Virus record (IMG/VR): IMGVR_UViG_3300027969_000001
Location: 64,001 to 128,000 of that record
Reading direction: 5' to 3' (one strand)
Length of the DNA: 64,000 nt
DNA from: a virus
Both the position numbers and the translations under genes were made by a program. The notes below the pieces were generated by a model. That model searched no databases. It was not told the origin of the DNA and worked only from the letters and a program-made list of their open reading frames with translations. This document shows positions 1-64,000 of this stretch, one piece after another; positions within the stretch are counted from its first letter, which is position 1; each line of letters begins with the position of its first letter.

Positions 1-85
1 CGGAGTGACGGAGCGCACCACAGCGAACGGCAGAGGCTCGCAGGCTCAGCAACTCGTAGGGTACATCAGAGAAATACTGGTCTAA
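1..85 (+). CDS. 3' end of a CDS entering from the left (...GSQAQQLVGYIREILV*)
   Basis: Open frame from nt 2 to TAA at 83-85, followed by a strong hairpin. Confidence 0.4.
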   Translation, partial: GVTERTTANGRGSQAQQLVGYIREILV

Positions 86-120
86 CCAACAGAGCCACAA
101 CGGCTCCCTACTGAATAGAT

Positions 121-152
121 AAGTCCCCCGAGTGTCATTGCTCGGGGGACTT
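121..152 (+). terminator. GC-rich hairpin, probable terminator
   Basis: AAGTCCCCCGAG...CTCGGGGGACTT perfect 12-bp inverted repeat after a stop codon. Confidence 0.6.
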
Positions 153-299
153 GTCGTGTCCATGCACATTCGAGTCTTGTATCTGTAATAGATAAGTACC
201 CCGCGCCAAGGAAGCCCCGGGTGACTCCGTTTCACACGGGGCTCTCTTGTGAGATTGTTTAAAGATGTGTAGGATTGCTTAACTATTCAGGAGGACATC

Positions 300-503
300 A
301 TGGGAGAACCAAAGAAGAAAGCCACATCGCGTAAATCGCCGGCTAAGAAAAAAGCCGAGCCAGTAGTGCGTACGGTGACAGTGGGTAACGTGACCAGCAC
401 GCAGCCTCTTACGTACGTCACGAGCTTCCCGAAGGTAATTACAAAGTCGACAGATACCCGTATTAAGTCAGTCAACGTAACAATCGTATTTGGAGAAGGC
501 TGA
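300..503 (+). CDS. small basic hypothetical protein
   Basis: AGGAGG RBS before ATG; Lys-rich N-terminus. Confidence 0.6.
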   Translation: MGEPKKKATSRKSPAKKKAEPVVRTVTVGNVTSTQPLTYVTSFPKVITKSTDTRIKSVNVTIVFGEG

Positions 504-801
504 ACCGGTGGTGGGGAAAGATGCATGGGGATTCGACCCTTCCGATATGATGGCCCGTATGAAAGAGGAGAAAAAGATGACGTTCGATGAATGGATTAAA
601 GTAGGACTTGAGTCCGGATGGTGTGGTCCACCGGTCTGTTATACCCATGATGGGCTGCCAATGTCCGAAGAAGAAGAGTCAGAATTCGAAGAGGGAGACC
701 CATGCATTCACGTGATTCGTATGTACGAGAGCGAAGAGCACAAGCAATCAATAGAGGACGCACACTCGCCGAGCCAGTGGCGCAATCACTACTCGAAGTA
801 G
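490..801 (+). CDS. hypothetical phage protein (WCGPPVCYTHDG motif); true start may be downstream
   Basis: ORF track; Cys/His cluster; internal GAGGAG RBS before the Met at 577. Confidence 0.6.
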   Translation: MEKAEPVVGKDAWGFDPSDMMARMKEEKKMTFDEWIKVGLESGWCGPPVCYTHDGLPMSEEEESEFEEGDPCIHVIRMYESEEHKQSIEDAHSPSQWRNHYSK

Positions 802-994
802 TTGATGAATTCGTAGCTTTCTTAAGGAACAGCGCAATATTCCACTTGCTAATGAGTCTGCTTGCTGGGTTCATGGGGCTGATGAACACATCAGACTTCA
901 TAGCAACGCTACTGATTATATCTGCTGCAGCAAATTCACTTTACGCACTCCATTTGGGTGACGTGAATGGGGTTCTAGATAGATAAGTCGCTGA

Positions 995-1312
995 TTAGCA
1001 GCAGCGAGTGCGCCCGATGCGCGTTGGACGATGTGCTTTCACAATGTCGCCGGCAAGCTTTACTGCGCTTGATACAGGGGTTGACTTCTTTGCTATTTCC
1101 TCAACAACCGGAGCAGTCTCTACTACTGGCTCAACGATTGCCTCGACTACCGGCTCTGGCTCAACTGGAGCAGGCTCAATGATTGGCTCTGGCTCGACTA
1201 CTGTCTCTTCTTGGACAGGCTCAACTACTTGCTCTTCTGTGGCTTCCGTAACTATTTCGTCTACTTCGACGGTCTCGTTGCCAAATTCATCTGTTTTCTT
1301 GCGTGTTGCCAT
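995..1312 (-). CDS. Glu/Val/Pro-rich low-complexity protein ending RTRCC
   Basis: ORF track; EPVVE-type repeats. Confidence 0.55.
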   Translation of the reverse strand: MATRKKTDEFGNETVEVDEIVTEATEEQVVEPVQEETVVEPEPIIEPAPVEPEPVVEAIVEPVVETAPVVEEIAKKSTPVSSAVKLAGDIVKAHRPTRIGRTRCC

Positions 1313-1353
1313 ACGTATATTGTAGATGATGGTCACCTGCACTGGTACAACTC

Positions 1354-1560
1354 CTAGAAAAGGGCATCCTGAATAGACACATTGAGGTTTTTATGGTCAC
1401 ATACATCATGTTTGTATCGATGAAGGTCCTCAACTACGCCGGCAACAGTATTGGTCTTGCCTCTAAGCCAGACGATAGCCAATCTGCTGCACCCATTGTC
1501 TTGAGGCCGAAGAGCAAACCCGCACACCTCGCATGTGTAAAGAGGCGGAATTCCACTCAC
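1354..1560 (-). CDS. small Zn-finger-like hypothetical protein
   Basis: CEVCG...HDVC; overlaps the upstream gene stop. Confidence 0.55.
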   Translation of the reverse strand: MSGIPPLYTCEVCGFALRPQDNGCSRLAIVWLRGKTNTVAGVVEDLHRYKHDVCDHKNLNVSIQDALF

Positions 1561-1766
1561 TTGTTAGCCATCCAATCAACCACGTAACCAAAGGAATAAT
1601 CCTCAAGGGCTTCGTCAGTTCCGCATCCGGAGCAGATTTCTGTTTTGTTGTCCAAACGGGAGAGAGCCCCCGGATATGCGCCCGGATATATATTGTTCGG
1701 AATCTGTCCACCACAACGGGGACACTCGTACTTGTTTTCAGTTGCTGTTTCAGTATTTGTATTCAT
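1557..1766 (-). CDS. small Zn-ribbon protein
   Basis: CPRCG...CSGCG; GGAGAAAC RBS. Confidence 0.7.
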   Translation of the reverse strand: MNTNTETATENKYECPRCGGQIPNNIYPGAYPGALSRLDNKTEICSGCGTDEALEDYSFGYVVDWMANK

Positions 1767-1775
1767 TAGTTTCTC

Positions 1776-2321
1776 CTAACGTAGGGATGAGTCAAGGTTG
1801 TAGTAATCATCAGATAGCCATGAGCGGAAAGATTTAATGTCTTTCTTTTTTACTAACACGGCTATTCCTGTTGAGAATACGTTTGATGTTGGGTCGGCCA
1901 CTATAGCGACCGGGCATGGTGAATAGATTTCCCCTGCAAGCATAGCGTCTGCCCATTCATTAAAGTTCGCTTTGCGTTCACCGATTGGGTCGCCTCCCCA
2001 ATTCGCTGTAGTCCACCCAGTGAGTACATTGTCCCACCCTTCGATTGTGGTGTCGTAGTGACCACGCCATCCATCGCTCGATACCCATTCGCGTTTGATG
2101 TTGAGTTTGTGGGGGTCCACAGGGTTTCCGAATTCGTTAAAGATGTCAAGGTCGCCGACGTAGATTTTCACTACCTTATCCTCGATTAGGTTGATAGTTG
2201 ACGCTGACTGGCTGTCACTTTCCCAGCAACTCCAGCAGACATAGTCCTCCTTGACAGAGGCATAGCGACTGTCATCACCACCTTCAGGGTCTATTGGTTC
2301 CCTGCACTCTGCGCATACCAT
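1776..2321 (-). CDS. hypothetical protein with N-terminal CxxC..CxxC
   Basis: AAGGAGGAG RBS; CAEC/CWSC. Confidence 0.75.
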   Translation of the reverse strand: MVCAECREPIDPEGGDDSRYASVKEDYVCWSCWESDSQSASTINLIEDKVVKIYVGDLDIFNEFGNPVDPHKLNIKREWVSSDGWRGHYDTTIEGWDNVLTGWTTANWGGDPIGERKANFNEWADAMLAGEIYSPCPVAIVADPTSNVFSTGIAVLVKKKDIKSFRSWLSDDYYNLDSSLR

Positions 2322-2400
2322 TGGTTTCTCCTCCTTGGCTTAATGACTGAATGATACCCATAGGTGCACATTTACGCAAACGCAGTGTAGGATAAATTAT

Positions 2401-2470
2401 GGCTAGTGGGACATGTGCTTCCGTTTCTCCTTTCGGTACCCCCTTCACGTGCATGTCTCGCTAGCCTTTT
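2401..2470 (+). ncRNA. candidate small RNA/leader: 18-bp stem, pyrimidine-rich anti-SD loop, U-tract
   Basis: 2401-2418 pairs with 2449-2466 (with G-U pairs); loop contains TTTCTCCTTT; TTTT follows; TAGGAT -10-like box at 2388-2393. Confidence 0.45.
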
Positions 2471-2497
2471 ATCTTGTAAGGGGTGAGGGCTCACAGT

Positions 2498-4417
2498 ATG
2501 CGACTTTATTTAGACAACGACGAGATAGTTCTTGACTTTCCGTTCGATAAAGAGCAAGTGAATGAACTCAAAGCAATCTCCGGTGCTCGCTGGGACAAGC
2601 TTACGAAATTGTGGCGACTACCTATCACCTCTGTAACCGAAGGAAGAGACTTCGCACTCAAGCACGGGTTTGATGTAACCGTTGATGTAATGAAGTTCAC
2701 TGTTCCTCAAGACAAGAAGCCATCTGCTGCTCGTGTATGGATAAACGCCGGCAGTATCAGTATTCGTTACCCGTACGAGCGCGTGGCCATTAAAGCAATC
2801 AAGCAAATACCCGCAGTGTCTTGGGATGGGGAACAACGAGCGTGGACTGCACCCATGTCATCAGTCAAGAACGTAATTGCGTGGGCTGGAATGTTTAACG
2901 TTACGGTTGATAACGAAATCATGGTCGAAGCAACCCATGTAGAAGAAAAGACTAATCAACTCATCGAAGCATCTCGCTCTACTGATGCAGTCATAGCAAT
3001 AGATAAGTTGCAGGGTGATTTGCTTCCGTATCAAAGAGCCGGTGTGCAGTATGCAGCCAACGCTCGTAGAACATTCATCGCAGACGAGATGGGTCTTGGA
3101 AAGACAATTCAGGCAATATGCACTGTTGAGTACGTAATGGATTCGTATCCGGTAGTAGTTGTATGCCCACCGAGCCTTGTACTTAACTGGGCTAAGGAGT
3201 GGAATAAGTGGTTACCCGAGAGACGAGTAACTACCGTAACGAATAGGAAAGTGTTTCCAGATGAAGAAACATATGACGTTGTCATCGTTGGTTACAGCAA
3301 CATCCCTCACTGGGAGAAGAGGCTCACCGGACATCGCTCGTACATTTTCGACGAGAGTCACTATTGTAAGACGCCTACTGCACAACGAACCAAGGCAGCA
3401 GTCAAGATAGCCCGTAGTGCTCCGAAGGAAGGTCTTGTTCTCTGTCTTACCGGAACACCCGTGACCAACCGGCCAAACGAATACGCTTCACAACTCGAGA
3501 TACTCGGAAGACTCAAAGAGTTCGGTGGGTTGTGGGGTTTCTACCGGCGTTATTGTGCTGCGTATCAAGACTCGTTTGGTCAATGGAACATCAGTGGGAA
3601 CTCTCACTTAGATGAACTCAACGACAGACTACGTGGAGCGTGTTACATACGCCGAACAAAAGACCAAGTTCTTTCCGAGTTGCCACCCGTAGTCCATAGC
3701 CGGCTTGTCGTCGAAGGAAGCTCGGCCGGAATGAAGGAGTATGTCAAGGCAGAAAAGGACATCTTGTTCTACATCGCTGAACGCGCACGGCAACTTGCTA
3801 TAGAACGAGGCGAGCCGTCTCACAAAGCAGCGATGGCTGCAATGATTAGAGCCGAAGCCAATGAACACCTCGTTCGGTTGTCCATACTTAGAAGACTTGC
3901 TGCCAAAGCGAAGATGGATTCCGTACACGAATGGGTTGATGCGCACCTAGAGGACGGCAAGAAGGTAGTGATTGCTGCTCACCACAGAGAGATAGTCGAC
4001 GAGTTGTCTAATAAGTACGGCAATCTACGTATCCAAGGAGGGATGTCCGTAGAGGAAGTCGAACTAAACAAGAAGAAGTTCCAAGAGTTAGGCGTCGACA
4101 AGGCACCCGTAATCGTTTTGTCGATGCAGGCAGCAAAGACCGGACACACGTTGACTGCTTCGGAGAACTGTCTGTTCGTGGAACTCCCGTGGACACCCGC
4201 GGACGTAGACCAAACTTACAGCAGATTGCACAGACTGGGACAAAAGGGCAGCGTGACGGCGACTTATCTATTAGCAGCCGGAACAATCGATGAAGATATT
4301 TACGATTTAATAGATAAAAAGCGTTCCGTAGTCGATGCAGCCGTAGAAGGTGGCGAAGTATCTAGCGTAAATGGCACCGTACAGATGATTATGGGCCTAT
4401 TTGATAGGGCTCGCTAG
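2498..4417 (+). CDS. SNF2-family helicase with two N-terminal HARP-like domains (SMARCAL1-like annealing helicase)
   Basis: ADEMGLGKT, DESH, LTGTP, SRLHRLGQ motifs; two FPF/YPY...K.I....WD....W repeats at the N-terminus. Confidence 0.9.
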   Translation: MRLYLDNDEIVLDFPFDKEQVNELKAISGARWDKLTKLWRLPITSVTEGRDFALKHGFDVTVDVMKFTVPQDKKPSAARVWINAGSISIRYPYERVAIKAIKQIPAVSWDGEQRAWTAPMSSVKNVIAWAGMFNVTVDNEIMVEATHVEEKTNQLIEASRSTDAVIAIDKLQGDLLPYQRAGVQYAANARRTFIADEMGLGKTIQAICTVEYVMDSYPVVVVCPPSLVLNWAKEWNKWLPERRVTTVTNRKVFPDEETYDVVIVGYSNIPHWEKRLTGHRSYIFDESHYCKTPTAQRTKAAVKIARSAPKEGLVLCLTGTPVTNRPNEYASQLEILGRLKEFGGLWGFYRRYCAAYQDSFGQWNISGNSHLDELNDRLRGACYIRRTKDQVLSELPPVVHSRLVVEGSSAGMKEYVKAEKDILFYIAERARQLAIERGEPSHKAAMAAMIRAEANEHLVRLSILRRLAAKAKMDSVHEWVDAHLEDGKKVVIAAHHREIVDELSNKYGNLRIQGGMSVEEVELNKKKFQELGVDKAPVIVLSMQAAKTGHTLTASENCLFVELPWTPADVDQTYSRLHRLGQKGSVTATYLLAAGTIDEDIYDLIDKKRSVVDAAVEGGEVSSVNGTVQMIMGLFDRAR

Positions 4418-4869
4418 GGCTTTGGAGCGTCTTCTGACTCGTTAGTATCGACGCCATTGACGATTTCTGCGGCTATTAGCTTGGAGTATTTTCTCCGTAA
4501 GCGCCAAATCTTCTTGTTCATCTCCATTAGGCGGTTACTCATACGTGCCTTTATGACAGCATCGTCGTCGAACACCCCGTGGTTATCAAAGAGGGCATCA
4601 TGAAGGTCAGCATCCTCAAGGATTATGTCTGAAATCCACCCAGCACGCTTATCGATAGCGAGCATCAATTCACACATGCCTTCAACGCCGAACTCTTTCC
4701 AGAGACGATTGACAACGATAGAGCAGAAGTGTGACCGGTACATCTTTTCTGCCTTACTTGATTGAGACATGAAGTCCGATAGCCATACCGCTAACTCTTC
4801 AGTGGTTGGGGCATCGTCGTCTTCTGAGTCGAAGTCATAGAAACGTTCATTATCACTATTGTTGTCCAT
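4414..4869 (-). CDS. hypothetical protein
   Basis: 151-aa ORF with GAGG RBS. Confidence 0.7.
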   Translation of the reverse strand: MDNNSDNERFYDFDSEDDDAPTTEELAVWLSDFMSQSSKAEKMYRSHFCSIVVNRLWKEFGVEGMCELMLAIDKRAGWISDIILEDADLHDALFDNHGVFDDDAVIKARMSNRLMEMNKKIWRLRRKYSKLIAAEIVNGVDTNESEDAPKP

Positions 4870-4916
4870 GATGCCTCACTTAATCTCGTGATACACAATG
4901 ATACAGCGTAATGATG

Positions 4917-5942
4917 TTAGATAGACGACAAGAGGAAATGTTGCGACTTCAGCTTAGCTCTTGTCACCCATGAGTTCGAATCCATTGATGCGAGCGCGCG
5001 TTCACGTATGGACGCGTCACGGTAATGGTCAAGGTATTCACCGATTGCGTTAACAGCAGACCACCCGTTGTACCCGTAGCCTTTTGCGTTGTTCTGGTTT
5101 TCGTAGACTCCACGAACAAGTGACATTACGTTGTCATGGTTCTTCTTCTGTCTCTCCGTGGCCCCTGAATCAATAGGAAATGTAGCGATAAGTAAGTCAT
5201 TGAGAAGCTTAGAGCGTGGTGCTACCGGAATGGCCAACAAACGTTCTGCCGTCTGCGTGAATTGGCGTGCCCATTCGTTAGAGATGTTGAGTACTTCGTT
5301 AGCCTCTTCCATTACTCTGTCAGCGTTGCGTGTGTGGCGAGCAGTAAACACCCGTTTGGCACCCGTGATGCCTGCGGTCACTGTGTTCTTGCAAACGGCT
5401 CTAATTGATGTATTCGCAAAGGTGATAGCGGTCTTGCCATCGTGACCATTGTGTACAAGTAGGTAACGAGCAATCTCATCATTAATACCCTTTGGGTCAA
5501 TAACGAGAGCGCCTAGGTCTATGGATGAGAAGAACTCTCTGCCACCATTAAGCACTCCACAAGTATCAACAACGGCATCACCAGATGAAGCGCCGGCTAT
5601 GGCAAGGGCGTAATCAAGACATTCACGGTTCTGCTGCACCACATACCGTGTGCCTACCGTAGCCAATCCATCAAAGGTTCCATTCGGGTTGACTCTTACC
5701 GTGGCTCTACTGTCAGGAACTAGGACAGGCGTACCATCGGAGTTGCGAATAGGTTCACCATTGTCATCGCACACAGCAACACGCGTGGTCACTACATCAA
5801 AATCTGCCTGAGCAGCGGTAAGCATTGCTTCGGCGGTTTGGAGTCCCTTCATAGGGGTTCCGAGTCTGTGCCAAGGGATTTCTCTATCAGCAAAAGCCAT
5901 TCGTGCTGTGCCGTCTGATTCGATTTCTAGTTGATGAGCCAT
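4917..5942 (-). CDS. DUF932/DUF945-family phage/plasmid protein
   Basis: MAH...PWHRLG, YVVQQN, NGHDG, IRAVCKNT, RHT, NAIGEYLDH motifs. Confidence 0.85.
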   Translation of the reverse strand: MAHQLEIESDGTARMAFADREIPWHRLGTPMKGLQTAEAMLTAAQADFDVVTTRVAVCDDNGEPIRNSDGTPVLVPDSRATVRVNPNGTFDGLATVGTRYVVQQNRECLDYALAIAGASSGDAVVDTCGVLNGGREFFSSIDLGALVIDPKGINDEIARYLLVHNGHDGKTAITFANTSIRAVCKNTVTAGITGAKRVFTARHTRNADRVMEEANEVLNISNEWARQFTQTAERLLAIPVAPRSKLLNDLLIATFPIDSGATERQKKNHDNVMSLVRGVYENQNNAKGYGYNGWSAVNAIGEYLDHYRDASIRERALASMDSNSWVTRAKLKSQHFLLSSI

Positions 5943-6013
5943 AACGTGTCCGTCTCTCTATATGTTTAGATAAATCTATCTGAATGAAGTTTACACAACA
6001 GGGACGTCTGTGG

Positions 6014-6082
6014 TGTTTAATCCTCGAGTTTAGAAATGTTTAGTCCTCGAGTTTAGAAATGTTTAGTCCTCGGATTTAGAAG
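6014..6082. repeat. three tandem ~23-bp repeats (TGTTTAGTCCTCGAGTTTAGAAA)
   Basis: Copies at 6014, 6037 and 6060; the third overlaps the stop of the adjacent gene. Confidence 0.85.
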
Positions 6083-6407
6083 AGGAACGCCTGTATGGGT
6101 AGGCGGGGTGATTGCGCTTGGCTGATTGCTTAGCATCCTCAACTTCGTTATAGATAACAAGGCCTCCTAGCGTTGCGCCTATGGTGCCTACTAGCAACAA
6201 CACTATACCCGTGGCTACTTTCATGAAGTCAGCCATTGCGTAACCAAGCACTATCGAGAAGATACCAAGTGCAGGCAATGCGATAAGCATTATCCCTACT
6301 ATGTGAAACACGGTGTATGGGTCGATGCCGTTCTTTACTGACGAGTTCATATCGTCAATCCAATCGATAAACCTATCGAACGAATGGCGTGTGTCAATGT
6401 CTTTCAT
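6063..6407 (-). CDS. membrane protein (2 TM helices)
   Basis: AAGGAG RBS before the ATG at 6407; two hydrophobic segments. Confidence 0.7.
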   Translation of the reverse strand: MKDIDTRHSFDRFIDWIDDMNSSVKNGIDPYTVFHIVGIMLIALPALGIFSIVLGYAMADFMKVATGIVLLLVGTIGATLGGLVIYNEVEDAKQSAKRNHPAYPYRRSSSKSED

Positions 6408-6509
6408 GATTCTCCTTATTTTCATCATCACTGTACAGCATCCTAATAGATAAGCTATGCTTTCACTATGCCAGTACTTTACGGTCACCCAGAAAAAAGC
6501 GAGAGAACT

Positions 6510-6755
6510 ATGAGTTCATATGTAGAGCAATACGCTAAATGGTTTGACATGCATGATATGGACTTCGAAGCAACCAATCGCTCAGGGGTATGGGTAGTGA
6601 GTGCATGGAGTAGAGGCATGGCATCATCACTAGACGATGTGCCATGGGGGCAGAGCGGTCAATGTGACTCCCTTAATGAAGCACTACTGTATTGCTACAT
6701 GGACACCAAAGAGTGGATGCGTAAGTACAGAGGTACTACGTCACCCGTGGCATAA
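6510..6755 (+). CDS. hypothetical protein
   Basis: ORF track, ATG at 6510. Confidence 0.55.
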   Translation: MSSYVEQYAKWFDMHDMDFEATNRSGVWVVSAWSRGMASSLDDVPWGQSGQCDSLNEALLYCYMDTKEWMRKYRGTTSPVA

Positions 6756-6764
6756 GAAATCGGA

Positions 6765-7166
6765 CTAACCGTTCGCCTCAGGCTGGTCGTCATGCCACAC
6801 GCCATCAGGCCACGATGACTGGGTATGGACGCCATACTCAAATCGACCGAACAGTTCAGTGCCTCGCCAAGCGTGCCTACAGCACGGCTCTTCACCATCT
6901 TCTCTTGACACCACATGACACGATGGTCCTACCGTCTCTCCCAATAGAGGGAATACGGCAAGGAACTTCGCAACACAGTCATGACACATAATCCACTGAC
7001 GAGGACGTCTATCGCCTAGTAGTACAGGCATGTTGTCATCGAAGCCACCATAGTAACCAAAGGTGTCGAAGGGTAAGACCCAACCATTATCAGGGTACAA
7101 CTCCTGTTGAGTGCATGGTACTGATGTATGGCATGCTGAACAGAGCACTGTGTTTGTTGTGGTCAT
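6765..7166 (-). CDS. Cys-rich hypothetical protein
   Basis: CSAC, CHDC, CC motifs. Confidence 0.65.
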   Translation of the reverse strand: MTTTNTVLCSACHTSVPCTQQELYPDNGWVLPFDTFGYYGGFDDNMPVLLGDRRPRQWIMCHDCVAKFLAVFPLLGETVGPSCHVVSREDGEEPCCRHAWRGTELFGRFEYGVHTQSSWPDGVWHDDQPEANG

Positions 7167-7185
7167 GATGTGGGTACTTATCTAT

Positions 7186-7437
7186 CTAGTGTCTATGCAC
7201 GGGGGTTGATGAATCTTTGCGCCACTTCATCATGTTGTAGGCATGTGTTATCCACCACATGAGGGACATGGCTATGAAGCCGGGCTTATCATGACTGATG
7301 CTGTACACAAACCATGGCACGCTATGTAGTAGGACAATCAACCATCCCCACCAATGCAGGCGTCCAACGGCGAACATGCCACATACACCTACTATCTCCA
7401 TTGCGAAGAGGAACCAAGTCCATCCTGTATCACCCAT
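7186..7437 (-). CDS. small membrane protein, PnuC-like
   Basis: Three Trp-rich TM segments (WWGW...PWFVY). Confidence 0.6.
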   Translation of the reverse strand: MGDTGWTWFLFAMEIVGVCGMFAVGRLHWWGWLIVLLHSVPWFVYSISHDKPGFIAMSLMWWITHAYNMMKWRKDSSTPVHRH

Positions 7438-7630
7438 GGCTACCCGTGGCTGTTGCGTCGATGTTTGAGCGAGAGGGTCTAAGGGCTTCGACCACCTGAA
7501 TGAGCAACGTCATTAGGTGTTGGTCGGCATAAGGGTGAGGGGGATTAGTACCTAACGTCCTCTTGTGTTCATTGATGAAGGTGTCAAGAGCGTCGTGTTG
7601 ACTACCTGATGAGGCATGTGTGGTATTCAT
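7430..7630 (-). CDS. hypothetical protein
   Basis: ORF track; overlaps the next gene start. Confidence 0.45.
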   Translation of the reverse strand: MNTTHASSGSQHDALDTFINEHKRTLGTNPPHPYADQHLMTLLIQVVEALRPSRSNIDATATGSHG

Positions 7631-7688
7631 TGACTGTGATACTACACCAATAGGTACAGACCTACACGGGGGTCGTCAAGAAAGGCGA

Positions 7689-8069
7689 TTACTTGATGAA
7701 GCCATTAGACGTCATCCTTATCAGTGATGAGTAAGCGAACTGCCTTCGCTCGGTCACTTCTCTCAACGCCCTCTCTCTGTATGCCTTATCCATTAGGGCG
7801 AAGGACGTTTCAGAGATGTGTATGTCGAGCTCTCTCTCTGCGTCAAGCATGAGCGAGTTGAGGCTGAACTGTCCATCGGCTGTCATAGGGGTGACGTTGT
7901 GTTCAGCACAGGCATCAAAGACCTTAGTCATAAAGAGAGAGGCGAGATGCCAACGAGTCAACTCCTCGTGCTTAGAGGGGTGCTTCTTCTGTTTACCACG
8001 TCCTACTAAGTAGGAAGCGATGGTCTTAGAGAGAGACGATGTGTCAACGTAGAAGGCGATAGGTGTCAT
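7689..8069 (-). CDS. hypothetical protein
   Basis: 126-aa ORF. Confidence 0.55.
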   Translation of the reverse strand: MTPIAFYVDTSSLSKTIASYLVGRGKQKKHPSKHEELTRWHLASLFMTKVFDACAEHNVTPMTADGQFSLNSLMLDAERELDIHISETSFALMDKAYRERALREVTERRQFAYSSLIRMTSNGFIK

Positions 8070-9147
8070 GAGATAGGCACTCTATCACTACTAGGGGTAT
8101 CGGTCCCTGTTATCGCATCGGGTCATCGTGTATGTGGATGAGGTGATGTGTGTGCAAAAGCGTACCTATTAGGCACGCTTCTACACGATGTGAGGGTATG
8201 GAGGTGAAGGATGAGGGAGGGGAGGGTGAGATGGGGTTGAGGTACGGGGGTACATAGAGGGGGACTTATCTATCTCAACACCCGTAGCCACCCGTAGCCT
8301 TGCGAAACGTGTTGGGTCAAGGTGACGAGGGCGAGGGGGTAAGCGATGAAGGGGTGTGATGGTTACCTCATTAGACAAGGGGTACGTACCCCTATCTCCA
8401 TACGGTGTCATCCTTCGTTGCCCCTGCCTCGGGCGTTACTGATAGCACATCAACGAACGAACCATGTGACAACAAGTCGTGCACCAACATGATTGCTTCA
8501 GCTTCTGACGTTGGTCTCTCAAGGTCATTGCGTTTACGTATTGCGATAGTCAATCGGTATGTATCACTCATGCGTTACACCATACACTCTTAAGCATTGC
8601 GGATACGGCATGCGCTTGGGCGTGTGTAACACAAGGTATGTGACGAATGATGTGTGTGCCTGAGGGGTGCGATAACCACACCTCTACTGATGTGTCTATT
8701 ACATTGATGAGCATTACGTTGTGTGTCATCACGAGTGTTGTGAGGTCATCATCACTATCAATCATGCTGTCAATCGTTGGAGTATTTATTGTCATAAGAG
8801 TAAAGTACTCTAAGGGTGTATCACGGGTGATACAACACGAAGTGACGAATGATTGTCATGAGGTGATGTGGTTGGTATCGTCTCTCACCATGCTTGACAC
8901 AACCATCGTCTCATTCGTCCTCGTCACGGCGTGCGCTGTAGCCATGGTGGTGGGGCTGAGGTCACTCAAATAAAAAATGTGTATAGGGTGCACTCCCTGT
9001 GGTGGGAGGCCCTAGTGAGCCCCGCAAACTTTATCGGTATCCCGTACCCGGGTGGGTAGCTACAAATCAAAAAATAGAGCTGGCTGTTGTTTGTTTAAAT
9101 TTATCCAAAGTTATGTGTCGTGCTTGTCTTTATGATGGTGGTACGAT

Positions 9148-9372
9148 GTGCTGATGTTTGATGGTCCTGTGAAGCCTGCGTATTTGGCGTTTGTGGCCGG
9201 CGTCGATGAGGCGTTTGTAAGTTCGGGTCTACGATATGGGCAGGTGTACTTCAATCGGTTGTGTGAGGTGGTTCCAGAGGCTGCTGAGAGGCTCAGGGGG
9301 ACCAGTAGTGACCCCTTCTATTCTGATGAGGTGTCTGATATCACTCATGAGCTTGTTGAACTATTTTTTTAA
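9148..9372 (+). CDS. hypothetical phage protein (LRYGQVYFN...DPFY motif)
   Basis: R.GQ..FN.L...DPFY pattern typical of small phage proteins. Confidence 0.6.
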   Translation: MLMFDGPVKPAYLAFVAGVDEAFVSSGLRYGQVYFNRLCEVVPEAAERLRGTSSDPFYSDEVSDITHELVELFF

Positions 9373-9815
9373 TTTGTTTGTTTTTTATTAGTTGTTTAGA
9401 TATTGTTTCTGGCATGTTCTGGTTATGGTTCTCCTTGTTTGTTCTCTGGGTGTGGTTCGTCACCGCAGACCAGTAATTGTTACTCCTTACACTGTTTTGT
9501 AACCCTTATTGATATTTCCGCAGGTATTGCGTGGATGGCTCATTTGAAAGTGCCGGCGATGAACTTCCCTGAGCTTTTTGGACCCCCTCTAAATATCAAC
9601 AAACGGGGCATTACTGGGATAAATTTACCCAAATTCTAAAAATTTTTTTGAAGGTTTCTAACCCTTTACTAGTAAGGCTTTCAGAGCCATATTTGGGGTC
9701 TCGCGGGGGTGGGGGTGCCCGCTCCGCAGGTGGTGACTGTATAATAGTTGGTACCCCGAACGAGGGCGCTCGCATACTACAAGAGCTTATTATCCGCCTA
9801 TGACAGGAGAAATCA

Positions 9816-10817
9816 TTGTCTAAGTACCGTCGTTTCCTAACATCCCTTTTAATTACATCTTGCGTTTCCGTAAGTGTTGTTGACGCTGCGGGCGTCAAGA
9901 CTGGGGGTGATAGTTCAACAACGAGTACCTCAGCGGTTTCCGTAATCAACCCTGCTGTGCAGAACAAGGTGAACGTGATGGCTGTCAGCACAATGCATCC
10001 CGAACTAGTGGTTCAGCTACGTTCTAAAAAGGGTGGTTCCATCAAGTTCTGGGAGGCTGTCTCCTGGTGTGAGACTAACCACAACTGGGAAAACGGTGGA
10101 TATTTCTCTGGCGGTTTGGGAATGGCTCAGTCTGTCTGGGAGGGATATGGCGGACGTCAGTTTGCTTCCCGTCCACCTAAGGCAACCAAGGAAGAGCAGA
10201 TTATTGTTGCGAACCGTATGGCGTTTTTTGGATATCAAACAAGAAATGTATTTCGTACGCTTGATGACAAGCTGAACAACAGGCCTTTCTTTCGCCCAGC
10301 CGTTGGTTGGCGTAACTCTAGTAACTGGGGTAGGACATGTGTTAACTGGAAGACCCGCAAACCTACGCGAGATAGATACACCGAAGCCGGAATGACTGAG
10401 TGGTTAAAGACGCGCCCTAGTAGTGAAACAAAGAGTTCTGTTCCCTCGGGAAGCGTTAGTAAATCAAGCGTGTCATCCACGGTTAGTCACTCAAGTGACA
10501 AAACTAAAAGGTGCCCCAAATGGGAAGCTCAGTTACGCGCAAATGGCCTTGTTCCAGTAGATAGGTTTTCTTATATTATGTGGCGTGAAAGTAGATGCAC
10601 CGAAAAGGTTGTGTCTAAATTAAACAGTAACGGCACAAGAGATTACGGCTTACTGCAGATTAATAGCTCATGGAAAACAGTGACTGCACAAGTGTGCGGT
10701 TCTAAGTTTGGCGACCTAAAAGTGTTGTTGAATAGCAAGTGCAATTTAAAGGTTGCTCGTTACTTGTTTAATAACGGTGGGGCTCATCACTGGGCTAGTA
10801 ATTCAGGCAGTAACTAA
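9816..10817 (+). CDS. secreted muralytic enzyme: Rpf-like transglycosylase plus C-terminal SLT/lysozyme-like domain
   Basis: Signal-peptide-like N-terminus; WEAVSWCET.NW...GGLG...W..YGG...ATKEEQI.VA (Rpf); IMWRESRC...NGTRDYGLLQIN..W (SLT). Confidence 0.85.
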   Translation: MSKYRRFLTSLLITSCVSVSVVDAAGVKTGGDSSTTSTSAVSVINPAVQNKVNVMAVSTMHPELVVQLRSKKGGSIKFWEAVSWCETNHNWENGGYFSGGLGMAQSVWEGYGGRQFASRPPKATKEEQIIVANRMAFFGYQTRNVFRTLDDKLNNRPFFRPAVGWRNSSNWGRTCVNWKTRKPTRDRYTEAGMTEWLKTRPSSETKSSVPSGSVSKSSVSSTVSHSSDKTKRCPKWEAQLRANGLVPVDRFSYIMWRESRCTEKVVSKLNSNGTRDYGLLQINSSWKTVTAQVCGSKFGDLKVLLNSKCNLKVARYLFNNGGAHHWASNSGSN

Positions 10818-10860
10818 ATACATAAAGACATGTTGATTCAGGATAAATTTATCTGAATAC

Positions 10861-11064
10861 TTATTGTTTGTTTCTAGTTAGTTCTAGGCCCATGGAGTGA
10901 GCGAAAGCTCTAGCTTCATCGGGGGAAATAAAAGAACCAGCTCTATATGAGGTTCCATTACGCAACCTCAGCAGAATCCATTCATCTACATCAGCAAGCT
11001 TCATTACGTGAAACGAATCTTCGCCTTTTATTTTTATTCCATCTGAAGAGAAGTCGTAAGACAT
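10861..11064 (-). CDS. hypothetical protein
   Basis: ORF track; AAGGA RBS. Confidence 0.55.
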   Translation of the reverse strand: MSYDFSSDGIKIKGEDSFHVMKLADVDEWILLRLRNGTSYRAGSFISPDEARAFAHSMGLELTRNKQ

Positions 11065-11067
11065 TTG

Positions 11068-11364
11068 TTATTTTTCCTTGGAGAGGATAAATTCAGCTAA
11101 AAAAGCGGCAGCGTCTGCTATCTCTGCTGGTTCTGGGTCGTGTAATAAAACATTAGACAGGTGAGACGCTAGTGTATCCGCATCACGGAGAGCGTCGTTT
11201 AGCGCAGTGCGCGCCTCAATAAGCTCTAGCTTTAAGCTGAACGCACGAGACTCTGCATCTCTTAGTGCTTTTTGTTCAGGACTGCTTGGTACTGAGTGTA
11301 AATTTTCCAAATTTGTCTCGGCTGATTGTTTCATCTTTTTTTGCCATTTCTTCATATCTATCAA
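11068..11364 (-). CDS. coiled-coil hypothetical protein
   Basis: ORF track. Confidence 0.5.
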   Translation of the reverse strand: MIDMKKWQKKMKQSAETNLENLHSVPSSPEQKALRDAESRAFSLKLELIEARTALNDALRDADTLASHLSNVLLHDPEPAEIADAAAFLAEFILSKEK

Positions 11365-11483
11365 GCGTCCAAAAGACCCTATGCCAATTCTTCATGCTTG
11401 AAGAATCATCTTCCAATACCTTTATAGCATGAGCAAGTTGGTGCGCAATAGCTTTCCAGTCTTGGCCCTGTATGTTTTGGTTA

Positions 11484-11711
11484 TTAACTATGGTTGTCAT
11501 TAGATTCGCCTGTTTTTTCTGCTTCAATCCAGACCCTGGCCCCACATTTATCTGGAGTTTCTGACTGGACTACCGTTGCTGCAACATTATTACAATGTGG
11601 ACATACTATGTCAAGCGTTCTCTGATGCTTTGAACCCTTGTATGTTCTATCAATGATTGCAGCAAGACCTTTTTTAATGTTTTGCTGATGAACGTGAATG
11701 ATGTGTTTCAT
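11484..11711 (-). CDS. hypothetical phage protein (IIHVHQ...CGARVWIE)
   Basis: Recurrent small-phage-protein motifs. Confidence 0.65.
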   Translation of the reverse strand: MKHIIHVHQQNIKKGLAAIIDRTYKGSKHQRTLDIVCPHCNNVAATVVQSETPDKCGARVWIEAEKTGESNDNHS

Positions 11712-11902
11712 TCTTCGTCAGCGTAATCTTCTAGATTACAAATGATTCTTTCTTTCTCTTCCTCTGTCATGAGTAAAGACTTATCACTCACTTTGTAAAC
11801 CCACTCACCATCTTCTCGCATGTAGATGTCAAGAAGTCCAGCTTTGACCATTAAGCCAAGGTCCCTTGCAAGCTCTTCTTTTCTATAAGTCTCATCACTC
11901 AT
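11708..11902 (-). CDS. hypothetical protein
   Basis: AAGGA RBS; coupled to the next gene. Confidence 0.6.
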   Translation of the reverse strand: MSDETYRKEELARDLGLMVKAGLLDIYMREDGEWVYKVSDKSLLMTEEEKERIICNLEDYADEE

Positions 11903-11929
11903 TTGTTTATTCCTTTTTATTACTATTAG

Positions 11930-12003
11930 TGGGCCCTCTGGGACTTGAACCCAGGACTGACGGATTATGAGTCCGGCGCTCTAACCAACTGAGCTAAGGG
12001 CCC
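11930..12003 (-). tRNA. tRNA with CAT anticodon, probably Ile2 (lysidine type) rather than Met
   Basis: GGGCCCT/AGGGCCC acceptor, TAGCTCAG D arm, CT-CAT-AA loop, GTTCAAGTC T arm; 5' end resembles ileX-type tRNAs. Confidence 0.85.
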
Positions 12004-12017
12004 GTATTTTTTCTTAG

Positions 12018-12090
12018 TGGGCTAGACGGGGATTGAACCCGCGACCGCCATTTTATAAGAATGGTGCTCTTACCGCTGAGCTACTAACCC
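12018..12090 (-). tRNA. tRNA-Ile(TAT)
   Basis: GGGTTAG/CTAGCCC acceptor; CCATT-CT-TAT-AA-AATGG anticodon arm; GTTCAATC. Confidence 0.9.
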
Positions 12091-12096
12091 TAAAGG

Positions 12097-12435
12097 TTAG
12101 CTGTATATTCGCCAAGTGGTATTCGTTTCGGGGTCACTATTTCCATCCCAGTAGGTTGGTATTTCTCCGAGAATAGTAGCTGCGTTATGTATGTCTAAGT
12201 CCATTTTGGGCAGCTCTGTGTCTAGCTCAGCAAGCCATCCAGCGGCAAAATAATCTTCTGACCGTGCAGACATTACTTCCGGCATCCATGTTTTTATGAT
12301 TTTTGTTAATTGCAAATTTTCTGCATTAGCTTGCGAAAGTTTCTCCTCAAGAAAATGACAATGGTCAACCCAAAACTTGAGAGCTCTACGTTCTTCTATC
12401 CGTTTTTGTGCTGGCGGAAGGTCGGGCATTTCCAT
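12097..12435 (-). CDS. hypothetical protein
   Basis: 112-aa ORF. Confidence 0.6.
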   Translation of the reverse strand: MEMPDLPPAQKRIEERRALKFWVDHCHFLEEKLSQANAENLQLTKIIKTWMPEVMSARSEDYFAAGWLAELDTELPKMDLDIHNAATILGEIPTYWDGNSDPETNTTWRIYS

Positions 12436-12436
12436 T

Positions 12437-12778
12437 TTATTTTTGCTCCATATTTGAAATGGCTTTATTCATTCCGTCAACTATCTTGGCCTTCGATAGG
12501 CCGGAAGAAGTTTGTACTTTGTCAACGAAATTACCGTCTTTAAAAACTAGTAGCGCAGGTATCGACCTGATTTCAAATCTTGCTGCTAATTCAGGAAACG
12601 CGTCTACGTCAACCTTCGCAATAGAGAAAGAGTCATTCATTTCTCCTGAGAGCTCGTCAATAATCGGCGCAATCATTTTGCACGGTCCGCACCATTCGGC
12701 CCAGAAGTCAATAAGTACTGGATTTGTTGATGATTTAACAAATTCATCAAAAGTTTCGGAAGTTAGCTGAATAGTCAT
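12437..12778 (-). CDS. trxA: thioredoxin
   Basis: DFWAEWCGPCK, IRSIP. Confidence 0.95.
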   Translation of the reverse strand: MTIQLTSETFDEFVKSSTNPVLIDFWAEWCGPCKMIAPIIDELSGEMNDSFSIAKVDVDAFPELAARFEIRSIPALLVFKDGNFVDKVQTSSGLSKAKIVDGMNKAISNMEQK

Positions 12779-12808
12779 ATTGCTCCAATTTTTCTAATAG
12801 TGTAGGTG

Positions 12809-13261
12809 CTAATCATACTGAGGGTTAGTTAACAAATCAACTACGTCGGTTTCCATTATCAGAAAACCTTTTGCTGGGTTATCTGAACCACCGAAGTTTC
12901 GTTTCGTTGCATCGCTGTATTTGTTTTTGTTAGACCGTAGATAATTTTTAAGGCGAGAAACGGAAATTACAACGAACGCATTGTCTGGCGAGTATACGTA
13001 AACCCACCACTTTGCAGTAGTCACGTTTATTCCACTTTTGACCCACACTGGGGTGCCCTCGGAATCCTTAATTCCACGTGGATTTTGTTCTGTCTCAACA
13101 ACCATCCGGCCGTTTCTGTATCTATCAGATTTAACCTCAAAAGCTCCACCGGATAGAGCGTCTAAAAAACCTTTTATGGTTTCTTCGCCGGCTTCGCCGA
13201 ACTTTAAGTCTTTTACAAAGTCAAAAGTTCTTCCTGGTATGTCGAACTCTTTAGATGTCAT
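12809..13261 (-). CDS. putative PD-(D/E)XK nuclease-like protein
   Basis: G..GE...FEVKSD...VE; SG...T.A.WW.Y pattern. Confidence 0.55.
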   Translation of the reverse strand: MTSKEFDIPGRTFDFVKDLKFGEAGEETIKGFLDALSGGAFEVKSDRYRNGRMVVETEQNPRGIKDSEGTPVWVKSGINVTTAKWWVYVYSPDNAFVVISVSRLKNYLRSNKNKYSDATKRNFGGSDNPAKGFLIMETDVVDLLTNPQYD

Positions 13262-13265
13262 TTTT

Positions 13266-13514
13266 CTACTCTACAAAGTCAGAAGGATTTTGCAAAGATA
13301 TTCTAACGAATATTTCTTTTGAGACTTCATTAAAGTCAATAACTTCCAGCCCCATGGACTCGACCAACCTTTCGGCTAGGTCTTCAATAGAGAACTTGAG
13401 TTCGGCACCAGCTATGGTATCTATCTTGTTGAAGTCCGTGAATATGAGAATAGTGTCCACTATCTGGTCGATTATTGCCAGTCTGGCTTCATGGGAAAAT
13501 TTATTCTCTGTCAT
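13266..13514 (-). CDS. hypothetical protein
   Basis: ORF track. Confidence 0.55.
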   Translation of the reverse strand: MTENKFSHEARLAIIDQIVDTILIFTDFNKIDTIAGAELKFSIEDLAERLVESMGLEVIDFNEVSKEIFVRISLQNPSDFVE

Positions 13515-13576
13515 GTTGACATCCTACACCCATGCCGATAATGTGTACATCAGTCCCTAGTATGGAGGAAAGAAAT

Positions 13577-14071
13577 ATGAATATGGCACCAGTCACTATT
13601 GTTGGAAATCTCACAGATGAACCACAATTGACCTTTACAACGAACGGTCAGGCACGATTGTCCTTTTCCGTAGCAACAAATCATGTCTGGTATGACCAGA
13701 GCAATGAAAAGCAGGAAAAGGCAAGTTACATCAACGTAACTGCATGGCGTTACCTCGCAGAGAACTCTGCTCGTACCCTTGAAAAAGGAATCGGCGTTGT
13801 TATCTACGGTCGCCTTGAGCAGCGCTCATACGACGACAAAGAGGGAAACAAGCGTTCCATCGTTGAAATCGTTGCAGACGAAATCGCCATCGCAACCAAG
13901 TCTCTTGAAACAATTGAGCGCCGCCGTGGAAACGGTGGAGAAGGTTCTGCCGCAGGAGCTCCTGCACAGCGCTCAAATCAGCAGGGTGGGGCACCTCGCC
14001 GCAGCCGTCCAGTTACCGCCAGTGCTGGCGTCTCAGGCTCCTCTAACGAGGGAATGGATGAACCCTTCTAG
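13577..14071 (+). CDS. ssb: single-stranded DNA-binding protein
   Basis: VTIVGNLT.EP, AW..LAEN, GRLEQRSY, acidic DEPF tail; GGAGGA RBS. Confidence 0.95.
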   Translation: MNMAPVTIVGNLTDEPQLTFTTNGQARLSFSVATNHVWYDQSNEKQEKASYINVTAWRYLAENSARTLEKGIGVVIYGRLEQRSYDDKEGNKRSIVEIVADEIAIATKSLETIERRRGNGGEGSAAGAPAQRSNQQGGAPRRSRPVTASAGVSGSSNEGMDEPF

Positions 14072-14090
14072 GTCCTCCTAAGGAAAACTT

Positions 14091-14133
14091 AAGAAGCGCT
14101 CGGGAACCAGAGATGGGGAACGAGCGCTTTTTT
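14091..14133 (+). terminator. intrinsic terminator after ssb
   Basis: AAGCGCTCG...CGAGCGCTT followed by a T-tract. Confidence 0.75.
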
Positions 14134-14227
14134 TGTGCGCTAAATTATTTTATAAGAATGTTGTCATCTTTAAAAAATGCTACTAATATCTAAACAACTA
14201 CAAATAAACCCATTGAAAGGGGAATAT

Positions 14228-14476
14228 ATGTCAGAGTATGAAAAACTCAAGCAAAAGGGAATCATGAGCCGAGGACGCCCTCGCCATACTCCAGAACAAC
14301 AAGAACAGTCTCGTGTTCTTAACTCGTTCAGACAAGAAGCACGCCGTAGGGCTCACCTGGTCCTCAAGGAGCGCCACACTGAAGAGTTCGAAGAGATTTA
14401 TCTTGCGGAATTAAAAGACCTGCAAAAAGCAACTCGTCAAATTCGGGACAGAGTTAAGACTTCTCGGAAGAAGTAG
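14228..14476 (+). CDS. small basic protein with RGRPR (AT-hook-like)
   Basis: ORF track; AAGGGGA RBS. Confidence 0.65.
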   Translation: MSEYEKLKQKGIMSRGRPRHTPEQQEQSRVLNSFRQEARRRAHLVLKERHTEEFEEIYLAELKDLQKATRQIRDRVKTSRKK

Positions 14477-14633
14477 ACTCTTCCTCGTCTTCTAACTTTT
14501 TACGCTTCTTTGAATGTTCATAGATAGCAATTAAGTCCATTTTATTCTGAAAACTGTTATCGCGCATTAGTCCATCTAGTGCAGCAGCTTCACCAAGCAC
14601 TTTTATATCTGCGTCGGTATTGAAGGTTGTCAT
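14454..14633 (-). CDS. 59-aa hypothetical protein (MTTFNTDADIK...), below the ORF-track cutoff
   Basis: Translated by hand; TAATG coupling to the upstream gene. Confidence 0.5.
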   Translation of the reverse strand: MTTFNTDADIKVLGEAAALDGLMRDNSFQNKMDLIAIYEHSKKRKKLEDEEESTSSEKS

Positions 14634-14809
14634 TATTCTTTGCTTCCTCGATTGGGGCGTTTATAGACACGTTTTTTGGAAGCACCAAATTCAACATCCA
14701 CCCAGTCGTCAAAGTCTTCATAGTCTCCAGGACTGCTTTTTACATAACGCTCATAAAGAGACAGTAATTCGATGTATTCGTCGTCGTCTTCGTCAAAGCT
14801 GCGTCCCAT
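14633..14809 (-). CDS. 58-aa acidic hypothetical protein (MGRSFDEDDD...), below the ORF-track cutoff
   Basis: Translated by hand; tightly packed between neighbours. Confidence 0.55.
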   Translation of the reverse strand: MGRSFDEDDDEYIELLSLYERYVKSSPGDYEDFDDWVDVEFGASKKRVYKRPNRGSKE

Positions 14810-14811
14810 GA

Positions 14812-15060
14812 TTATTTCTCTTTAGGCTGTTCGTCGGGCTGCATGAAGGCTTGTTCAAATTGAAACATCTCTGCGGGTTCTAAAGAGTAGACCCATGGAT
14901 GCTCGTTAGCTATTTTCCTGATAGCAATATTTCTTTCTGGCTGTTCTTGTGGAACATTGAAATATTTAACTATGTCGACAAACGTTTCCAGTCCTGGTAT
15001 GTCTAGTCTTACGGACTTTAACCAGTCTGCGTTTTCTGTATTGTTATCTATGTTTGTCAT
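14812..15060 (-). CDS. hypothetical protein (ENADWLK)
   Basis: ORF track. Confidence 0.6.
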   Translation of the reverse strand: MTNIDNNTENADWLKSVRLDIPGLETFVDIVKYFNVPQEQPERNIAIRKIANEHPWVYSLEPAEMFQFEQAFMQPDEQPKEK

Positions 15061-15098
15061 AAGGGTATTGTCAAAGTCTATATCTATACGGTGTCAAG

Positions 15099-15290
15099 TT
15101 ATTGGAAAGATTTATTGGGCTCTTCAACCATGTCCCAGGAACTCCTGGACAATAAGTCGTCCACGTTTACATCAATTCTCTTCCCGTTGCCCATGATTAC
15201 ATAACCAAGGCGTATCTTTCCGGAGATGGTTTCTTCTTCTGAATCAACAAACAGCTTGTCGTTGTCCCTTTTTGCTATTAGTTTGTTCAT
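15099..15290 (-). CDS. small protein downstream of the giant gene
   Basis: GGAGG RBS; ATGA overlap. Confidence 0.65.
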   Translation of the reverse strand: MNKLIAKRDNDKLFVDSEEETISGKIRLGYVIMGNGKRIDVNVDDLLSRSSWDMVEEPNKSFQ

Positions 15291-15457
15291 TTTTTGCCTC
15301 CATCACGAAGTACTTGTATCAATTCAGATAAGGCCCTTTTTGTTCTGGATGCTTTTTCTCCACTTGCTTCATTCATGGCCATGTTTATGCCGAACGAAGA
15401 GATAGCTCTAGTCTCTTCTTCGTATCCTTTTTCGCCAATTTTCTTACTAGGAAGCAT
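15287..15457 (-). CDS. 56-aa protein (MLPSKKIGEKGY...) directly after the giant gene
   Basis: Translated by hand; starts 1 nt after the giant gene stop and overlaps the next start. Confidence 0.55.
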   Translation of the reverse strand: MLPSKKIGEKGYEEETRAISSFGINMAMNEASGEKASRTKRALSELIQVLRDGGKK

Positions 15458-15458
15458 C

Positions 15459-18400
15459 CTATAATCCCATCGTCTTTAGTTCTTCTACGGTTAATCCAAG
15501 GAACTCTGAAAGCATATCGTAGTGCTCTGCTTTGAGCCTTCTTAGTCCTTCGTTTGCTGGAGCCGTAGCGTAAGCTATTGCTTCCGCTATGTATTCCGCC
15601 CTGTTGGTTGCAGCGTAATCGCTTATTTGCTTAGCTAGTGATGAATCGTATTCTGAAAGCATGTTTACCATTGAGGAAAGTTCGTCTTCAATTTCGGAAC
15701 TACTTCTTCCGGCTTTTAGTTCGTCTTTTGCCCACGAGGTGGCGGCTTTTAGTTCTTTATAGATTCCATCTAAATCTTCTGATTCACGTTTGAATGCAGC
15801 TTTATTTGTCTTTTTAGCCATAGCGTGGATTGCGTGTCCAAGTTCGTGACGTATTACGTACTCTCCGGTAAGGTTTGTCCCCGGAATATAGTCCTTAAGG
15901 ACTTTGTCTGGGAATGCTATGAAGCCATAAGACGGTGTGTATACCCCGCCTCCGGCGTACCAGTTAGTTGGCTCTAGGTCGGATTCAAAAATAAACCCTT
16001 GCTTGAGCCCAAAGTCAGTTAGAAGCATTGGTGGTATGTCAAATCTTCCGAGCATGTTTCTCAATGATGGTGAATTGCTTAGTGTCAATTCAACTTTTTT
16101 CTGAAGTTCTTTTTGTTTATCCCAATTAATTTCTAGTTCTTCAATGAGTTTATTAATTTTTCTAATACTCTTGTTTGAATTCTTTGTGTGCGGAGAACTT
16201 CTCAATATTGATGCAAGCTCTTCAGGGGAAGACGGAACGGCTCTGATTGATAATTCATTTGCAGAATAAGCAACATATTCAGCGTCGCTGCGAGGTTTTG
16301 CTCCTGGACGGCCTTTGCGAAGCCTCCTATTTGACCTGCCGCTACTTAATCGCGTGGATTCAGGAGAGGAATCTCCTGCCTGTTCTCCTCCAGCATTGAG
16401 TATGTAATCTTCATCGAATGCGCCAGGGGTACCGCCGTAGTCTATGTCGTATTCAGAAACCGCAGGTATGCCTAGACGTCTTGATAGCGCTTGAAGTTTT
16501 TCTCCTTCGTCTGGGTTTTCTCCGGTGTAATCATCCCTTACTATGATGTAGGCAATATCGTCTAGCGAAATTCCGCCCTCGCCGGGATGTACCTGTGCTT
16601 CGACTGGATAGTCGAAAGTGTCTTTTTCTCCAGCGTTTCTCAACATCATCATGTTTATATCAGGAGAGTTCATTGCTGACGTTGTTCCCATTAAGCTGAG
16701 GGAGTCTGATTCTGTTACGGTTGTTCTGTCTTCATTTCCTGGCTTGAGGACTAATAGGTAGTTGCCGTACTGCTGACCAGAACCAGCCACTTCTTCAGTT
16801 ACTCCACCATATGCAGCCATTCCATAGATTGGTCTGAATTCTGGAGCCATATCTGGTGGATATCCAAACAGTGTTACTTCCGCTTGCTGTCTAGCTTGAG
16901 GATTGTAATGTCCATTGCTTCTGCCTGTTTCAAACTGACTAAGAAGTTTTTTGTTTTTTATAAGACCGCTTATTGCTTCTTTGTCTACAGCAACGACTAC
17001 GCGATTATAATCCATTGGCCCTGGCTGGAAATAATCTCCACCCATGCCAACGAGTTCTTTTGCGTATTTATCGTATTCGCTTACCAAGTCTTCAACGGTA
17101 CCTCTAACACGCATGTCCGCGGACATTATTATTTTTTTACGTTCATTTTCTAGATACTTAGCGCGTGTTATGTGTATCCCGGCACGAAGAACCAAGCCTT
17201 TGGCAATGGTTTCAGCATCCCATTCCATCATTTGAGGGTCTCTAGATAAAACTATTCCTGTTATTTTGTCAATTGCTGGACCGATGCGTTCACTGAATGG
17301 AGACCTCTCTCTAATACGTGCCCATGGCCCCTTTGAAGTTTCTAGTAGGAATGGGTTAATTTCTTCTCCGTCGAATGCTTTTTTAAAACGAGGGTCATCG
17401 AGTACACCATCAATTAGTTCACCAATAACAGCACCTATTTTAGGGTCTATAGTTTCGTCCAGAAGCCAAGATACTGGTCTTCCTTCTTTTCTTGCGATAG
17501 CAATATCTTCGGTTGGTTCCTTCAGTGACCTTGGATAGGCAGCAACAAGGGCTTTGGCGTGTTCGTTACTTACGTGCTCGGTTAGTCCGGACGAAAGCTT
17601 TTTTCCAGCGTTTTTCCCAACCGATTCTCTTTGTCCGTCAAGAACTTCCGGAGTGGCGGAAGCGGCAAAAGCTCTGCCATCCGGGGATAATGCATCAGAG
17701 TGTTGAAGGTTCTGTTCAGGCCATGTATCCCTGTGAAGGCGCATCATTTCTGATGCTATTCCCGTACGTCTGCGGGTTCTGGCTACGCCAGTCCTTAGGA
17801 TTTCGCTGTGGTCATCCTCGTTCCACTTTATGGTCGTCATCAGTCCTATCGAATTCTTGGAGTCTTCCATTCGCTTTAGGGCATCTAAGACGTTTACTTC
17901 TTCAATAGGAACTGGCCCTTTTTTATCAGTCATCGGATTGAAACCAAGTTTTGTCCAGCTTTCGGAAAGTTTTTGTCTAGCGTCATTTACGCTTCCAGTA
18001 TCATAAGCAGTTATGGTTCCACCAGCATCAAGAACTACCCAGTAGCTAGTTTCGTTTCCATCTTTAGATGTGTGTTCAATATGTCTTGCTGAAACTATGC
18101 CGTAGTAGTTTGCATTCATAACGCTCTCTACTACTTTTTTCTTACCGGACGACATGCGCAGTTCTTGATTTAATTCATCAGGCTGCAGTACTTCTGTTCC
18201 GGAAATGGAGCGAGGTTTTACCAGTGTTGATAAGTCCACTTTCTTGTTGCCCTGTTTATAGTTTTTAATAGCTCTAACAATAAGTGCGGGTGTTATCGCA
18301 TACAGTCTATTCCTGCCTTCATCAAGAGTAACGGAAGAGAATCCAACAAAAGGTCTCTGCATGCCGATTATTTGTTTTTCATAACCAGGTCCAAGCTTGT

Positions 18401-21400
18401 TGGTCCAGTGTTTGTGTTGTTCTCCACCAATAATCCACTGCGTTCCACGCATGGCGTACTGCCATCTTTGCATCATTACACTGTCATGTACTTTTAAGTC
18501 TTTGCCTCTGTTCTCGAAATCCCAATCTCTCGAAAGATTTTCTGCTATGTGTTTAGGGATTATTCGATGCGCGTATCTACCAAAATACCCCCCGGCCAAT
18601 TCTTCTCCAGTCATGAGTGCGCTCAAGAACTGATTGTCCGCTTCCTCGAGGGCCTTGATGACAGACTTTACATCGACTTGTTCATTCTCAAGTCCTGCAA
18701 TTCTTTTATGTGCTTCCGATATGAAGTGAGCAACATCCCACCCTCTAGCAGCGAGGTCTATTACTTGGTCTGGACTATTCTGACGAAATTCTTGAGATAG
18801 GTTACTAGACAACAATCCAAGTGAATTTCTGTTGTAGTTCCCAGCGTGTATTGTCCCATCAGTAGAAGCTGATTCAATAAACTTTTTTAATTCTTCAATT
18901 TGTTTTTCTATTTGATTATTTCTAGCTTTTACATCAGCGACGTTGATATTGTTAAGAGCTTTTGTGTCAGCAGAAGCAACATTAAAACCGTCAGAACCAA
19001 CAGTTTTTTTAGGGTTAAGGACTCCGCCATCAAGTTCTGATGAGCCTTGATGTATTAAGAATTTTTCTCCATCTGAAGCGCCATTACCGAATAGTTCCCA
19101 GTATTTATCTCTATCATTTTGTTTGAGTTCTAATATCTCTCGTGTTTCTTTAAGTAGGTCATCGTACTCTTCTGGAGTTATATCTTCTAGGTCAAGTACG
19201 TTTTGTTCAATTCTTATCTTCTTGCTATCATGTTTATATTGCAGCAAGGCTACTTCTTCTTTTAAAAGTCTTGACTTTTCATTAATATCGTCTTCAAATT
19301 TCTTAATCCAGTTTTTAACAAAAGAATCACGTTCGGGTTCCTTGTCGCTTCCCGGATATCTAGTCCACGACTCATGTCTTGCAGTAAACGCATCTTCAGC
19401 TCGAGTCACTATGTCTGCTTTTAGTAAGTTTTTTGCTTGAGCTTCCGATGAATGTATGGTCGGAGCATTCATGTTTTTATCTGAAGCAACCACAACGTCA
19501 AAGTCTCCGCCAAGCCAGTCGCCAGTTTTATTATAATGCTCCAAGGCCTGAGTAAATCTTCTCATATAGGAAGATTGTTCGTCTAGTTTTTCTTTCTCGT
19601 AAGAAGTATTAAATCGGGTATCAGCTTTGTACGGAGTTGGTTTTTCCAATACGTCTGTTTCTCCAGATGAAAGCTTCTTGGCCTCGATTTGTTTAGCCAT
19701 TGAGTCTCTATCAACGTCAACTAATTTTGTAGCAAGTGACTCTCCGTCTGCGCTGTATCGTGTTGCTTCATCAACTCTGAAAACCATCGCCTGCATCGGT
19801 CGGCCTAGTATTACTGTTTCATCTTCTTCTAGACACCCAAAGCCAGTAAATGGAGTAGAAAAAATATCTTTAATTGGCACAAAAGCCTTTATGACGTATC
19901 CACTTTGGTCATTACCTGGTCTTCTACTGAACGACCTGGCTGTAGCTTCATTGATTGACCAAGACGAAAGTGGCCTCATACGTACTTCACGTATATCCAT
20001 ATCGCCTATGGCTATTGGTTCTCCAAACGCATTTTCACCAGCAGTAATTCCTCTGTATACAGCAAGATGTGTTATCCCTCTGTCTTCGAAATACTGCTGC
20101 GTTGCTTCATGAGATGTTTGCAGGAATTCTCCAACAAATTTTCTTTGCATTTCGCTCAGGACTGGAGCACCATCGAAGTCTTCCATAATCTGTCCTGGGC
20201 CAGGGGATGCAACAACTCTGTCCATCCTATATTGATTTCCTCGGTCCCAACCAACAGCACCGTCTACGGAGAACAGTTCTCTGGCTACGTTCTGCATTGA
20301 TAACGCAACGTCGTTGGAGTCGTTTGCTGATATAGCCCATGTATGAACCAATCCTGATATTAACGCCTGCTTCAGAACCCCTTGCCCTTCTGGGGTATTG
20401 GCGTCAAACTCTACAAGACCACGGCTTTTCAACAATTCTTCAGGACTAGGTATTACTTTTTTAATATTTTGTATAGTTAGTTCTTTTAATACTTCTAGGT
20501 CTTTTGCGTCGTCCGGCGTATTTTTGTCAATTTTGGCGACCATCAATTCAGACAAGTCTTTGTAATCAGTACCTTTCTTTATTCCGTAGCCTTTTTGCAG
20601 TATCTGTTCCCAGTCATCCGGACTATTCATAAGAGAATATGAATCTATTGATATTAAGGTTCCGTCTTTTAGCCTGTATATGCCCAGGTAGTCATTTTCG
20701 GGATTGCCTTCTCTTCTTTGACGTGTTTCCCTATTCCCCCACATGTCAAAGTAATACAACTGAGTTTTTATTGCAGTTATATGGTCTCCGGACCAGCGGC
20801 GCATTTCAGTTGGACCTATGGAGCCTATTGAATAATCATCCATGGTTTTTTCATACATGTCCCACATGCTTGATTTATCAAAAAGCTCACCAGCAGTCAG
20901 TGATTCAAGTTTAGGAATAAAAGATTCGTTCCATATTTTGAGAACGCGCTGTTCTACACTGAAATCTATTCCCGAAGCTACCGAGCCTTTTTTGGGATTG
21001 TAAAAAAACTTACTTCCATCGCGCACTCCTTCGAGTGTTCTGTTAAGGATGAGTGATACGTCTCTAAAATTCTCGTCATCAGCAAAACCAACTCCGCTTC
21101 CAGGCATTGAAGTCTGAAACATTTTTACAAAATCTTGAGGAGTAAAATCCATAGATTCTGCTATTTTTTTAGAAATCTCTCTTTTAATTTTTGGAGCAGC
21201 AAGACTAGAATCAATATCGTATGTTCCAGGAATAGAAACCGCATCGTCAATAAACATCTGCAAGACGTCTTTTTCGTCAGCAGGTTTTGTTGGCGAGTAA
21301 GGCTTACGAGTTGTCGGTATTGGAACAAACTTGGCAATCTGTGCTTTTTTCCACTGCGTATCTCTTGATTGAGGAATAGAAGTTTCCGTTATTCTAGAAC

Positions 21401-24400
21401 GGCGCAAACCTTCTATTTCCGAAAGAGCACTTTCTAGTCTTCCGCGACGTTCGTCTCTTACTCCAGGGGAACGCCCAGATGAAAGAATCCGACCAGCCCT
21501 GTCGCCATCACGCCATGGCTGATAGGTGTCGTTTCCGCCAAGCAAGGTTGTTACAGCTTTCTTCAAGGAAGGACTAATCATTTCATTTTGTATTTTTTCG
21601 TCTGGATGCAGTACGGCGACAATGCCCTCAGCCATGGTTTCTGCCATGTTGACGTTTCCGTATGAAGTGAGCAAACGAGGAACGTCTGGAGTTTCAGAAA
21701 ACGGAACATCGTTTTCAAACATTGTTATTCTGTCTTGGTCATATGTAAATTTATTAAATTCAGAAGCAACAGCAAGTGCACGAGCATAGTTTGTGTTGCC
21801 CTTGTCTTTGCTGCCGTATCTTTGACGTGTATGAATTGTTGTCTTTGGTCCGCCCTCAGAGTCAGCTATGGCCTTGAAGTGCAGCCAGTGACCCCATTCG
21901 TGAAGCAGCGTTCCTGCAAGGGAGTTTTCTATTGACTTCTGTCCTTTTACTGGGGACTGACCATTCCATCGAAGAGTGCTTTTGGTTACTGACGGTATTG
22001 AGTCATCCAATGCTTCAAGAAACACCTCTTTGTTGAGATAGACGGTGTCCATGTTTGGACTCATTCTTCCTCTTGCCCTAACCGGCTTACCGTCGTTGCG
22101 TTGCTTTGCAATCGCTGCAAATTTCTCGCGCACTTCTGGTATTGCTTCATAGGCTGCTATGCCTTCTGGGTCCATGAAGGAGAAAGAAGGAGCTCCGTGG
22201 TTTTCAAAAGCCCACTTCATTTGTGGGTTATCTTCAATGGATTGTGCCAGGAGTTCTTGCATGGCTTTTACGTTGTCTGGTGAGAAGTCCGGGGTATCCC
22301 AAGGGTTTTTTTGATGAAAATCATCATAGTATTTCTGAAATTTTAATCTAGTAGCAGGGTCTACAACATCAGCGCCAGCGTAGTCGTCGAGCCACATTTG
22401 AAAATGTTCTTCACGATTTGAAGGAACCAAAACCTTAGCCATTTGTTCAGAGCTGAGACCTCTTAGCCATGTATTTGTAGTCTTTCTTATCTCGCCGCCA
22501 AGCACGCTCTTGTCGCCGTACTTGTAATCCTTGGCTCTGTGTTCTCTTAGAAGTTCGCGCTCGTTGCGACCAATTTCTATTATTGGTCTTTGGGGGGAAT
22601 CTGGTCTAATTTGTATAGACGGACGTTCCTGCCCTGAAGCAAGTGAGGGTCTGCTGCTCTTTCCCAAAATATCGTGCGCAAGAGCTAATTCAATATCTTC
22701 TTCGTTGGCTTCATAAATTGGCTTGCTTCCAGAAGACAGTCGTCCACTAGTAGATGCTGTATCAAGCTTCTTAATAACTGAATTAAAATCACCAGCATAT
22801 ATACGCGTTTCGGAGTCAGATACGCCTTCAATATCGAATACGGTTCTTGGTCGATTACGGTAGCCCATTGTTTCGTTCATATTTAGGTCGGACTCGTCAA
22901 GTCTGCCAACCCTGAGCATTCGTTCGGCGGAGTACATCATGTAATGAAGATGCTTAACGACCATTTTTTCTTGAGGCGTTAGAGGTGAGTCTGGGTGGTC
23001 CGCAAGGGACATCATGGCAAGGTCGTTTGCCCATTCTCCATGGCGGTCAAAAGCTCTACCGGTTCCGAGATGTCCGAATAGGTCATGGGTGTCTTGAAGT
23101 GCCTTGCCATAGAGTCCCATATTGAATTTATGCGGGTCAGTTATTCCACCTATGTAGCCACGAAGATATGTATCCGTGCTGTGGCTGATTCTTGAACCTG
23201 GAAGAAAAAGCTCCTCGTCACCCATTAGTTCGCCCGCACGGCGCGTAAGTTCCCTAACAAACTTGCTATGTTTTTTCCACGCTTCAAGATACGGTTCCGG
23301 CAATGTATCTTGAGTTAATGCTGGCAAACCAATACTGTCGCTCCTGATGACAAATCCTTTTGGAGCCAACATTTCCAACAGGGGGAATCTTTCCCTCGCC
23401 TCGTCGTTTTCAAATTCTAAAGTAGAAGCGTCGTTTTTGTATATTTTTCTTGCAATAATGTTTCCGTCGGAATCTTTCCATACGGAACCATTGAAAACAA
23501 CCGTATCTTTCATTGCTTCATCAAGTATTGAAATAACGTCATCACGCTTAGGCAACTCGACGGTACGCCAGTCTCGTTTGTCCGGTATCTGTTCTGCCAA
23601 TTGAGGTATCGGGTCAGCGGAAACAAACGGAATTCCGTCTGAAGAAATATCAATCGATATTGATTCAAGTAGCTGTTTTCCGGTTTCGGAAAACGCATTG
23701 TCCACTTCAACGTCAAGTAGTGTTTTCCCAGCAATTTCTTTGGTCAAGCCGGGAATAGCATCTTCAATAGAATATTTCTGTTGTTTTGTTAGTTCTTTTC
23801 CTGTCGTTTCTTCTATTTTTTTAATTATTCTCTCGGCAACTTTTTTACCCGTTAAAGACTCTCTAGTTAGTCCTATGTCGGCAGCTTCTTGCTGGGTTAC
23901 TTCTGTGGGTTCATTAAATGCTTCAACTACATTTGCGCCAGAAGAGAGTCTTGTGCTTTCCCCTTCGTTGCGATTTGAGTATATTTTTTCATCAGAAAAT
24001 CTTTCGTCTTTCTTTATCTCGTCTATAGCCCTATACATAGCATCAAGAAGAGACATTCCTTCTGCTTTGTATATTTCTCGCAAGCGGGCCATCTCTTCCG
24101 ATTTTTGACGACTCAATTCTGCGTCAAAATCCATAAGAACATAAGACAGTCCGCTACCGTCTGGATTATGTTCAAGTTTGAATGCTCTGTTTTTAAGCTT
24201 GTTTGATTCTTCGAGGCCTTCTAAGACTTTTTTTACTTTATTAACAGCCTTTGTCTGGCCTTCAGTACCCTTTCCTATTTTTCCAATCAATGCGTCTAGG
24301 GAGTTATATGCAAGTTCGTCGTCGTATACTTCTATTACAGCTTTTTTGGTTTTCTCGCCGTTTTTGTAAACTGGGCTATACAGGTACCCATATCGTTTTA

Positions 24401-27400
24401 TGTGCTCTAGCTTTAGTTCTTCTTTATAGGCTTCATCTTCTTTGAAACGTTTTCTTCTGACATTTAGTATTTCAAGTGCTTTTGCCCAAGTATCAACATC
24501 TGGTCCGAATGCTTCATTTAGTGCTCTAATTTGTGCTTCTTTGTCTATTTGTCCAAAACCATCTTCGGCAGGCTCAAGTCTGTTGTATCGCTTGTATTTT
24601 TCGTAAAGTTCCCAATACTTGAATTTCTCCTGCTCAGGGTTGGCAAATTCGAGTGTTTGGTCGAAACTGTCATCATGATTTCCACCTCTGGCTACGGTAA
24701 AACGAGTTGATTCTCTGCCAGAAGAAAGTCTTGTGCTTCCCTCTTCTTTCTGGGCTGCAACAAAAGACTCTTTGTCTGATTCAAATTTTTTTACATCGGC
24801 GTCAAACTTTTCGCGCTCAAGTCTTAGTTTTTCATCGCGGCGCTTTCTGCTAAGTACAGAAGTGTCCCAGTTGTTTTCTATAGCACCATCAATTATCTTT
24901 TGCATTACCTGACTGGTTGCGAAGGCATCAGCGTCTGCGTTGTGATGTCCGTCGCCAAGTTCCACGCCGAGGTATTCGGTAATGGCGGCAAGGCTGCTGG
25001 ATGGTTTGGTTGTCCCGTCTCTACTACTTACGATATGTGGGCCATCTGGGCTATCTTCGCTCCATACCGGAAGGGTAAGAGAACTTATTTCGCGAGTATC
25101 TAAATAACCGCGTGGTGTCCAATCGATACCGCTTTCACGTAAAGCATCATCAAGAACGTTCTTGTCGAAAGTTGCGTTCTGAACGCCGATGATTGCGTCT
25201 GGGCCAATAAACTCAGCAACCTGTCTATGCGCTTCAGCCATGGGCATTTGCGTGGCAAGCCATTCATTGGTAATCGGATTACCGTCTGCGTCTTTAAGAT
25301 TTGCTAAAGACCATTCTCCTAGTGGTTCTTCTGGGTTCATAAACAGATTTAATCTGCCTATTTCTTCCCCATTTTTCATGCGAACTAGGCCAATTTGTGT
25401 TGGTTTTCCGTTGGTTGTGGCTTTACCAAACTCGTCAAAATTCAGGCCGGTTGTCTCATAGTCGAGAAATACAATTTCGGCATCGTTGTATTTCTTCTTG
25501 AACTCTTCCCATGAATTAGAGTCGCCAAAGTATGAATCTGCTTCACCAAGGAAAGCTCCAAGCGTTGGTTCGCGTGGATATCGTGGAGCCTTGCCGCTAG
25601 ATAGGCGGTCTCCCATCTGTTCCTCAAGCTGGTTAAATGCTTGAGAATCGTCAACTTCAGGAGCCCGTGAGGTTTTAACTGACAGAACCCTGGCAAGTTC
25701 TTCCTTGAGCACATCTCTCTTCCAAACATCTTTATCTTCTTCGCTCTTGCCACTAGGACCACGGTATTCAAATATAACAGGGAGTTTTTCGGACTTGACC
25801 AGAACTCTTAGCCATGCTTCATATGGCGTAGTTGATTTATCTGGGATTATTTCTTCTTTAGACAACCCCTTATCCCCGAAGTTTTTGTCAAACCACACAT
25901 CTGTCATTGCTGGGTTAAACATCTCAACATCGTCAGTTTTAAATACTCCGCCCCTAATGTTAGGAACTACCTCTATGCCATACTCTCGCATTAGTTCATC
26001 ACGTGATTGCGCCATATCAATCAGGAGACTCACATTGCTTTCGTTATTCTCGTTGTAGTCCTTGCTAAGTTCTCCCAACTCTTTTCTAAACTCTTTTGGT
26101 GTAGCAATTATTGCTTGAACTTCTTCAGGCTTGAATCTTCCAAGAACTAATGCTTCTTTGTAACTTGCTGATATGCCATTGTCGGAACTAGCCTCAAATG
26201 CTCCGGATGGTGTTGGGTAAGTGTCGCCAGTCTTGTAGTCATAAAGTATGCCAAGTGGACTAAAACTACTAAGAAACACTCCATCTTCACCCAGTGAACT
26301 GAGTTGAAGAGGCGCATTGTCTTTCATTGACATATCAACTGTGTCTGCATCAAAAACCCTAGTGCGCTCTGCAACTTCTGGTCGTAGCACAAAATGTGAA
26401 TCGCCGTACTTTTGTGTTCTGTTCTGCGAAGCCTCTAGTGCTGCTCCTGCAGGACCTTCGTACATAAGTTTAATGTCGTCTCCGTATATTTTTTTAAACT
26501 TTTCTTCTCGTGCTAATGCTGTTTTTGAAGTAGTAACATAGCCCGATGATGGTCTAAGTTCTCTTACTTCTGGAGGGTCTTCCACCCCTTCTTCAAACGG
26601 TAAACCTAATAGATTGCCTTCAACCTTTCGTCTGGCACTGGTAGTAATAGCATCGCCTATTAGGTTCATAGACTCAATATCAGCTGCTTCTCTTTCTTCT
26701 TTGTCATGTTGAGTGAGTATGGTGCGATTGCCCTTAATAAACGAGGCAATGCTTCTTGTCCTTACGAGCACCCGTGTGTCGATAGATTTACCATACGCTT
26801 CAGACGCCTTCCTCATGTCTGCATTCAACTGTTCTGGGGTGGCTGTTTTTAGATAAGTTTTAAACTCGTCAATTTTTGCAACCATTTCAGTATCGCCCCT
26901 AGCGATATGTATCTGTCTTGATATTTCTAATGCTACGCTCGGAGGAATAGGGTCTCCTTTTGCCCATACTCCAGACTCACGAAGTCTTGCTTGTATGGGG
27001 AAAAACGCTGCCTCGGCATCCCTGCCGGTCATCTCCGAAGTAAAAAACTTTCCTTCTGCTACTACTTCGTTTATGTAATCAATAGCCTCTTGCGGAAGAA
27101 TTGTATCTTTTTTAAAGTAATAGTCAATTTGACGCTTGGCGGACTCTGCTGTTTCTTTTATTCTTGTATCGAGTTTTTCTTTGCTTACTTTTTCTTCAAA
27201 GTTCGTGCCGTAACCGAGTCGTTCTTTCAAGGCTCTTAGTTTCCCAAATATTTCCTGCGTATAAGCTGCGGATATATCGGCATTATTTATTTCGGTACCA
27301 CTAGAAAGTTTTTTGGTTACTTCTGGGTCGTAGCCCCATTCAAGCCAAGAGTCGCCGGCTGTATAAATATCCTTAGCCTTGACTCGCTTCTTTATGATTT

Positions 27401-28211
27401 GATATTCGCCACGCAGTGCTCCATCGCCGTGCATAACTGCGTACTCTCGAATTGGGGTAACCCAGTCACCGGGGGTTATCTTCATGTCGTCTGGTGGAAG
27501 ATTCTTTAGTCTCTCTATTTCGTCTCGAACACCCTGAGACCAATCGCTAGGTTCGATACTTCTGCTGGTTCCTTCTGGAAGTTTGCCACGCGCCATATAT
27601 CTGGCGAGTTGTTTTTCTAGTTTTTCTATCTTTTTACTGTTTGAAAGAGGCACCGCACGATAAATAGTCACCTCGGCATTTGGCTTGCCTTTGTATTGCT
27701 TAATCAGGCTGGCGGCTATTGGGTCAAGCTGGTCATCCCCGACACCATAAAAACGTATTGCATCGGCAGAATAGACGTCCTCTGGATAAACTCCACCATC
27801 TGCCAACATGTCATGTAGGGGAGCGCCTGCGCCTCTTTCTGGAGCTCCATGCTGGCCTCTGTAGTCCTCGTTAGCGCCCGAAGACATTCTTCTGGCTGTC
27901 TCAGTGCCTCTTGTGGGCGAATCTATGCCAATAAAACGTGGATTAGTTGAGCCTTCGTCTACCCAGCCGTCATTGTCGGGGTCAAAGTTGCTGAGGGTGG
28001 GTTTTCTGTAGCCACGAACTCCGCCCGTCGGTGCATCAATGTCCATCCCGCCACGGCGGCGTCTTCCTTCGCCAATGCTTGGCCTATCCACTAGTCGGCT
28101 ACCGACTAATCGGGCGAGTCTATTTCCAAGCGCTTTCTGCTCTACTGAGGCAGGGCGCGCTCTACGGGATTCCTCTATGGGAATAAGGAACTCATTATCA
28201 TCGACAGACAT
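15459..28211 (-). CDS. 4250-aa polyvalent protein/putative polyprotein: ART-like, 2x DUF3626-like, DEDDh exonuclease, 2x zincin, R-S-E ART, GNAT and unknown modules separated by LSSG motifs
   Basis: LDYETTG...NATFD...HNADAD; HEWGH and HELGH each followed by Y...N.AE..AE; YRG...SSWS...EEDETV; V..TRRRTGIAS...SPDG; RPIYG...YG..L.LK...RTT...DS...EAQVH. Confidence 0.9.
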   Translation of the reverse strand: MSVDDNEFLIPIEESRRARPASVEQKALGNRLARLVGSRLVDRPSIGEGRRRRGGMDIDAPTGGVRGYRKPTLSNFDPDNDGWVDEGSTNPRFIGIDSPTRGTETARRMSSGANEDYRGQHGAPERGAGAPLHDMLADGGVYPEDVYSADAIRFYGVGDDQLDPIAASLIKQYKGKPNAEVTIYRAVPLSNSKKIEKLEKQLARYMARGKLPEGTSRSIEPSDWSQGVRDEIERLKNLPPDDMKITPGDWVTPIREYAVMHGDGALRGEYQIIKKRVKAKDIYTAGDSWLEWGYDPEVTKKLSSGTEINNADISAAYTQEIFGKLRALKERLGYGTNFEEKVSKEKLDTRIKETAESAKRQIDYYFKKDTILPQEAIDYINEVVAEGKFFTSEMTGRDAEAAFFPIQARLRESGVWAKGDPIPPSVALEISRQIHIARGDTEMVAKIDEFKTYLKTATPEQLNADMRKASEAYGKSIDTRVLVRTRSIASFIKGNRTILTQHDKEEREAADIESMNLIGDAITTSARRKVEGNLLGLPFEEGVEDPPEVRELRPSSGYVTTSKTALAREEKFKKIYGDDIKLMYEGPAGAALEASQNRTQKYGDSHFVLRPEVAERTRVFDADTVDMSMKDNAPLQLSSLGEDGVFLSSFSPLGILYDYKTGDTYPTPSGAFEASSDNGISASYKEALVLGRFKPEEVQAIIATPKEFRKELGELSKDYNENNESNVSLLIDMAQSRDELMREYGIEVVPNIRGGVFKTDDVEMFNPAMTDVWFDKNFGDKGLSKEEIIPDKSTTPYEAWLRVLVKSEKLPVIFEYRGPSGKSEEDKDVWKRDVLKEELARVLSVKTSRAPEVDDSQAFNQLEEQMGDRLSSGKAPRYPREPTLGAFLGEADSYFGDSNSWEEFKKKYNDAEIVFLDYETTGLNFDEFGKATTNGKPTQIGLVRMKNGEEIGRLNLFMNPEEPLGEWSLANLKDADGNPITNEWLATQMPMAEAHRQVAEFIGPDAIIGVQNATFDKNVLDDALRESGIDWTPRGYLDTREISSLTLPVWSEDSPDGPHIVSSRDGTTKPSSSLAAITEYLGVELGDGHHNADADAFATSQVMQKIIDGAIENNWDTSVLSRKRRDEKLRLEREKFDADVKKFESDKESFVAAQKEEGSTRLSSGRESTRFTVARGGNHDDSFDQTLEFANPEQEKFKYWELYEKYKRYNRLEPAEDGFGQIDKEAQIRALNEAFGPDVDTWAKALEILNVRRKRFKEDEAYKEELKLEHIKRYGYLYSPVYKNGEKTKKAVIEVYDDELAYNSLDALIGKIGKGTEGQTKAVNKVKKVLEGLEESNKLKNRAFKLEHNPDGSGLSYVLMDFDAELSRQKSEEMARLREIYKAEGMSLLDAMYRAIDEIKKDERFSDEKIYSNRNEGESTRLSSGANVVEAFNEPTEVTQQEAADIGLTRESLTGKKVAERIIKKIEETTGKELTKQQKYSIEDAIPGLTKEIAGKTLLDVEVDNAFSETGKQLLESISIDISSDGIPFVSADPIPQLAEQIPDKRDWRTVELPKRDDVISILDEAMKDTVVFNGSVWKDSDGNIIARKIYKNDASTLEFENDEARERFPLLEMLAPKGFVIRSDSIGLPALTQDTLPEPYLEAWKKHSKFVRELTRRAGELMGDEELFLPGSRISHSTDTYLRGYIGGITDPHKFNMGLYGKALQDTHDLFGHLGTGRAFDRHGEWANDLAMMSLADHPDSPLTPQEKMVVKHLHYMMYSAERMLRVGRLDESDLNMNETMGYRNRPRTVFDIEGVSDSETRIYAGDFNSVIKKLDTASTSGRLSSGSKPIYEANEEDIELALAHDILGKSSRPSLASGQERPSIQIRPDSPQRPIIEIGRNERELLREHRAKDYKYGDKSVLGGEIRKTTNTWLRGLSSEQMAKVLVPSNREEHFQMWLDDYAGADVVDPATRLKFQKYYDDFHQKNPWDTPDFSPDNVKAMQELLAQSIEDNPQMKWAFENHGAPSFSFMDPEGIAAYEAIPEVREKFAAIAKQRNDGKPVRARGRMSPNMDTVYLNKEVFLEALDDSIPSVTKSTLRWNGQSPVKGQKSIENSLAGTLLHEWGHWLHFKAIADSEGGPKTTIHTRQRYGSKDKGNTNYARALAVASEFNKFTYDQDRITMFENDVPFSETPDVPRLLTSYGNVNMAETMAEGIVAVLHPDEKIQNEMISPSLKKAVTTLLGGNDTYQPWRDGDRAGRILSSGRSPGVRDERRGRLESALSEIEGLRRSRITETSIPQSRDTQWKKAQIAKFVPIPTTRKPYSPTKPADEKDVLQMFIDDAVSIPGTYDIDSSLAAPKIKREISKKIAESMDFTPQDFVKMFQTSMPGSGVGFADDENFRDVSLILNRTLEGVRDGSKFFYNPKKGSVASGIDFSVEQRVLKIWNESFIPKLESLTAGELFDKSSMWDMYEKTMDDYSIGSIGPTEMRRWSGDHITAIKTQLYYFDMWGNRETRQRREGNPENDYLGIYRLKDGTLISIDSYSLMNSPDDWEQILQKGYGIKKGTDYKDLSELMVAKIDKNTPDDAKDLEVLKELTIQNIKKVIPSPEELLKSRGLVEFDANTPEGQGVLKQALISGLVHTWAISANDSNDVALSMQNVARELFSVDGAVGWDRGNQYRMDRVVASPGPGQIMEDFDGAPVLSEMQRKFVGEFLQTSHEATQQYFEDRGITHLAVYRGITAGENAFGEPIAIGDMDIREVRMRPLSSWSINEATARSFSRRPGNDQSGYVIKAFVPIKDIFSTPFTGFGCLEEDETVILGRPMQAMVFRVDEATRYSADGESLATKLVDVDRDSMAKQIEAKKLSSGETDVLEKPTPYKADTRFNTSYEKEKLDEQSSYMRRFTQALEHYNKTGDWLGGDFDVVVASDKNMNAPTIHSSEAQAKNLLKADIVTRAEDAFTARHESWTRYPGSDKEPERDSFVKNWIKKFEDDINEKSRLLKEEVALLQYKHDSKKIRIEQNVLDLEDITPEEYDDLLKETREILELKQNDRDKYWELFGNGASDGEKFLIHQGSSELDGGVLNPKKTVGSDGFNVASADTKALNNINVADVKARNNQIEKQIEELKKFIESASTDGTIHAGNYNRNSLGLLSSNLSQEFRQNSPDQVIDLAARGWDVAHFISEAHKRIAGLENEQVDVKSVIKALEEADNQFLSALMTGEELAGGYFGRYAHRIIPKHIAENLSRDWDFENRGKDLKVHDSVMMQRWQYAMRGTQWIIGGEQHKHWTNKLGPGYEKQIIGMQRPFVGFSSVTLDEGRNRLYAITPALIVRAIKNYKQGNKKVDLSTLVKPRSISGTEVLQPDELNQELRMSSGKKKVVESVMNANYYGIVSARHIEHTSKDGNETSYWVVLDAGGTITAYDTGSVNDARQKLSESWTKLGFNPMTDKKGPVPIEEVNVLDALKRMEDSKNSIGLMTTIKWNEDDHSEILRTGVARTRRRTGIASEMMRLHRDTWPEQNLQHSDALSPDGRAFAASATPEVLDGQRESVGKNAGKKLSSGLTEHVSNEHAKALVAAYPRSLKEPTEDIAIARKEGRPVSWLLDETIDPKIGAVIGELIDGVLDDPRFKKAFDGEEINPFLLETSKGPWARIRERSPFSERIGPAIDKITGIVLSRDPQMMEWDAETIAKGLVLRAGIHITRAKYLENERKKIIMSADMRVRGTVEDLVSEYDKYAKELVGMGGDYFQPGPMDYNRVVVAVDKEAISGLIKNKKLLSQFETGRSNGHYNPQARQQAEVTLFGYPPDMAPEFRPIYGMAAYGGVTEEVAGSGQQYGNYLLVLKPGNEDRTTVTESDSLSLMGTTSAMNSPDINMMMLRNAGEKDTFDYPVEAQVHPGEGGISLDDIAYIIVRDDYTGENPDEGEKLQALSRRLGIPAVSEYDIDYGGTPGAFDEDYILNAGGEQAGDSSPESTRLSSGRSNRRLRKGRPGAKPRSDAEYVAYSANELSIRAVPSSPEELASILRSSPHTKNSNKSIRKINKLIEELEINWDKQKELQKKVELTLSNSPSLRNMLGRFDIPPMLLTDFGLKQGFIFESDLEPTNWYAGGGVYTPSYGFIAFPDKVLKDYIPGTNLTGEYVIRHELGHAIHAMAKKTNKAAFKRESEDLDGIYKELKAATSWAKDELKAGRSSSEIEDELSSMVNMLSEYDSSLAKQISDYAATNRAEYIAEAIAYATAPANEGLRRLKAEHYDMLSEFLGLTVEELKTMGL

Positions 28212-28260
28212 TCAAAGCAATAATAGCACTGCTTTCAGCGCTAAAACACAGATAAATAAG

Positions 28261-28584
28261 CTATGGGAGGCGTTGTCCACACTTCATGCAAGTCCTAGCC
28301 CACGGATAGTATTTAACGAACTCTACGGGGTGACTACATTCAAGAATATTCTTGGCTTCAGTGTTGAGGGTTTTTCTAATCCACGCAGAAACTGTCAACT
28401 GTTCTTTTAAGGATGCATCTTTCCACCGGTCACGTTCGTAGTCTGTCGTGCGTATAAGTATTTGCTTATCTGCCGGACCATCGTCGTTTTTTACAATCGG
28501 AGCCACAGACATGTCGATATTTTCAGCAACTTTATCCATTGCGGCCCTAATGTTTGAATTAGTTGGCTCTTCTATGTCACTCAT
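28261..28584 (-). CDS. ribbon-helix-helix-like protein with C-terminal Zn ribbon
   Basis: ILIRTT..ER..WK.A......VSAWIR..LN; CSH...CMKCG. Confidence 0.6.
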   Translation of the reverse strand: MSDIEEPTNSNIRAAMDKVAENIDMSVAPIVKNDDGPADKQILIRTTDYERDRWKDASLKEQLTVSAWIRKTLNTEAKNILECSHPVEFVKYYPWARTCMKCGQRLP

Positions 28585-29197
28585 TTTTTTCCTCTTCTAT
28601 CACTTCAGCATCGATGATGTCAGAATCCTTGTCACCCATAAGCAAGCGAACGGTACTTTCTGGCAAAACACCAGAAATAGCCATAAGCTCCAAAAGCTTC
28701 TTGGATTCAGATTCCGAGTCTACTCCAGTTAGTGGCTTCGTAACGCCAGGTTGACCGGCAATGGTAGCCCTAACGGTCTGTGAACCATTTACATCCATCT
28801 GGACGTTAATGTTCGTATGTTCCATTCCCAGCAGTTTTGTTCTGCGGTCCATGATTGACAAGACTTGCTGAATTGCCTTAAGGTCTGGCTCTACCTGTAT
28901 TTCCGTGCCATCGTCTGTGACTACGCGCCTATGCTGGGTTAGTGGCCAAATAGCCTGCTGTAGGTTGTCTAGGCGCTCCAGCTCCATTCTCAAGACCTCG
29001 GGGTAGGCAAGTATTGCCTCTCTGTTCATCTTCTCAAGTTGACGCTGAATAGAGCGAGAGACAGATGACGTTGAAACGCCAAATCTTCTAGCTATCTCGT
29101 TTACGGATGTACCAGCTTGACGCATCTTAAATATGCGCATGTCTCGTTCGCTTAAAAACTCTTTGGTTGTTATCGGCTTTGCTTTGTCGTCACTCAT
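28577..29197 (-). CDS. HTH DNA-binding protein, possibly terminase small subunit-like
   Basis: R.AG.S..EIARRFGVS.SSV HTH; ELERLD...AI..VL.I.DRR.KLLG. Confidence 0.65.
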   Translation of the reverse strand: MSDDKAKPITTKEFLSERDMRIFKMRQAGTSVNEIARRFGVSTSSVSRSIQRQLEKMNREAILAYPEVLRMELERLDNLQQAIWPLTQHRRVVTDDGTEIQVEPDLKAIQQVLSIMDRRTKLLGMEHTNINVQMDVNGSQTVRATIAGQPGVTKPLTGVDSESESKKLLELMAISGVLPESTVRLLMGDKDSDIIDAEVIEEEKNE

Positions 29198-31017
29198 TTA
29201 GATACGTGGTTCCACTCAATTACCTCAAACGGGAATCTTTTCCCACGTCTCATTTTAGTAGGCCAATGCCTCTCATCGCGTGCACCTCTGAAGTGTTTCA
29301 CATCGTACACATACTCACCTAGAGCCGTTGGGTCGGGAGTGAGGGAGATACCGAACTCTGGCCACCTCGACCATACCGCTGAACCAAATGGTCGCAATTC
29401 TCTTGACGTCATGCTTGAGCCCAGTGGGGCGTGATGCTCAATCCATAGAGCACAGCCATACACGACACGAATAGTGTCAAGATACTTGGCTACTTCTAGA
29501 GCTACTGATTCTGAAGTTCTGCCACCTGGGTCAAGGAACGCTTTATAAAGAGGTCCTATCAACAGTATTTGTGGCTTCACGTCTTCAATAGCCTGCTCCA
29601 GTACTGCTCTGTCTGAGGCTTTCATTAGGTCCATGCCGGACGGTTTTGTTAATACGTAGGCGTCAAACCTGTCGGTCCTTGAATACGCCATTGCGTCTTT
29701 GGCAATAGCACGAGAGGTTCGTCTAATAATCTTTTCTGGGTTTTCAAGGTCGACAGTTAATGTCCTAACCCTCGGCATTGGCTGCAACGAAAGGGGATGA
29801 ATCCCGCACGAAGAAAGAATAGCAACCTGTCTAGCAAGCATTGTCTTGCCAACACCTTCGGCTGCTACGACGATTACACGCTCTGACTTTTCTAGCAAAC
29901 CAGGGATAACCCATTCGTAGGATTCGTCATCCGATTCACCCAGGAAGTCGTTCCACTGAACGAGTCTTCCAGTATCTACCGCCCTAGTCATACTGGCAGT
30001 AGCAATAATTAAATTGCTTTTTGCAATCTTTTGAAGAGGGCTTATGTCTTTTCTGTCAAGCAAGTCTTGTAGTTTGGCTAGAGCCATTTCTTCAAGCGAC
30101 TCTTGTTCTTCATCTTCTTCAACTAGTTGATTATTTGTGGATTCTTGAATCCCAACATTCTCTTGCTCTGTAAATCTGTATTCCTCAATAGCAATGAGTT
30201 CATCAAGTTCTCCACCAGCACCAATGTGGTCGGATATGTCTTTTGCTTCTGGACACATCCAAATCTGTGCATCACACCCAGCGTCAATTAATGTTTCAAA
30301 TACTTTCTTAGCGTGAGCAATACCTACTTCATCATGGTCTGCAATTATTTCAATTACAGCACCAGACAAAGCCTCGGTATGAATGTCGAGCCACTTGCCC
30401 GCACCGCCAGGCATTGTTGTTGCTATCTCTCCAAGTGAGGCAAGCGTATTCGCGTCCTTTTCACCTTCTACCAACCAAATGGGAATTCCCTCTTGTTTGG
30501 CTGCCAGAACTAAGGGAAGATTGTAGAGAACTTTCGGTATCTCACCGAGACTGTATTCCCACCCACCGTTTCCATCCGGTTTGCGTTGGCGAAATGTTTT
30601 TTTTCCTTCTTCGTCTATGTAGCGAAGTTTCTGAAATAAAACGTTTCCGTCAGCATCAACATAGTTGTACGTATCTACCAGCGTTGTTTTCAATGCTTGC
30701 TTTGGTGCCTGTGCTGGCTTGTTAATCTTTAAAGGTTTCTCAGTAAGAAAACTTTTAGCAGAAGAAAGAGTATCGTCTCCTGGCATTAAGTCAGACACAT
30801 GTAGTCCAACAGACGCACATATTGCTTCTACGTCACAAGATTGACCACGATGGCAAGTGACCAGTACTCGTCCATCATCCCCTTGCCCAACGGAGAGTGA
30901 AGGGTTTGAGTCGTCGTTTCTGCACGGGCATCTAGCCTGCCAGCCTGAACCAGTCTTGCGAACACCCTCAAGCCGCTGTAAAAAATTTTCTGTTATCTGA
31001 GATGCGATTACTGACAT
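29194..31017 (-). CDS. primase-helicase (Zn finger + TOPRIM + RepA/AAA_25-type helicase)
   Basis: ARCP...D..PSL..CH.G.C; LVEGEKD...ADHD; AAEGVGKT; EHH...RPFGS. Confidence 0.88.
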   Translation of the reverse strand: MSVIASQITENFLQRLEGVRKTGSGWQARCPCRNDDSNPSLSVGQGDDGRVLVTCHRGQSCDVEAICASVGLHVSDLMPGDDTLSSAKSFLTEKPLKINKPAQAPKQALKTTLVDTYNYVDADGNVLFQKLRYIDEEGKKTFRQRKPDGNGGWEYSLGEIPKVLYNLPLVLAAKQEGIPIWLVEGEKDANTLASLGEIATTMPGGAGKWLDIHTEALSGAVIEIIADHDEVGIAHAKKVFETLIDAGCDAQIWMCPEAKDISDHIGAGGELDELIAIEEYRFTEQENVGIQESTNNQLVEEDEEQESLEEMALAKLQDLLDRKDISPLQKIAKSNLIIATASMTRAVDTGRLVQWNDFLGESDDESYEWVIPGLLEKSERVIVVAAEGVGKTMLARQVAILSSCGIHPLSLQPMPRVRTLTVDLENPEKIIRRTSRAIAKDAMAYSRTDRFDAYVLTKPSGMDLMKASDRAVLEQAIEDVKPQILLIGPLYKAFLDPGGRTSESVALEVAKYLDTIRVVYGCALWIEHHAPLGSSMTSRELRPFGSAVWSRWPEFGISLTPDPTALGEYVYDVKHFRGARDERHWPTKMRRGKRFPFEVIEWNHVSK

Positions 31018-31035
31018 TTAGCAGGCCTGTCGTGG

Positions 31036-31365
31036 TTAGTTTGGCAAAAGAATGTTGATTGGTTCTCGCGGTACTACGAAAATATTTAAGCGCCGACGCA
31101 TTGTTTGTCTTTCACGTTCAGTCATCCCGCCCCATATCCCGAAGTGCTCATGATACAGGCCGTATGAAAGACATTCTTCCTTAACGTGACAGTCGGAACA
31201 TATTTGTAAAGCAATACCGGTATTCATTCTGGCTTTTCTGTAGTTATCAGAAAAATTTCCTGGCTGAGTTTTATCAGCGTGTGGATACCAGATGTTTGGG
31301 TTAAGACCTTTGCAATCACCATCTCTTGGTGGTGTGTCAACTCTTTGCATCTTTTCCCCGTTCAA
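31036..31365 (-). CDS. whiB: WhiB-family Fe-S transcription factor
   Basis: C...ICSDCHVKEECL...GIWGGMTERER. Confidence 0.93.
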   Translation of the reverse strand: MNGEKMQRVDTPPRDGDCKGLNPNIWYPHADKTQPGNFSDNYRKARMNTGIALQICSDCHVKEECLSYGLYHEHFGIWGGMTERERQTMRRRLNIFVVPREPINILLPN

Positions 31366-31382
31366 GTAGTTAACGAAGAATA

Positions 31383-31793
31383 CTATCTTGCGTCAGACAG
31401 TCTTGCTACGTCGATTGAAGAAAGATATATCGTTGCGCTGCGTATAACAAGTTGACCATCAATGTCTTGAGCTTTTATGTCTACGGCGTCTTGTGATATG
31501 TTGAACTTTGCTGCTATAGAAGCACGTGTTTGTTCTATGTGTAATTCTTCGTCAATCAATGTTGATTCGTAATATCTAGGAATCTTTGTATTTGCTAAAG
31601 CTTTTAACTCTGTGTCTTTTTCGCTTGCGCGTAGGCACCATGCACAAGCTAAAACTTTTGTTGTTGCTGCTCTTTTACGAGACTCAACATGACCGCAAGA
31701 AAGTCTATGAAGATAAACAAAATGACCCCATCTGCCGGTCTTCGATATTTCAATTATCTCCCTACGGGGAGCACGTCTGTGGTCGGTGGTCAT
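31383..31793 (-). CDS. hypothetical protein (LSCGH...CAWC)
   Basis: ORF track. Confidence 0.65.
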   Translation of the reverse strand: MTTDHRRAPRREIIEISKTGRWGHFVYLHRLSCGHVESRKRAATTKVLACAWCLRASEKDTELKALANTKIPRYYESTLIDEELHIEQTRASIAAKFNISQDAVDIKAQDIDGQLVIRSATIYLSSIDVARLSDAR

Positions 31794-31822
31794 TTAACCA
31801 CAATACATCAATAAGTCAATGC

Positions 31823-32161
31823 TTATTTGAGGCGAAGAATCTTACGAATCCAGCTTTTCTTCTTTTTTACTTCAGAAGCAAATGTGACGTTAATTTTCTC
31901 AACTACATCGTCAACCTCGTCAAAAAAGATTCGAACTACTTCTTCTTTAACAGGGTCTGCCAAAGTAATTAATTCGTCGTCAAACTCAACAGCAATCGCT
32001 GTGGCTGATTTCTTTTTAGGAGCGGTCTTAGCAGCGGCAGCTTTTTTCGCCGGAGCTGGTTTAGGGGAACTCTTTTTTGGAGCAGCCTTTTTTGAAGTTG
32101 TTGCCTTTTTGGCGACCTGCTTCTTTGGGGATGTTTTCTGTGTGGTTTTTTTCTGAGCCAT
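31823..32161 (-). CDS. Lys/Ala/Pro-rich histone H1-like protein
   Basis: KKAAPKKSSPKPAPAKKAAAAK repeats. Confidence 0.65.
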   Translation of the reverse strand: MAQKKTTQKTSPKKQVAKKATTSKKAAPKKSSPKPAPAKKAAAAKTAPKKKSATAIAVEFDDELITLADPVKEEVVRIFFDEVDDVVEKINVTFASEVKKKKSWIRKILRLK

Positions 32162-32250
32162 GGGGAATACTCTAATACACCGGTATGTCGTCATGGCGGA
32201 ACCAATAACTCTTTACGGCCTGAAGTGCATGCATTGCTTAGTATCTAGGG

Positions 32251-32883
32251 ATGGAAGAGCATGTAAATGATATTAGTAAAATGGCACTTGCTCTCACCTC
32301 TGCCCAAATGGCAAAGGATTTGGCAATTTCTGAATTTGGTCTGGGCGAAGACGTTTCTATGCACTTTATGTCCTGGGACGACTCGTATTTAAGGGCTATT
32401 TGTCAAATGGGCGAGGCCCTGTCCAAGAAAAGCCCTGAAGAACGATTTATTCAAGCCAGAAGTCTTTGTTTAATTCTACGCAAATACTGGTGGTCAACGG
32501 CCATTACTATGGTTTCTGAAGGGTACTGCTCGCTAGATAACGAGAAAACCAAGGGAATGGACCTCTCTGTGGCTTTTGCCGACGCCGCACTGCCTGTATA
32601 CGAATGCATAACCGTCAGTCATGTTGGCTCAGACGAGGATGGCAACGTACTGCCGATATCCATGGTTGCAGCCCCTTACAAGGTTGGTCTTGGGAGGAAG
32701 GTCACGTGGAACGAAGTTCTCGTATATCCAGAAATAGCCGAGAACTACATAAAACAGACAAAATACCCAACAATGCTTAAAAACGTCATGTTTGAAGACG
32801 TGGAGGAAGTGGCTAATCCGGCTGTACTGACTGACATGAGGCAGGAAATCGCATCCCTAGGTTTCCTTATGCAAGAATTTTAA
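32251..32883 (+). CDS. hypothetical protein
   Basis: 210-aa ORF. Confidence 0.7.
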   Translation: MEEHVNDISKMALALTSAQMAKDLAISEFGLGEDVSMHFMSWDDSYLRAICQMGEALSKKSPEERFIQARSLCLILRKYWWSTAITMVSEGYCSLDNEKTKGMDLSVAFADAALPVYECITVSHVGSDEDGNVLPISMVAAPYKVGLGRKVTWNEVLVYPEIAENYIKQTKYPTMLKNVMFEDVEEVANPAVLTDMRQEIASLGFLMQEF

Positions 32884-32897
32884 ATATACACTTAATT

Positions 32898-33227
32898 ATG
32901 AGCGCATTTTATAATACTGAATCATTTCAGGAAGACCATCTTTTCAGGAATTCTTCCGATGGAATAAGAATTACAAGAGCGGATAGGTCCCCGTGTCCGG
33001 TGTGTGGGCATCCAACCGGAGACTGTGTTGGGGACAGCGGACCGCCAACAATAATATTCGGATACGACACGCATTCAACGCTTGATGATAAAACAACGTT
33101 CTTAATTACTGAAGACATTTTTGACGAAGTTGAGATAGCTCCAGGAATAAAAACGCGACTACTTATCCACAGGAAGGGAAAAACAATTCCTTTTGAAAAA
33201 GCCGTAGAGCTAGGTCTCGTAGATTAA
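32898..33227 (+). CDS. hypothetical protein (CPVCGHPTGDC)
   Basis: ORF track. Confidence 0.65.
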   Translation: MSAFYNTESFQEDHLFRNSSDGIRITRADRSPCPVCGHPTGDCVGDSGPPTIIFGYDTHSTLDDKTTFLITEDIFDEVEIAPGIKTRLLIHRKGKTIPFEKAVELGLVD

Positions 33228-33323
33228 ATAATTACGTCGACGCTAGACCTTTTCATTATTCATTCCTGCGCTACACTCTATCCCTACACCTCATCAACGA
33301 TGAACTAGACGATAGGAATTAAG

Positions 33324-35249
33324 ATGCCATTTATTGACGACGCTTTCGTTAATGCTTACGCAGTAAAGCAAGCCCCATGGGGCTTTAACGGTATGGGGGA
33401 GATTGTTTTTCTTCGTACATATAGTCGCAAGAAAGATAACGGGAACATTGAAACATGGCCTGAAACAATTCAGAGAGTAATCAATGGCGCTCTTGAAATA
33501 GGTGTTCCGTATACGCAGGAACAAGCAGAAGAACTGTTTGACCATATGTTTAATTTACGTTGCTCCATGAGTGGTCGCGCGCTATGGCAACTCGGTACGC
33601 CAATGGTTTCTAAGTTTGGTGGAGCTTCACTCAATAACTGCTACTTCACTAATATTGAAAAAGTTGAAGACTTCGAACTTCTTTTCGACTACTTAATGCT
33701 TGGCGGTGGCGTTGGCTTTTCCGTTGAACGCTCCAAGATTCACGACTTGCCAAAAGTTAAGGGTGGCGTAGTCATTACTCAAGAACGTTCTAATGATGCT
33801 GACATCATTGTCCCAGATAGCCGTCAAGGGTGGCGTAGACTTTTGCACAGTGTTCTTAAGTCGTACTTCGATACGGGGAGAAGCTTTTCTTACTCAACAA
33901 TCTTGATTCGCGAATACGGCGCTCCACTTAAAGCTTTCGGTGGTACGGCAAGCGGTCCTGGTGCGCTGATTGACGGTATTGCTGATATTTGCAAAGTAAT
34001 GGATAACCGTGTAGGAAAGAAGCTTAGGTCTGTAGATGTTTTGGATATTTGCAACATTATTGGTCGCATTGTTGTTTCCGGCTCGTCACGTCGGTCCGCG
34101 CAAATAGCAATGGGTGACCCTGATGATGTCCTTTTTCTTCGTGCAAAGAATTGGTCATCAGGAAGTGTTCCTGCATGGAGAGCAAACAGCAACAACTCGC
34201 TCTATGCGGATGGTTACGATGAACTGAGCACTGAACTGTGGAAGGGCTACGACGGTTCTGGAGAGCCTTACGGCTTGGTGAACAGAAAGCTCGCCCGTAC
34301 CTATGGTCGCCTTGGCGAGCGCCGTGTCGATAATTCTATTGAGGGTTTTAATCCATGTGCAGAGATTGCTCTTGCTGACGGAGAGTCGTGCAACCTTGCA
34401 ACAATATTCTTGCCCAATATTGAATCGTTGGCGCAGTTCTTGTCAATATCAAAACTTCTCTACATGGCACAGAAGCAGATAACGCGTCTTGCTTACCCAT
34501 ACGAGAAGACCACGAATATTGTGCGTCAGAATGCTCGTCTTGGACAGAGCGTAACTGGAGTTCTTCAGTCAACAGAAAAACAAGTTTCTTGGTTGTCTCA
34601 GGCATATGAACACCTTCGTCAGTTTGACGCTGAGTATTCAGCCGAGCACGGATTCCCGCAGTCCATCAGAATGACCACCGTACAGCCCTCTGGGACGCTC
34701 TCCCTGCTGCCTGGAGTAACGCCGGGCATACATCCGGCATTCGCCCCTTATTATGTCCGTAGAGTGCGTTTTGGCTCCAATGACCCGCTTATTGACGCCT
34801 GCCGCAAGCGTGGCTACAAGGTTCAGTGGGATATCGGTTTGGACGGTCGCGAAGACCACACCAGACAGGTCATCGACTTCCCATGCATGTCACCAGAAGG
34901 CTCAATTTTGGCCAAGGACATGACCGCAGTTGAACAGCTTGAATGGGTGAAAAAGATGCAGACAGATTGGGCAGACAATGCCGTATCTGTAACCGTCTAT
35001 TACCGTAAGGAAGAGCTGGAAGAAATCAAGACATGGTTGTCAAAGAATTACGACAAGAGCGTTAAGTCAGTTTCATTCTTGCTTCACTCGGACCATAACT
35101 TCGTACTCCCTCCATACGAGGAAATAACAAAAGAAGCGTACGAGAAGCTTGTAGCAAAGATTGACTTCACTATTCCTTTGGTTCAAAATAGTTTTGAAGG
35201 AACCGTAGACCTTGAAGATTGTGCAACTGGTGCTTGTCCGATAAAGTAG
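33324..35249 (+). CDS. nrdJ: class II (adenosylcobalamin-dependent) ribonucleotide reductase
   Basis: RTYSR, LNNC, GGGVG, RRSAQI, NPCAEI, ESCNL, QPSGT, C-terminal CATGACP. Confidence 0.93.
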   Translation: MPFIDDAFVNAYAVKQAPWGFNGMGEIVFLRTYSRKKDNGNIETWPETIQRVINGALEIGVPYTQEQAEELFDHMFNLRCSMSGRALWQLGTPMVSKFGGASLNNCYFTNIEKVEDFELLFDYLMLGGGVGFSVERSKIHDLPKVKGGVVITQERSNDADIIVPDSRQGWRRLLHSVLKSYFDTGRSFSYSTILIREYGAPLKAFGGTASGPGALIDGIADICKVMDNRVGKKLRSVDVLDICNIIGRIVVSGSSRRSAQIAMGDPDDVLFLRAKNWSSGSVPAWRANSNNSLYADGYDELSTELWKGYDGSGEPYGLVNRKLARTYGRLGERRVDNSIEGFNPCAEIALADGESCNLATIFLPNIESLAQFLSISKLLYMAQKQITRLAYPYEKTTNIVRQNARLGQSVTGVLQSTEKQVSWLSQAYEHLRQFDAEYSAEHGFPQSIRMTTVQPSGTLSLLPGVTPGIHPAFAPYYVRRVRFGSNDPLIDACRKRGYKVQWDIGLDGREDHTRQVIDFPCMSPEGSILAKDMTAVEQLEWVKKMQTDWADNAVSVTVYYRKEELEEIKTWLSKNYDKSVKSVSFLLHSDHNFVLPPYEEITKEAYEKLVAKIDFTIPLVQNSFEGTVDLEDCATGACPIK

Positions 35250-35253
35250 TGGC

Positions 35254-35883
35254 ATGGCAGGAAGAAAACCAATCCCAGAAGAAGAACGTTTTTGGGAGAA
35301 AGTAGATAAATCCGGACCTAATCCAGATTTTCCGGATTGCTGGGAATGGACTGCGAACAGGGTGAAAACATATGGTATGTTTTCGTGCAAGCGAAATGGA
35401 ATAAATAAAAAAGTCCAAACGCATAAATACATTTGGGAAAAACTAAATGGCACTGTTCCTGAGGGGTTGGAAGTTTGCCATCTTTGCAATAACCCACCAT
35501 GCGTTCGCCCTGACCATCTTGAGGTTGGAACTCGCTCCCATAATCAACGTTATTCAGTTGTGCACGGGAACCATAAGGAAAGCAGAAAAACACACTGCAA
35601 ACACGGGCATCTCTACGATGAAGAAAACACAATTCACAAAATCAGTAAACGTACCGGTTTTTACACACGAGATTGTAAGGCTTGCCACAAGAGGTGGAAG
35701 AAAGAGCGCTTTGCGCGCAGGCGTGAGGAAAAGGGAATAGAGCCTAAAAAACCAAACCACTGCAGAAAAGGTCACGACTTTGGTGTTTACGGGGAAAAGT
35801 GGTACGTGAAAAAAAGCGGACGAAAGTATCGGACGTGCGCGGAGTGCATGCGAATCAGAAATGAAAAGAAAAAAAATGGCTAA
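35254..35883 (+). CDS. HNH homing endonuclease with two CxxGH Zn modules
   Basis: RFWEKV...CWEW; HLCNNPPCVRPDHL...N; THCKHGH; NHCRKGH. Confidence 0.9.
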   Translation: MAGRKPIPEEERFWEKVDKSGPNPDFPDCWEWTANRVKTYGMFSCKRNGINKKVQTHKYIWEKLNGTVPEGLEVCHLCNNPPCVRPDHLEVGTRSHNQRYSVVHGNHKESRKTHCKHGHLYDEENTIHKISKRTGFYTRDCKACHKRWKKERFARRREEKGIEPKKPNHCRKGHDFGVYGEKWYVKKSGRKYRTCAECMRIRNEKKKNG

Positions 35884-36436
35884 GAACTTGCCGCTCATTG
35901 AAAGATTTTTCCAGAAGGTCGATAAGTCTGGTAGCGAGGCGTATCCGGATTGCTGGATTTGGAAAGGCGGAAGGACGAGCAAGGATTATGGCTCTTTCAA
36001 GTACTATCAAGACAGGCCGGCGATTGGGTCGCATGTTTCAAGTCACCTATTCCATATAGGGGAAGTACCAAAAGGAATGCTTGTCTGTCACCATTGTGAT
36101 AATCCACCGTGCGTTAATCCTAAACATCTTTTTCTAGATACGAATTCAGGAAACATGAAGGATATGTTTAAAAAAGGAAGAAATGGCTCTTCTACAAAAA
36201 AACAAACTCACTGTAAAAAAGGTCATTCTTTTGAGGAGTTTGAGCCTCTTGTTTACATCAAGAAGCAGGGCAGGCAAATTGGTGAAGAATACAGAACCTG
36301 CAGGGAATGCAAGCGCATCAATGACTCAAAAAGAAGAGGGAAGAACCTTGAATACATGCGCGAGTACAATCTTAAAAATAAAGATAAATTGAACGAACAG
36401 CAGAGAAACCTGTATCATGCTCGAAAGAGTAAATAA
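35876..36436 (+). CDS. HNH homing endonuclease (paralog of the upstream gene)
   Basis: RFFQKVDKSG...CWIW; HHCDNPPCVNPKHL...N; THCKKGH. Confidence 0.9.
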   Translation: MAKNLPLIERFFQKVDKSGSEAYPDCWIWKGGRTSKDYGSFKYYQDRPAIGSHVSSHLFHIGEVPKGMLVCHHCDNPPCVNPKHLFLDTNSGNMKDMFKKGRNGSSTKKQTHCKKGHSFEEFEPLVYIKKQGRQIGEEYRTCRECKRINDSKRRGKNLEYMREYNLKNKDKLNEQQRNLYHARKSK

Positions 36437-36444
36437 ATCATCTA

Positions 36445-36516
36445 GCCTTTATAGTTAAATGGATATAACAAGAAACTTCTAATTTCTCGTTCTAGGTTCG
36501 ATTCCTAGTGGAGGCA
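36445..36516 (+). tRNA. tRNA-Arg(TCT)
   Basis: AGAAA-CT-TCT-AA-TTTCT anticodon arm; GGTTCGATTCC. Confidence 0.85.
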
Positions 36517-36598
36517 CGTAATGTGGTGCTAGAATGCTCCACACGGGGGACTGCGTGTATAACGCGTCTTAAACGACACTGTGGTGTGCCCTGTTATT

Positions 36599-36675
36599 TG
36601 GCAAGTAGCTCAGTTTGGCAGAGCAAGGGACTGTTAATCCCTGGGTCGTAGGTTCGAGCCCTACCTTGCCAGCCA
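36599..36675 (+). tRNA. tRNA-Asn(GTT)
   Basis: TGGCAAG/CTTGCCA acceptor; AGGGA-CT-GTT-AA-TCCCT; encoded CCA. Confidence 0.93.
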
Positions 36676-36700
36676 GCACAAAAGAGAGGCAGTAACGTCA

Positions 36701-37066
36701 ATGAGAGAAATAGGAAAAGATGAGTCGTTTTCTCACATCCTTGAGCGGTTTAGTGAAGAAAATACTTGGGTACATATCGACTGTTTCCCAGGCTGGGCTG
36801 GATTAATTTTGGACACCGATGCGCAATTGGCCAAGATTGACCCAGACTATAAGGTTTTGCAGATAAAACAAAAGTTTGGTCGTCTTCGCTATTACTTTAA
36901 GCCATCAAAAGATTCACTGCTTCCTAAAATGAATAGAGTTACAGTGAAGGCTGAGTCGATTTCAGGTGGCGTATGTGAGATTTGTGGAGCACGTGGGCAG
37001 GTCCAAAATCTTGGTGGTTCTTTATTTGTTCAGGCTTTGTGCATGAAACACAAGTTCGGTTATTAA
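36701..37066 (+). CDS. conserved phage hypothetical protein
   Basis: GW..L...QIKQKFG.LRYY...CEICG..G. Confidence 0.75.
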   Translation: MREIGKDESFSHILERFSEENTWVHIDCFPGWAGLILDTDAQLAKIDPDYKVLQIKQKFGRLRYYFKPSKDSLLPKMNRVTVKAESISGGVCEICGARGQVQNLGGSLFVQALCMKHKFGY

Positions 37067-37602
37067 AATCTATTAGCTTTTTGTATGCCGAGGCTTGCGC
37101 GAAGTTGCCATGCCCATTTTTGGGATGAATCAATTCTTTCTGCAATGAAGTTTGCAACACCCTGCTCGTTCATGTCATTGGCTATTGTGAAAACTTCTTT
37201 AAGCTCCATAATGTGTTCATTAATAGCTTTAAGCAATTCGGTACTCATTTCTTGTGGTGAGTCACCTTCTGAGATATCAAACTCCTCAATGGTTTTCATC
37301 TGAGCAAATCTTGACATATGAAATGGTGCATCATAACCAAGCTTGAGAATTAATTCAGCAGTTGGGTCTACTGCTCCAAAGAAGTCTTCATAGATGTTTG
37401 CATATAGCTCATGATATTGCGGGAAGTCTGGTCCTTTTACGTTCCAGTGAATACCATGCGTCTCGTGGTACAGGGTAAAAGTATTAGCCAAAAGTACCCC
37501 TAGCGCCGCAATCAATGGGTTAGCCCCAGTTGTGCGCTTGTTGTCTTGTATCTTGTCTTGAATCATTTGCAGTTCTTCGTAGAGATTATCTTCAGCAGCC
37601 AT
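37063..37602 (-). CDS. dps: Dps/ferritin-like DNA protection protein
   Basis: HWNVKGPDF..YH..Y; D..AE; K..WQL. Confidence 0.9.
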   Translation of the reverse strand: MAAEDNLYEELQMIQDKIQDNKRTTGANPLIAALGVLLANTFTLYHETHGIHWNVKGPDFPQYHELYANIYEDFFGAVDPTAELILKLGYDAPFHMSRFAQMKTIEEFDISEGDSPQEMSTELLKAINEHIMELKEVFTIANDMNEQGVANFIAERIDSSQKWAWQLRASLGIQKANRF

Positions 37603-37607
37603 GGCTA

Positions 37608-38072
37608 TTATTTTCCTTCTTTTTCTTTACCGTCAGTGAGTGTTGGTCCACCAACAACCCATGCATCACATGTTCTTTCAGAGTGGCACTTAAAGTCAAA
37701 TGCTTCACAGTATCCAATTTTACCAGCATCGATAATGTCCCATGCGGCACCTGATTCATTTCCAAGTGCGCTATCAATACATTCAAGTATTCTTGGTGAG
37801 CGAACAAATAGAATGCAGTTCCCACAAAGAGACTTTTTAGCATCTTCTTCAGATACTGACCATCTCTTTGCTTTCTTTGGCCAGAATGCAGCATCAGGTT
37901 CTTTTGGATTCATCGGTCCGTAAGCTGCTGTGTCTATGGCATTTTGACGGTTTTTAATATTTACGGCAATACTTTGTGTTGCTGGAGGACAATTGTTTGG
38001 GTCTGCTTTTGTTTCAAACCTAAACCCCTTAATCTCTCCGCTGTAGTTGCCCCATGTCTGTCCCGTGGTCAT
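37608..38072 (-). CDS. Cys-rich phage protein
   Basis: CPPATQ...YGPMNP...CGNC...GYC..FDFKC...RTCDAW. Confidence 0.7.
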   Translation of the reverse strand: MTTGQTWGNYSGEIKGFRFETKADPNNCPPATQSIAVNIKNRQNAIDTAAYGPMNPKEPDAAFWPKKAKRWSVSEEDAKKSLCGNCILFVRSPRILECIDSALGNESGAAWDIIDAGKIGYCEAFDFKCHSERTCDAWVVGGPTLTDGKEKEGK

Positions 38073-38476
38073 TTTGTTTCCTTCTTGAATTCGGTCCAAG
38101 TTTTATCGCCTATACCAAAGTACTCGCGAGCATATCCTGATTGGATAATATCTTTATTTAAACAGGCCGTAGAAGGGTCTTCTATTTGGTCTGAAGAAAA
38201 TATGCGGGCAAGAATTCTTCCGTATTTATCATTCTTGTCTGGGATTGTGTTTACAAATACCCACTTGTGGTTTGTAAGCCAGTCTTCCGTGAAATGCTTA
38301 GCTTTGAGGCCCATTTCTTTTTCTGCTAAATCTTTTGTTCGTGATTCAGGAGTATTAACTCCATAAAGACGAACACGTATTTTGTGATGAACGTTGAAAC
38401 CAAGGTCAACCATTAACTCTATGGTGTCGCCGTCTATAACCTTAAGAAGGGTTGCTCCGTACCAGAAACGTTCCAT
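38069..38476 (-). CDS. thermonuclease (SNase family)
   Basis: VIDGDTI, VRLYGVNTPE, DKYGRILA. Confidence 0.92.
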   Translation of the reverse strand: MERFWYGATLLKVIDGDTIELMVDLGFNVHHKIRVRLYGVNTPESRTKDLAEKEMGLKAKHFTEDWLTNHKWVFVNTIPDKNDKYGRILARIFSSDQIEDPSTACLNKDIIQSGYAREYFGIGDKTWTEFKKETK

Positions 38477-39489
38477 TACTTTGCTTTTCTCTTCTTTTTT
38501 ATGTCTATCTGTACTTGTTTTCTAGCCTTACCCATTCTAGTTTTAACTCCAGGCATCATGCGAATGTCTTCTACGGCAATTACTCCTGTTCTTGCTGTTT
38601 CTGCAAGTTTCTTTTTTATTTCTGCACGGCGCTTCAATAGTTCCGCGTCAACATTTTCAGTTTCATCGTCGTAGAGGTCTAGTGGTTCATCTGTTGCAAT
38701 ATTTTTAGCTGTATTTTTTTCTGCAGCTACCGACTCTTCGGCGTATAGGTCCATATCGCTTGCGTCATCTATTCCGCGTAGGTCTGGGTCAATTGGTTTC
38801 TTTTTTGAAGTAAGAGCTTTTATTTCTTCATTAAAAGATAGTTCTTTTTTCTTTGTATTTGCATACTTCTCTAATAGTCTTTTGCCTTTTGCTGCAAGCG
38901 CAGCTGCATCTTCTGCGTTCTTTGGAACAGGCTCACCCCATGCAGCTGCCGAGAGGGCAAGTCTTGTTGCTCTACCTTTTTCGTCAATCATTGGACCTGA
39001 TGGGTTGGTAAAAAATCTTGTTAGGAACGAGCCTTTTCGACGCATTTTCTGTGGAGTATTGGCTGGCCCTTTTACTCCTGGCTTGAGGTTCGCGCCTTCT
39101 TTGTTTTTAAAGTATTTTCTGCCGGCTGCGGTAAGCCCACCCTTCGGGTCGTGAAGTTGTTCAGCGCTTTTGCCTTCTACAGGGATGCAGTTAGGGACCA
39201 TTTTCCCGCCCTTGCCTTTTTTCATCCCAAGCTGAACATATCCAGCCCAACATGGGTTGGCTGCTTTAAGCTCGAAAGAATTAACTACTGCCGAACCATA
39301 GAACTCATCAAAAATTGGCATAAAGTCATCATGCTTTAACTCGACCATTGACTCTTCGACTATTTTGTTAAATTCAGTATCAGCGTCTATACGCTCAGAT
39401 ATGCGTAGAAGTTCATCAAACATGTCTTCTTCTGTTGGGTTTAGCTCATTTTGCATACTCGTCCAGTCTTTCACACCCATCTGGGCCAA
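38476..39489 (-). CDS. head-associated-type protein with CWxGY module and DUF6321-like domain
   Basis: PCWAGY...VPNC; DPKGGLTAAGRKYF...NLKPGV...RKGSFLTRF. Confidence 0.7.
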   Translation of the reverse strand: MAQMGVKDWTSMQNELNPTEEDMFDELLRISERIDADTEFNKIVEESMVELKHDDFMPIFDEFYGSAVVNSFELKAANPCWAGYVQLGMKKGKGGKMVPNCIPVEGKSAEQLHDPKGGLTAAGRKYFKNKEGANLKPGVKGPANTPQKMRRKGSFLTRFFTNPSGPMIDEKGRATRLALSAAAWGEPVPKNAEDAAALAAKGKRLLEKYANTKKKELSFNEEIKALTSKKKPIDPDLRGIDDASDMDLYAEESVAAEKNTAKNIATDEPLDLYDDETENVDAELLKRRAEIKKKLAETARTGVIAVEDIRMMPGVKTRMGKARKQVQIDIKKKRKAK

Positions 39490-39519
39490 TTGGGAACTGT
39501 AGTCCTTTATTATCCCACA

Positions 39520-40053
39520 TTAAATAGCATCTATGATTAAATGGATACGGTCGGTGTCGCCAGTATTTTCAACACTGTGATATCTATTGACATTGTCTAT
39601 CACCCATATCTCGCCAGTTTTTAAGTTCTTTGCTTCGTCGCCCACTTTGAAAATGCATTTTGTGCTGGTGATTACAGGGACGTGTATTCTGTGTGTTTTG
39701 GCAGTTAGTGGCCCTTTGTCCCTATGTCTGGGAATAACCGTATTCGCCTTAAGCCGGGTTAACATTGCCTGCTTAATGACCATCTCACCAAGAGTCTTTG
39801 CTGTCGTTCTGACTATCTCGTCAATGTGCCCCTCGAAGATAGCGTAGTTTTCATGTGTGATTCCAGAATTTAATCTTTGCGTTAGGTCATACATAAGTGG
39901 AATGGTATCGGTGTTGGAGGCGGCTGCTCCACCATTCATTTTGCGTTCTTTATTTTTTTCCCAGTCTCTGTCAGTTAGTGAATTTACATCATTAAGAAGG
40001 TTTTCAAAAAGCGCCATGTTTCCTATGAATTGAAAAGCTTTACTTTCTTTCAT
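39520..40053 (-). CDS. aspartyl/asparaginyl beta-hydroxylase-like 2OG-Fe(II) oxygenase
   Basis: IPRHRD, RIHVPVIT, HSVENTG..DRIHLIID. Confidence 0.88.
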   Translation of the reverse strand: MKESKAFQFIGNMALFENLLNDVNSLTDRDWEKNKERKMNGGAAASNTDTIPLMYDLTQRLNSGITHENYAIFEGHIDEIVRTTAKTLGEMVIKQAMLTRLKANTVIPRHRDKGPLTAKTHRIHVPVITSTKCIFKVGDEAKNLKTGEIWVIDNVNRYHSVENTGDTDRIHLIIDAI

Positions 40054-40071
40054 AACTACCTCATATATGGC

Positions 40072-40111
40072 AAAAACCCCGCCCACACCGTTCGAAGGTG
40101 CAGGCGGGGTT
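40072..40111 (-). terminator. intrinsic terminator after the major capsid gene
   Basis: AACCCCGCC...GGCGGGGTT hairpin followed by a T-tract on the minus strand. Confidence 0.75.
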
Positions 40112-40125
40112 CCGCTTAGTGCTTA

Positions 40126-41475
40126 TTAGGCTTCTGGAGCGCCGTCGAATGTTACTTTGACGAATGCTTCTGGGCGCTTGACTGCAAGTGCAAGACGCTG
40201 TTCAGCAAGAACAACGATTGCGTTACGTACGAAGAAGTCGCTATGCTGTTCAGAAATTCTGATGCTAGCTTCTTCACGGTCGTACAATTGAGCACCAGTA
40301 CCGAAGGCACCGACGAGTGCGACTCCTTCTGCGATTGCTGGAGTGTCAACCAATGGCATGCGCCAAACTTTTGGCTCGCCGCCCATTGCAACTGAAACTG
40401 CGATGAGGTATTGGCCATTCTTGTCCTTGGTCAATTCGATATCTTCCCAGTCGTTCGGGTGAAGAACAACGCCGGAAGGCTCGTAGTATGCAAGGTACGA
40501 CAAGGTAGCCGCACGACGGATTGAGTCTGCCTTGGTGTCGGGCACTGGTAATGTTGCACCTTCTGACCATGAGTACTCCTGGATGTTTGGAGTCTGGAGA
40601 ACACCGAGAAGGTTTTCGCCAGTTCCGTCACCGTTAAGGATTTGTGAATCCTCAAGAAGGCGGAGACCGTACATCAACTCGTTATCAATGATTGAACGAA
40701 GCTGTGGCTCGTCTGCAAGAACATTACGGTGCGCTGCTTCCCAGTGTGCGAGTGTACGCACTGGAGCTTGCTCACCAATGAAGTTGAATGACGACTGTGG
40801 CTTTGCTGCGAATGCTGAACCGTTACGCTCAGCTACTGCTGCCGCGTTATTTGTACCGCCACCGGTGAGGGTGGTGAAGCCAAGCTGGCGGAAGTATTCG
40901 ATTACCTGTGCGTTTGTCTTGCGAACTGGGAACAAGTCACGAACACGCTTTGTACGCATTGGAGGGATAACGATTGAGTCACGCTGGATTGAACCGAAAA
41001 CCGCATCTGCACCACGGGCCATTGAGCCTGAAGGCATACCTGAGAAAACGTCTTTAACGTTGTACGAGGTAAGAGATGCTGAAATCTGCCAAGGAGCAGG
41101 CATGTTAGCGCCATTACGGCCACCGTTCAGTGCCTTGAACTCAGCGGAATCGGTGAACATTTGACCAATGCTCTTGATTTCGCGTGAGGAAAGCTGATTG
41201 ATGTCTGCAGACGAAGCTGCATATGCTGAACCAACAGAACCAGATGCTGGCTCTGAAGACCAGCTATCAACGTTGTCCATGGTCTGAAGGTCACCAAGGA
41301 GAGACTTAATCTCTTTGATGTCACGCATGTTCTTGTCGAACGCGCTCTTCTGCTCGGTTGAAACGATAACTGTACCGTCTTCAATTTTGAATGAATCTGC
41401 GATGGCTTTATTATCTGCCATCTTTGTGCGAAGAGCTGATTGTAGCTCTTCTACGCGGGCTTTGTCTTGCGACAT
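40126..41475 (-). CDS. HK97-fold major capsid protein with N-terminal delta/scaffold region
   Basis: VRDLF, VAE...KPQS, LAHW, QILNGDGTG.NL.G, HPNDW..I...KD..G.Y, F.RN....AEQR..L.V.RPEAF. Confidence 0.95.
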   Translation of the reverse strand: MSQDKARVEELQSALRTKMADNKAIADSFKIEDGTVIVSTEQKSAFDKNMRDIKEIKSLLGDLQTMDNVDSWSSEPASGSVGSAYAASSADINQLSSREIKSIGQMFTDSAEFKALNGGRNGANMPAPWQISASLTSYNVKDVFSGMPSGSMARGADAVFGSIQRDSIVIPPMRTKRVRDLFPVRKTNAQVIEYFRQLGFTTLTGGGTNNAAAVAERNGSAFAAKPQSSFNFIGEQAPVRTLAHWEAAHRNVLADEPQLRSIIDNELMYGLRLLEDSQILNGDGTGENLLGVLQTPNIQEYSWSEGATLPVPDTKADSIRRAATLSYLAYYEPSGVVLHPNDWEDIELTKDKNGQYLIAVSVAMGGEPKVWRMPLVDTPAIAEGVALVGAFGTGAQLYDREEASIRISEQHSDFFVRNAIVVLAEQRLALAVKRPEAFVKVTFDGAPEA

Positions 41476-41657
41476 TGTGTACTCCTGTATGGGTAAAAGG
41501 GTTGGGTTTTTAAGGTTTTGTTTTCACCAGCCTTAGGTAAGCACCCAGCCCTGGTACTACCAAAAGTAACACGCCGAAAGTATGGTTTAGTGGAACTAAT
41601 AATATTTACGCAAATAAAGTGTGTAAATATTTATAGCGACAAAAACGTATACAGCAA

Positions 41658-42389
41658 TTACTGTTTCTTAATAGGCTTTTTCTTGAGGTTTTCGCGCATC
41701 ACGGTACGTACAGCTGTCTCAATATTTCTCTGCTGCCTAACACCCATGTTATGTCGTCCAAGGTCTGTAGAGCCAGCCCTGTTTGCGTAGTCAGACATGT
41801 TGGTGCATGGCATCCAAACCGCACGACCTGTTTTCGATATTCGCCTACTCACGCCAATGCATCCCATTTCACGGGCTTTTTGACGTGCTGATTCGATATC
41901 CATAAAAACATTAGAGTCATTATCTCTGACGTATTCGGGACCGGCGGTCTTGCCTGATTTTTTAACGGAATCATTTGCTCTTGGCTTGTATCCATTTGTC
42001 ATTGGGGGAACAATCCCCCCACCAAAAGCGGTAACCGTATTGCCAAAAGTATCTAACGATTCCTTGACAGCTACAGAGTTGGTGCCACTAACTAGTCCAC
42101 CACCGGGAAGGGTATCTATGGCCAGAACTGGACGTTCACGCAGCCTTTCCCAACCGTCTTCTCTTCTTTTTTTACGTTTTGCAGTCATTCCATCTTTTTC
42201 GGCCCTTGGATTAGGAACAACAGAACGCCATTTCGACCCCTCTGCCATCGTGGAAATTCTGTCAAGTTCAGTTGGAGACGAACAGGGGTTCCACTTATTG
42301 TCTTTATCTAGATGAGCGCCGGAACAGCCGATGTCTTTTGCAAGTCTAAGGGCTTGCATCTTTGGCGTTATTGATTCAACGTTTTTCAT
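41658..42389 (-). CDS. head-module protein with two GC.G...W.PC repeats
   Basis: AKDIGCSGAH...WNPCS and AREMGCIGVS...WMPCT. Confidence 0.7.
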   Translation of the reverse strand: MKNVESITPKMQALRLAKDIGCSGAHLDKDNKWNPCSSPTELDRISTMAEGSKWRSVVPNPRAEKDGMTAKRKKRREDGWERLRERPVLAIDTLPGGGLVSGTNSVAVKESLDTFGNTVTAFGGGIVPPMTNGYKPRANDSVKKSGKTAGPEYVRDNDSNVFMDIESARQKAREMGCIGVSRRISKTGRAVWMPCTNMSDYANRAGSTDLGRHNMGVRQQRNIETAVRTVMRENLKKKPIKKQ

Positions 42390-43119
42390 TTTTTTGCAAC
42401 CTTGACTGAATTGACATTTTTATTTTTTCTGACATGTCAATATCTTCTTTAGTTTCTGTTTCAGCAATAGATTTAACTCTTCGCTCAACTCTTCTTGAAC
42501 TGCTTTTTTCTTCAAGTTTTGAACTGTTATTCAAGAATCTTCTCATGGAGCCTTTACCTACAGACAGCATAAGTTTTTCTACTGTGTACTGGGAGAGCGC
42601 ATCGTTCTTGCGATGAGTGAAAACGTTACTGCTCTTGTTGAATCCTATGTTTATGCCATCTATTGCTGCTATAGCAGTAGATGTTTTAGATGCAAGATTA
42701 AATTTTTTGGCTTTATAGTTGACAATATTTGACTTGTCTTCGCTATTTTTAAATATATTCATCGGGGCAGAAGAAGATGGAATATTCTTCTTTGTGCCAA
42801 GCAAGTTTCTGCCAACATGAAGCATTGGGGACTGTTCGGTAGTCTTTGTTGACCCAATTTGCTTTATTGTTTTTTCATAGACATCACCAAATGAGCTATT
42901 CAGCATTTCTTCCATCTGCGGGTTTACTTCTCTAAATGGAGTAAGCATAAAACCTTCAGGAATTTGTTTTGTGTCTATTGAACCGAATCTAGACATGTCA
43001 GTGGCTATTGATTTTCCAAATTCTGTAATGCCCTCAACATTTAAGGAGCTATCTTCTTTGATGAGGATTGCATGAGGAGTATTTCCAAACACGTCTTTGA
43101 TTATTGATACATGTTTCAT
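42376..43119 (-). CDS. hypothetical protein
   Basis: ORF track; ATG overlapping the upstream stop. Confidence 0.7.
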   Translation of the reverse strand: MKHVSIIKDVFGNTPHAILIKEDSSLNVEGITEFGKSIATDMSRFGSIDTKQIPEGFMLTPFREVNPQMEEMLNSSFGDVYEKTIKQIGSTKTTEQSPMLHVGRNLLGTKKNIPSSSAPMNIFKNSEDKSNIVNYKAKKFNLASKTSTAIAAIDGINIGFNKSSNVFTHRKNDALSQYTVEKLMLSVGKGSMRRFLNNSSKLEEKSSSRRVERRVKSIAETETKEDIDMSEKIKMSIQSRLQKNEKR

Positions 43120-45164
43120 TATGCAGTTCCCTTCATTAGCCACTTCAACACGTTTTTCTGAGAAGAAAGAGTGTTTAGTCTATTTGTGTATAGTTTTTGA
43201 ATAATATTCAAGTGAAGTTTTTCTCCAGTTGATATCCCGTATTTATCAAGATTATTTGAAAATCTACTCACATTAAAAGAACGAGCTTTAGCTATCAGGG
43301 AGTCAATCATTTGAATATAGGCAACGCGTTGAGTGGCTTGAAGCTGCATGTAATACTGAGAGTAGGCAGGTATTAAGGTACTCTCAAAATAGGACTCAAG
43401 CCTTATTTTGTTTCTTTGTGTTACTGATATCTTGTCGAGGTCAATAAGTCCTGAAGTTGAGTTTTGTCCAAGAACAAGACGCGCACCGTCAGGTGTCTCT
43501 ACTGGATAGATGGAAGACATTGGCCTGTCTCTTTGGTCGGTGAGAAAATCTGAAATCATCATTCTTGCAACATCCTGAGGAGGTAAATCTGCAAACTTTA
43601 TATCTGGATTGAACTTCCCGCCAGGAATGGCAGACTGCACTTCTTGGCGAAGAAACTTTCTTTTATCCCCTGGAGGGCCAGCAAATATAACATCTGGAGA
43701 CTCAAGGCCTAAATGTTGTTGCAGGTCAGATGCAAATCTTTCTCCAATGTGTTGGAAGTCTTTTGGTCTTTCGTAGAGGAAATACTTGTTCCCCCCAGCG
43801 GTTACAGCGGTTATGCCGTTTGCCATCTTTTGACTTTGCACTACATTTGACTGGGATAGTACTTTTGCCAAGATGTCGGGAGATATATCCGCGAGGCTTC
43901 CTCCGTCAGCTATGTGGTTTATAGCTTCATCAAGATTCCCTATCATTTCAGACGAACCAGCAAAACTAACCGTATTTCTTGCCGTACTGGATTCAATAGT
44001 CTGGGGAACTTCTCTCTTGGGGTTTGAGAATAACTGGTTTGCCCATCTGACGGTTCTTCCAGACCTTTCATTTGGGTTAGGGATGTTTATAAAGTTCTCA
44101 GTAAACTTTATGCCATCTCCAATTTCTGCAGAAATACTTCTTAGACGAACAGATGGGTCATTTGCATTTGGAATAGCTTGAGATGAACTAACTAGTCTTC
44201 CAAGTTTTCTGCGTTCCCCAACTGTTAGTTGACGAGCTTTTTCTATCGAGATTGTAGAACCACCTGGAAGTACGTAAACAAGTTTTCCAACCCCCGTGTT
44301 GGAGAGCATGCCTAGTTCTTCTCCACCAATATCCCTCGGAGATAGGGCTGACATAATAAATGCCGCCCCTTCCATGTCTCTATTGTCAGGTATCGCACGA
44401 AGCACTTTGTTGGGCACCACGGGCTCTAGTACGAAGCCGTCTCGTCTTACCATTCTTCGTATTTTGGTACCAGAAGACTTGTTGAATTCGCCTATGGCTT
44501 TTATCGCTTCTGCAACTCTAGATTTTTGTATGTCTGAAGCAAATATGCCAATTTTAGGTATCTGTGGAGCTCTCGATGCTATTAACCCGGATGGCGACGG
44601 CATGCCGGTTATGGGTGTTCCTTGAGCATTTACTGCGTTTACCGCAGAGCGAGCCTGTCTAGCTAAAGACAACGAAACACCAAGAGCTGAAGGGATATCA
44701 AATAACTTAAGCCCACACGTAGTCAGCCTATTATCCGTAAACCGACCACCAAATTGGTACCCCTCTGGACACCTATAGGCACTGTTGCCGCCAGGCTTCG
44801 ACCCACCACGTCCGCCAGGTATTCCTGGTCTTCCGGGTGTTATGGTTCTGAATCCTATAGAACGAACAGGACTTTGAATCCTGTCACTATCTCCAGGGAC
44901 TATCGTGCTAACAAGGGAACTTAACGCAGAAGAGCCAGCGTTGGCTTTTGTTTGGAATCGTTCATTGTAGGAAGTTAGTTTTGTTTTTCTATGGGCCCCA
45001 AATACACGGGCCAAAGTTTTATAGTCAACAAGCTCTTGAGAAATTGCACCGATTCCTCTTATGTGGTCAACTGCCACCTTTGACTGGACGTCAAAAAGTA
45101 TCACTCGCGTTATTGTTGATGAATTATCAGAACAACAATTATTAATACGAGCAGCTTTATCCAC
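43119..45164 (-). CDS. head-module protein with RCPxG...FTD motif and a degenerate HipA/PI4K-like C-terminal domain
   Basis: GTG start at 45164 overlaps the upstream stop; ERFASDL..HLGL.SP.V...DFL.DQRDR. Confidence 0.7.
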   Translation of the reverse strand: MDKAARINNCCSDNSSTITRVILFDVQSKVAVDHIRGIGAISQELVDYKTLARVFGAHRKTKLTSYNERFQTKANAGSSALSSLVSTIVPGDSDRIQSPVRSIGFRTITPGRPGIPGGRGGSKPGGNSAYRCPEGYQFGGRFTDNRLTTCGLKLFDIPSALGVSLSLARQARSAVNAVNAQGTPITGMPSPSGLIASRAPQIPKIGIFASDIQKSRVAEAIKAIGEFNKSSGTKIRRMVRRDGFVLEPVVPNKVLRAIPDNRDMEGAAFIMSALSPRDIGGEELGMLSNTGVGKLVYVLPGGSTISIEKARQLTVGERRKLGRLVSSSQAIPNANDPSVRLRSISAEIGDGIKFTENFINIPNPNERSGRTVRWANQLFSNPKREVPQTIESSTARNTVSFAGSSEMIGNLDEAINHIADGGSLADISPDILAKVLSQSNVVQSQKMANGITAVTAGGNKYFLYERPKDFQHIGERFASDLQQHLGLESPDVIFAGPPGDKRKFLRQEVQSAIPGGKFNPDIKFADLPPQDVARMMISDFLTDQRDRPMSSIYPVETPDGARLVLGQNSTSGLIDLDKISVTQRNKIRLESYFESTLIPAYSQYYMQLQATQRVAYIQMIDSLIAKARSFNVSRFSNNLDKYGISTGEKLHLNIIQKLYTNRLNTLSSQKNVLKWLMKGTA

Positions 45165-45837
45165 AGCACTCTTCTTCAAGGGATTTTTGAACAGTAATTG
45201 ATACAACAACACGAGCACCACTATGGTCGTCTCCGTGGACTTCCCAGTTGTCATTGTTTCTAATAGCGTTAGTGAACGATGGCTCCATCTCCATAAAGTC
45301 ACGCAAAACGGTCATTGCATGCATTATGTCATCTTCTGTAACTACGTGGTTTTCTGCAGTGTCATATGGAGAGAAATCATGAAAGAACACGTCAGTTGAT
45401 GCTTCGGCTGACTTACCTGCTCCTTGAATTACGTTTGCAGGTTCTTTGCCTGTATTGATGTGTGTAGAGAATTGCCTATCATTCCAGTTCGTAAGTTTTT
45501 TAAGCTTCTTTCTACAGTTCTTCATCCCAGGATGATGACATCCTTCATTTGGCCATAGTCCTGTAGTTTCATGATGTAACCATGCGCACATGTTGTTAAG
45601 TGGGAATAGCTCTGGATGGTTAGCCAAAATAAGACGGCACCTACGGAATCCGCCCTCTTTACGCATGATTGGACGCCAGTAGCGGAGGAGGCGCTCTAGA
45701 TTGCCTCTGCGTGGCCCATGACCATGCATGATGTCACCAGTGATTCGTTCTTGTGGCAAAAAGTCCGGGACGGCATTTTGGGGCGTAGCTGGTACGTCAG
45801 CTGGAGAGATTTTTACCTCATTGTCGTAGTCACTCAT
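45157..45837 (-). CDS. actinophage head-module protein (LLRYW...RC...CAWLHH..TG.WP)
   Basis: Motif recalled from actinophage head/maturation-region proteins. Confidence 0.65.
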   Translation of the reverse strand: MSDYDNEVKISPADVPATPQNAVPDFLPQERITGDIMHGHGPRRGNLERLLRYWRPIMRKEGGFRRCRLILANHPELFPLNNMCAWLHHETTGLWPNEGCHHPGMKNCRKKLKKLTNWNDRQFSTHINTGKEPANVIQGAGKSAEASTDVFFHDFSPYDTAENHVVTEDDIMHAMTVLRDFMEMEPSFTNAIRNNDNWEVHGDDHSGARVVVSITVQKSLEEECCG

Positions 45838-45838
45838 C

Positions 45839-46342
45839 TTATTTTTCCTCTATTTGTTTGAGAATTCTCATGGCAGTCCATGCTTTATTCTTGTCGCTTA
45901 ATGTCTTGAATGACAGATTTCCTATATCAGACTGTACCATCTCGCCACAACATGAATTGGATAGCTGCAAATTGCGTAATTGTTTATTAAGGAATGACTC
46001 AACTGCGTCAGATTTTGACTTAATATTTCTGGCGTTTCTGCCAAGTGATGTATATATTTTTATACCCTCAAGCATGGTTTTGTCTATGTCAATTGTTTTT
46101 GTTATAAACGTTTCATACCATTTCCCACTAGTCACAGAATGAGGTGAATCCCATAGGGTTCTATGAAATCTTGAAGACCTCATTTTGGTTAAACCGGAAA
46201 CCTTTGATGTAAATGCAAAAAAATCTACACTTACGGTTCCTCCGTCTTGCTTCTCCACGACTCCATCATCACCGTCTGGGCCGGCATCAAGCACATAGAA
46301 CAATTTGTCCCCATGTATTGAGCCGACCAATACTGCCCTCAT
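45839..46342 (-). CDS. hypothetical protein coupled to the 2645-aa gene
   Basis: ATGA overlap. Confidence 0.7.
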   Translation of the reverse strand: MRAVLVGSIHGDKLFYVLDAGPDGDDGVVEKQDGGTVSVDFFAFTSKVSGLTKMRSSRFHRTLWDSPHSVTSGKWYETFITKTIDIDKTMLEGIKIYTSLGRNARNIKSKSDAVESFLNKQLRNLQLSNSCCGEMVQSDIGNLSFKTLSDKNKAWTAMRILKQIEEK

Positions 46343-49300
46343 CGTGGCCTTCTTAGATTTGTTATAAGTTCTGGTTTCCCACCCTTACGCATTTCTTTTA
46401 AGGCTTTTTCAGCTTGTTCCTGTATGTCAAACATTATTTCGTTACGCAATATGGATTCCATATTTGCTGACGGTGAAACATTTTTTGCAATAATTCGTGG
46501 ATTTTCTATATTGATTCCATCTGGGTGGGCAATTCGTATATTATTAAAACCAAGTTTATTGAATTTATCTTTAACTCCTTGAGCTGCCCGATACTCCCGA
46601 AGCATTTGCATATTTTGTGAGTTCATTTTCCCGGCACCACCAAGAGAGTAAAAGTAATCTATTTCTTCTTGGGAAAATCCGCTTGCTCTTAACTTTTCAG
46701 AAATAGTTTTTGTATTGACCACATCGGATATGTCTACATTGCTTGACATTTCTTTGATTTTTGAATACGGGTAGTTTATTTGCTCGACTTCATCTTTATC
46801 AAAGCCACCAAGAATCTGTGCCTCAAATGGAACACGCTTCCTGTCCGCTGTATCGAGTTTTTTAACTGGAGCCATTTTGCCGTCATCAGATAGTCCTGCA
46901 TTTACATGTGCAAAGTTTCCATCCATGCCGGCCCCCATTAAATGAAGTGTTGCATCCATATTATTGTTTTTGTTGTTCTTACCTTCTGCGTTTATTGTTG
47001 CGTCAAGAATGTCATGCTTATTAATTGAGTTAAGTTTTACTGGTCTATGAGACGTATTCATTGCTTCTCCGCGCCCATAAGACGTACGGTTGGAAACGCC
47101 AGATTTAAGTACGACCTCTATGTCTCCGAGGGAAGTAAGACCGTCCCCGACTATGTCTTTATCGCCTATTTCAAATATGGCGTCATTTGAAACGTTCCCC
47201 TTATTTGCGGCTGTTGCTCTGCGTATTTTTTCATCAACATGGGATTTGTGTACAAGATATCCAGAAACTGGCATTGTCTCGTTGGATACGTCTGGCGGTA
47301 TACCAATTCTTGAATAGTACTCACGAGATAGTTTTTCATTTGCCATTCCAACCGAAGCCCCTGAAGAAAACTTCGCTGCAATAGGACCAGACGTCCAACC
47401 CCGCTGTTTGTTTATTCTTCCAAATTTTCCTGCAGTGCGTTGGCTTGTGGGTGATAGTTTTTCTGCGTCTTTAGAGACCGTGGCAACTCTCATAAACGCA
47501 TCTGATGCATCCTTGTAGGCGTTGGCTATTTTTGTTTTTTCTTCAACAGACATTGTTCCTGGTTGAATGTTCTTAATAGTGGAAAGCATTTCAGATTCTG
47601 TTATTTCTCCACGCCTATGAAGGTCCCTGATTGCTATTTCTGCTAATTCTGGAGCAGAATGACGGGATATATCATTAGCGAGCTGGTCGAGCTCGTAATG
47701 ATAGGTTTGAATAGCGGAACGATGTGATTCCCAGATAGCATCCCTTATGGGCCTGCGGTAAGAGCTATTTATATTTGATTTCTTTAATGCTGAATTGACT
47801 GCACCGTTAACTGCACGTCTTTTACTTCTTCCAGAAAGGTCACCATTTTCGATGCGTACTGGCTGGGGTGAACTTTTCTTAGCATTCTTGTCTTTTTCCC
47901 ATCCCTCTTGGAGCATGGCTTGAACTATGGATTCGCGTTTTTTGCTGGCTTTTTTGACTGCATCCAATTCTCTTGTCAGCTGTTTATCAGCATTAAATGG
48001 TTCCCCATACATGTCTTCATAAGATTTTCCGCCCTCGTAAACTTCATAGGCATCATGTACCGCTTTTGCTTCAGGAGTACCATCAAGTCGACGAGCAACC
48101 TCTGCCCCAAATGTGTCGCCTTCATCCCAACCGGCAATGGGAGCCTTTCCTCTTCCTCTTCCAGTAAGAGCATCAGATAAACCACTTGATAATTTATTTA
48201 TTTTTTCTTCTACGGTTTTGGGAGCGGAACCAAGACGTGCTTCTTCGATAACTGCAGCGTTGTATGCTGTCTCTCTTGCTGCAGACGCCTCGGAAAGTAG
48301 GCGACGGTCATACGCTATGCTCTGCCGTTCAGAAAGTCGCGCGGCATAATCTGGATTTCTTGATAGGCCAACTGAACCAAGTTTGATAAAACTGCCTCCG
48401 GCGTACATTTCATCCACAAGACCTGGAGCGTCTTTTTCTAGAACCTTAGCCTTAGAAACAATATCCTCATCACTTATTGAATCTATAGTTCCAACTTTCC
48501 ATTTATCTTCAACTCCAAGTTTTGCAGCTTTTATGCCCCACTCACCTTGGAATACTTTTCCTAAAGTCAATCCTTCTACAATGTCCGTCTGAACTTCATT
48601 TACATTCAATGGGAGTTGCAGCTCTTTAGGTAGTGAACGATTGGCAACTATTATTGCAGCCCATCTGTGGTGACCATCAAGTATGTATTTGTCTTCTGTT
48701 GCAAGTATTGGGCTCATGAACCATAATTTGCTCATTGCTTCATCGTACGCTTTTTTAAATTCTGGGGTTCCCCTAACAAGACCAGAATCTTCTAATTTTT
48801 TTACTTGTTTAAAAACATCTTTGGTAATATCTTCGTTAGTACTATCAACTTTTGAAGCAACAAGCTGCCTCTGGGAAGGCTGATACGTGGTTGGGTCTGC
48901 TGCTTTTGTTATTACGCCATCCCTGCCATCTTCCGTCTTGATTTGTTCTTTCAGAAATTCTATAAATGGCATTTCAAGGTTTACTTCTACGTCTTGCCAA
49001 TTTGTATTGTCATATAACCATTGTTTTTCGTCTTCAGGTAATGCTAGGAAAGTGGCGCGATGTTCTGCTACTGTTTTTTTAGTGAGTTCGTTTTCGGTAT
49101 TGTGTTTTTCACCAATAGTTTTATAAACAAAAGCAGTTTGTTGTTGGGGAGTCATTGCAGATTTTCCATCAGCAATCAATTTTTGATTTTCTTTTTCTAT
49201 TTCCGCCACATATCTTTGCTCTATTTCGATATTTTGCTTAACGGCATCACCTTTGTTGCCTAATGGGGCCCACTTCCCAGCAGCTTTGCCGTCTTTAAGC

Positions 49301-52300
49301 ATTCTGATAGCCACAGAGTCGTGTCCAGTAGTTCGACCATTCGTCTGCGGCATGTCTTCACGAGCTATACCTATGTGTCCAGAGCAAAGAAGGTTATTCT
49401 CTGGGTTATAAAGCATACATAGGTCTGCCTGATGTTTTTCTTTGTATTGACGCTTTGCCTCGGCAATCATTTCAGGACTTTTTAAATCTTCGTCAGAGTT
49501 AATTTTTTCAAATTCTGATTTAAATTTAAGCCATTCGGGGTGTTCGTTTTCAATTTGATTGGCTGCTTCTTGCTTAACAAGTTCTTCAAATTGTTTTTGA
49601 GCTTGCTCAGTAAGTCTTACATCTTCATGTTTTACCATCACATGATGACCTGCCATCATTAGCGCAAGAGCGTCCTCGACTTTATCTACTTCATATAGGT
49701 GTGAAGATTTTTCACTTACAGACTTTTGACCAGACCTTCTGACGGTTCCACCAAAAAACGATGACAGCTCTTCTTCGGACATGGTTTCAATATCTTTGCC
49801 ATTATCGGCTATTTTTTTAAAAGTTTCCAAAGCAGATTCAGCAATAGCTTTTTCTTTTTTCCCTCTTTCGGCTACCTGTTCAGCGGAGTCGGAGACACCA
49901 GAACTGAGTCTCCCAGCTCTTGCTGCTGGGTCCATACCGGCAAGTCTTTCAACTCTTCTACTACCACTAGAAACCTGAGGACCTACGCTGGATGCCCGCA
50001 TGGTGCCGTCGGCAAGGAACTTTTCTAGGTCAGGTTCACGCATTCTCACCCTGACTCTTCTGTCAAATCCGTTATGCATCTGAAAGGCAGCGGTTTCCAG
50101 GTCTGAAATTATTTGCTCGTGAGACTGGGTCGAAAGTTTTTTAACAACAGCACTATCAAGTGATGAAATAGATAGCGCTTCGTGCTCGCCTGAACCAGAA
50201 CCGGATATCACCTTACGAAGTTCTACCGAACGGTCTTTTATTCTTCCGTTTCTTTGTGTAGTTCTTGCTTCCCGGGTCATTGCTGGTCCGAATACGTCGG
50301 AGTGGCCAGAAGAAAGTTTTCTAGCAACTTCCGACGCAGGACGGCCTCCTCTTTCTGCTGAAGTTTTACTTATAGATTCTAAATATGTTGGAAGCTCTGT
50401 TGGGGCTTCGCCAAATACTCCACCCTTATCGACTACGTCAGAAAGAACTGTCCTGCTTGTTTCTTTAACAGAATCCGCATCGTCAGAGCGTGAGCCAGGA
50501 AGAGGGGAATCGTGTCTGGTTACTGCGTAGTTGTCTGCAAAGGTTTTAAGCTTTCTTGAAGCACCTTTACGCCATGCAGCATCATCAGTGCCCGATGCTA
50601 TCGATGTAGCCATCGAATCAAGGACTTCAACGGTTCCTTTTTGCTCGGCAATTTCTATGCGAATAGTTCCGTCAGCTTCTCTTCCAACAATTCTAATTTT
50701 TCCTGGAGGCATAACGACAGTTTGGTCTCCACTATCTCCAATATTGGGAAATATTCCCCTGTCTTTTGCTTTAGCAACAATAACTACGCGCTGTTTTACT
50801 TTTCCTGTTTCTTCATTTATCTTGGTAGCTTCATCAATAACAGTTTTTTTCTGACCTTTAGAAATCACTCGGCCACTTAATAGTCCGTCGTTTTCTATCT
50901 CCCTACCTATGGAAACTCCCGTGAAAATAGTAGGGTCAAATTCCATTACTGTTTCTATATCTAGCTGCTCTCCAAGTGAGGAAACTTCCATTGCCTCAAG
51001 TGTGGGAACTAGTATGTTTTTGATTTGGTCATCGAAAGAAGCTTCACTACTAGATTTATCATCTATTGGAAGTGCAAGACGTTTTAATCGAGCATTTTTT
51101 CTGTTTGCAGCCCTACCTACGGATATTTGCTTAGATGGCTCTAGCGCACCAGCTAACCCATCAGTATCGAATGTGCCCATCTCTTTAACGGCATCAGATT
51201 GTTCTTTTGTTATTTTTCTACGGAGCCGTGCTCTTTGCTTTTTACCCATATCTCGAGCTTCGGTAGCTGATGCTACTTTCCGTGATGCTCGTGGCTTAGG
51301 CGAAAGTACAGTTTCAACTTTCCCATCAAGCTCCATCAGGATTTGCGCAGTGGTTCTCTTATCGCCGGCGTCTTTTATAGATTTTGCATACTGGTTTCTG
51401 AGAAGGTCAAGTTCCTCTGCTTTATCCATGAGGTCTTTGTCTAGTGCTGCAATATCGACAACAGTTAATTCACCATCTGGAACGGTTTCTACGTCGGCTG
51501 GAACATAGGAAGCAATTGAATTTTCTATATCTTTAATCAGTAATGAATGGTCAGCTATCTTGCGAACTAATTCTTTTTCTGACATCGAAGAAGCAAGTCC
51601 CTTTAGGTCATCAAGAGCTGCGGCCCTAGAAGCGGCCTCTATCTCTTCTGGAGCATAAAGACCGTGAGCATCTCTAACTTCTTTTACTCTCTCTTCAAAT
51701 CTAGCCAACTCAGTTTTTGAACCAACGCCATGTTCTTTTCGCCATATTTTTTTGGCGTCTTCATACATTTTGTCGTAAAATTCAAATTCTTTTTGTGCAG
51801 AATCAAAAGCGGGAGAAGTTATGTCATCTATAGAATCCATTTTTGCTGAAGCATTATCACGCTGTGCTGCAACTAGTGCTGCGTTGTTTATCATGTCTTC
51901 TTCTGGGAGCTCCTTAAAAGCTTCACTGAAAGACTTAAGGGCTGCGCGTCGTTCTTCTGAGGTTCTTTCTCCAACTGAAATCAACTCTTCCGCCATGTCT
52001 TCCGCGGGCATATCCGGAACAGCGTCTCCAGATACGTCTGGAATAAAATCTCCACCAGCATCACCGCTTGGAATAATTGAAGAAACTATGGCTCTATCTT
52101 CAGCTGCCGCCCTCATGGAGACATTGTCCATCCATTCAAGTGCTGCATCAATATCTTCGCCGTAAATTATTCCCTGTTCACGAAGCGCCCAAAGCTCTGC
52201 GCATACTTCTAGGGCCCAGTGCTCTCCGCCTTTTCTGTACACATCCCCTGGGTAGCTACCAGCAAGAGCTGATACAACTTCAATTCTGCTTAATGCTCCA

Positions 52301-54276
52301 TTAAGTGCTTCAATGTTTATATCATCAGCAACATCTATCATGATGTTGGGCCAGTCGTAGCTCGTTATCTGAGTAAAATCAGTAACAGTTCTGTATCTCC
52401 CCGTAAACATTCCCGTTTTTTTGTCATATTCCGGAATGCGGATTGAACCACCAGCCATTAGTTCTGCTTCAATATGGTCCATAAATGCTTGGTACTGAAG
52501 TGTGTGAGAAATTTCGTGGAATATCTGCTGGCGCATGTACGATTTTTCGCCATCAATCAAACCGGCCATACCTCGTGCCGTGTGGTCGGCGTTGACGAGG
52601 AAATCTGCAACTGTTGCCCGTGCTTCAGCGTCAGTAGAGGCTCCAACTGCAGCTACCGAAAGTCTTTGATTTGGGCGCAACGATGGAAGTAGTGACTCTT
52701 GCCCAGACATGCTGTTGTGCATGTTTAGGGAGATTATGTATTTTCCACCTACGTACCTTGTACTCATTTCGTCAGTGCTCGAGTTGTCATACTCCATGAC
52801 GTTTGTGCGGCGCATCGTTGTTGGGGATTTTACATACTGGTCCAGAAGTCCCTCTAGGACTGCGCGCTCAGTGCTGTAGTACCTAGATACGTCTGCTTTT
52901 AAAACAATATCTTGTTCTTCTTTAGTTAAGTCTCTCCATCCTTTTACGGACTGTAGTCTTGCTTGGCAAAACTGCTCAACTTCAACCGGAGTAAGCATTG
53001 CTCCATCGGCTCCACCACGCTGATGAACGAGCCTTATGTCCCAACCAAGAGAGGGGTCAGAAGCCGCTAAAGCGCGAAGCGCATCAAACCCCTGCTTAAG
53101 GTCTTCATTTGTTGCTCGTGCAGTTTCACTTCTATCAACGCCGAGAGAATCAAGTATCGATGAAACACGGGCATCTGTTTGTAACATTCTGTCCTGTGCT
53201 CTTATTGCGCCATTCTTAAACCATCTCTGGTTTTCTGGCATCTCAATACTTCGCCAGTCAGGCGTGTCTACGCGTTCTCCAGTTATGGAGTCGTACCAGA
53301 CAGTTCTTCCGAGTTTTGCCAAATAAGAAGGGCTCGGTATTTCGCCAGGAACCCTGTCTGCCATTGGGTCGTATCTTTGGGAGCTCCAGTTGCCGTTAAA
53401 TACCCCATCAAAGAAACGTTGAGCAGTGGTTCTGGTCCCCTGTAGTTTCCCGTCAGCGGTGGCTGTTTGCGCCATTCTTGCAGCAAATCTACCGAACTTA
53501 GACGGACTAAAGCCAAAACAGTTTGTCCCATACATGTCCGTAAACTGATTTGCGGCCGGCGTCCCTGGAGGGCATCTGAACTTATTTAGCTCGTCTTTTA
53601 TTACTCCAAATGCGGCAGCCGCACGTGAAGCCAGGTTTCCCCCGGGAATACTGGAGCCTATTCTTTCCCCAGGAAGAATCTTTACTTCGGGGTCGAGCTT
53701 GTTTCCTGTTTCGCGACGCTTTTCTCCAACTGTTAATCCAGAAGTTATTGAGAACGGGTTGACTACTCGTCCAGACTCTGGGACAATATCGTCAGTACGT
53801 GGATTGACATCGTATACGGTTAGTTCTACGGATGGTTTTTTTATTATCTGATTTAGTTCGTCTTGAAAAGAACTTGACTTTGGCTCTTTATCAGCAAGCC
53901 AGCCAAAGTTTGGTTTTTCTTCCAAGCCATGAATACTTGAGTATGAAGGAAAAAGTTGAAGGTGTTTTCCTTCTTCCCATGTCTCGTCTGGCATGAATCT
54001 TTCGCCAGTAGGAAGAGATTCCATCCCAGGAATTGACCCGCCGCGCATGTCGCGCTTTTTGCCATCAGTATTATCTTTGTCTACGCCTCCACCAAGAGGA
54101 GTTCCATCAAGTGCTTTGATAGATATATCTGCGTATAGACGCTCAGTAGCAGAACTTATTGCAATTGATTTTCTGAACGAGACAGCAGTCTTGTTTATGT
54201 CTTTACAGCAAGACGTAGGCACTATTAAGCGCGCAGATAATATTACTCGTTCACGGACTATTGAATCACCCGTCAT
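46339..54276 (-). CDS. 2645-aa polyvalent protein: zincin, degenerate VIP2-like ART, ParB/Srx-like and split DUF3626-like domains; SSG motifs
   Basis: FHEISH...EVCAE; PSQ.Q...PIL...YILDGHHRWAA; PVSGY...GDIEVVLK.GV.NRTSY...FEAQILG. Confidence 0.85.
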   Translation of the reverse strand: MTGDSIVRERVILSARLIVPTSCCKDINKTAVSFRKSIAISSATERLYADISIKALDGTPLGGGVDKDNTDGKKRDMRGGSIPGMESLPTGERFMPDETWEEGKHLQLFPSYSSIHGLEEKPNFGWLADKEPKSSSFQDELNQIIKKPSVELTVYDVNPRTDDIVPESGRVVNPFSITSGLTVGEKRRETGNKLDPEVKILPGERIGSSIPGGNLASRAAAAFGVIKDELNKFRCPPGTPAANQFTDMYGTNCFGFSPSKFGRFAARMAQTATADGKLQGTRTTAQRFFDGVFNGNWSSQRYDPMADRVPGEIPSPSYLAKLGRTVWYDSITGERVDTPDWRSIEMPENQRWFKNGAIRAQDRMLQTDARVSSILDSLGVDRSETARATNEDLKQGFDALRALAASDPSLGWDIRLVHQRGGADGAMLTPVEVEQFCQARLQSVKGWRDLTKEEQDIVLKADVSRYYSTERAVLEGLLDQYVKSPTTMRRTNVMEYDNSSTDEMSTRYVGGKYIISLNMHNSMSGQESLLPSLRPNQRLSVAAVGASTDAEARATVADFLVNADHTARGMAGLIDGEKSYMRQQIFHEISHTLQYQAFMDHIEAELMAGGSIRIPEYDKKTGMFTGRYRTVTDFTQITSYDWPNIMIDVADDINIEALNGALSRIEVVSALAGSYPGDVYRKGGEHWALEVCAELWALREQGIIYGEDIDAALEWMDNVSMRAAAEDRAIVSSIIPSGDAGGDFIPDVSGDAVPDMPAEDMAEELISVGERTSEERRAALKSFSEAFKELPEEDMINNAALVAAQRDNASAKMDSIDDITSPAFDSAQKEFEFYDKMYEDAKKIWRKEHGVGSKTELARFEERVKEVRDAHGLYAPEEIEAASRAAALDDLKGLASSMSEKELVRKIADHSLLIKDIENSIASYVPADVETVPDGELTVVDIAALDKDLMDKAEELDLLRNQYAKSIKDAGDKRTTAQILMELDGKVETVLSPKPRASRKVASATEARDMGKKQRARLRRKITKEQSDAVKEMGTFDTDGLAGALEPSKQISVGRAANRKNARLKRLALPIDDKSSSEASFDDQIKNILVPTLEAMEVSSLGEQLDIETVMEFDPTIFTGVSIGREIENDGLLSGRVISKGQKKTVIDEATKINEETGKVKQRVVIVAKAKDRGIFPNIGDSGDQTVVMPPGKIRIVGREADGTIRIEIAEQKGTVEVLDSMATSIASGTDDAAWRKGASRKLKTFADNYAVTRHDSPLPGSRSDDADSVKETSRTVLSDVVDKGGVFGEAPTELPTYLESISKTSAERGGRPASEVARKLSSGHSDVFGPAMTREARTTQRNGRIKDRSVELRKVISGSGSGEHEALSISSLDSAVVKKLSTQSHEQIISDLETAAFQMHNGFDRRVRVRMREPDLEKFLADGTMRASSVGPQVSSGSRRVERLAGMDPAARAGRLSSGVSDSAEQVAERGKKEKAIAESALETFKKIADNGKDIETMSEEELSSFFGGTVRRSGQKSVSEKSSHLYEVDKVEDALALMMAGHHVMVKHEDVRLTEQAQKQFEELVKQEAANQIENEHPEWLKFKSEFEKINSDEDLKSPEMIAEAKRQYKEKHQADLCMLYNPENNLLCSGHIGIAREDMPQTNGRTTGHDSVAIRMLKDGKAAGKWAPLGNKGDAVKQNIEIEQRYVAEIEKENQKLIADGKSAMTPQQQTAFVYKTIGEKHNTENELTKKTVAEHRATFLALPEDEKQWLYDNTNWQDVEVNLEMPFIEFLKEQIKTEDGRDGVITKAADPTTYQPSQRQLVASKVDSTNEDITKDVFKQVKKLEDSGLVRGTPEFKKAYDEAMSKLWFMSPILATEDKYILDGHHRWAAIIVANRSLPKELQLPLNVNEVQTDIVEGLTLGKVFQGEWGIKAAKLGVEDKWKVGTIDSISDEDIVSKAKVLEKDAPGLVDEMYAGGSFIKLGSVGLSRNPDYAARLSERQSIAYDRRLLSEASAARETAYNAAVIEEARLGSAPKTVEEKINKLSSGLSDALTGRGRGKAPIAGWDEGDTFGAEVARRLDGTPEAKAVHDAYEVYEGGKSYEDMYGEPFNADKQLTRELDAVKKASKKRESIVQAMLQEGWEKDKNAKKSSPQPVRIENGDLSGRSKRRAVNGAVNSALKKSNINSSYRRPIRDAIWESHRSAIQTYHYELDQLANDISRHSAPELAEIAIRDLHRRGEITESEMLSTIKNIQPGTMSVEEKTKIANAYKDASDAFMRVATVSKDAEKLSPTSQRTAGKFGRINKQRGWTSGPIAAKFSSGASVGMANEKLSREYYSRIGIPPDVSNETMPVSGYLVHKSHVDEKIRRATAANKGNVSNDAIFEIGDKDIVGDGLTSLGDIEVVLKSGVSNRTSYGRGEAMNTSHRPVKLNSINKHDILDATINAEGKNNKNNNMDATLHLMGAGMDGNFAHVNAGLSDDGKMAPVKKLDTADRKRVPFEAQILGGFDKDEVEQINYPYSKIKEMSSNVDISDVVNTKTISEKLRASGFSQEEIDYFYSLGGAGKMNSQNMQMLREYRAAQGVKDKFNKLGFNNIRIAHPDGINIENPRIIAKNVSPSANMESILRNEIMFDIQEQAEKALKEMRKGGKPELITNLRRPR

Positions 54277-54290
54277 GCCGGGGTCCCTTT

Positions 54291-55991
54291 TTAAAATTCG
54301 TCGTCGAGAGTGTCTTCGAGCAACTGGAACTCGACAAGTGCTGCCATGAATTCTGCTTCATTGAGTGAGTCGCCCTTCTCTTCCGTACCAGCTAGCCAGC
54401 TTGCTGGCACAAGACTCTCAAGCTTGAGAGCGCGAGCGCGCTTCATGATGTGCTTCTTGGTCGCGTCTTTGTCTTTTGCTCGCCCAAATGCCTGAATAGC
54501 ATTACGGAGGTCTGACTCTTTAACGATTGGGTAAGAACCGTCAGGCATTGCTTCGCCTGTTTTGGCTAAGTCAAAACGTCTTGTCTCTGAAAAAGCTCTC
54601 TTGAGTGCGATTTCGGCTGCTTCTGCTTCAATTGAAGCAGCTTCATCCTGTTCATATTTGTCGTAACCCAAAATTTCTCCATCTAGTGCAACGAAAACGT
54701 CGTATGACTTCCCGTCGAATCCTTCAATCTCTACTGCGTAGGAATCAAAGCCTTCGAAAACGTCTGGTTCAACAGCAACAACATGACCGTCAATTGATTT
54801 GACTGCAATTTCAGCAGCTTCGGTAAAGTCGATTAGTTTGTAACCACCGAAGTCTGATTTTTGCTCAAACTCAGCGTTGTCAAGCTTATGGAAACCCATA
54901 ACCTCAGCACTTGTTCCATCAATGAATACTTCTTTAACAGAACCATCTTTTGTCTGAACATCAACTACGAACATGTCAGCATCAGATGAGTAACCAGAAT
55001 CGATAACGACCCCGTTAAACATCTTCTCTGCAAGACCTTCTACGTGAAGAATTCCTGGCATTCCCTTTTCCGCAACACAACCGCCTGGGCAGTCATCACA
55101 AACCGGAGTTGAGCTATTATAGCCCTTGCGCTCTAGGGCACAAACGTAACCCTTGGTTCCCATTTCTGCTTCATCAATTCCCATTGATTTAATTCTCATA
55201 GAACGAATTTCTTCCCACTCTGGGTCGTTGGCAGAGAATGACTTTTCAGCCATCATGTCGTCTTCTTCGTCATCCACTTCTTCGCCAGTTTCAGGCATTT
55301 GAAGTTTTTTCTTCTTGAGTGGCATGCCGTTTTCATCTTCTTCTTCTTCATCTATGCCGCCGTCGAGAGCATCTTCTGCGTCAGCCATGCCCTTCTTCTT
55401 AATAGGCATACCGTTTTCGTCTTCTTCGATTTCTTCGTCAGCTGGACCATCCGCTACATAAGCTGGGTCGACAACAAGGTTAGGGGTACCCTTCATGGCT
55501 CCGGTCTGACGTACTGGGACTCGAGGCTTTCCCGAATCATTATCTCCATCATCCATGGTTGCATCAATCGGGTCACCAACGGTGTCTTCGTAATCGTCGT
55601 CCATTCGGTCATCTTCGCCGTAAGGGACTGTTTCTGCATCTGCAGGAATCGGTTCTTCGTCGTCTTCTGGTTTTGGTTCAAGCTTCATGTCCTCTTCAGG
55701 CATATCGTCTTCCATGACAGGATTGCCTTCGGCGTCGAGAATAGGGTTACCGTTTTGGTCAAGCTTTGGCTTTTTCTTTGGAGCAGTAGCTCCAGCCATT
55801 GGCTGTTCTGGGACAATGGATGCTGCAGGCTCTGCTGGGACCATCTTCATTTCCATCGGCATTGCTCCGCACTTAGCGCACAAATCTGCGCCCTTTTCAA
55901 AACCGCACTCACTTACAGCAAGCGCTTTTGCGCATTTAAGCACGTTTCCATCACTGTCAATGTTGACGGTAGCCTTTTCATCGTAGCTCAT
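54291..55991 (-). CDS. acidic head-module protein with Cys clusters, two PepSY-like repeats and a C-terminal AMPDGSYPI domain
   Basis: IDFTEAAEIA...G.VVAVE...YAVEI...DGKSYDVFVA.DGEIL; GEAMPDGSYPI...DLRNAIQAFGR...HI.KRARAL. Confidence 0.75.
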   Translation of the reverse strand: MSYDEKATVNIDSDGNVLKCAKALAVSECGFEKGADLCAKCGAMPMEMKMVPAEPAASIVPEQPMAGATAPKKKPKLDQNGNPILDAEGNPVMEDDMPEEDMKLEPKPEDDEEPIPADAETVPYGEDDRMDDDYEDTVGDPIDATMDDGDNDSGKPRVPVRQTGAMKGTPNLVVDPAYVADGPADEEIEEDENGMPIKKKGMADAEDALDGGIDEEEEDENGMPLKKKKLQMPETGEEVDDEEDDMMAEKSFSANDPEWEEIRSMRIKSMGIDEAEMGTKGYVCALERKGYNSSTPVCDDCPGGCVAEKGMPGILHVEGLAEKMFNGVVIDSGYSSDADMFVVDVQTKDGSVKEVFIDGTSAEVMGFHKLDNAEFEQKSDFGGYKLIDFTEAAEIAVKSIDGHVVAVEPDVFEGFDSYAVEIEGFDGKSYDVFVALDGEILGYDKYEQDEAASIEAEAAEIALKRAFSETRRFDLAKTGEAMPDGSYPIVKESDLRNAIQAFGRAKDKDATKKHIMKRARALKLESLVPASWLAGTEEKGDSLNEAEFMAALVEFQLLEDTLDDEF

Positions 55992-56117
55992 AGAACTCCT
56001 GTGTTATCTGGGGATGTCAAGTCGACACTGTCCAATAAATGTGTTTAATTATAACCTATCATGAGGGTCTCCCATGACTTGCTACTAATTGACTGTTTTG
56101 CAACGGTCTTTTATTAA

Positions 56118-59100
56118 CTAAACAGCTGTTGAATCAGAAATTACTCTCGTTCCATTTTTGTTTTTACCGTAAAGAGTTTTTCCATCTTTTTCTATACGCT
56201 CTCGCGCTGTACGAAGTTGTTCCGCACTGAAAATGTCATCTATGGAATAATTTGTTCCAAAAACTTCATTGAATCTATTTACAACACCCTGAAGCTCATT
56301 TGTTGAATATCGAGGGCTGTCGCCCTTCTTCGGAGAAAAAACTGGACCACGTGTAGCAGCCAGTTTAGGCAGCTCAGTATGTATGTCTTTTTTACCGATT
56401 ATTGAATGAACAGTCTCTCTATTGGCTTTTGACTTTTCCACGCCACTCTTTTGAATGAATTCATTTAGGGCTTCGTACACAGCATGCTTGGAACGACTCA
56501 GCTCGGAATCAAGCTGTTGACCAGCTTTCCCTTCCGTCCAAATAGAAGAAGCATCAGGTATTACTCCCTTGCGAATCATTTCATCGATATAAGCGACGGG
56601 AACGCCTTTCTTTTCCCATTCAGCAGCATCACGCCTACTTCCAAGACCAACATTCTGACTACCAAAACTTTCAGCAATCACTTGACGGAGTTTTTCGTGC
56701 CAGTTATCGTTTTTGCTAATACCGAGGTGCTCCAGAAGGGGCTCTATTTTGAAATCCTGTCTAGATGTCTTGTCGGTTGCTATCTGCTCAGCAGTGACTG
56801 TTCCTGATGGAGTTAAGGATGCCCCAGACATTCCTTCCAGCATTAAATTATGTTCTGCTTCCGAGTCGCCATCAGTAGCACTATTCTTCTGGAATCGGCC
56901 CATTGCCTGAAACTTGGCAACAGGACTAACTTCCCCAAGAGAAGCGTATTCATCTGGCGTTATTGATTGTTGTTCTTCTTGGTCAAACCAGTGAGGGAAT
57001 GCGTCTTTACCAAAAGTCTCAACAATGAATCGGTCTCGCATGCTGGCTCGGCCTATATTCTCGGCAAATACTTCTTCAGCGTTCCACTTTTTCTGCTTTG
57101 CTTCCGCCGAATCTACTGGGGCAAAAAGCCTCCATGCTCCGAATTCTTTTTGCTTGCCGGTTTCGGCCAACATGTACCTGACTGCGTCATGGTTAATAGC
57201 TGCGCCATCTTTTTCCAACAACGCAGCGTCTCTTCTGCCAAGACCAAGCATGCTTGCTAACTCGGCATTGGTGATTGGACGAGTCTGTGAATGGAAAGAC
57301 TCAGACAGTGAACCACTATCGGTATAATCCCTAGTCCACTCTGTCGGAACACGAATGGCATCCTTGAGCTTGGATACTGGGAGCATCCATGTCTCAGCTG
57401 AAGGCTCTTGATTGCCACCATTTTGAGATATGTTTCCAATCTTAATTGATGGGCGCTCGCGCATTCTTTCAGAAATAGCATTAAGCGCATTATTCAGTGC
57501 TTTTTGTTTCTGGGCAGGGTCTGTTGAGTCGGAGTCAATATCAAGTGCTATGCCATTATCTCTAAAGCCCTTCCATATGCTCATTGATGTTTTTGTGATT
57601 GCTCTATTAGTGCCACTATTTTTTGTAACGCTAGAGAACCCAGCAAGCTCTATGGGGTGCGCTAAACGTCGGGTGTCGCCTTCTGCACCAGACATGTCCT
57701 CGCCGGCATTACCGACCGTACGAATACGCCTGGAGAGACGTCCACCAGCATTTGATGAAGCTGCACCACTGCTTAGTTTGGCAACGCTTCCTGAATCGCT
57801 TTCAGGGAAGTCATTAATCCAGTCTAGTGAACCAAGTTCAAGCTGTTCTTCTGCTCTTGTAACGGCAACATAAGAAAGTCGGAGTTCCTGCTCGTCAGGC
57901 ATAATCCATGTTTTCTTCTCTTTGTCCCACTTTGGTTTTCTAAAGTCTGACCAAATTTTTACTCTTGGAGACTCAAGACCCTTAGAGGTATGTGCTGTTT
58001 GAATATGCACGTAGTCGTCGCGATTTTCTGGCAGTTTTTTCTTGTCGGTAATAATCTTGCTGAGTGCTTCACGCAAGTCTGCAACAGAGTTCTCTGCAAG
58101 CAGCTTATTAAGCATGTTTAATCTGTTGTTATCCCCGTCCTCTATGGCTTTTTTGAATTCTTCCATAGTAGTAATTCCGTCAAGGTCTTGACTTGGAGGT
58201 GGAGGAGTCTTGACTTCTTTGCCAAATTCGTTGATGTAGAAAGGGTTGCCTTTTGCTTTGTTTTCCATCCAGTCAATGTTTTGGATAAAATTTTCTAAGT
58301 CTTTCTTAAAGTTCTTACTTCCATATACAGCGCCGCCCTTGCTGAAAACATCCATAGTTGCCGCAATGGCTCCACCGTTTGCACGAGTAAGAATCATTGT
58401 TGGTTTATCTATAGTTGTAATTACTCCATCTACAGGATTACCTGACTTGTCTGCTTTCTTTCCGGTCATGCGTTCTTTTGCACCAAGAAGCGATAGGAAC
58501 TGGTTTCCTACTCCAGCAATTACTTTTCCAAATCTATAAGAATCTGTAATTGGCATGTCATATACGGATTTTGCATCATCTAAAGTTTTTCCATCAGCCC
58601 CTCGCCAGGCGTTGATGGCCTGATTGGTATCGCCAATGTAAATTTTTTGAATATCGCCAGAGTTTGCCAGCATCTTTGCAAACACAGGGTTCATATCCTG
58701 TGCCTCGTCAACCATGGCTATATTGGCTCCGGCTATTTTCCCAATGTCTGGGTCGGTTAGTGCCCATATTTTTGTTAAATGAGCGTTGTTCGTTGGCAAC
58801 ATTCCCTTTTTGCCATCACGTGCAGTATTAATGTCTTCCCACATTTTCTTGGCATATCCGACCAACTCGGGAAGTATTTTTTCATCTTTCACTGCTAATG
58901 AACCATTGAAGGCACCGGTAAAGTGCTGAGGGCCAACTTCCTTATCATCACTGATTACGAAAGCATCAATTGCCTTCTGTACTCTCTTGTAAACATCTAT
59001 GGCACTGAGTTCATCTGCTTCAGAAACCATACCCTTTATACCGAGATATGCGGCTCTATCTTTGTAAGACTTGATTGGGTCTATCCAGTTGACAGCATCA

Positions 59101-62100
59101 GCCTCGTAGCTTTTATCAGTCAAGTTTCTATTAATTGCCTTCATGGCATTGTAGGAAAGACTGTCCATAGTTCTAATCTGGAAGAAATCTGGAGAGATGC
59201 CTTCTTTGGCTATTCTCTTTGTTACGTCGTCTTTGGCGTTAACGTTAAATACTAAATAAGCAATTCTTGCTTCCGGTTCTGATTTCTGCAGTCTCTTAGC
59301 AAAGTTAATAACTGTTGTTGTTTTACCCGTTGCCGCTAAAGCTCTAACCTTTACGTCTGCTCCAGTCATCATTGCGTCTATAGCAACATCTTGTTCAGGG
59401 TTAGGTTTTCTGTTGGCAGGGAGGTCTGGGTAGTCGTATTTCTCAACGTCTTTTATGTCAATTATTTTTCTAGGTTTTCTAGAGAATGGAGCACTTGGTG
59501 TACTTGGCGCACCTGGGGCATTCGGGGTGGAAGGCTTGGATGGAGTAGCGTCACCATTTGGCCATACGGTTTTGCCGTTTTCAACGGTAGGCCAGCCATA
59601 AACCATGTTACGAAGCGTGTCCCACTGTGACTGACTAAGGACTCCATTTTTACTCTTATGCTGAGAAAGAACACTAGGTAAGAAACTTTCTTCAAAACCC
59701 TTTTTGGGAGTTTTTGCTGCGGCAGCTTCTATTAGTTTTTTCTGCTCTTCTGGATTTGGCATGTCTCCTGGTGGATTTTTGCCAGAAGACAGGCTTTGCG
59801 GAGCAGTTACTGTTGGTGTAAATGTTGATGCTTTAGGAGCTCCACCACCGTACGGATTCCAGTGTCCGTTTGGCCTTTGTTGTTCTGGTCCGAGTTTTGT
59901 TGGACCATTGGCAATGCCGTCAATACCGGTGTTTCTGGCTGGGTCGAATATCCAATCGAGGCCTGGACCGGGGTCAAAACCTAATTTTGCACGAGTAAGT
60001 GCAACATACAGAAGATGTGCTTCTTCTCTTGGCAACCTATTGTTAACCTCACCAGCATCTTTCTGTGCTTGAGTGAGTGCAATCCCCATGTCACGAGCAT
60101 TGGACCTTCCCCAGTCATCACCCATCATGACGTAGTCGGCTTCAAGGCCTTTTACCCCGTGTCCGGTAATTACTTCAATATCAACGCCTTCAGTGTCGTT
60201 TACGTGGTCTGTGAGGTATCTTCCAAGTTCTGAAACAATAGAAGCACTTTCTTCTAGGGTGTCACCGGAGACAACCCACCCATCGCCAGGCGGGCGCTGC
60301 GCCTTCCCGTCTAAAGCAACACTCTTCTCATGGTAGGATATTTTCCCTTCCATTTTGTGGTCTTTAATCCATTTTTGAAGTGCAAGTCTGCTTGGCCCGA
60401 GCGCAGTAGCTTTTGTGGCTGAGCCGTTCGCGGCCGTGTATGACTTTACTCCGTCAACTCCGTTACCGGTTATGAGAATACTCTTCCCGTCCCATTTGCC
60501 TGATGCCGTAACGCCAGGACCAAGCCACGAACCAGAGTCGGTAAATAATGGTCTCCAGTAAACCCTATTAATATCTGCGTCACCATTAAGAGATGCTGGA
60601 ATAATTATGTTTGGCTCAAGGCCGCCCATTATCCACGGGCCATTAGCACCAGCACCAGATTTCTTGGGATTGAGTGCTCCCTGTATTTTTACAGCTTCAA
60701 TATCAATTTGTTCAAATGGGTCTATGTCTACCCTTTCTTGAACTGGAATAATTTTTCTCTTAGAATAGTCAAATTCACCTTTTACTGAGTCCCACATGCC
60801 CTCTAAGGCTTCTACGTAATCCATGGCGCTCATGTTGGCTTGCATTATCGCCCCGGTTTGTGGGTCTCTATATGTAGCCCGTGTTCCGTCTGGGTTCATT
60901 TTAGGCAAATCAAGAAGCCTCATCAACGAGAGCGCGTCAGCATTAGCTTTACCGTCGATAGAAAGTATTCTCTTGACGTCTTGAATACTTGCAGCGTCCA
61001 TCACTTTTCCACCAAGAAGCTTTGACTCCACTGGTCTTGCAAGTTTTTTGCCAGAGTTAATCCAATTCAGAACCTTCATTGCGGCAAGCATTTTAGAGTG
61101 TCTTTCCTCCGGCATGCCAAGCGTCTTACCAAGTCGCGTGCTTATTTCTATACCTTGAGAAATCATTCCCGCATTGGTCCTGAATATAACCATGTTTTTG
61201 CCAGGACGGTCAAATTTGTAGTCTCTAAGTATTTCTCCGTCAGCCTGAGCAGCAAGAGCCTGCATGGCATCGGTTAATAATTTGTCTCTATCTTTTTCAT
61301 TAAGTGAGGGAAGCGCGGAAAGACTTACAATGTTTTCATCCAGACGATTGTTTCTTTTTTGTATGTCGACCCATCGAGCGTCGTACTTCTTGGCAAGTTT
61401 TTGAAATTTTTTAGTAAGTTCATCTTTGGATAGTCCAGCAATACTGAAGTCGGCTTCGACTACACCAGCAGCTCTACCAAACAATTGGTAATCGGAAGCT
61501 TCTGGGTCTACGCCATCGTTTCTGTCCTCGATATTCAGCATGTTAAGAATCGAGTTACCTAAGTATGCTTGTAATCTTCCGTATCTAAAAGAGTCACGAA
61601 GGGTTAGTTCAAATGTTGGTTTTACTTGAGCAAAAGTATCTGATGAACCTCTAAACCCAAAGATTGACTGACGTGGGTCACCAACCATCATTATGCTGAC
61701 GCCTTTTTCGGCATTGTCGGCAATTACTTGCTGAACTACCTGGTTAGTGTCTTGTGCCTCGTCGAACATGAACAGGCTCAACGGTTTGTCTTTTGTTCCA
61801 AACTGGCGGTACCACGTTGCACCTGTCTTGTTGTGTGTAACAATGCCTGTCTTGCCTTTGACGGCTCTTGTTCCGGATGGGGTGGCTTTTGGAAAACCCT
61901 GCTGGTCCCTGCTGGCGTGACCAATCAAACCTGGGTCTGTTGATAGGTCAGGCTTGGTTAATGCCCACATTTTTACTTGATGGTCAAAAGTTGGAAGAAC
62001 GTTTGAATTATCGTCCGTAATGTCTTTCCACATCTGTTCCAACTGCTTAACCCAAGCATCTGGAACAGGCTGGGTCCACACGCGGTCTACTACAGGACTT

Positions 62101-64000
62101 AGGGTGGTGCTGCCTCCATTTAGAACCATGTTCTGTATGTCAAAAGCAGAATGTTCAAAGTGTTTTGCACTTATGGTCTCGTCGCCGCTTATGCAGAACC
62201 TGCTAAGAGCATTGTTGAGGATTGCTCCGTATTGAAGTGCGCTTATTTGCGTGGCATCAAACATCTGACTACCCAAGGGAAGTGCGCCACCATTGTTGCT
62301 TCCGCCATATTTGATTTCGTCTAATTTGTATTTTTCGACAACAGCTTTAGAGCCCTCTATTTTGTCAAAAGCGGTATACCCAAGCGTTCTGTACCCAACA
62401 GACTTAACACCTACTAAATCCACAGTAGTTCCATCAAATCTTGTGATGGTTTTTTTAACGGTTGCCTGTTTATGGGTTTTACCCCAGTACGAATTGCCTC
62501 CGCCACTTGCACCAATTGAAACTTTTTCGGCAGTTTTTGGGCCGAACATTTTATTTCCGGTGCCAAACTTGAGTGACCAATACGCCAATTGATTAATTGT
62601 TGAAGAACCAGTATTTTCTGGCATTCTTCCGTTTGCTTCTTGCGCGTTTTTTCTGGCAAAAGTAATGTAATAAACTCCTGCTTCTGGGTCTTCTAGTTGA
62701 ACAGCTTTAGAGACTGCTTCCAGGGTTGTCGTTTTGCCAGTTCCGGCACCCGCTCTTACTGCAGCTATCCCACCCGGTTGCTCCAAGAAATGAACTCCGG
62801 TGTCAATGATTGCAACTTGTTCTTCAGTTGGCGTGTAGTTGAGGCCTAGGCGCTCGCGAGCGCTTTCCGCGTCGCTTCTCTTGACTATTCTCTTATCGTC
62901 AAACTTGCTTACAATCGGCTTCAGGTCAGCGCCGCTGCTTAGCTTACGATAAGACTGGTCGTATCTATTGCCGTCTTTGTCTTTAATTAAGAATCCAGGG
63001 ATTCCTGCAAGGTCTTCTCCAAAGAGTCCTGATGACATTGCACCAACAACGCCTCTTCTCTTTCCTCCTGCAGGAACTCTAAATGGAGCCTGTGGAGAAA
63101 GTGGTTTTTTCTCGCCTTTCTTTGGTGGGCCGAGCTTGACTGTAACGTTTCTGGCAGTGTTTGTTCCAGGAACCGTGAAGGTAAAGTCTTGACGACCTTT
63201 TCTTTCGTCGTCTCTTTTACCAGCAAGTCTACGAAGCGTTGGCGACTTGTTCATCATGTAGTCGATGGCCTGCTGTGCCTGTGTTAACGCATCTTGAAGT
63301 GCGTTTGGGTTATCGCGAATGGCTTGCATCCAGCCGGAAACGTACTGAGCGTGGTCTTCTCTGACTGTCGGCTCAAGGCCAAGGATTCCCATGGCGAAAG
63401 CGCTACCAATTTCAGCAATTAGTTCTTCAAATGCGTACCTAGATTTAGATTCGGCTCCAGCTCCTCGCATTCTTCCTGTTTGGTCTCTATTGAGGCGAGA
63501 TGGGTGGCCGGTCCAGTGGGTTGTTTCGTGAAGCAGTGTTGAGTAGAAACCTATTGGGTCCTTAAAAGAAGAGAACGTGGGCATTGTAATAGAGTCATTG
63601 GAAGGTGAATAAAATGCTCGGCCTTGTTTTGCCTCTTTCCAATCCGGTCCTATTTCTGAAATAACGTCTTCAATGTCTTTCATTCTCTTCGCTGCGTCAA
63701 GTTCGTCATGCGAGATTGGTTTATAGAACTCCTCCGGCAAGCCTTTTACTTCAGCAACGTTAATAACTTCAGTAATGTGAAACGTTCCTGTTGGGCGACC
63801 GTTGTATAAAGTTGGTGCAATTATCTGTACGAGCTTATTCTCATATCCCGGTTCTAGTTCTCCGCCAGCTTTCTTCCATTGAGCCACCCCAGCCCAACGT
63901 GGAATCTCGTACCCACGATGCGATGCAACCTGCATGAGAAGGAATTGGTTTGTTCCTTCATATGTTCTTTTGGTATTTGGATTAGTAGCAAAAAACATTG
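56118..64000 (-). CDS. giant polyvalent protein (N-terminus outside window): ArdC-like domain + zincin, two UvrD/Rep-like SF1 helicases, unknown C-terminal module
   Basis: Y.GTN..LL...W....QW...GG; AFYSPS.D.I.MP...YST.LHETTHWTGH..RL.R...YAFEEL.AE; AGAGTGKT/DEAQD/GDPRQSI/YVALTRA; ALAATGKT/DEAQD/GDTNQAI/YVAVTRA; frame open to the edge. Confidence 0.9.
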   Translation of the reverse strand, partial: MFFATNPNTKRTYEGTNQFLLMQVASHRGYEIPRWAGVAQWKKAGGELEPGYENKLVQIIAPTLYNGRPTGTFHITEVINVAEVKGLPEEFYKPISHDELDAAKRMKDIEDVISEIGPDWKEAKQGRAFYSPSNDSITMPTFSSFKDPIGFYSTLLHETTHWTGHPSRLNRDQTGRMRGAGAESKSRYAFEELIAEIGSAFAMGILGLEPTVREDHAQYVSGWMQAIRDNPNALQDALTQAQQAIDYMMNKSPTLRRLAGKRDDERKGRQDFTFTVPGTNTARNVTVKLGPPKKGEKKPLSPQAPFRVPAGGKRRGVVGAMSSGLFGEDLAGIPGFLIKDKDGNRYDQSYRKLSSGADLKPIVSKFDDKRIVKRSDAESARERLGLNYTPTEEQVAIIDTGVHFLEQPGGIAAVRAGAGTGKTTTLEAVSKAVQLEDPEAGVYYITFARKNAQEANGRMPENTGSSTINQLAYWSLKFGTGNKMFGPKTAEKVSIGASGGGNSYWGKTHKQATVKKTITRFDGTTVDLVGVKSVGYRTLGYTAFDKIEGSKAVVEKYKLDEIKYGGSNNGGALPLGSQMFDATQISALQYGAILNNALSRFCISGDETISAKHFEHSAFDIQNMVLNGGSTTLSPVVDRVWTQPVPDAWVKQLEQMWKDITDDNSNVLPTFDHQVKMWALTKPDLSTDPGLIGHASRDQQGFPKATPSGTRAVKGKTGIVTHNKTGATWYRQFGTKDKPLSLFMFDEAQDTNQVVQQVIADNAEKGVSIMMVGDPRQSIFGFRGSSDTFAQVKPTFELTLRDSFRYGRLQAYLGNSILNMLNIEDRNDGVDPEASDYQLFGRAAGVVEADFSIAGLSKDELTKKFQKLAKKYDARWVDIQKRNNRLDENIVSLSALPSLNEKDRDKLLTDAMQALAAQADGEILRDYKFDRPGKNMVIFRTNAGMISQGIEISTRLGKTLGMPEERHSKMLAAMKVLNWINSGKKLARPVESKLLGGKVMDAASIQDVKRILSIDGKANADALSLMRLLDLPKMNPDGTRATYRDPQTGAIMQANMSAMDYVEALEGMWDSVKGEFDYSKRKIIPVQERVDIDPFEQIDIEAVKIQGALNPKKSGAGANGPWIMGGLEPNIIIPASLNGDADINRVYWRPLFTDSGSWLGPGVTASGKWDGKSILITGNGVDGVKSYTAANGSATKATALGPSRLALQKWIKDHKMEGKISYHEKSVALDGKAQRPPGDGWVVSGDTLEESASIVSELGRYLTDHVNDTEGVDIEVITGHGVKGLEADYVMMGDDWGRSNARDMGIALTQAQKDAGEVNNRLPREEAHLLYVALTRAKLGFDPGPGLDWIFDPARNTGIDGIANGPTKLGPEQQRPNGHWNPYGGGAPKASTFTPTVTAPQSLSSGKNPPGDMPNPEEQKKLIEAAAAKTPKKGFEESFLPSVLSQHKSKNGVLSQSQWDTLRNMVYGWPTVENGKTVWPNGDATPSKPSTPNAPGAPSTPSAPFSRKPRKIIDIKDVEKYDYPDLPANRKPNPEQDVAIDAMMTGADVKVRALAATGKTTTVINFAKRLQKSEPEARIAYLVFNVNAKDDVTKRIAKEGISPDFFQIRTMDSLSYNAMKAINRNLTDKSYEADAVNWIDPIKSYKDRAAYLGIKGMVSEADELSAIDVYKRVQKAIDAFVISDDKEVGPQHFTGAFNGSLAVKDEKILPELVGYAKKMWEDINTARDGKKGMLPTNNAHLTKIWALTDPDIGKIAGANIAMVDEAQDMNPVFAKMLANSGDIQKIYIGDTNQAINAWRGADGKTLDDAKSVYDMPITDSYRFGKVIAGVGNQFLSLLGAKERMTGKKADKSGNPVDGVITTIDKPTMILTRANGGAIAATMDVFSKGGAVYGSKNFKKDLENFIQNIDWMENKAKGNPFYINEFGKEVKTPPPPSQDLDGITTMEEFKKAIEDGDNNRLNMLNKLLAENSVADLREALSKIITDKKKLPENRDDYVHIQTAHTSKGLESPRVKIWSDFRKPKWDKEKKTWIMPDEQELRLSYVAVTRAEEQLELGSLDWINDFPESDSGSVAKLSSGAASSNAGGRLSRRIRTVGNAGEDMSGAEGDTRRLAHPIELAGFSSVTKNSGTNRAITKTSMSIWKGFRDNGIALDIDSDSTDPAQKQKALNNALNAISERMRERPSIKIGNISQNGGNQEPSAETWMLPVSKLKDAIRVPTEWTRDYTDSGSLSESFHSQTRPITNAELASMLGLGRRDAALLEKDGAAINHDAVRYMLAETGKQKEFGAWRLFAPVDSAEAKQKKWNAEEVFAENIGRASMRDRFIVETFGKDAFPHWFDQEEQQSITPDEYASLGEVSPVAKFQAMGRFQKNSATDGDSEAEHNLMLEGMSGASLTPSGTVTAEQIATDKTSRQDFKIEPLLEHLGISKNDNWHEKLRQVIAESFGSQNVGLGSRRDAAEWEKKGVPVAYIDEMIRKGVIPDASSIWTEGKAGQQLDSELSRSKHAVYEALNEFIQKSGVEKSKANRETVHSIIGKKDIHTELPKLAATRGPVFSPKKGDSPRYSTNELQGVVNRFNEVFGTNYSIDDIFSAEQLRTARERIEKDGKTLYGKNKNGTRVISDSTAV

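Follow-up and report, generated by a model that had tools for sequence, protein, structure and literature searches.

A lineage-specific peptide motif punctuates giant proteins of a freshwater phage family and may mark processing sites of cargo polyproteins

In RNA-virus polyproteins, one chain goes together with one motif and one viral protease. For the polyvalent proteins of phages and conjugative elements, processing by zincin domains has been proposed since 2017, with the sites left unnamed (Iyer et al., 2017; PMC5512222); according to the same work, N4 vRNAP and ArdC are accompanied by MPTases yet travel uncut. The head proteases gp245 of SPN3US (A-X-E) and gp21 of T4 provide a system in which one phage protease recognizes one short motif in several virion substrates, and their cuts remove N-terminal propeptides (PMC10052503). 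In crAss-like phages, virion proteins are fused in a virion RNA polymerase polyprotein with presumed cleavage and a zincin candidate; this polyprotein has three fixed components, no repeated motif has been reported for it, and there is no cassette shuffling (10.1101/2020.03.07.982082).

Here we describe three giant phage proteins, A, B, and C, which resemble each of these systems in part. They are encoded in a window of 64,000 nucleotides, bases 64001-128000 of a 158.7-kb phage contig, and the setting is freshwater metagenomes, the best-matching of which may be its origin; no RNA data set was listed among those containing it. With the polyvalent proteins (PMC5512222) they share the giant multidomain build and the ArdC-N, MPTase, helicase, GNAT, ART-like, nuclease, and assemblin domains: unrelated effector-type domains (DEDDh, DUF3626, GNAT, zincins, and UvrD) are joined around ArdC-N/MPTase hubs, and the content is variable. 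However, a linker motif and cleavage are undescribed there, whereas candidate sites can be given here; the assemblin domain, always C-terminal in polyvalent proteins, is N-terminal; a protein other than the ArdC-linked MPTase is the likely reader of the motif; and the code extends over the whole genome. As in viral polyproteins, a short motif stands at junctions in flexible linkers, and the phage encodes proteases with intact catalytic residues. In contrast to RNA-virus polyproteins, several genes share the code, the content is an accessory library that varies, and the cuts are predicted. Whereas the substrates of head-protease systems are confined to the head and cut at N-terminal propeptides, the motif described here separates internal cassettes, coexists with a prohead-protease code, and is carried by the tape measure as well (12/12 genomes). 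The zincins of A and B have the fold and the HExxH-Tyr-Glu set of the gluzincins LF (catalytic domain) and Pro-Pro endopeptidases (PPEP), at identities of 9-16%; they differ from them in lacking toxin delivery domains and in their probable setting, a phage virion, and their substrates are putative. No published description of the motif or of the phage family was found in the literature searched, mostly without subscription journals.

Table 1. Features of the three giant proteins and of the head operon, in window positions; the arrow marks a predicted cut.
Feature	Position	Strand	Remarks
Giant A, 4250 aa	15459..28211	-	packaging element and ~11 cassettes
Giant A N-terminal element	27888..28211	-	homologous to giant C aa ~530-615
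EQK↓A site	28131..28142	-	probable prohead-protease site; second, separate code
MSSG, A aa 109	27876..27887	-	
LSSG, A aa 302	27297..27308	-	breakpoint vs relative L134
LSSG, A aa 870	25593..25604	-	breakpoint vs L134
DEDDh exonuclease cassette core	24810..25499	-	PF00929, phrog_192
LSSG, A aa 1162	24717..24728	-	
LSSG, A aa 1422	23937..23948	-	
LSSG, A aa 1825	22728..22739	-	
LASG, A aa 1857	22632..22643	-	homologs have LSSG; breakpoint vs L134
Zincin cassette M7	21486..22631	-	HEWGH, conserved Tyr and Glu; LF/PPEP-like fold
LSSG, A aa 2243	21474..21485	-	pLDDT <50
ART-like domain	19722..20114	-	motif-level evidence only
LSSG, A aa 2847	19662..19673	-	
MSSG, A aa 3353	18144..18155	-	precedes GNAT cassette
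LSSG, A aa 3539	17586..17597	-	precedes DUF3626 cassette
LSSG, A aa 3955	16338..16349	-	precedes terminal zincin cassette (HELGH)
HK97-type major capsid protein	40126..41475	-	phrog_10; K/[SD] sites (K then S or D), LSSG absent
Giant B, 2645 aa	46339..54276	-	zincin within a fixed N-terminal part of 1320 aa; cassettes follow, inserted in a split DUF3626-like domain
Giant B zincin	52111..53124	-	HEISH at 52504-52518; Y675, E690, E694; LF/PPEP-like fold
LSSG, B aa 1321	50305..50316	-	
VSSG variant, B aa 1435	49963..49974	-	near LSSG position of homologs
LSSG, B aa 1457	49897..49908	-	
LSSG, B aa 2029	48181..48192	-	
FSSG, B aa 2303	47359..47370	-	
Giant C, in-window part	56118..64000	-	3369-aa ORF extending to window position 66227
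MSSG, C aa 1064	63027..63038	-	
LSSG, C aa 1096	62931..62942	-	
LSSG, C aa 2146	59781..59792	-	between helicases
LSSG, C aa 2818	57765..57776	-	

On the minus strand, the portal gene (outside the window) is followed by giant C, a 566-aa protein, giant B, five smaller genes, the gene of the HK97-type capsid protein and, later, giant A. Giant C had been taken for an ORF of more than 2626 aa; the whole ORF begins with an HK97 prohead protease and contains a fifth motif site at 64122-64133. The protease and a packaging element, both outside the window, are followed in C by ArdC-N and MPTase, two UvrD helicases, and a C-terminal module. The genome encodes a WhiB gene, and the nearest cultured relatives of the prohead protease are all actinophages, which points to an actinobacterial host.

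Several neighboring genes deserve mention. The acidic 566-aa core protein between giants C and B (window 54291-55991, minus strand) contains several ExK↓[AS] sites, shares its C-terminal domain with a maturation-protease protein of the actinophage DSL-LC01, and is a possible scaffold. Homologs of the small head-operon genes (243, 255, and 167 aa; window 41658-43143 and 45839-46342, minus strand) reach 900-2850 aa in the genomes G012-G016 through appended motif-bounded cassettes, and the small proteins are candidates for further capsid anchors. The core 727-aa protein of the head operon (window 43119-45302, minus strand) had no match in Pfam or PHROG, and by eye only, its C-terminal part resembles a HipA-like kinase fold with altered catalytic residues. 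Two adjacent HNH-like genes 3' of the ribonucleotide reductase gene (window 35254-36436, plus strand), recognized by inspection, are ordinary.

A preceding sequence-only reading had listed 21 motif sites in the three giants, each by the low base of its 12-nt motif, and all of them are present: 11 [LM]SSG and one LASG in the 4250-aa ORF, five in the 2645-aa ORF, and four in the in-window part of the third (Table 1). LSSG is the top tetramer of the giants, with 16 copies in 10,264 aa against 0.35 expected from 2000 global or 30-aa local shuffles, in which the maximum was 4-5 copies. The wider form [LMFV]SSG was observed 21 times (0.84 in shuffles), and 17 times with K/R in front of it (0.11 in shuffles). 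The motif is thus strongly enriched in the giants relative to shuffled proteins and to the rest of the proteome. In the other 163 ORFs (36,896 aa), where the sequence-only reading had noticed none, there are three copies, two of which lie in the tape measure. Throughout the family, the motif can be written as [RKSG]-[L>F>M]-[S>A]-S-G-[RAK]; its information is confined to 5-6 residues, at which conservation ends. Of the residues proposed for position 1, F and M, together with the LASG form, are enriched family-wide, whereas V is not (5 vs 2.2). The preceding K/R, noted earlier for most sites, proves in the family-wide comparison to be a habit of the lineage and no requirement. K/R-specific cleavage was accordingly rejected, the upstream K/R being dispensable among relatives.

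Regarding the modules between the motifs, DEDDh, DUF3626, ArdC, MPTase, and two UvrD helicases were confirmed (in giant C, PF18818 at 4.6e-35 for the MPTase and PF08401 at 2.4e-8 for ArdC-N), whereas GNAT is weak in the window (E 0.035) though clear in homologs, and the ART-like domain is recognized by its conserved R/S-x-S/E-x-E residues and one weak DRAT match, with no PDB sequence match for the module. The motifs had been placed mostly between domains. This agrees with the AlphaFold model of one cassette, M7, in which both flanking motifs fall in linkers with pLDDT<50, but not with giant B, where an insertion with motifs on either side divides a single DUF3626-like domain (window 46342-50316, minus strand) into collinear halves (hhalign 61% and 96.5%); at this place, about 870 aa of cassettes are inserted in all six genomes compared. 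In addition, three of the 25 motif-bounded segments are spacers of 22-32 aa, and segments shorter than 60 aa are common among relatives. The assumed two dozen effectors are therefore an overcount, because the pieces also include spacers, anchors, and the two parts of a divided domain.

More than 500 IMG/VR relatives of the protease domain were collected, and giants A, B, and C, all with the motif, are present in each of five additional near-complete genomes. It is present in 119/120 homologs of giant C (prohead protease fusions; 3-21 copies each), 119/120 homologs of giant B, and 21/21 homologs of giant A. P0133, considered as a motif-less case, was rejected as such, since it uses G-L-x-S instead. 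Single sites decay in close relatives (MASA and LSSA in P0002). The segments cut out by the motif recur as units whose number and order change among relatives, and they form dozens of families; giant A ranges from 1210 to 4250 aa. Downstream of the N-terminal element, the giants consist of cassettes of about 70-700 aa with a single motif at each junction. When the motifs were masked, 572 of the 1358 ends of alignments fell no more than 10 aa from a motif, compared to 105 expected, and three homology blocks shared with a close relative start or stop on motif codons. The expectation that related phages keep the motif while swapping modules was thus borne out, cassettes being gained, lost, and reordered at it. 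In the contigs, loose ends or piece edges at 18156, 19672, and 22644 adjoin motifs, a weak observation; no joints were seen. Such punctuation is absent from the giants of the cultured phages DSL-LC01 (3289 aa) and Gilgamesh (4624 aa). In the actinophage DSL-LC01 (L128, OQ999401, 17527-39870), the unpunctuated giant belongs to the head operon, and the head proteins repeat [VIL][TV]A[AGS]G; this phage is a possible culturable contrast to the punctuated giants. In L151, a gene seems to begin at MSSG, but the apparent start comes from a frameshift within a run of A and is no natural one, so this case was set aside as an indication of where a cut would fall.

Distant relatives possess other versions of the motif: GLASG/GLSSG, GF[SA]S[SR]T, GLAS[ST]S, GMASR, GMRSR (up to 25 copies), xSTRS, SRSxR, and GSKSTT. 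The table of versions by genome is diagonal in eight genomes, each having its own version in all giants and hardly elsewhere. Head-operon genes that are small here and giant in other genomes carry, in the latter, the version of their own genome. The same is true of the tape measure: in 12/12 genomes, a Gly-rich linker spanning aa 540-690 contains the genome's own version (chance in shuffles 0.002-0.09 per genome, the lineages not being independent), and in LSSG-type genomes there is an additional site at aa 36 (6/6). In the genome under study, the tape-measure gene is situated outside the window (G000:C1:149410-154299; L002:3411-8297) and encodes FSSG at aa 36 and LSSG at aa 576. The C-terminus of this protein resembles an HxH peptidoglycan peptidase by eye, for which Pfam gave no confirmation. 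Since the code extends to the tape measure, the motif is more than a head-cargo signal. The only residue common to all versions is Ser at position 3, and in two lineages Ser also replaces Leu/Phe/Met at position 1. The simplest account is a single reader which would act in trans on head cargo and a tail protein and change with the phage lineage.

Based on these results, we propose, with a probability of roughly 0.6, that a phage-encoded protease distinct from the prohead protease has its recognition site in the motif, and that the giants are cargo polyproteins. From their position between the portal and capsid genes and from the prohead protease fusion, we infer that they would be delivered into the host with the DNA. 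The anchor would carry the whole giant chain into the prohead, the HK97 protease would clip the K↓[AS] sites, and a zinc protease would then cut the junction motif, late enough to keep the cargo until packaged; because the tape measure would also be a substrate, this cutting would probably coincide with ejection or follow it. Crossover at the short DNA encoding the motif, combined with selection for a cuttable junction, would allow any cassette to join the cargo. A fuller version of this proposal, which we hold tentatively and regard as rather less probable than its opposite, is that of a second, ejection-stage proteolytic code apart from head maturation: one virion zincin would cut the giants and the tape measure at a lineage-private peptide, reader and sites would drift together, and the motif would double as the crossover point of cassettes. 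The tape-measure link across versions, the dispensable K/R, the case against the prohead protease, and the giant B zincin candidate are newly found here.

If cleavage occurs, the fixed zincin of giant B is the likeliest reader, with a chance that we put at about even. It is the only zincin found in all 14 genomes, with HExxH conserved in 120/120 homologs and the Tyr and two Glu in 119/120. Its model, folded from an alignment of the window and genome loci (pLDDT 78.5), gives a moderate match to the LF catalytic domain, with Z 9.7 (rmsd 4.5, 183 aligned), and matches PPEP-3 with Z 6.5. In many giant B homologs, a motif is located directly upstream of the zincin (aa ~250-280), and a cut there would release it from the anchor. 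It is the fastest-diverging core protein compared (23-53%); it diverges within the LSSG version too (41-49% identical), so that its divergence between versions is weak support for its role as reader. The predicted complex of this zincin with Zn and a 32-aa motif peptide scored 0.01 against a mark of 0.32 and carries no weight in the argument. F versus L at position 1 was tried as a covariation signal and rejected, as it varies within genomes and between near-identical zincins (P0137/P0138).

M7 is the second candidate. Its catalytic residues are intact and its likeness to LF/PPEP is moderate (Z 8.9), with no Foldseek match at E<=0.001; it occurs in every LSSG genome, but searches of G014-G016 (63-84% complete) did not turn it up. 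Two giant A homologs, L251 (G012 66590-76225) and L255 (G013 28355-37690), have three tandem M7-like zincin cassettes. The ArdC-linked MPTase was rejected as a poor candidate, being missing where motifs persist: 18 C giants without HExxH keep 5-12 motifs, and it was not found in G012/G013 (the genomes without M7 or MPTase are 63-88% complete). An HslV/proteasome-like core protein with an N-terminal threonine (G000:C1:35083-35715, plus strand), conserved in G000-G005, G012, and G013, is a minor candidate. LF cuts immediately before an aliphatic residue (PMC3153234). By analogy, the predicted cut would be x↓[LFM]-x-S, before Leu/Phe/Met, which the Ser-first versions do not fit. A cut before Leu/Phe would expose bacterial N-degron residues, a point against the cleavage reading.

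It is also conceivable, although unlikely, that the motif is read and left uncut. It could serve as a handle to which a chaperone or ejection machine docks in order to thread cargo and tape measure through the tail, or a phage enzyme could modify its serine. All versions have the Ser at position 3 alone in common, and the Ser-first versions, which strain the lethal-factor analogy, fit a modified serine. Moreover, tape measure and head cargo both travel through the tail, genome-wide versions require a phage-encoded reader whether it is a protease or not, and the core 727-aa head-operon protein diverges to a degree similar to that of the candidate zincin. However, there is one copy per junction whatever the cassette length (13 to >1000 aa), which is the pattern of a separator. 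The protease/scaffold part, which precedes the anchor, is also almost free of the motif (2/60), copies close to the C-terminus are rare (median distance 258-383 aa), and intact zincins occur in every genome.

We consider it very improbable that the fused HK97 prohead protease, the other reader suggested by the sequence-only reading, cuts the motif inside the head as L-S-S↓G, in the assemblin-type hydrophobic-x-small↓small geometry. This protease heads giant C with intact His/Ser motifs (phrog_80, 1.6e-23), the head proteases of T4-like phages and SPN3US process numerous head proteins at motifs of three residues (PMC10052503), and the repeat of the DSL-LC01 head proteins is, by inspection, a similar pattern. 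Nevertheless, its core is 79-95% identical across the versions while the motif goes from LSSG to GMRSR to GSKSTT, and the K↓[AS] sites remain unchanged; it is therefore probably not the reader. HK97-type proteases cut C-terminal to lysine, so the K↓[ASD] sites, which flank the protease domain and occur in the N-terminal region of the capsid protein, are read as prohead-protease sites. The EQK↓A of giant A occupies the same alignment column in 6/6 genomes, and K[AS] occurs at aa 19-32 in 15/16 homologs of giant A. The element shared by A (first 108 aa) and C begins at an ExK↓[AS] site in both and is the probable capsid-targeting anchor. Capsid protein and protease flanks carry K↓[ASD] without LSSG, contrary to what would be expected if LSSG were the code of the prohead protease, and the tape measure is outside the prohead. 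The motif had alternatively been suggested as a packaging signal; packaging is better explained by the N-terminal element, which is distinct from the motif and has a K↓[AS] site of its own.

Just as improbable is a DNA-level recombination scar or hotspot without peptide function. Breakpoints do fall on motif codons, one site pair shares 33 nt at 88%, there is a mild TCT bias, and codon diversity is lower among the copies in G014 (18 distinct of 38). On the other hand, the motif is always in frame and on the coding strand, and the peptide-level conservation claimed earlier is upheld, all six Leu and all six Ser codons, both TCN and AGY, being in use. The 97 copies comprise 77 distinct 12-mers against 88 expected from background codon usage (in G016, 26 distinct in 28 copies), and neither a DNA repeat family linking the motif sites nor a letter-conserved DNA repeat per junction was found; selection therefore acts mainly on the peptide. 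The motif is also kept in the tape measure, a protein without shuffling. Its DNA may serve as a crossover point in addition to the peptide role. Finally, it is hardly credible that a host protease cuts the motif, with the versions following different hosts: staphylococcal Prp, which processes capsid proteins of phage 80alpha, is a precedent and post-ejection cutting would account for the tape-measure site, but at least eight versions in one phage family imply a fast-changing reader.

Overall, for the zincin cutting proposed for phage polyvalent proteins, this phage family offers a named candidate enzyme, over 1,600 distinct candidate sites, and natural variants of at least five specificities. 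If the proposed protease reading is true, an HK97-type head would load and eject a variable arsenal via one anchor, and tape-measure processing would be tied to cargo release. The motifs would then give exact borders for dozens of effector domains of unknown kind, and the family would provide a set of orthogonal sequence-specific proteases.

Follow-up and report, generated by a model that had tools for sequence, protein, structure and literature searches.

The 2645-aa giant protein P0001 probably carries a discontinuous ADP-ribosyltransferase (ART) of the SopF/DUF3626 kind, which was split by insertion and whose two pieces would dock non-covalently into an NAD-using enzyme; we put the probability of this reading at roughly 65%. 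The DNA analyzed (the window) was a stretch of 64,000 nucleotides, positions 64,001 to 128,000 of IMG/VR record IMGVR_UViG_3300027969_000001, and its source genome is a phage of 158.7 kb.

Two halves of one domain in P0001

Residues 1373-1435 (the N-piece) and 2307-2645 (the C-part) of P0001 are two halves of one domain, with 868 residues (aa 1439-2306) between them. The relevant features are as follows.

46339..54276, minus strand: ORF of the 2645-aa giant protein P0001, bearer of the split domain; architecture common to 26 cluster representatives
49972..50160, minus strand: N-piece of the ART domain, aa 1373-1435, helix, strand and helix (hhalign, phmmer, P0061 model)
50041..50070, minus strand: strand beta1, GFDRRVRVRM, aa 1403-1412; R1409 (nt 50050-52), candidate for the first residue of the triad
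46342..47358, minus strand: C-part of the ART domain plus helical tail, aa 2307-2645 (143 relatives; ART fold via homolog model)
47257-59, minus strand: Y2340 in PVSGY, C-part
46822-24, minus strand: E2485 in FEAQILGG, C-part

A preliminary description of this DNA had proposed a DUF3626-like domain interrupted by a multi-module insert of about 870 aa. Both halves proved to be homologous to one contiguous domain, and all of the motifs quoted in that description were found where it had placed them. When the C-part alone was used as query, an exhaustive search (E ≤ 1e-3) yielded 143 cluster representatives. Homologs without the insert were plentiful: in at least 84 of the 143 the N-piece was located directly upstream of the C-part, about 10 aa away. 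Another 26 had it 429-1378 aa upstream, and among the 143 there were no gaps of intermediate length, between about 10 and 429 aa. When P0001:1368-1447 was compared with the same 143 relatives by phmmer, 75 of them were matched at a domain E ≤ 0.01, and the split forms were matched at E values from 1e-7 to 5e-15. A profile (A1) built from contiguous homologs and C-parts only was then aligned by hhalign with P0001:1325-1460; the match had a probability of 97.5 and an E of 8.8e-12 and fell on columns 3-87 of the profile, the N-terminus of the domain. The N-terminal fragment therefore did align with the domain N-terminus, and by these statistics the likeness is far beyond chance. The further claim, that joining two SSG sites restores the intact spacing, holds only approximately, because, once aa 1439-2306 are deleted, the junction still exceeds the modal spacing of the contiguous forms by about 7 residues.

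Two copies in the 4250-aa protein P0002 had been described as contiguous, and both are; they are homologous to the split domain by hhalign.

26103..26870, minus strand: contiguous copy 1, aa 448-703 of the 4250-aa protein (hhalign E 3.4e-15, N-strand included)
16512..17096, minus strand: contiguous copy 2, aa ~3706-3900 of the 4250-aa protein (Pfam DUF3626 and hhalign)

The N-piece profile matched copy 1 at aa 449-487. Copy 2 (aa 3706-3853) matched the split-domain family at E 4.7e-10, and Pfam DUF3626 matched P0002:3745-3840 at E 3.3e-9 (36.6 bits, cutoff 27). The N-module had no BLASTP match in the two P0002 copies, and Pfam DUF3626 (PF12294) had none at E ≤ 10 in the entire P0001 sequence or in sections of it.

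When the C-parts were placed on a tree, rows with a split, truncated or C-only architecture formed one clade of 37 (SH-aLRT 96) whose sister was a group of five contiguous forms, so that the split clade was nested among contiguous forms. One change of state, from contiguous to split, is enough on this tree, and its topology agrees with a single insertion event. The N-piece was retained in all 26 split representatives while the neighboring linkers diverged. Judged from these comparisons, the split is old and conserved.

Fold and candidate active site

The ART fold was established on the contiguous homolog P0061, to which P0001 is linked through homology. The P0061 model, a confident one (pLDDT 89.7), showed an ADP-ribosyltransferase fold, and its best structural match was SopF (7dn9_A; Z 11.1, rmsd 3.9, 207 residues aligned), followed by DarT (Z ~7), OspC3/CopC (Z ~6), and then CteC, pertussis toxin and cholera toxin. 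The match to SopF spanned model residues 7-324 and thus included the N-piece, which corresponds to elements H7-23, E25-33 and H35-44 there. The sequence profile of the family did not reach SopF; the tie of P0001 to SopF and DUF3626 is structural, together with the hhalign match to the DUF3626-positive P0002 copy.

R1409, Y2340 and E2485 lie in conserved columns on elements matching strand 1, strand 2 and the glutamate strand. The first column has R in all 26 split proteins; in the split plus C-only clade the second has Y in 30 of 31 and the third has E in 25 of 31. The glutamate is substituted in six of the 31 clade members, where misalignment is possible. We regard R1409-Y2340-E2485 as a candidate R/H-Y-E triad, with the first residue on the N-piece and the other two on the C-part. 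In the preliminary description, a C-part that was a complete domain by itself was to count against an interrupted domain. As modeled, the C-part is not complete: the strand that opens the core is on the N-piece, and so is the first of the candidate triad residues. The split copy is predicted to be an ADP-ribosyltransferase-type enzyme of the DUF3626/SopF-like family.

SopF of Salmonella (PDB 7DN8/7DN9), which carries DUF3626 (PMC6682159), is the characterized member with which the phage domain shares its fold. Sequence identity is about 10%, and the Pfam model is silent on the split copy. The three-residue triad of SopF, of the diphtheria-toxin type, is I-Y-E (PMC10333799), whereas the candidate here is R/H-Y-E; H-Y-E occurs in the diphtheria-toxin class. 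SopF is one continuous chain and the phage domain is split by 429-1378 aa. SopF is also a type III effector that acts on the eukaryotic V-ATPase and is activated by ARF GTPases, whereas the phage domain is a module of a predicted virion protein.

The insert and the SSG motifs

The region between the two halves contains the following features.

49963..49971, minus strand: QV-SSG directly after the N-piece, aa 1436-1438 (motif position)
49897..49962, minus strand: conserved short peptide SRRVERLAGMDPAARAGR followed by L-SSG, aa 1439-1460; pattern RRxERL...RLSSG in most split relatives
48190..49896, minus strand: inserted module 1, aa 1461-2029, ParB/Srx fold
48568-48912, minus strand: ParB/Srx-fold core, ~aa 1789-1903; DGHHR is aa 1867-1871
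48181..48189, minus strand: KL-SSG between the two inserted modules, aa 2030-2032 (motif position)
47368..48180, minus strand: second inserted module, aa 2033-2303, which the relative in L001 lacks
47359..47367, minus strand: KF-SSG directly before the C-part, aa 2304-2306; same register in 9/26 relatives

The ParB-like module reported between the halves was borne out. DGHHR, a motif of the DGxHR type of the ParB/Srx superfamily, was invariant in 19 homologous inserts, and the AF2 model of P0001 aa 1590-2029 (pLDDT 83.9) had as its top 21 structural matches only proteins of the ParB/Srx fold (ParB, Noc, sulfiredoxin), with middling Z scores of 5.2-7.4, below 8. The best was ParB 7bnr_A (Z 7.4, rmsd 2.2, 74 residues aligned), and after these 21 rows Z fell to 3.4. 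Pfam gave no match on the window's own ParB-like module; ParBc_2 matched 3 of 26 homologous inserts and was also the Atlas lead for this module. No family was found for inserted module 2. Peptide SRRVERLAGMDPAARAGR showed no significant likeness to the C-part's first helix. The length and content of the insert differed widely between relatives.

The SSG sites had been proposed as insertion points for modules. The counts bear this out only in part: an SSG occurred within 60 aa past the N-piece in 21 of 26 split proteins (about 11% expected), and within 20 aa in 10 of them, and within 70 aa ahead of the C-part in 15 of 26. In nine of the 26 it stood in the exact register of the window, 27 aa ahead of the GIP motif. 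The proposal did not hold for several split relatives, which lack SSG at one or both junctions. In the phage genome the pattern [RK][LMF]SSG occurred 19 times, confined to four very large proteins, one of which starts with a prohead protease. Cleavage of the giant protein at its xSSG sites is predicted.

The genes around P0001 are in the order portal, Peptidase_S78-starting giant, P0001 giant, capsid protein. The Peptidase_S78-starting giant, P0003, has this prohead protease at its start, ArdcN (ArdC), MPTase-PolyVal, and two UvrD helicases; P0001 has the ParB/Srx and ART modules, and P0002 has RNase_T and two ART copies. These giants have the features of the polyvalent proteins of phages and conjugative elements, i.e., great size and unrelated effector domains, often including MPTase or ArdC-N, and processing by a peptidase has been proposed for that class (Iyer et al. 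2017, PMC5512222). They share with it the giant multi-module effector architecture, with MPTase-PolyVal and ArdC-N in the neighboring giant and ParB-like and exonuclease modules. The ART-PolyVal family (Pfam PF18760) differs in that it does not match these proteins (no match in any of the three giants at E ≤ 0.01). Neither "split" nor "inserted" appears in the text of Iyer et al. 2017 (PMC5512222), which thus describes no module-broken ART.

Probable re-association of the pieces and its meaning

Three relatives (L003, L006, L008/L009) have the C-part as a gene of its own, which starts 2-4 nt past the stop of the preceding gene or overlaps it, at the point equivalent to KF-SSG of P0001. The giant gene upstream keeps the N-piece (E 1.6e-22, 5.1e-23 and 1.8e-17), 390-800 aa ahead of its stop. 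A covalent link is therefore not needed. With the split old, conserved, and in some relatives distributed over separate genes, the pieces most likely re-associate.

A two-chain prediction was performed with P0001:1373-1438 and P0001:2305-2645 in parallel with three controls. The ipSAE values were 0.85, 0.85 and 0.80, and that of the best control was 0.00; for such runs, 58 of 80 solved complexes attained the ipSAE mark, as did 2 of 110 mismatched pairs. These counts are only rough because custom alignments were used. The runs shared at least 80% of contacts, with partner pLDDT of at least 79. The N-strand was placed between PVSGYLVH (2336-2343) and GDIEVVLK (2384-2391), near FEAQILGG, so that beta1 lay mid-sheet at the active site. 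The score indicates that the modeled pieces are compatible, which is not proof of binding, and it may only reflect rebuilding of the single-chain fold inferable from contiguous homologs in the alignments.

We propose that in an ancestor of the phage lineage effector modules were inserted once, in a surface loop after the first strand-helix unit; the first would have been ParB-like, and the content of the insert would have changed later. The N-piece would give the central strand beta1 and R1409, and the C-part Y2340, E2485 and the rest of the fold, and the two would dock non-covalently to form an NAD-using enzyme. The domain could fold around the insert in the uncleaved protein; docking between separate polypeptides is more likely. 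The giant protein would be cut at xSSG punctuation sites inside the capsid, the pieces would then dock, and the enzyme would enter the host along with the ejected DNA and modify its target there, as T4 Alt does. According to the passage on it in PMC5512222, Alt is an ADP-ribosyltransferase that is carried in the phage head and injected together with the DNA. The likeness is that of a phage ART in the capsid modifying the host at infection, and the gene here lies in a head-morphogenesis block beside the protease-fused giant; Alt differs in belonging to another ART family and in forming one uninterrupted domain, and packaging and injection are predictions here. A more speculative and rather unlikely extension is that the splitting is a safety and delivery device: the ART could not form as long as the uncleaved giant retained its first strand, and an active two-chain enzyme would arise only once the head protease had cut xSSG in the capsid. 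In two-gene relatives, the free C-part would be recruited into the virion by docking onto the N-piece of the packaged giant. An injected toxin-type enzyme would thus be assembled by proteolysis-gated fragment complementation.

It is unlikely, although worth serious weight, that the domain is a decayed remnant, broken by shuffling, with a C-part that is inactive or repurposed without beta1 and an N-piece kept as a linker or packaging signal. Polyvalent proteins shuffle modules freely, and the variable insert, the silence of Pfam on P0001, and the differing glutamate would all suit such decay. The strong N-piece matches in all 26 split representatives despite diverging linkers, the conservation of R1409 and Y2340, the persistence of the N-piece even where the C-part is a separate gene, and the mid-sheet position of modeled beta1 argue against it.

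Nested domain insertions are common in proteins, and SSG is missing from a junction in several split relatives, as would be expected if the giant were never cut, the ART folded around its 870-aa insert only in cis, and SSG were a flexible linker. We consider this quite improbable, because L003, L006 and L008 hold the pieces on different chains and [RK][LMF]SSG is restricted to four very large proteins, including the one with the prohead protease.

Very little favors a C-part that is complete by itself with an N-piece likeness due to chance. Stand-alone Met-start proteins of 321-331 aa do cover the C-part only, and the BLASTP comparison was empty; however, these genes always follow an N-piece-bearing giant wherever the contig extends far enough, and the profile and phmmer statistics, the sharp divide between gaps of about 10 and at least 429 aa, and the inclusion of the N-piece in the SopF match all speak against chance.

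Removal of the insert with covalent ligation of the halves by protein splicing, or its skipping at the RNA, DNA or translation level, is suggested by the same SSG tripeptide at both junctions and is hardly credible, because no HINT/intein family was found on aa 1440-2310 at E ≤ 10, the insert ends in ...AAKFSSG followed by Ala with no His-Asn, it encodes conserved in-frame enzyme modules with the invariant DGHHR, no DNA repeats bound it, SSG codons differ from site to site, and separate-gene relatives cannot splice in cis. Of the three mechanisms in the preliminary description, re-assembly from fragments is the best supported, by the separate genes and the two-chain controls, and splicing-like rejoining is unneeded because separate-gene forms require no ligation.

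Nested domains and naturally split enzymes form one fold from distant segments or separate chains. Here, in contrast, it is the catalytic core of a toxin-type enzyme that is interrupted; a candidate processing motif recurs on the flanks of the break, interchangeable effector modules occupy it, and fused and two-gene forms occur in one clade. For DUF3626-like modules in marine-type phage giants, the analysis offers a concrete reading as a SopF-like ART with a naturally divided catalytic core, one piece having the first strand of the NAD site and another the remainder, with entire effector modules between them or a separate gene for each. Should the pieces re-associate, such enzymes would be overlooked by continuous-domain annotation pipelines, and they would provide a natural model for fragment complementation, possibly one of protease-controlled activation of virion cargo. 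The ART pieces would also be a built-in reporter for xSSG cutting, and thus a handle on the xSSG punctuation of the giants.

The phage and its giant genes

The window (bases 64001-128000) is part of a single 158.7-kb contig. It comes from a tailed phage, which encodes a primase-helicase and a class II ribonucleotide reductase besides its HK97-type capsid protein (PF05065, E 8e-41). Neither megablast nor tblastn matched any of 50,697 phage records. Three genes are very large:

15459-28211, minus strand: P0002, 4250 aa
46339-54276, minus strand: P0001, 2645 aa
56118-63998, minus strand: P0003, which crosses the window edge and continues in L011:1-3228 (minus strand)

The full P0003, encoded directly after the portal gene (PF04860), has a Peptidase_S78 domain (Caudovirus prohead serine protease; 37 bits, cutoff 21) at its N-terminus, to which ArdC-N, MPTase-PolyVal, and two helicases of the UvrD type are fused. 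On the basis of this domain content, the giants are polyvalent proteins as Iyer et al. 2017 (PMC5512222) use the term, and they are sited in the head-morphogenesis block. P0002 also carries an RNase_T-type exonuclease module at aa 914-1102 (E 1.3e-9).

An ADP-ribosyltransferase domain in two pieces

All of the motifs quoted in the preliminary description were located where it had placed them. It had proposed that a DUF3626-like domain of P0001 is split by an insert of ~870 aa, and that P0002 contains two contiguous copies; the two parts in P0001 are here called the N-piece (aa 1373-1435) and the C-part (aa 2307-2645). When the N-terminal module was compared with both P0002 copies by BLASTP, nothing was found, and the C-part aligned at E 0.002-0.004 only; because these comparisons were weak or silent, family data and profiles were used. 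The C-part alone (P0001:2290-2645) served as query in an exhaustive HMMER search, which returned 143 cluster representatives at E <= 1e-3, 48 of them at E <= 1e-30. The N-piece query (P0001:1368-1447), run only against these 143 relatives, matched 75, and the distances between the two pieces fell into two sharply separated classes. In 49 contiguous proteins a gap of about 10 residues separated the end of the N-piece from the C-part, and in 26 split proteins the N-piece lay 429-1378 residues upstream. An N-piece profile raised the contiguous class, the relatives without an insert that had been sought, to at least 84, and also matched P0002 aa 449-487.

An independent profile was built from contiguous homologs and C-parts, with all split N-pieces left out. 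Over its first 87 columns it matched P0001:1325-1460 with a probability of 97.5 (E 8.8e-12), and its alignments to the two P0002 copies (E 3.4e-15 and 4.7e-10) took in the N-strand. Because the independent profile and both P0002 copies align, the N-fragment corresponds to the N-terminus of the domain, and the proposals of a split domain in P0001 and of contiguous copies in P0002 were both upheld. The second P0002 copy reaches Pfam DUF3626; the ART-PolyVal Pfam family had no match in these proteins. Some database relatives (P0058, P0067, P0080, and P0144) resemble P0002 in that a single protein has either two matches to the N-piece or the domain in duplicate.

AlphaFold2 modeling of a contiguous homolog, P0061, from a 97-row alignment gave a pLDDT of 89.7 and a pTM of 0.87. 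In Foldseek, two structures of SopF were the sole matches to this model at E <= 1e-3, and VIA-align ranked SopF highest (7dn9_A; Z 11.1, rmsd 3.9, 207 aligned, model residues 7-324), followed by DarT (Z ~7), OspC3/CopC (~6), and then Rhs ADP-ribosyltransferase (ART) toxins, pertussis toxin, CteC, and cholera toxin. The structural matches listed were ARTs throughout. The sequence profile of the family (A1) did not reach SopF in the PDB, and its only matches, helical ones in the tail, were spurious. SopF, a Salmonella protein, has been reported with DUF3626 (PMC6682159), and is an ART whose I-Y-E triad resembles the H-Y-E of diphtheria-toxin-type enzymes (PMC10333799). The conserved columns of the family studied here read R/H-Y-E.

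The counterpart of the N-piece in P0061 consists of helix 7-23, strand 25-33, and helix 35-44, all inside the SopF match. In ART folds the H/R residue of the NAD site sits on the first strand. The conserved R/H column corresponds to R1409 in P0001 (kept in 26/26 of the split clade), the tyrosine of PVSGY to Y2340 (30/31), and the glutamate of FEAQILGG to E2485 (25/31). The break therefore leaves the candidate first triad residue and a core strand on one side and the two remaining candidate residues of the triad on the other. Because that residue and strand lie on the N-piece, the C-part is an incomplete domain and not one complete by itself. Past the ART core, P0001 has a helical tail (46342-46700, minus strand) with a conserved LR..GFS.EEI motif; its weak sequence similarities to IcmE/DotG repeats and to Nop5 are probably spurious.

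As a stand-in for deletion of the insert in silico, P0001:2305-2645 and P0001:1373-1438 were predicted as two chains, each from custom alignments. The ipSAE values were 0.85, 0.85, and 0.80, and the highest value among three controls was 0.00. In the calibration set, 58/80 solved complexes and 2/110 mismatched pairs attained this mark, counts that hold only roughly with custom alignments. At least 80% of contacts agreed between runs, and the partner pLDDT was at least 79. In the model GFDRRVRVRM pairs with PVSGYLVH on one side and GDIEVVLK on the other, with FEAQILGG nearby. The halves of P0001 thus appear to be still mutually compatible, although the prediction may merely rebuild the single-chain fold.

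Split, insert, and separate-gene forms

When 103 C-parts were placed on a maximum-likelihood tree, all split forms, the truncated database entries, and the C-part-only proteins fell into a single 37-member clade (SH-aLRT 96) that had no contiguous members; five contiguous forms made up its sister clade. A single change of state accounts for this pattern. C-part identity within the split clade falls to 35-58%, yet the N-piece is always present. Its strict retention, with its arginine, makes decay of the ART domain to a remnant unlikely.

The insert varies in content. A module bearing an invariant DGHHR is present in 19/26 inserts, the others differ, and one relative has an RNase_T exonuclease inside its ART insert. 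The model of the window module (aa 1590-2029; pLDDT 83.9) has a ParB/Srx-fold core at aa ~1789-1903, and its 21 best structural rows were all ParB, Noc, KorB, sulfiredoxin, SerK, or SbnI (top Z 7.4, then a drop to 3.4); the insert profile (A4) had no match in the PDB. The ParB-like module of the preliminary description is thus confirmed by the fold matches and the DGHHR signature. The second module (aa 2033-2303) belongs to no recognised family, and the L001 relative lacks it.

Five representatives of 321-331 aa, forming one subclade within the split clade, start with Met exactly at the start of the window C-part, and the gene order around them is that of the window. At the three loci that extended far enough upstream for a test, the N-piece was present in the upstream giant: L003 (E 1.6e-22), where the C-part gene begins 4 nt past a double stop; L006 (E 5.1e-23), where the giant and the C-part gene are separated by one gene of 66 codons; and L008/L009 (E 1.8e-17). 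From the N-piece to the giant's stop was 390-800 aa in all three. Because the pieces are in separate genes, the halves are on different polypeptides, and both are still retained. These forms are the strongest argument that the halves cooperate without a covalent link. A nested domain that works only in cis is possible but improbable for P0001, and it cannot hold for the two-gene relatives. The splicing-like rejoining raised in the preliminary description, or skipping of the insert, is hardly credible, given the two-gene relatives, the lack of a HINT signal in the insert and of His-Asn at its end, and the conserved in-frame modules that the insert holds. Reassembly from fragments, also proposed there, gained from the separate-gene forms and from the two-chain model, which favors binding between the halves without demonstrating it.

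SSG motifs and the proposed mode of action

Across every stop-to-stop frame of the genome (158.7 kb), [RK][LMF]SSG occurred 19 times and was confined to four very large proteins, namely the three giants and one of 1643 aa that is encoded outside the window. SSG was found within 60 aa after the N-piece in 21/26 split proteins (background expectation ~11%) and within 70 aa before the C-part in 15/26, in the exact register of the window in 9/26; it was almost absent from the contiguous sister clade. The suggestion that SSG sites are module insertion points is only partly supported, several split relatives having no SSG at one or both junctions. Because SSG codons differ from site to site and no direct DNA repeats bounding the insert were found, the motif is conserved at the protein level; the lack of such repeats also told against the insert as a DNA element. 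The SSG pattern and the protease-fused neighboring giant fit candidate processing sites.

A short conserved peptide, RRxERL..M.P..R..RLSSG (window 49897-49962), follows the N-piece in most split relatives, and in L006 and L007 a similar peptide, SSRRLDRR, is encoded by a 66-codon gene of its own immediately upstream of the stand-alone C-part gene (L006:7204-7404, L007:1619-1819). We considered the peptide after QV-SSG (RRVERLAGMDP...RLSSG) as a duplicate of the C-part first helix and RPxSGY motif, which would have implied complementary decay of two tandem copies. This was not supported: although hhalign extended over the peptide, a segment profile exceeded the 99th percentile of shuffles only in P0001 and was not significant in most relatives. 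In the capsid protein (40126-41475, minus strand), the N-terminal delta-like region (aa ~75-100) contains EPASGSVG and NQLSSR, which loosely resemble xSSG and could bear on which protease reads the motif.

We favor, with a probability of about 0.65, a discontinuous ART whose two pieces would re-associate, most likely after processing of the giant. It would be carried as virion cargo and delivered with the DNA, by analogy with T4 Alt (PMC5512222).

The ART fold and the protein class were already known; in the founding polyvalent-protein paper (Iyer et al. 2017; PMC5512222) the words "split" and "inserted" are absent from the text. What is new is a catalytic core cut by whole, interchangeable effector modules, a cut that is conserved throughout a clade, flanked by a candidate processing motif, and resolved into two genes in some members.
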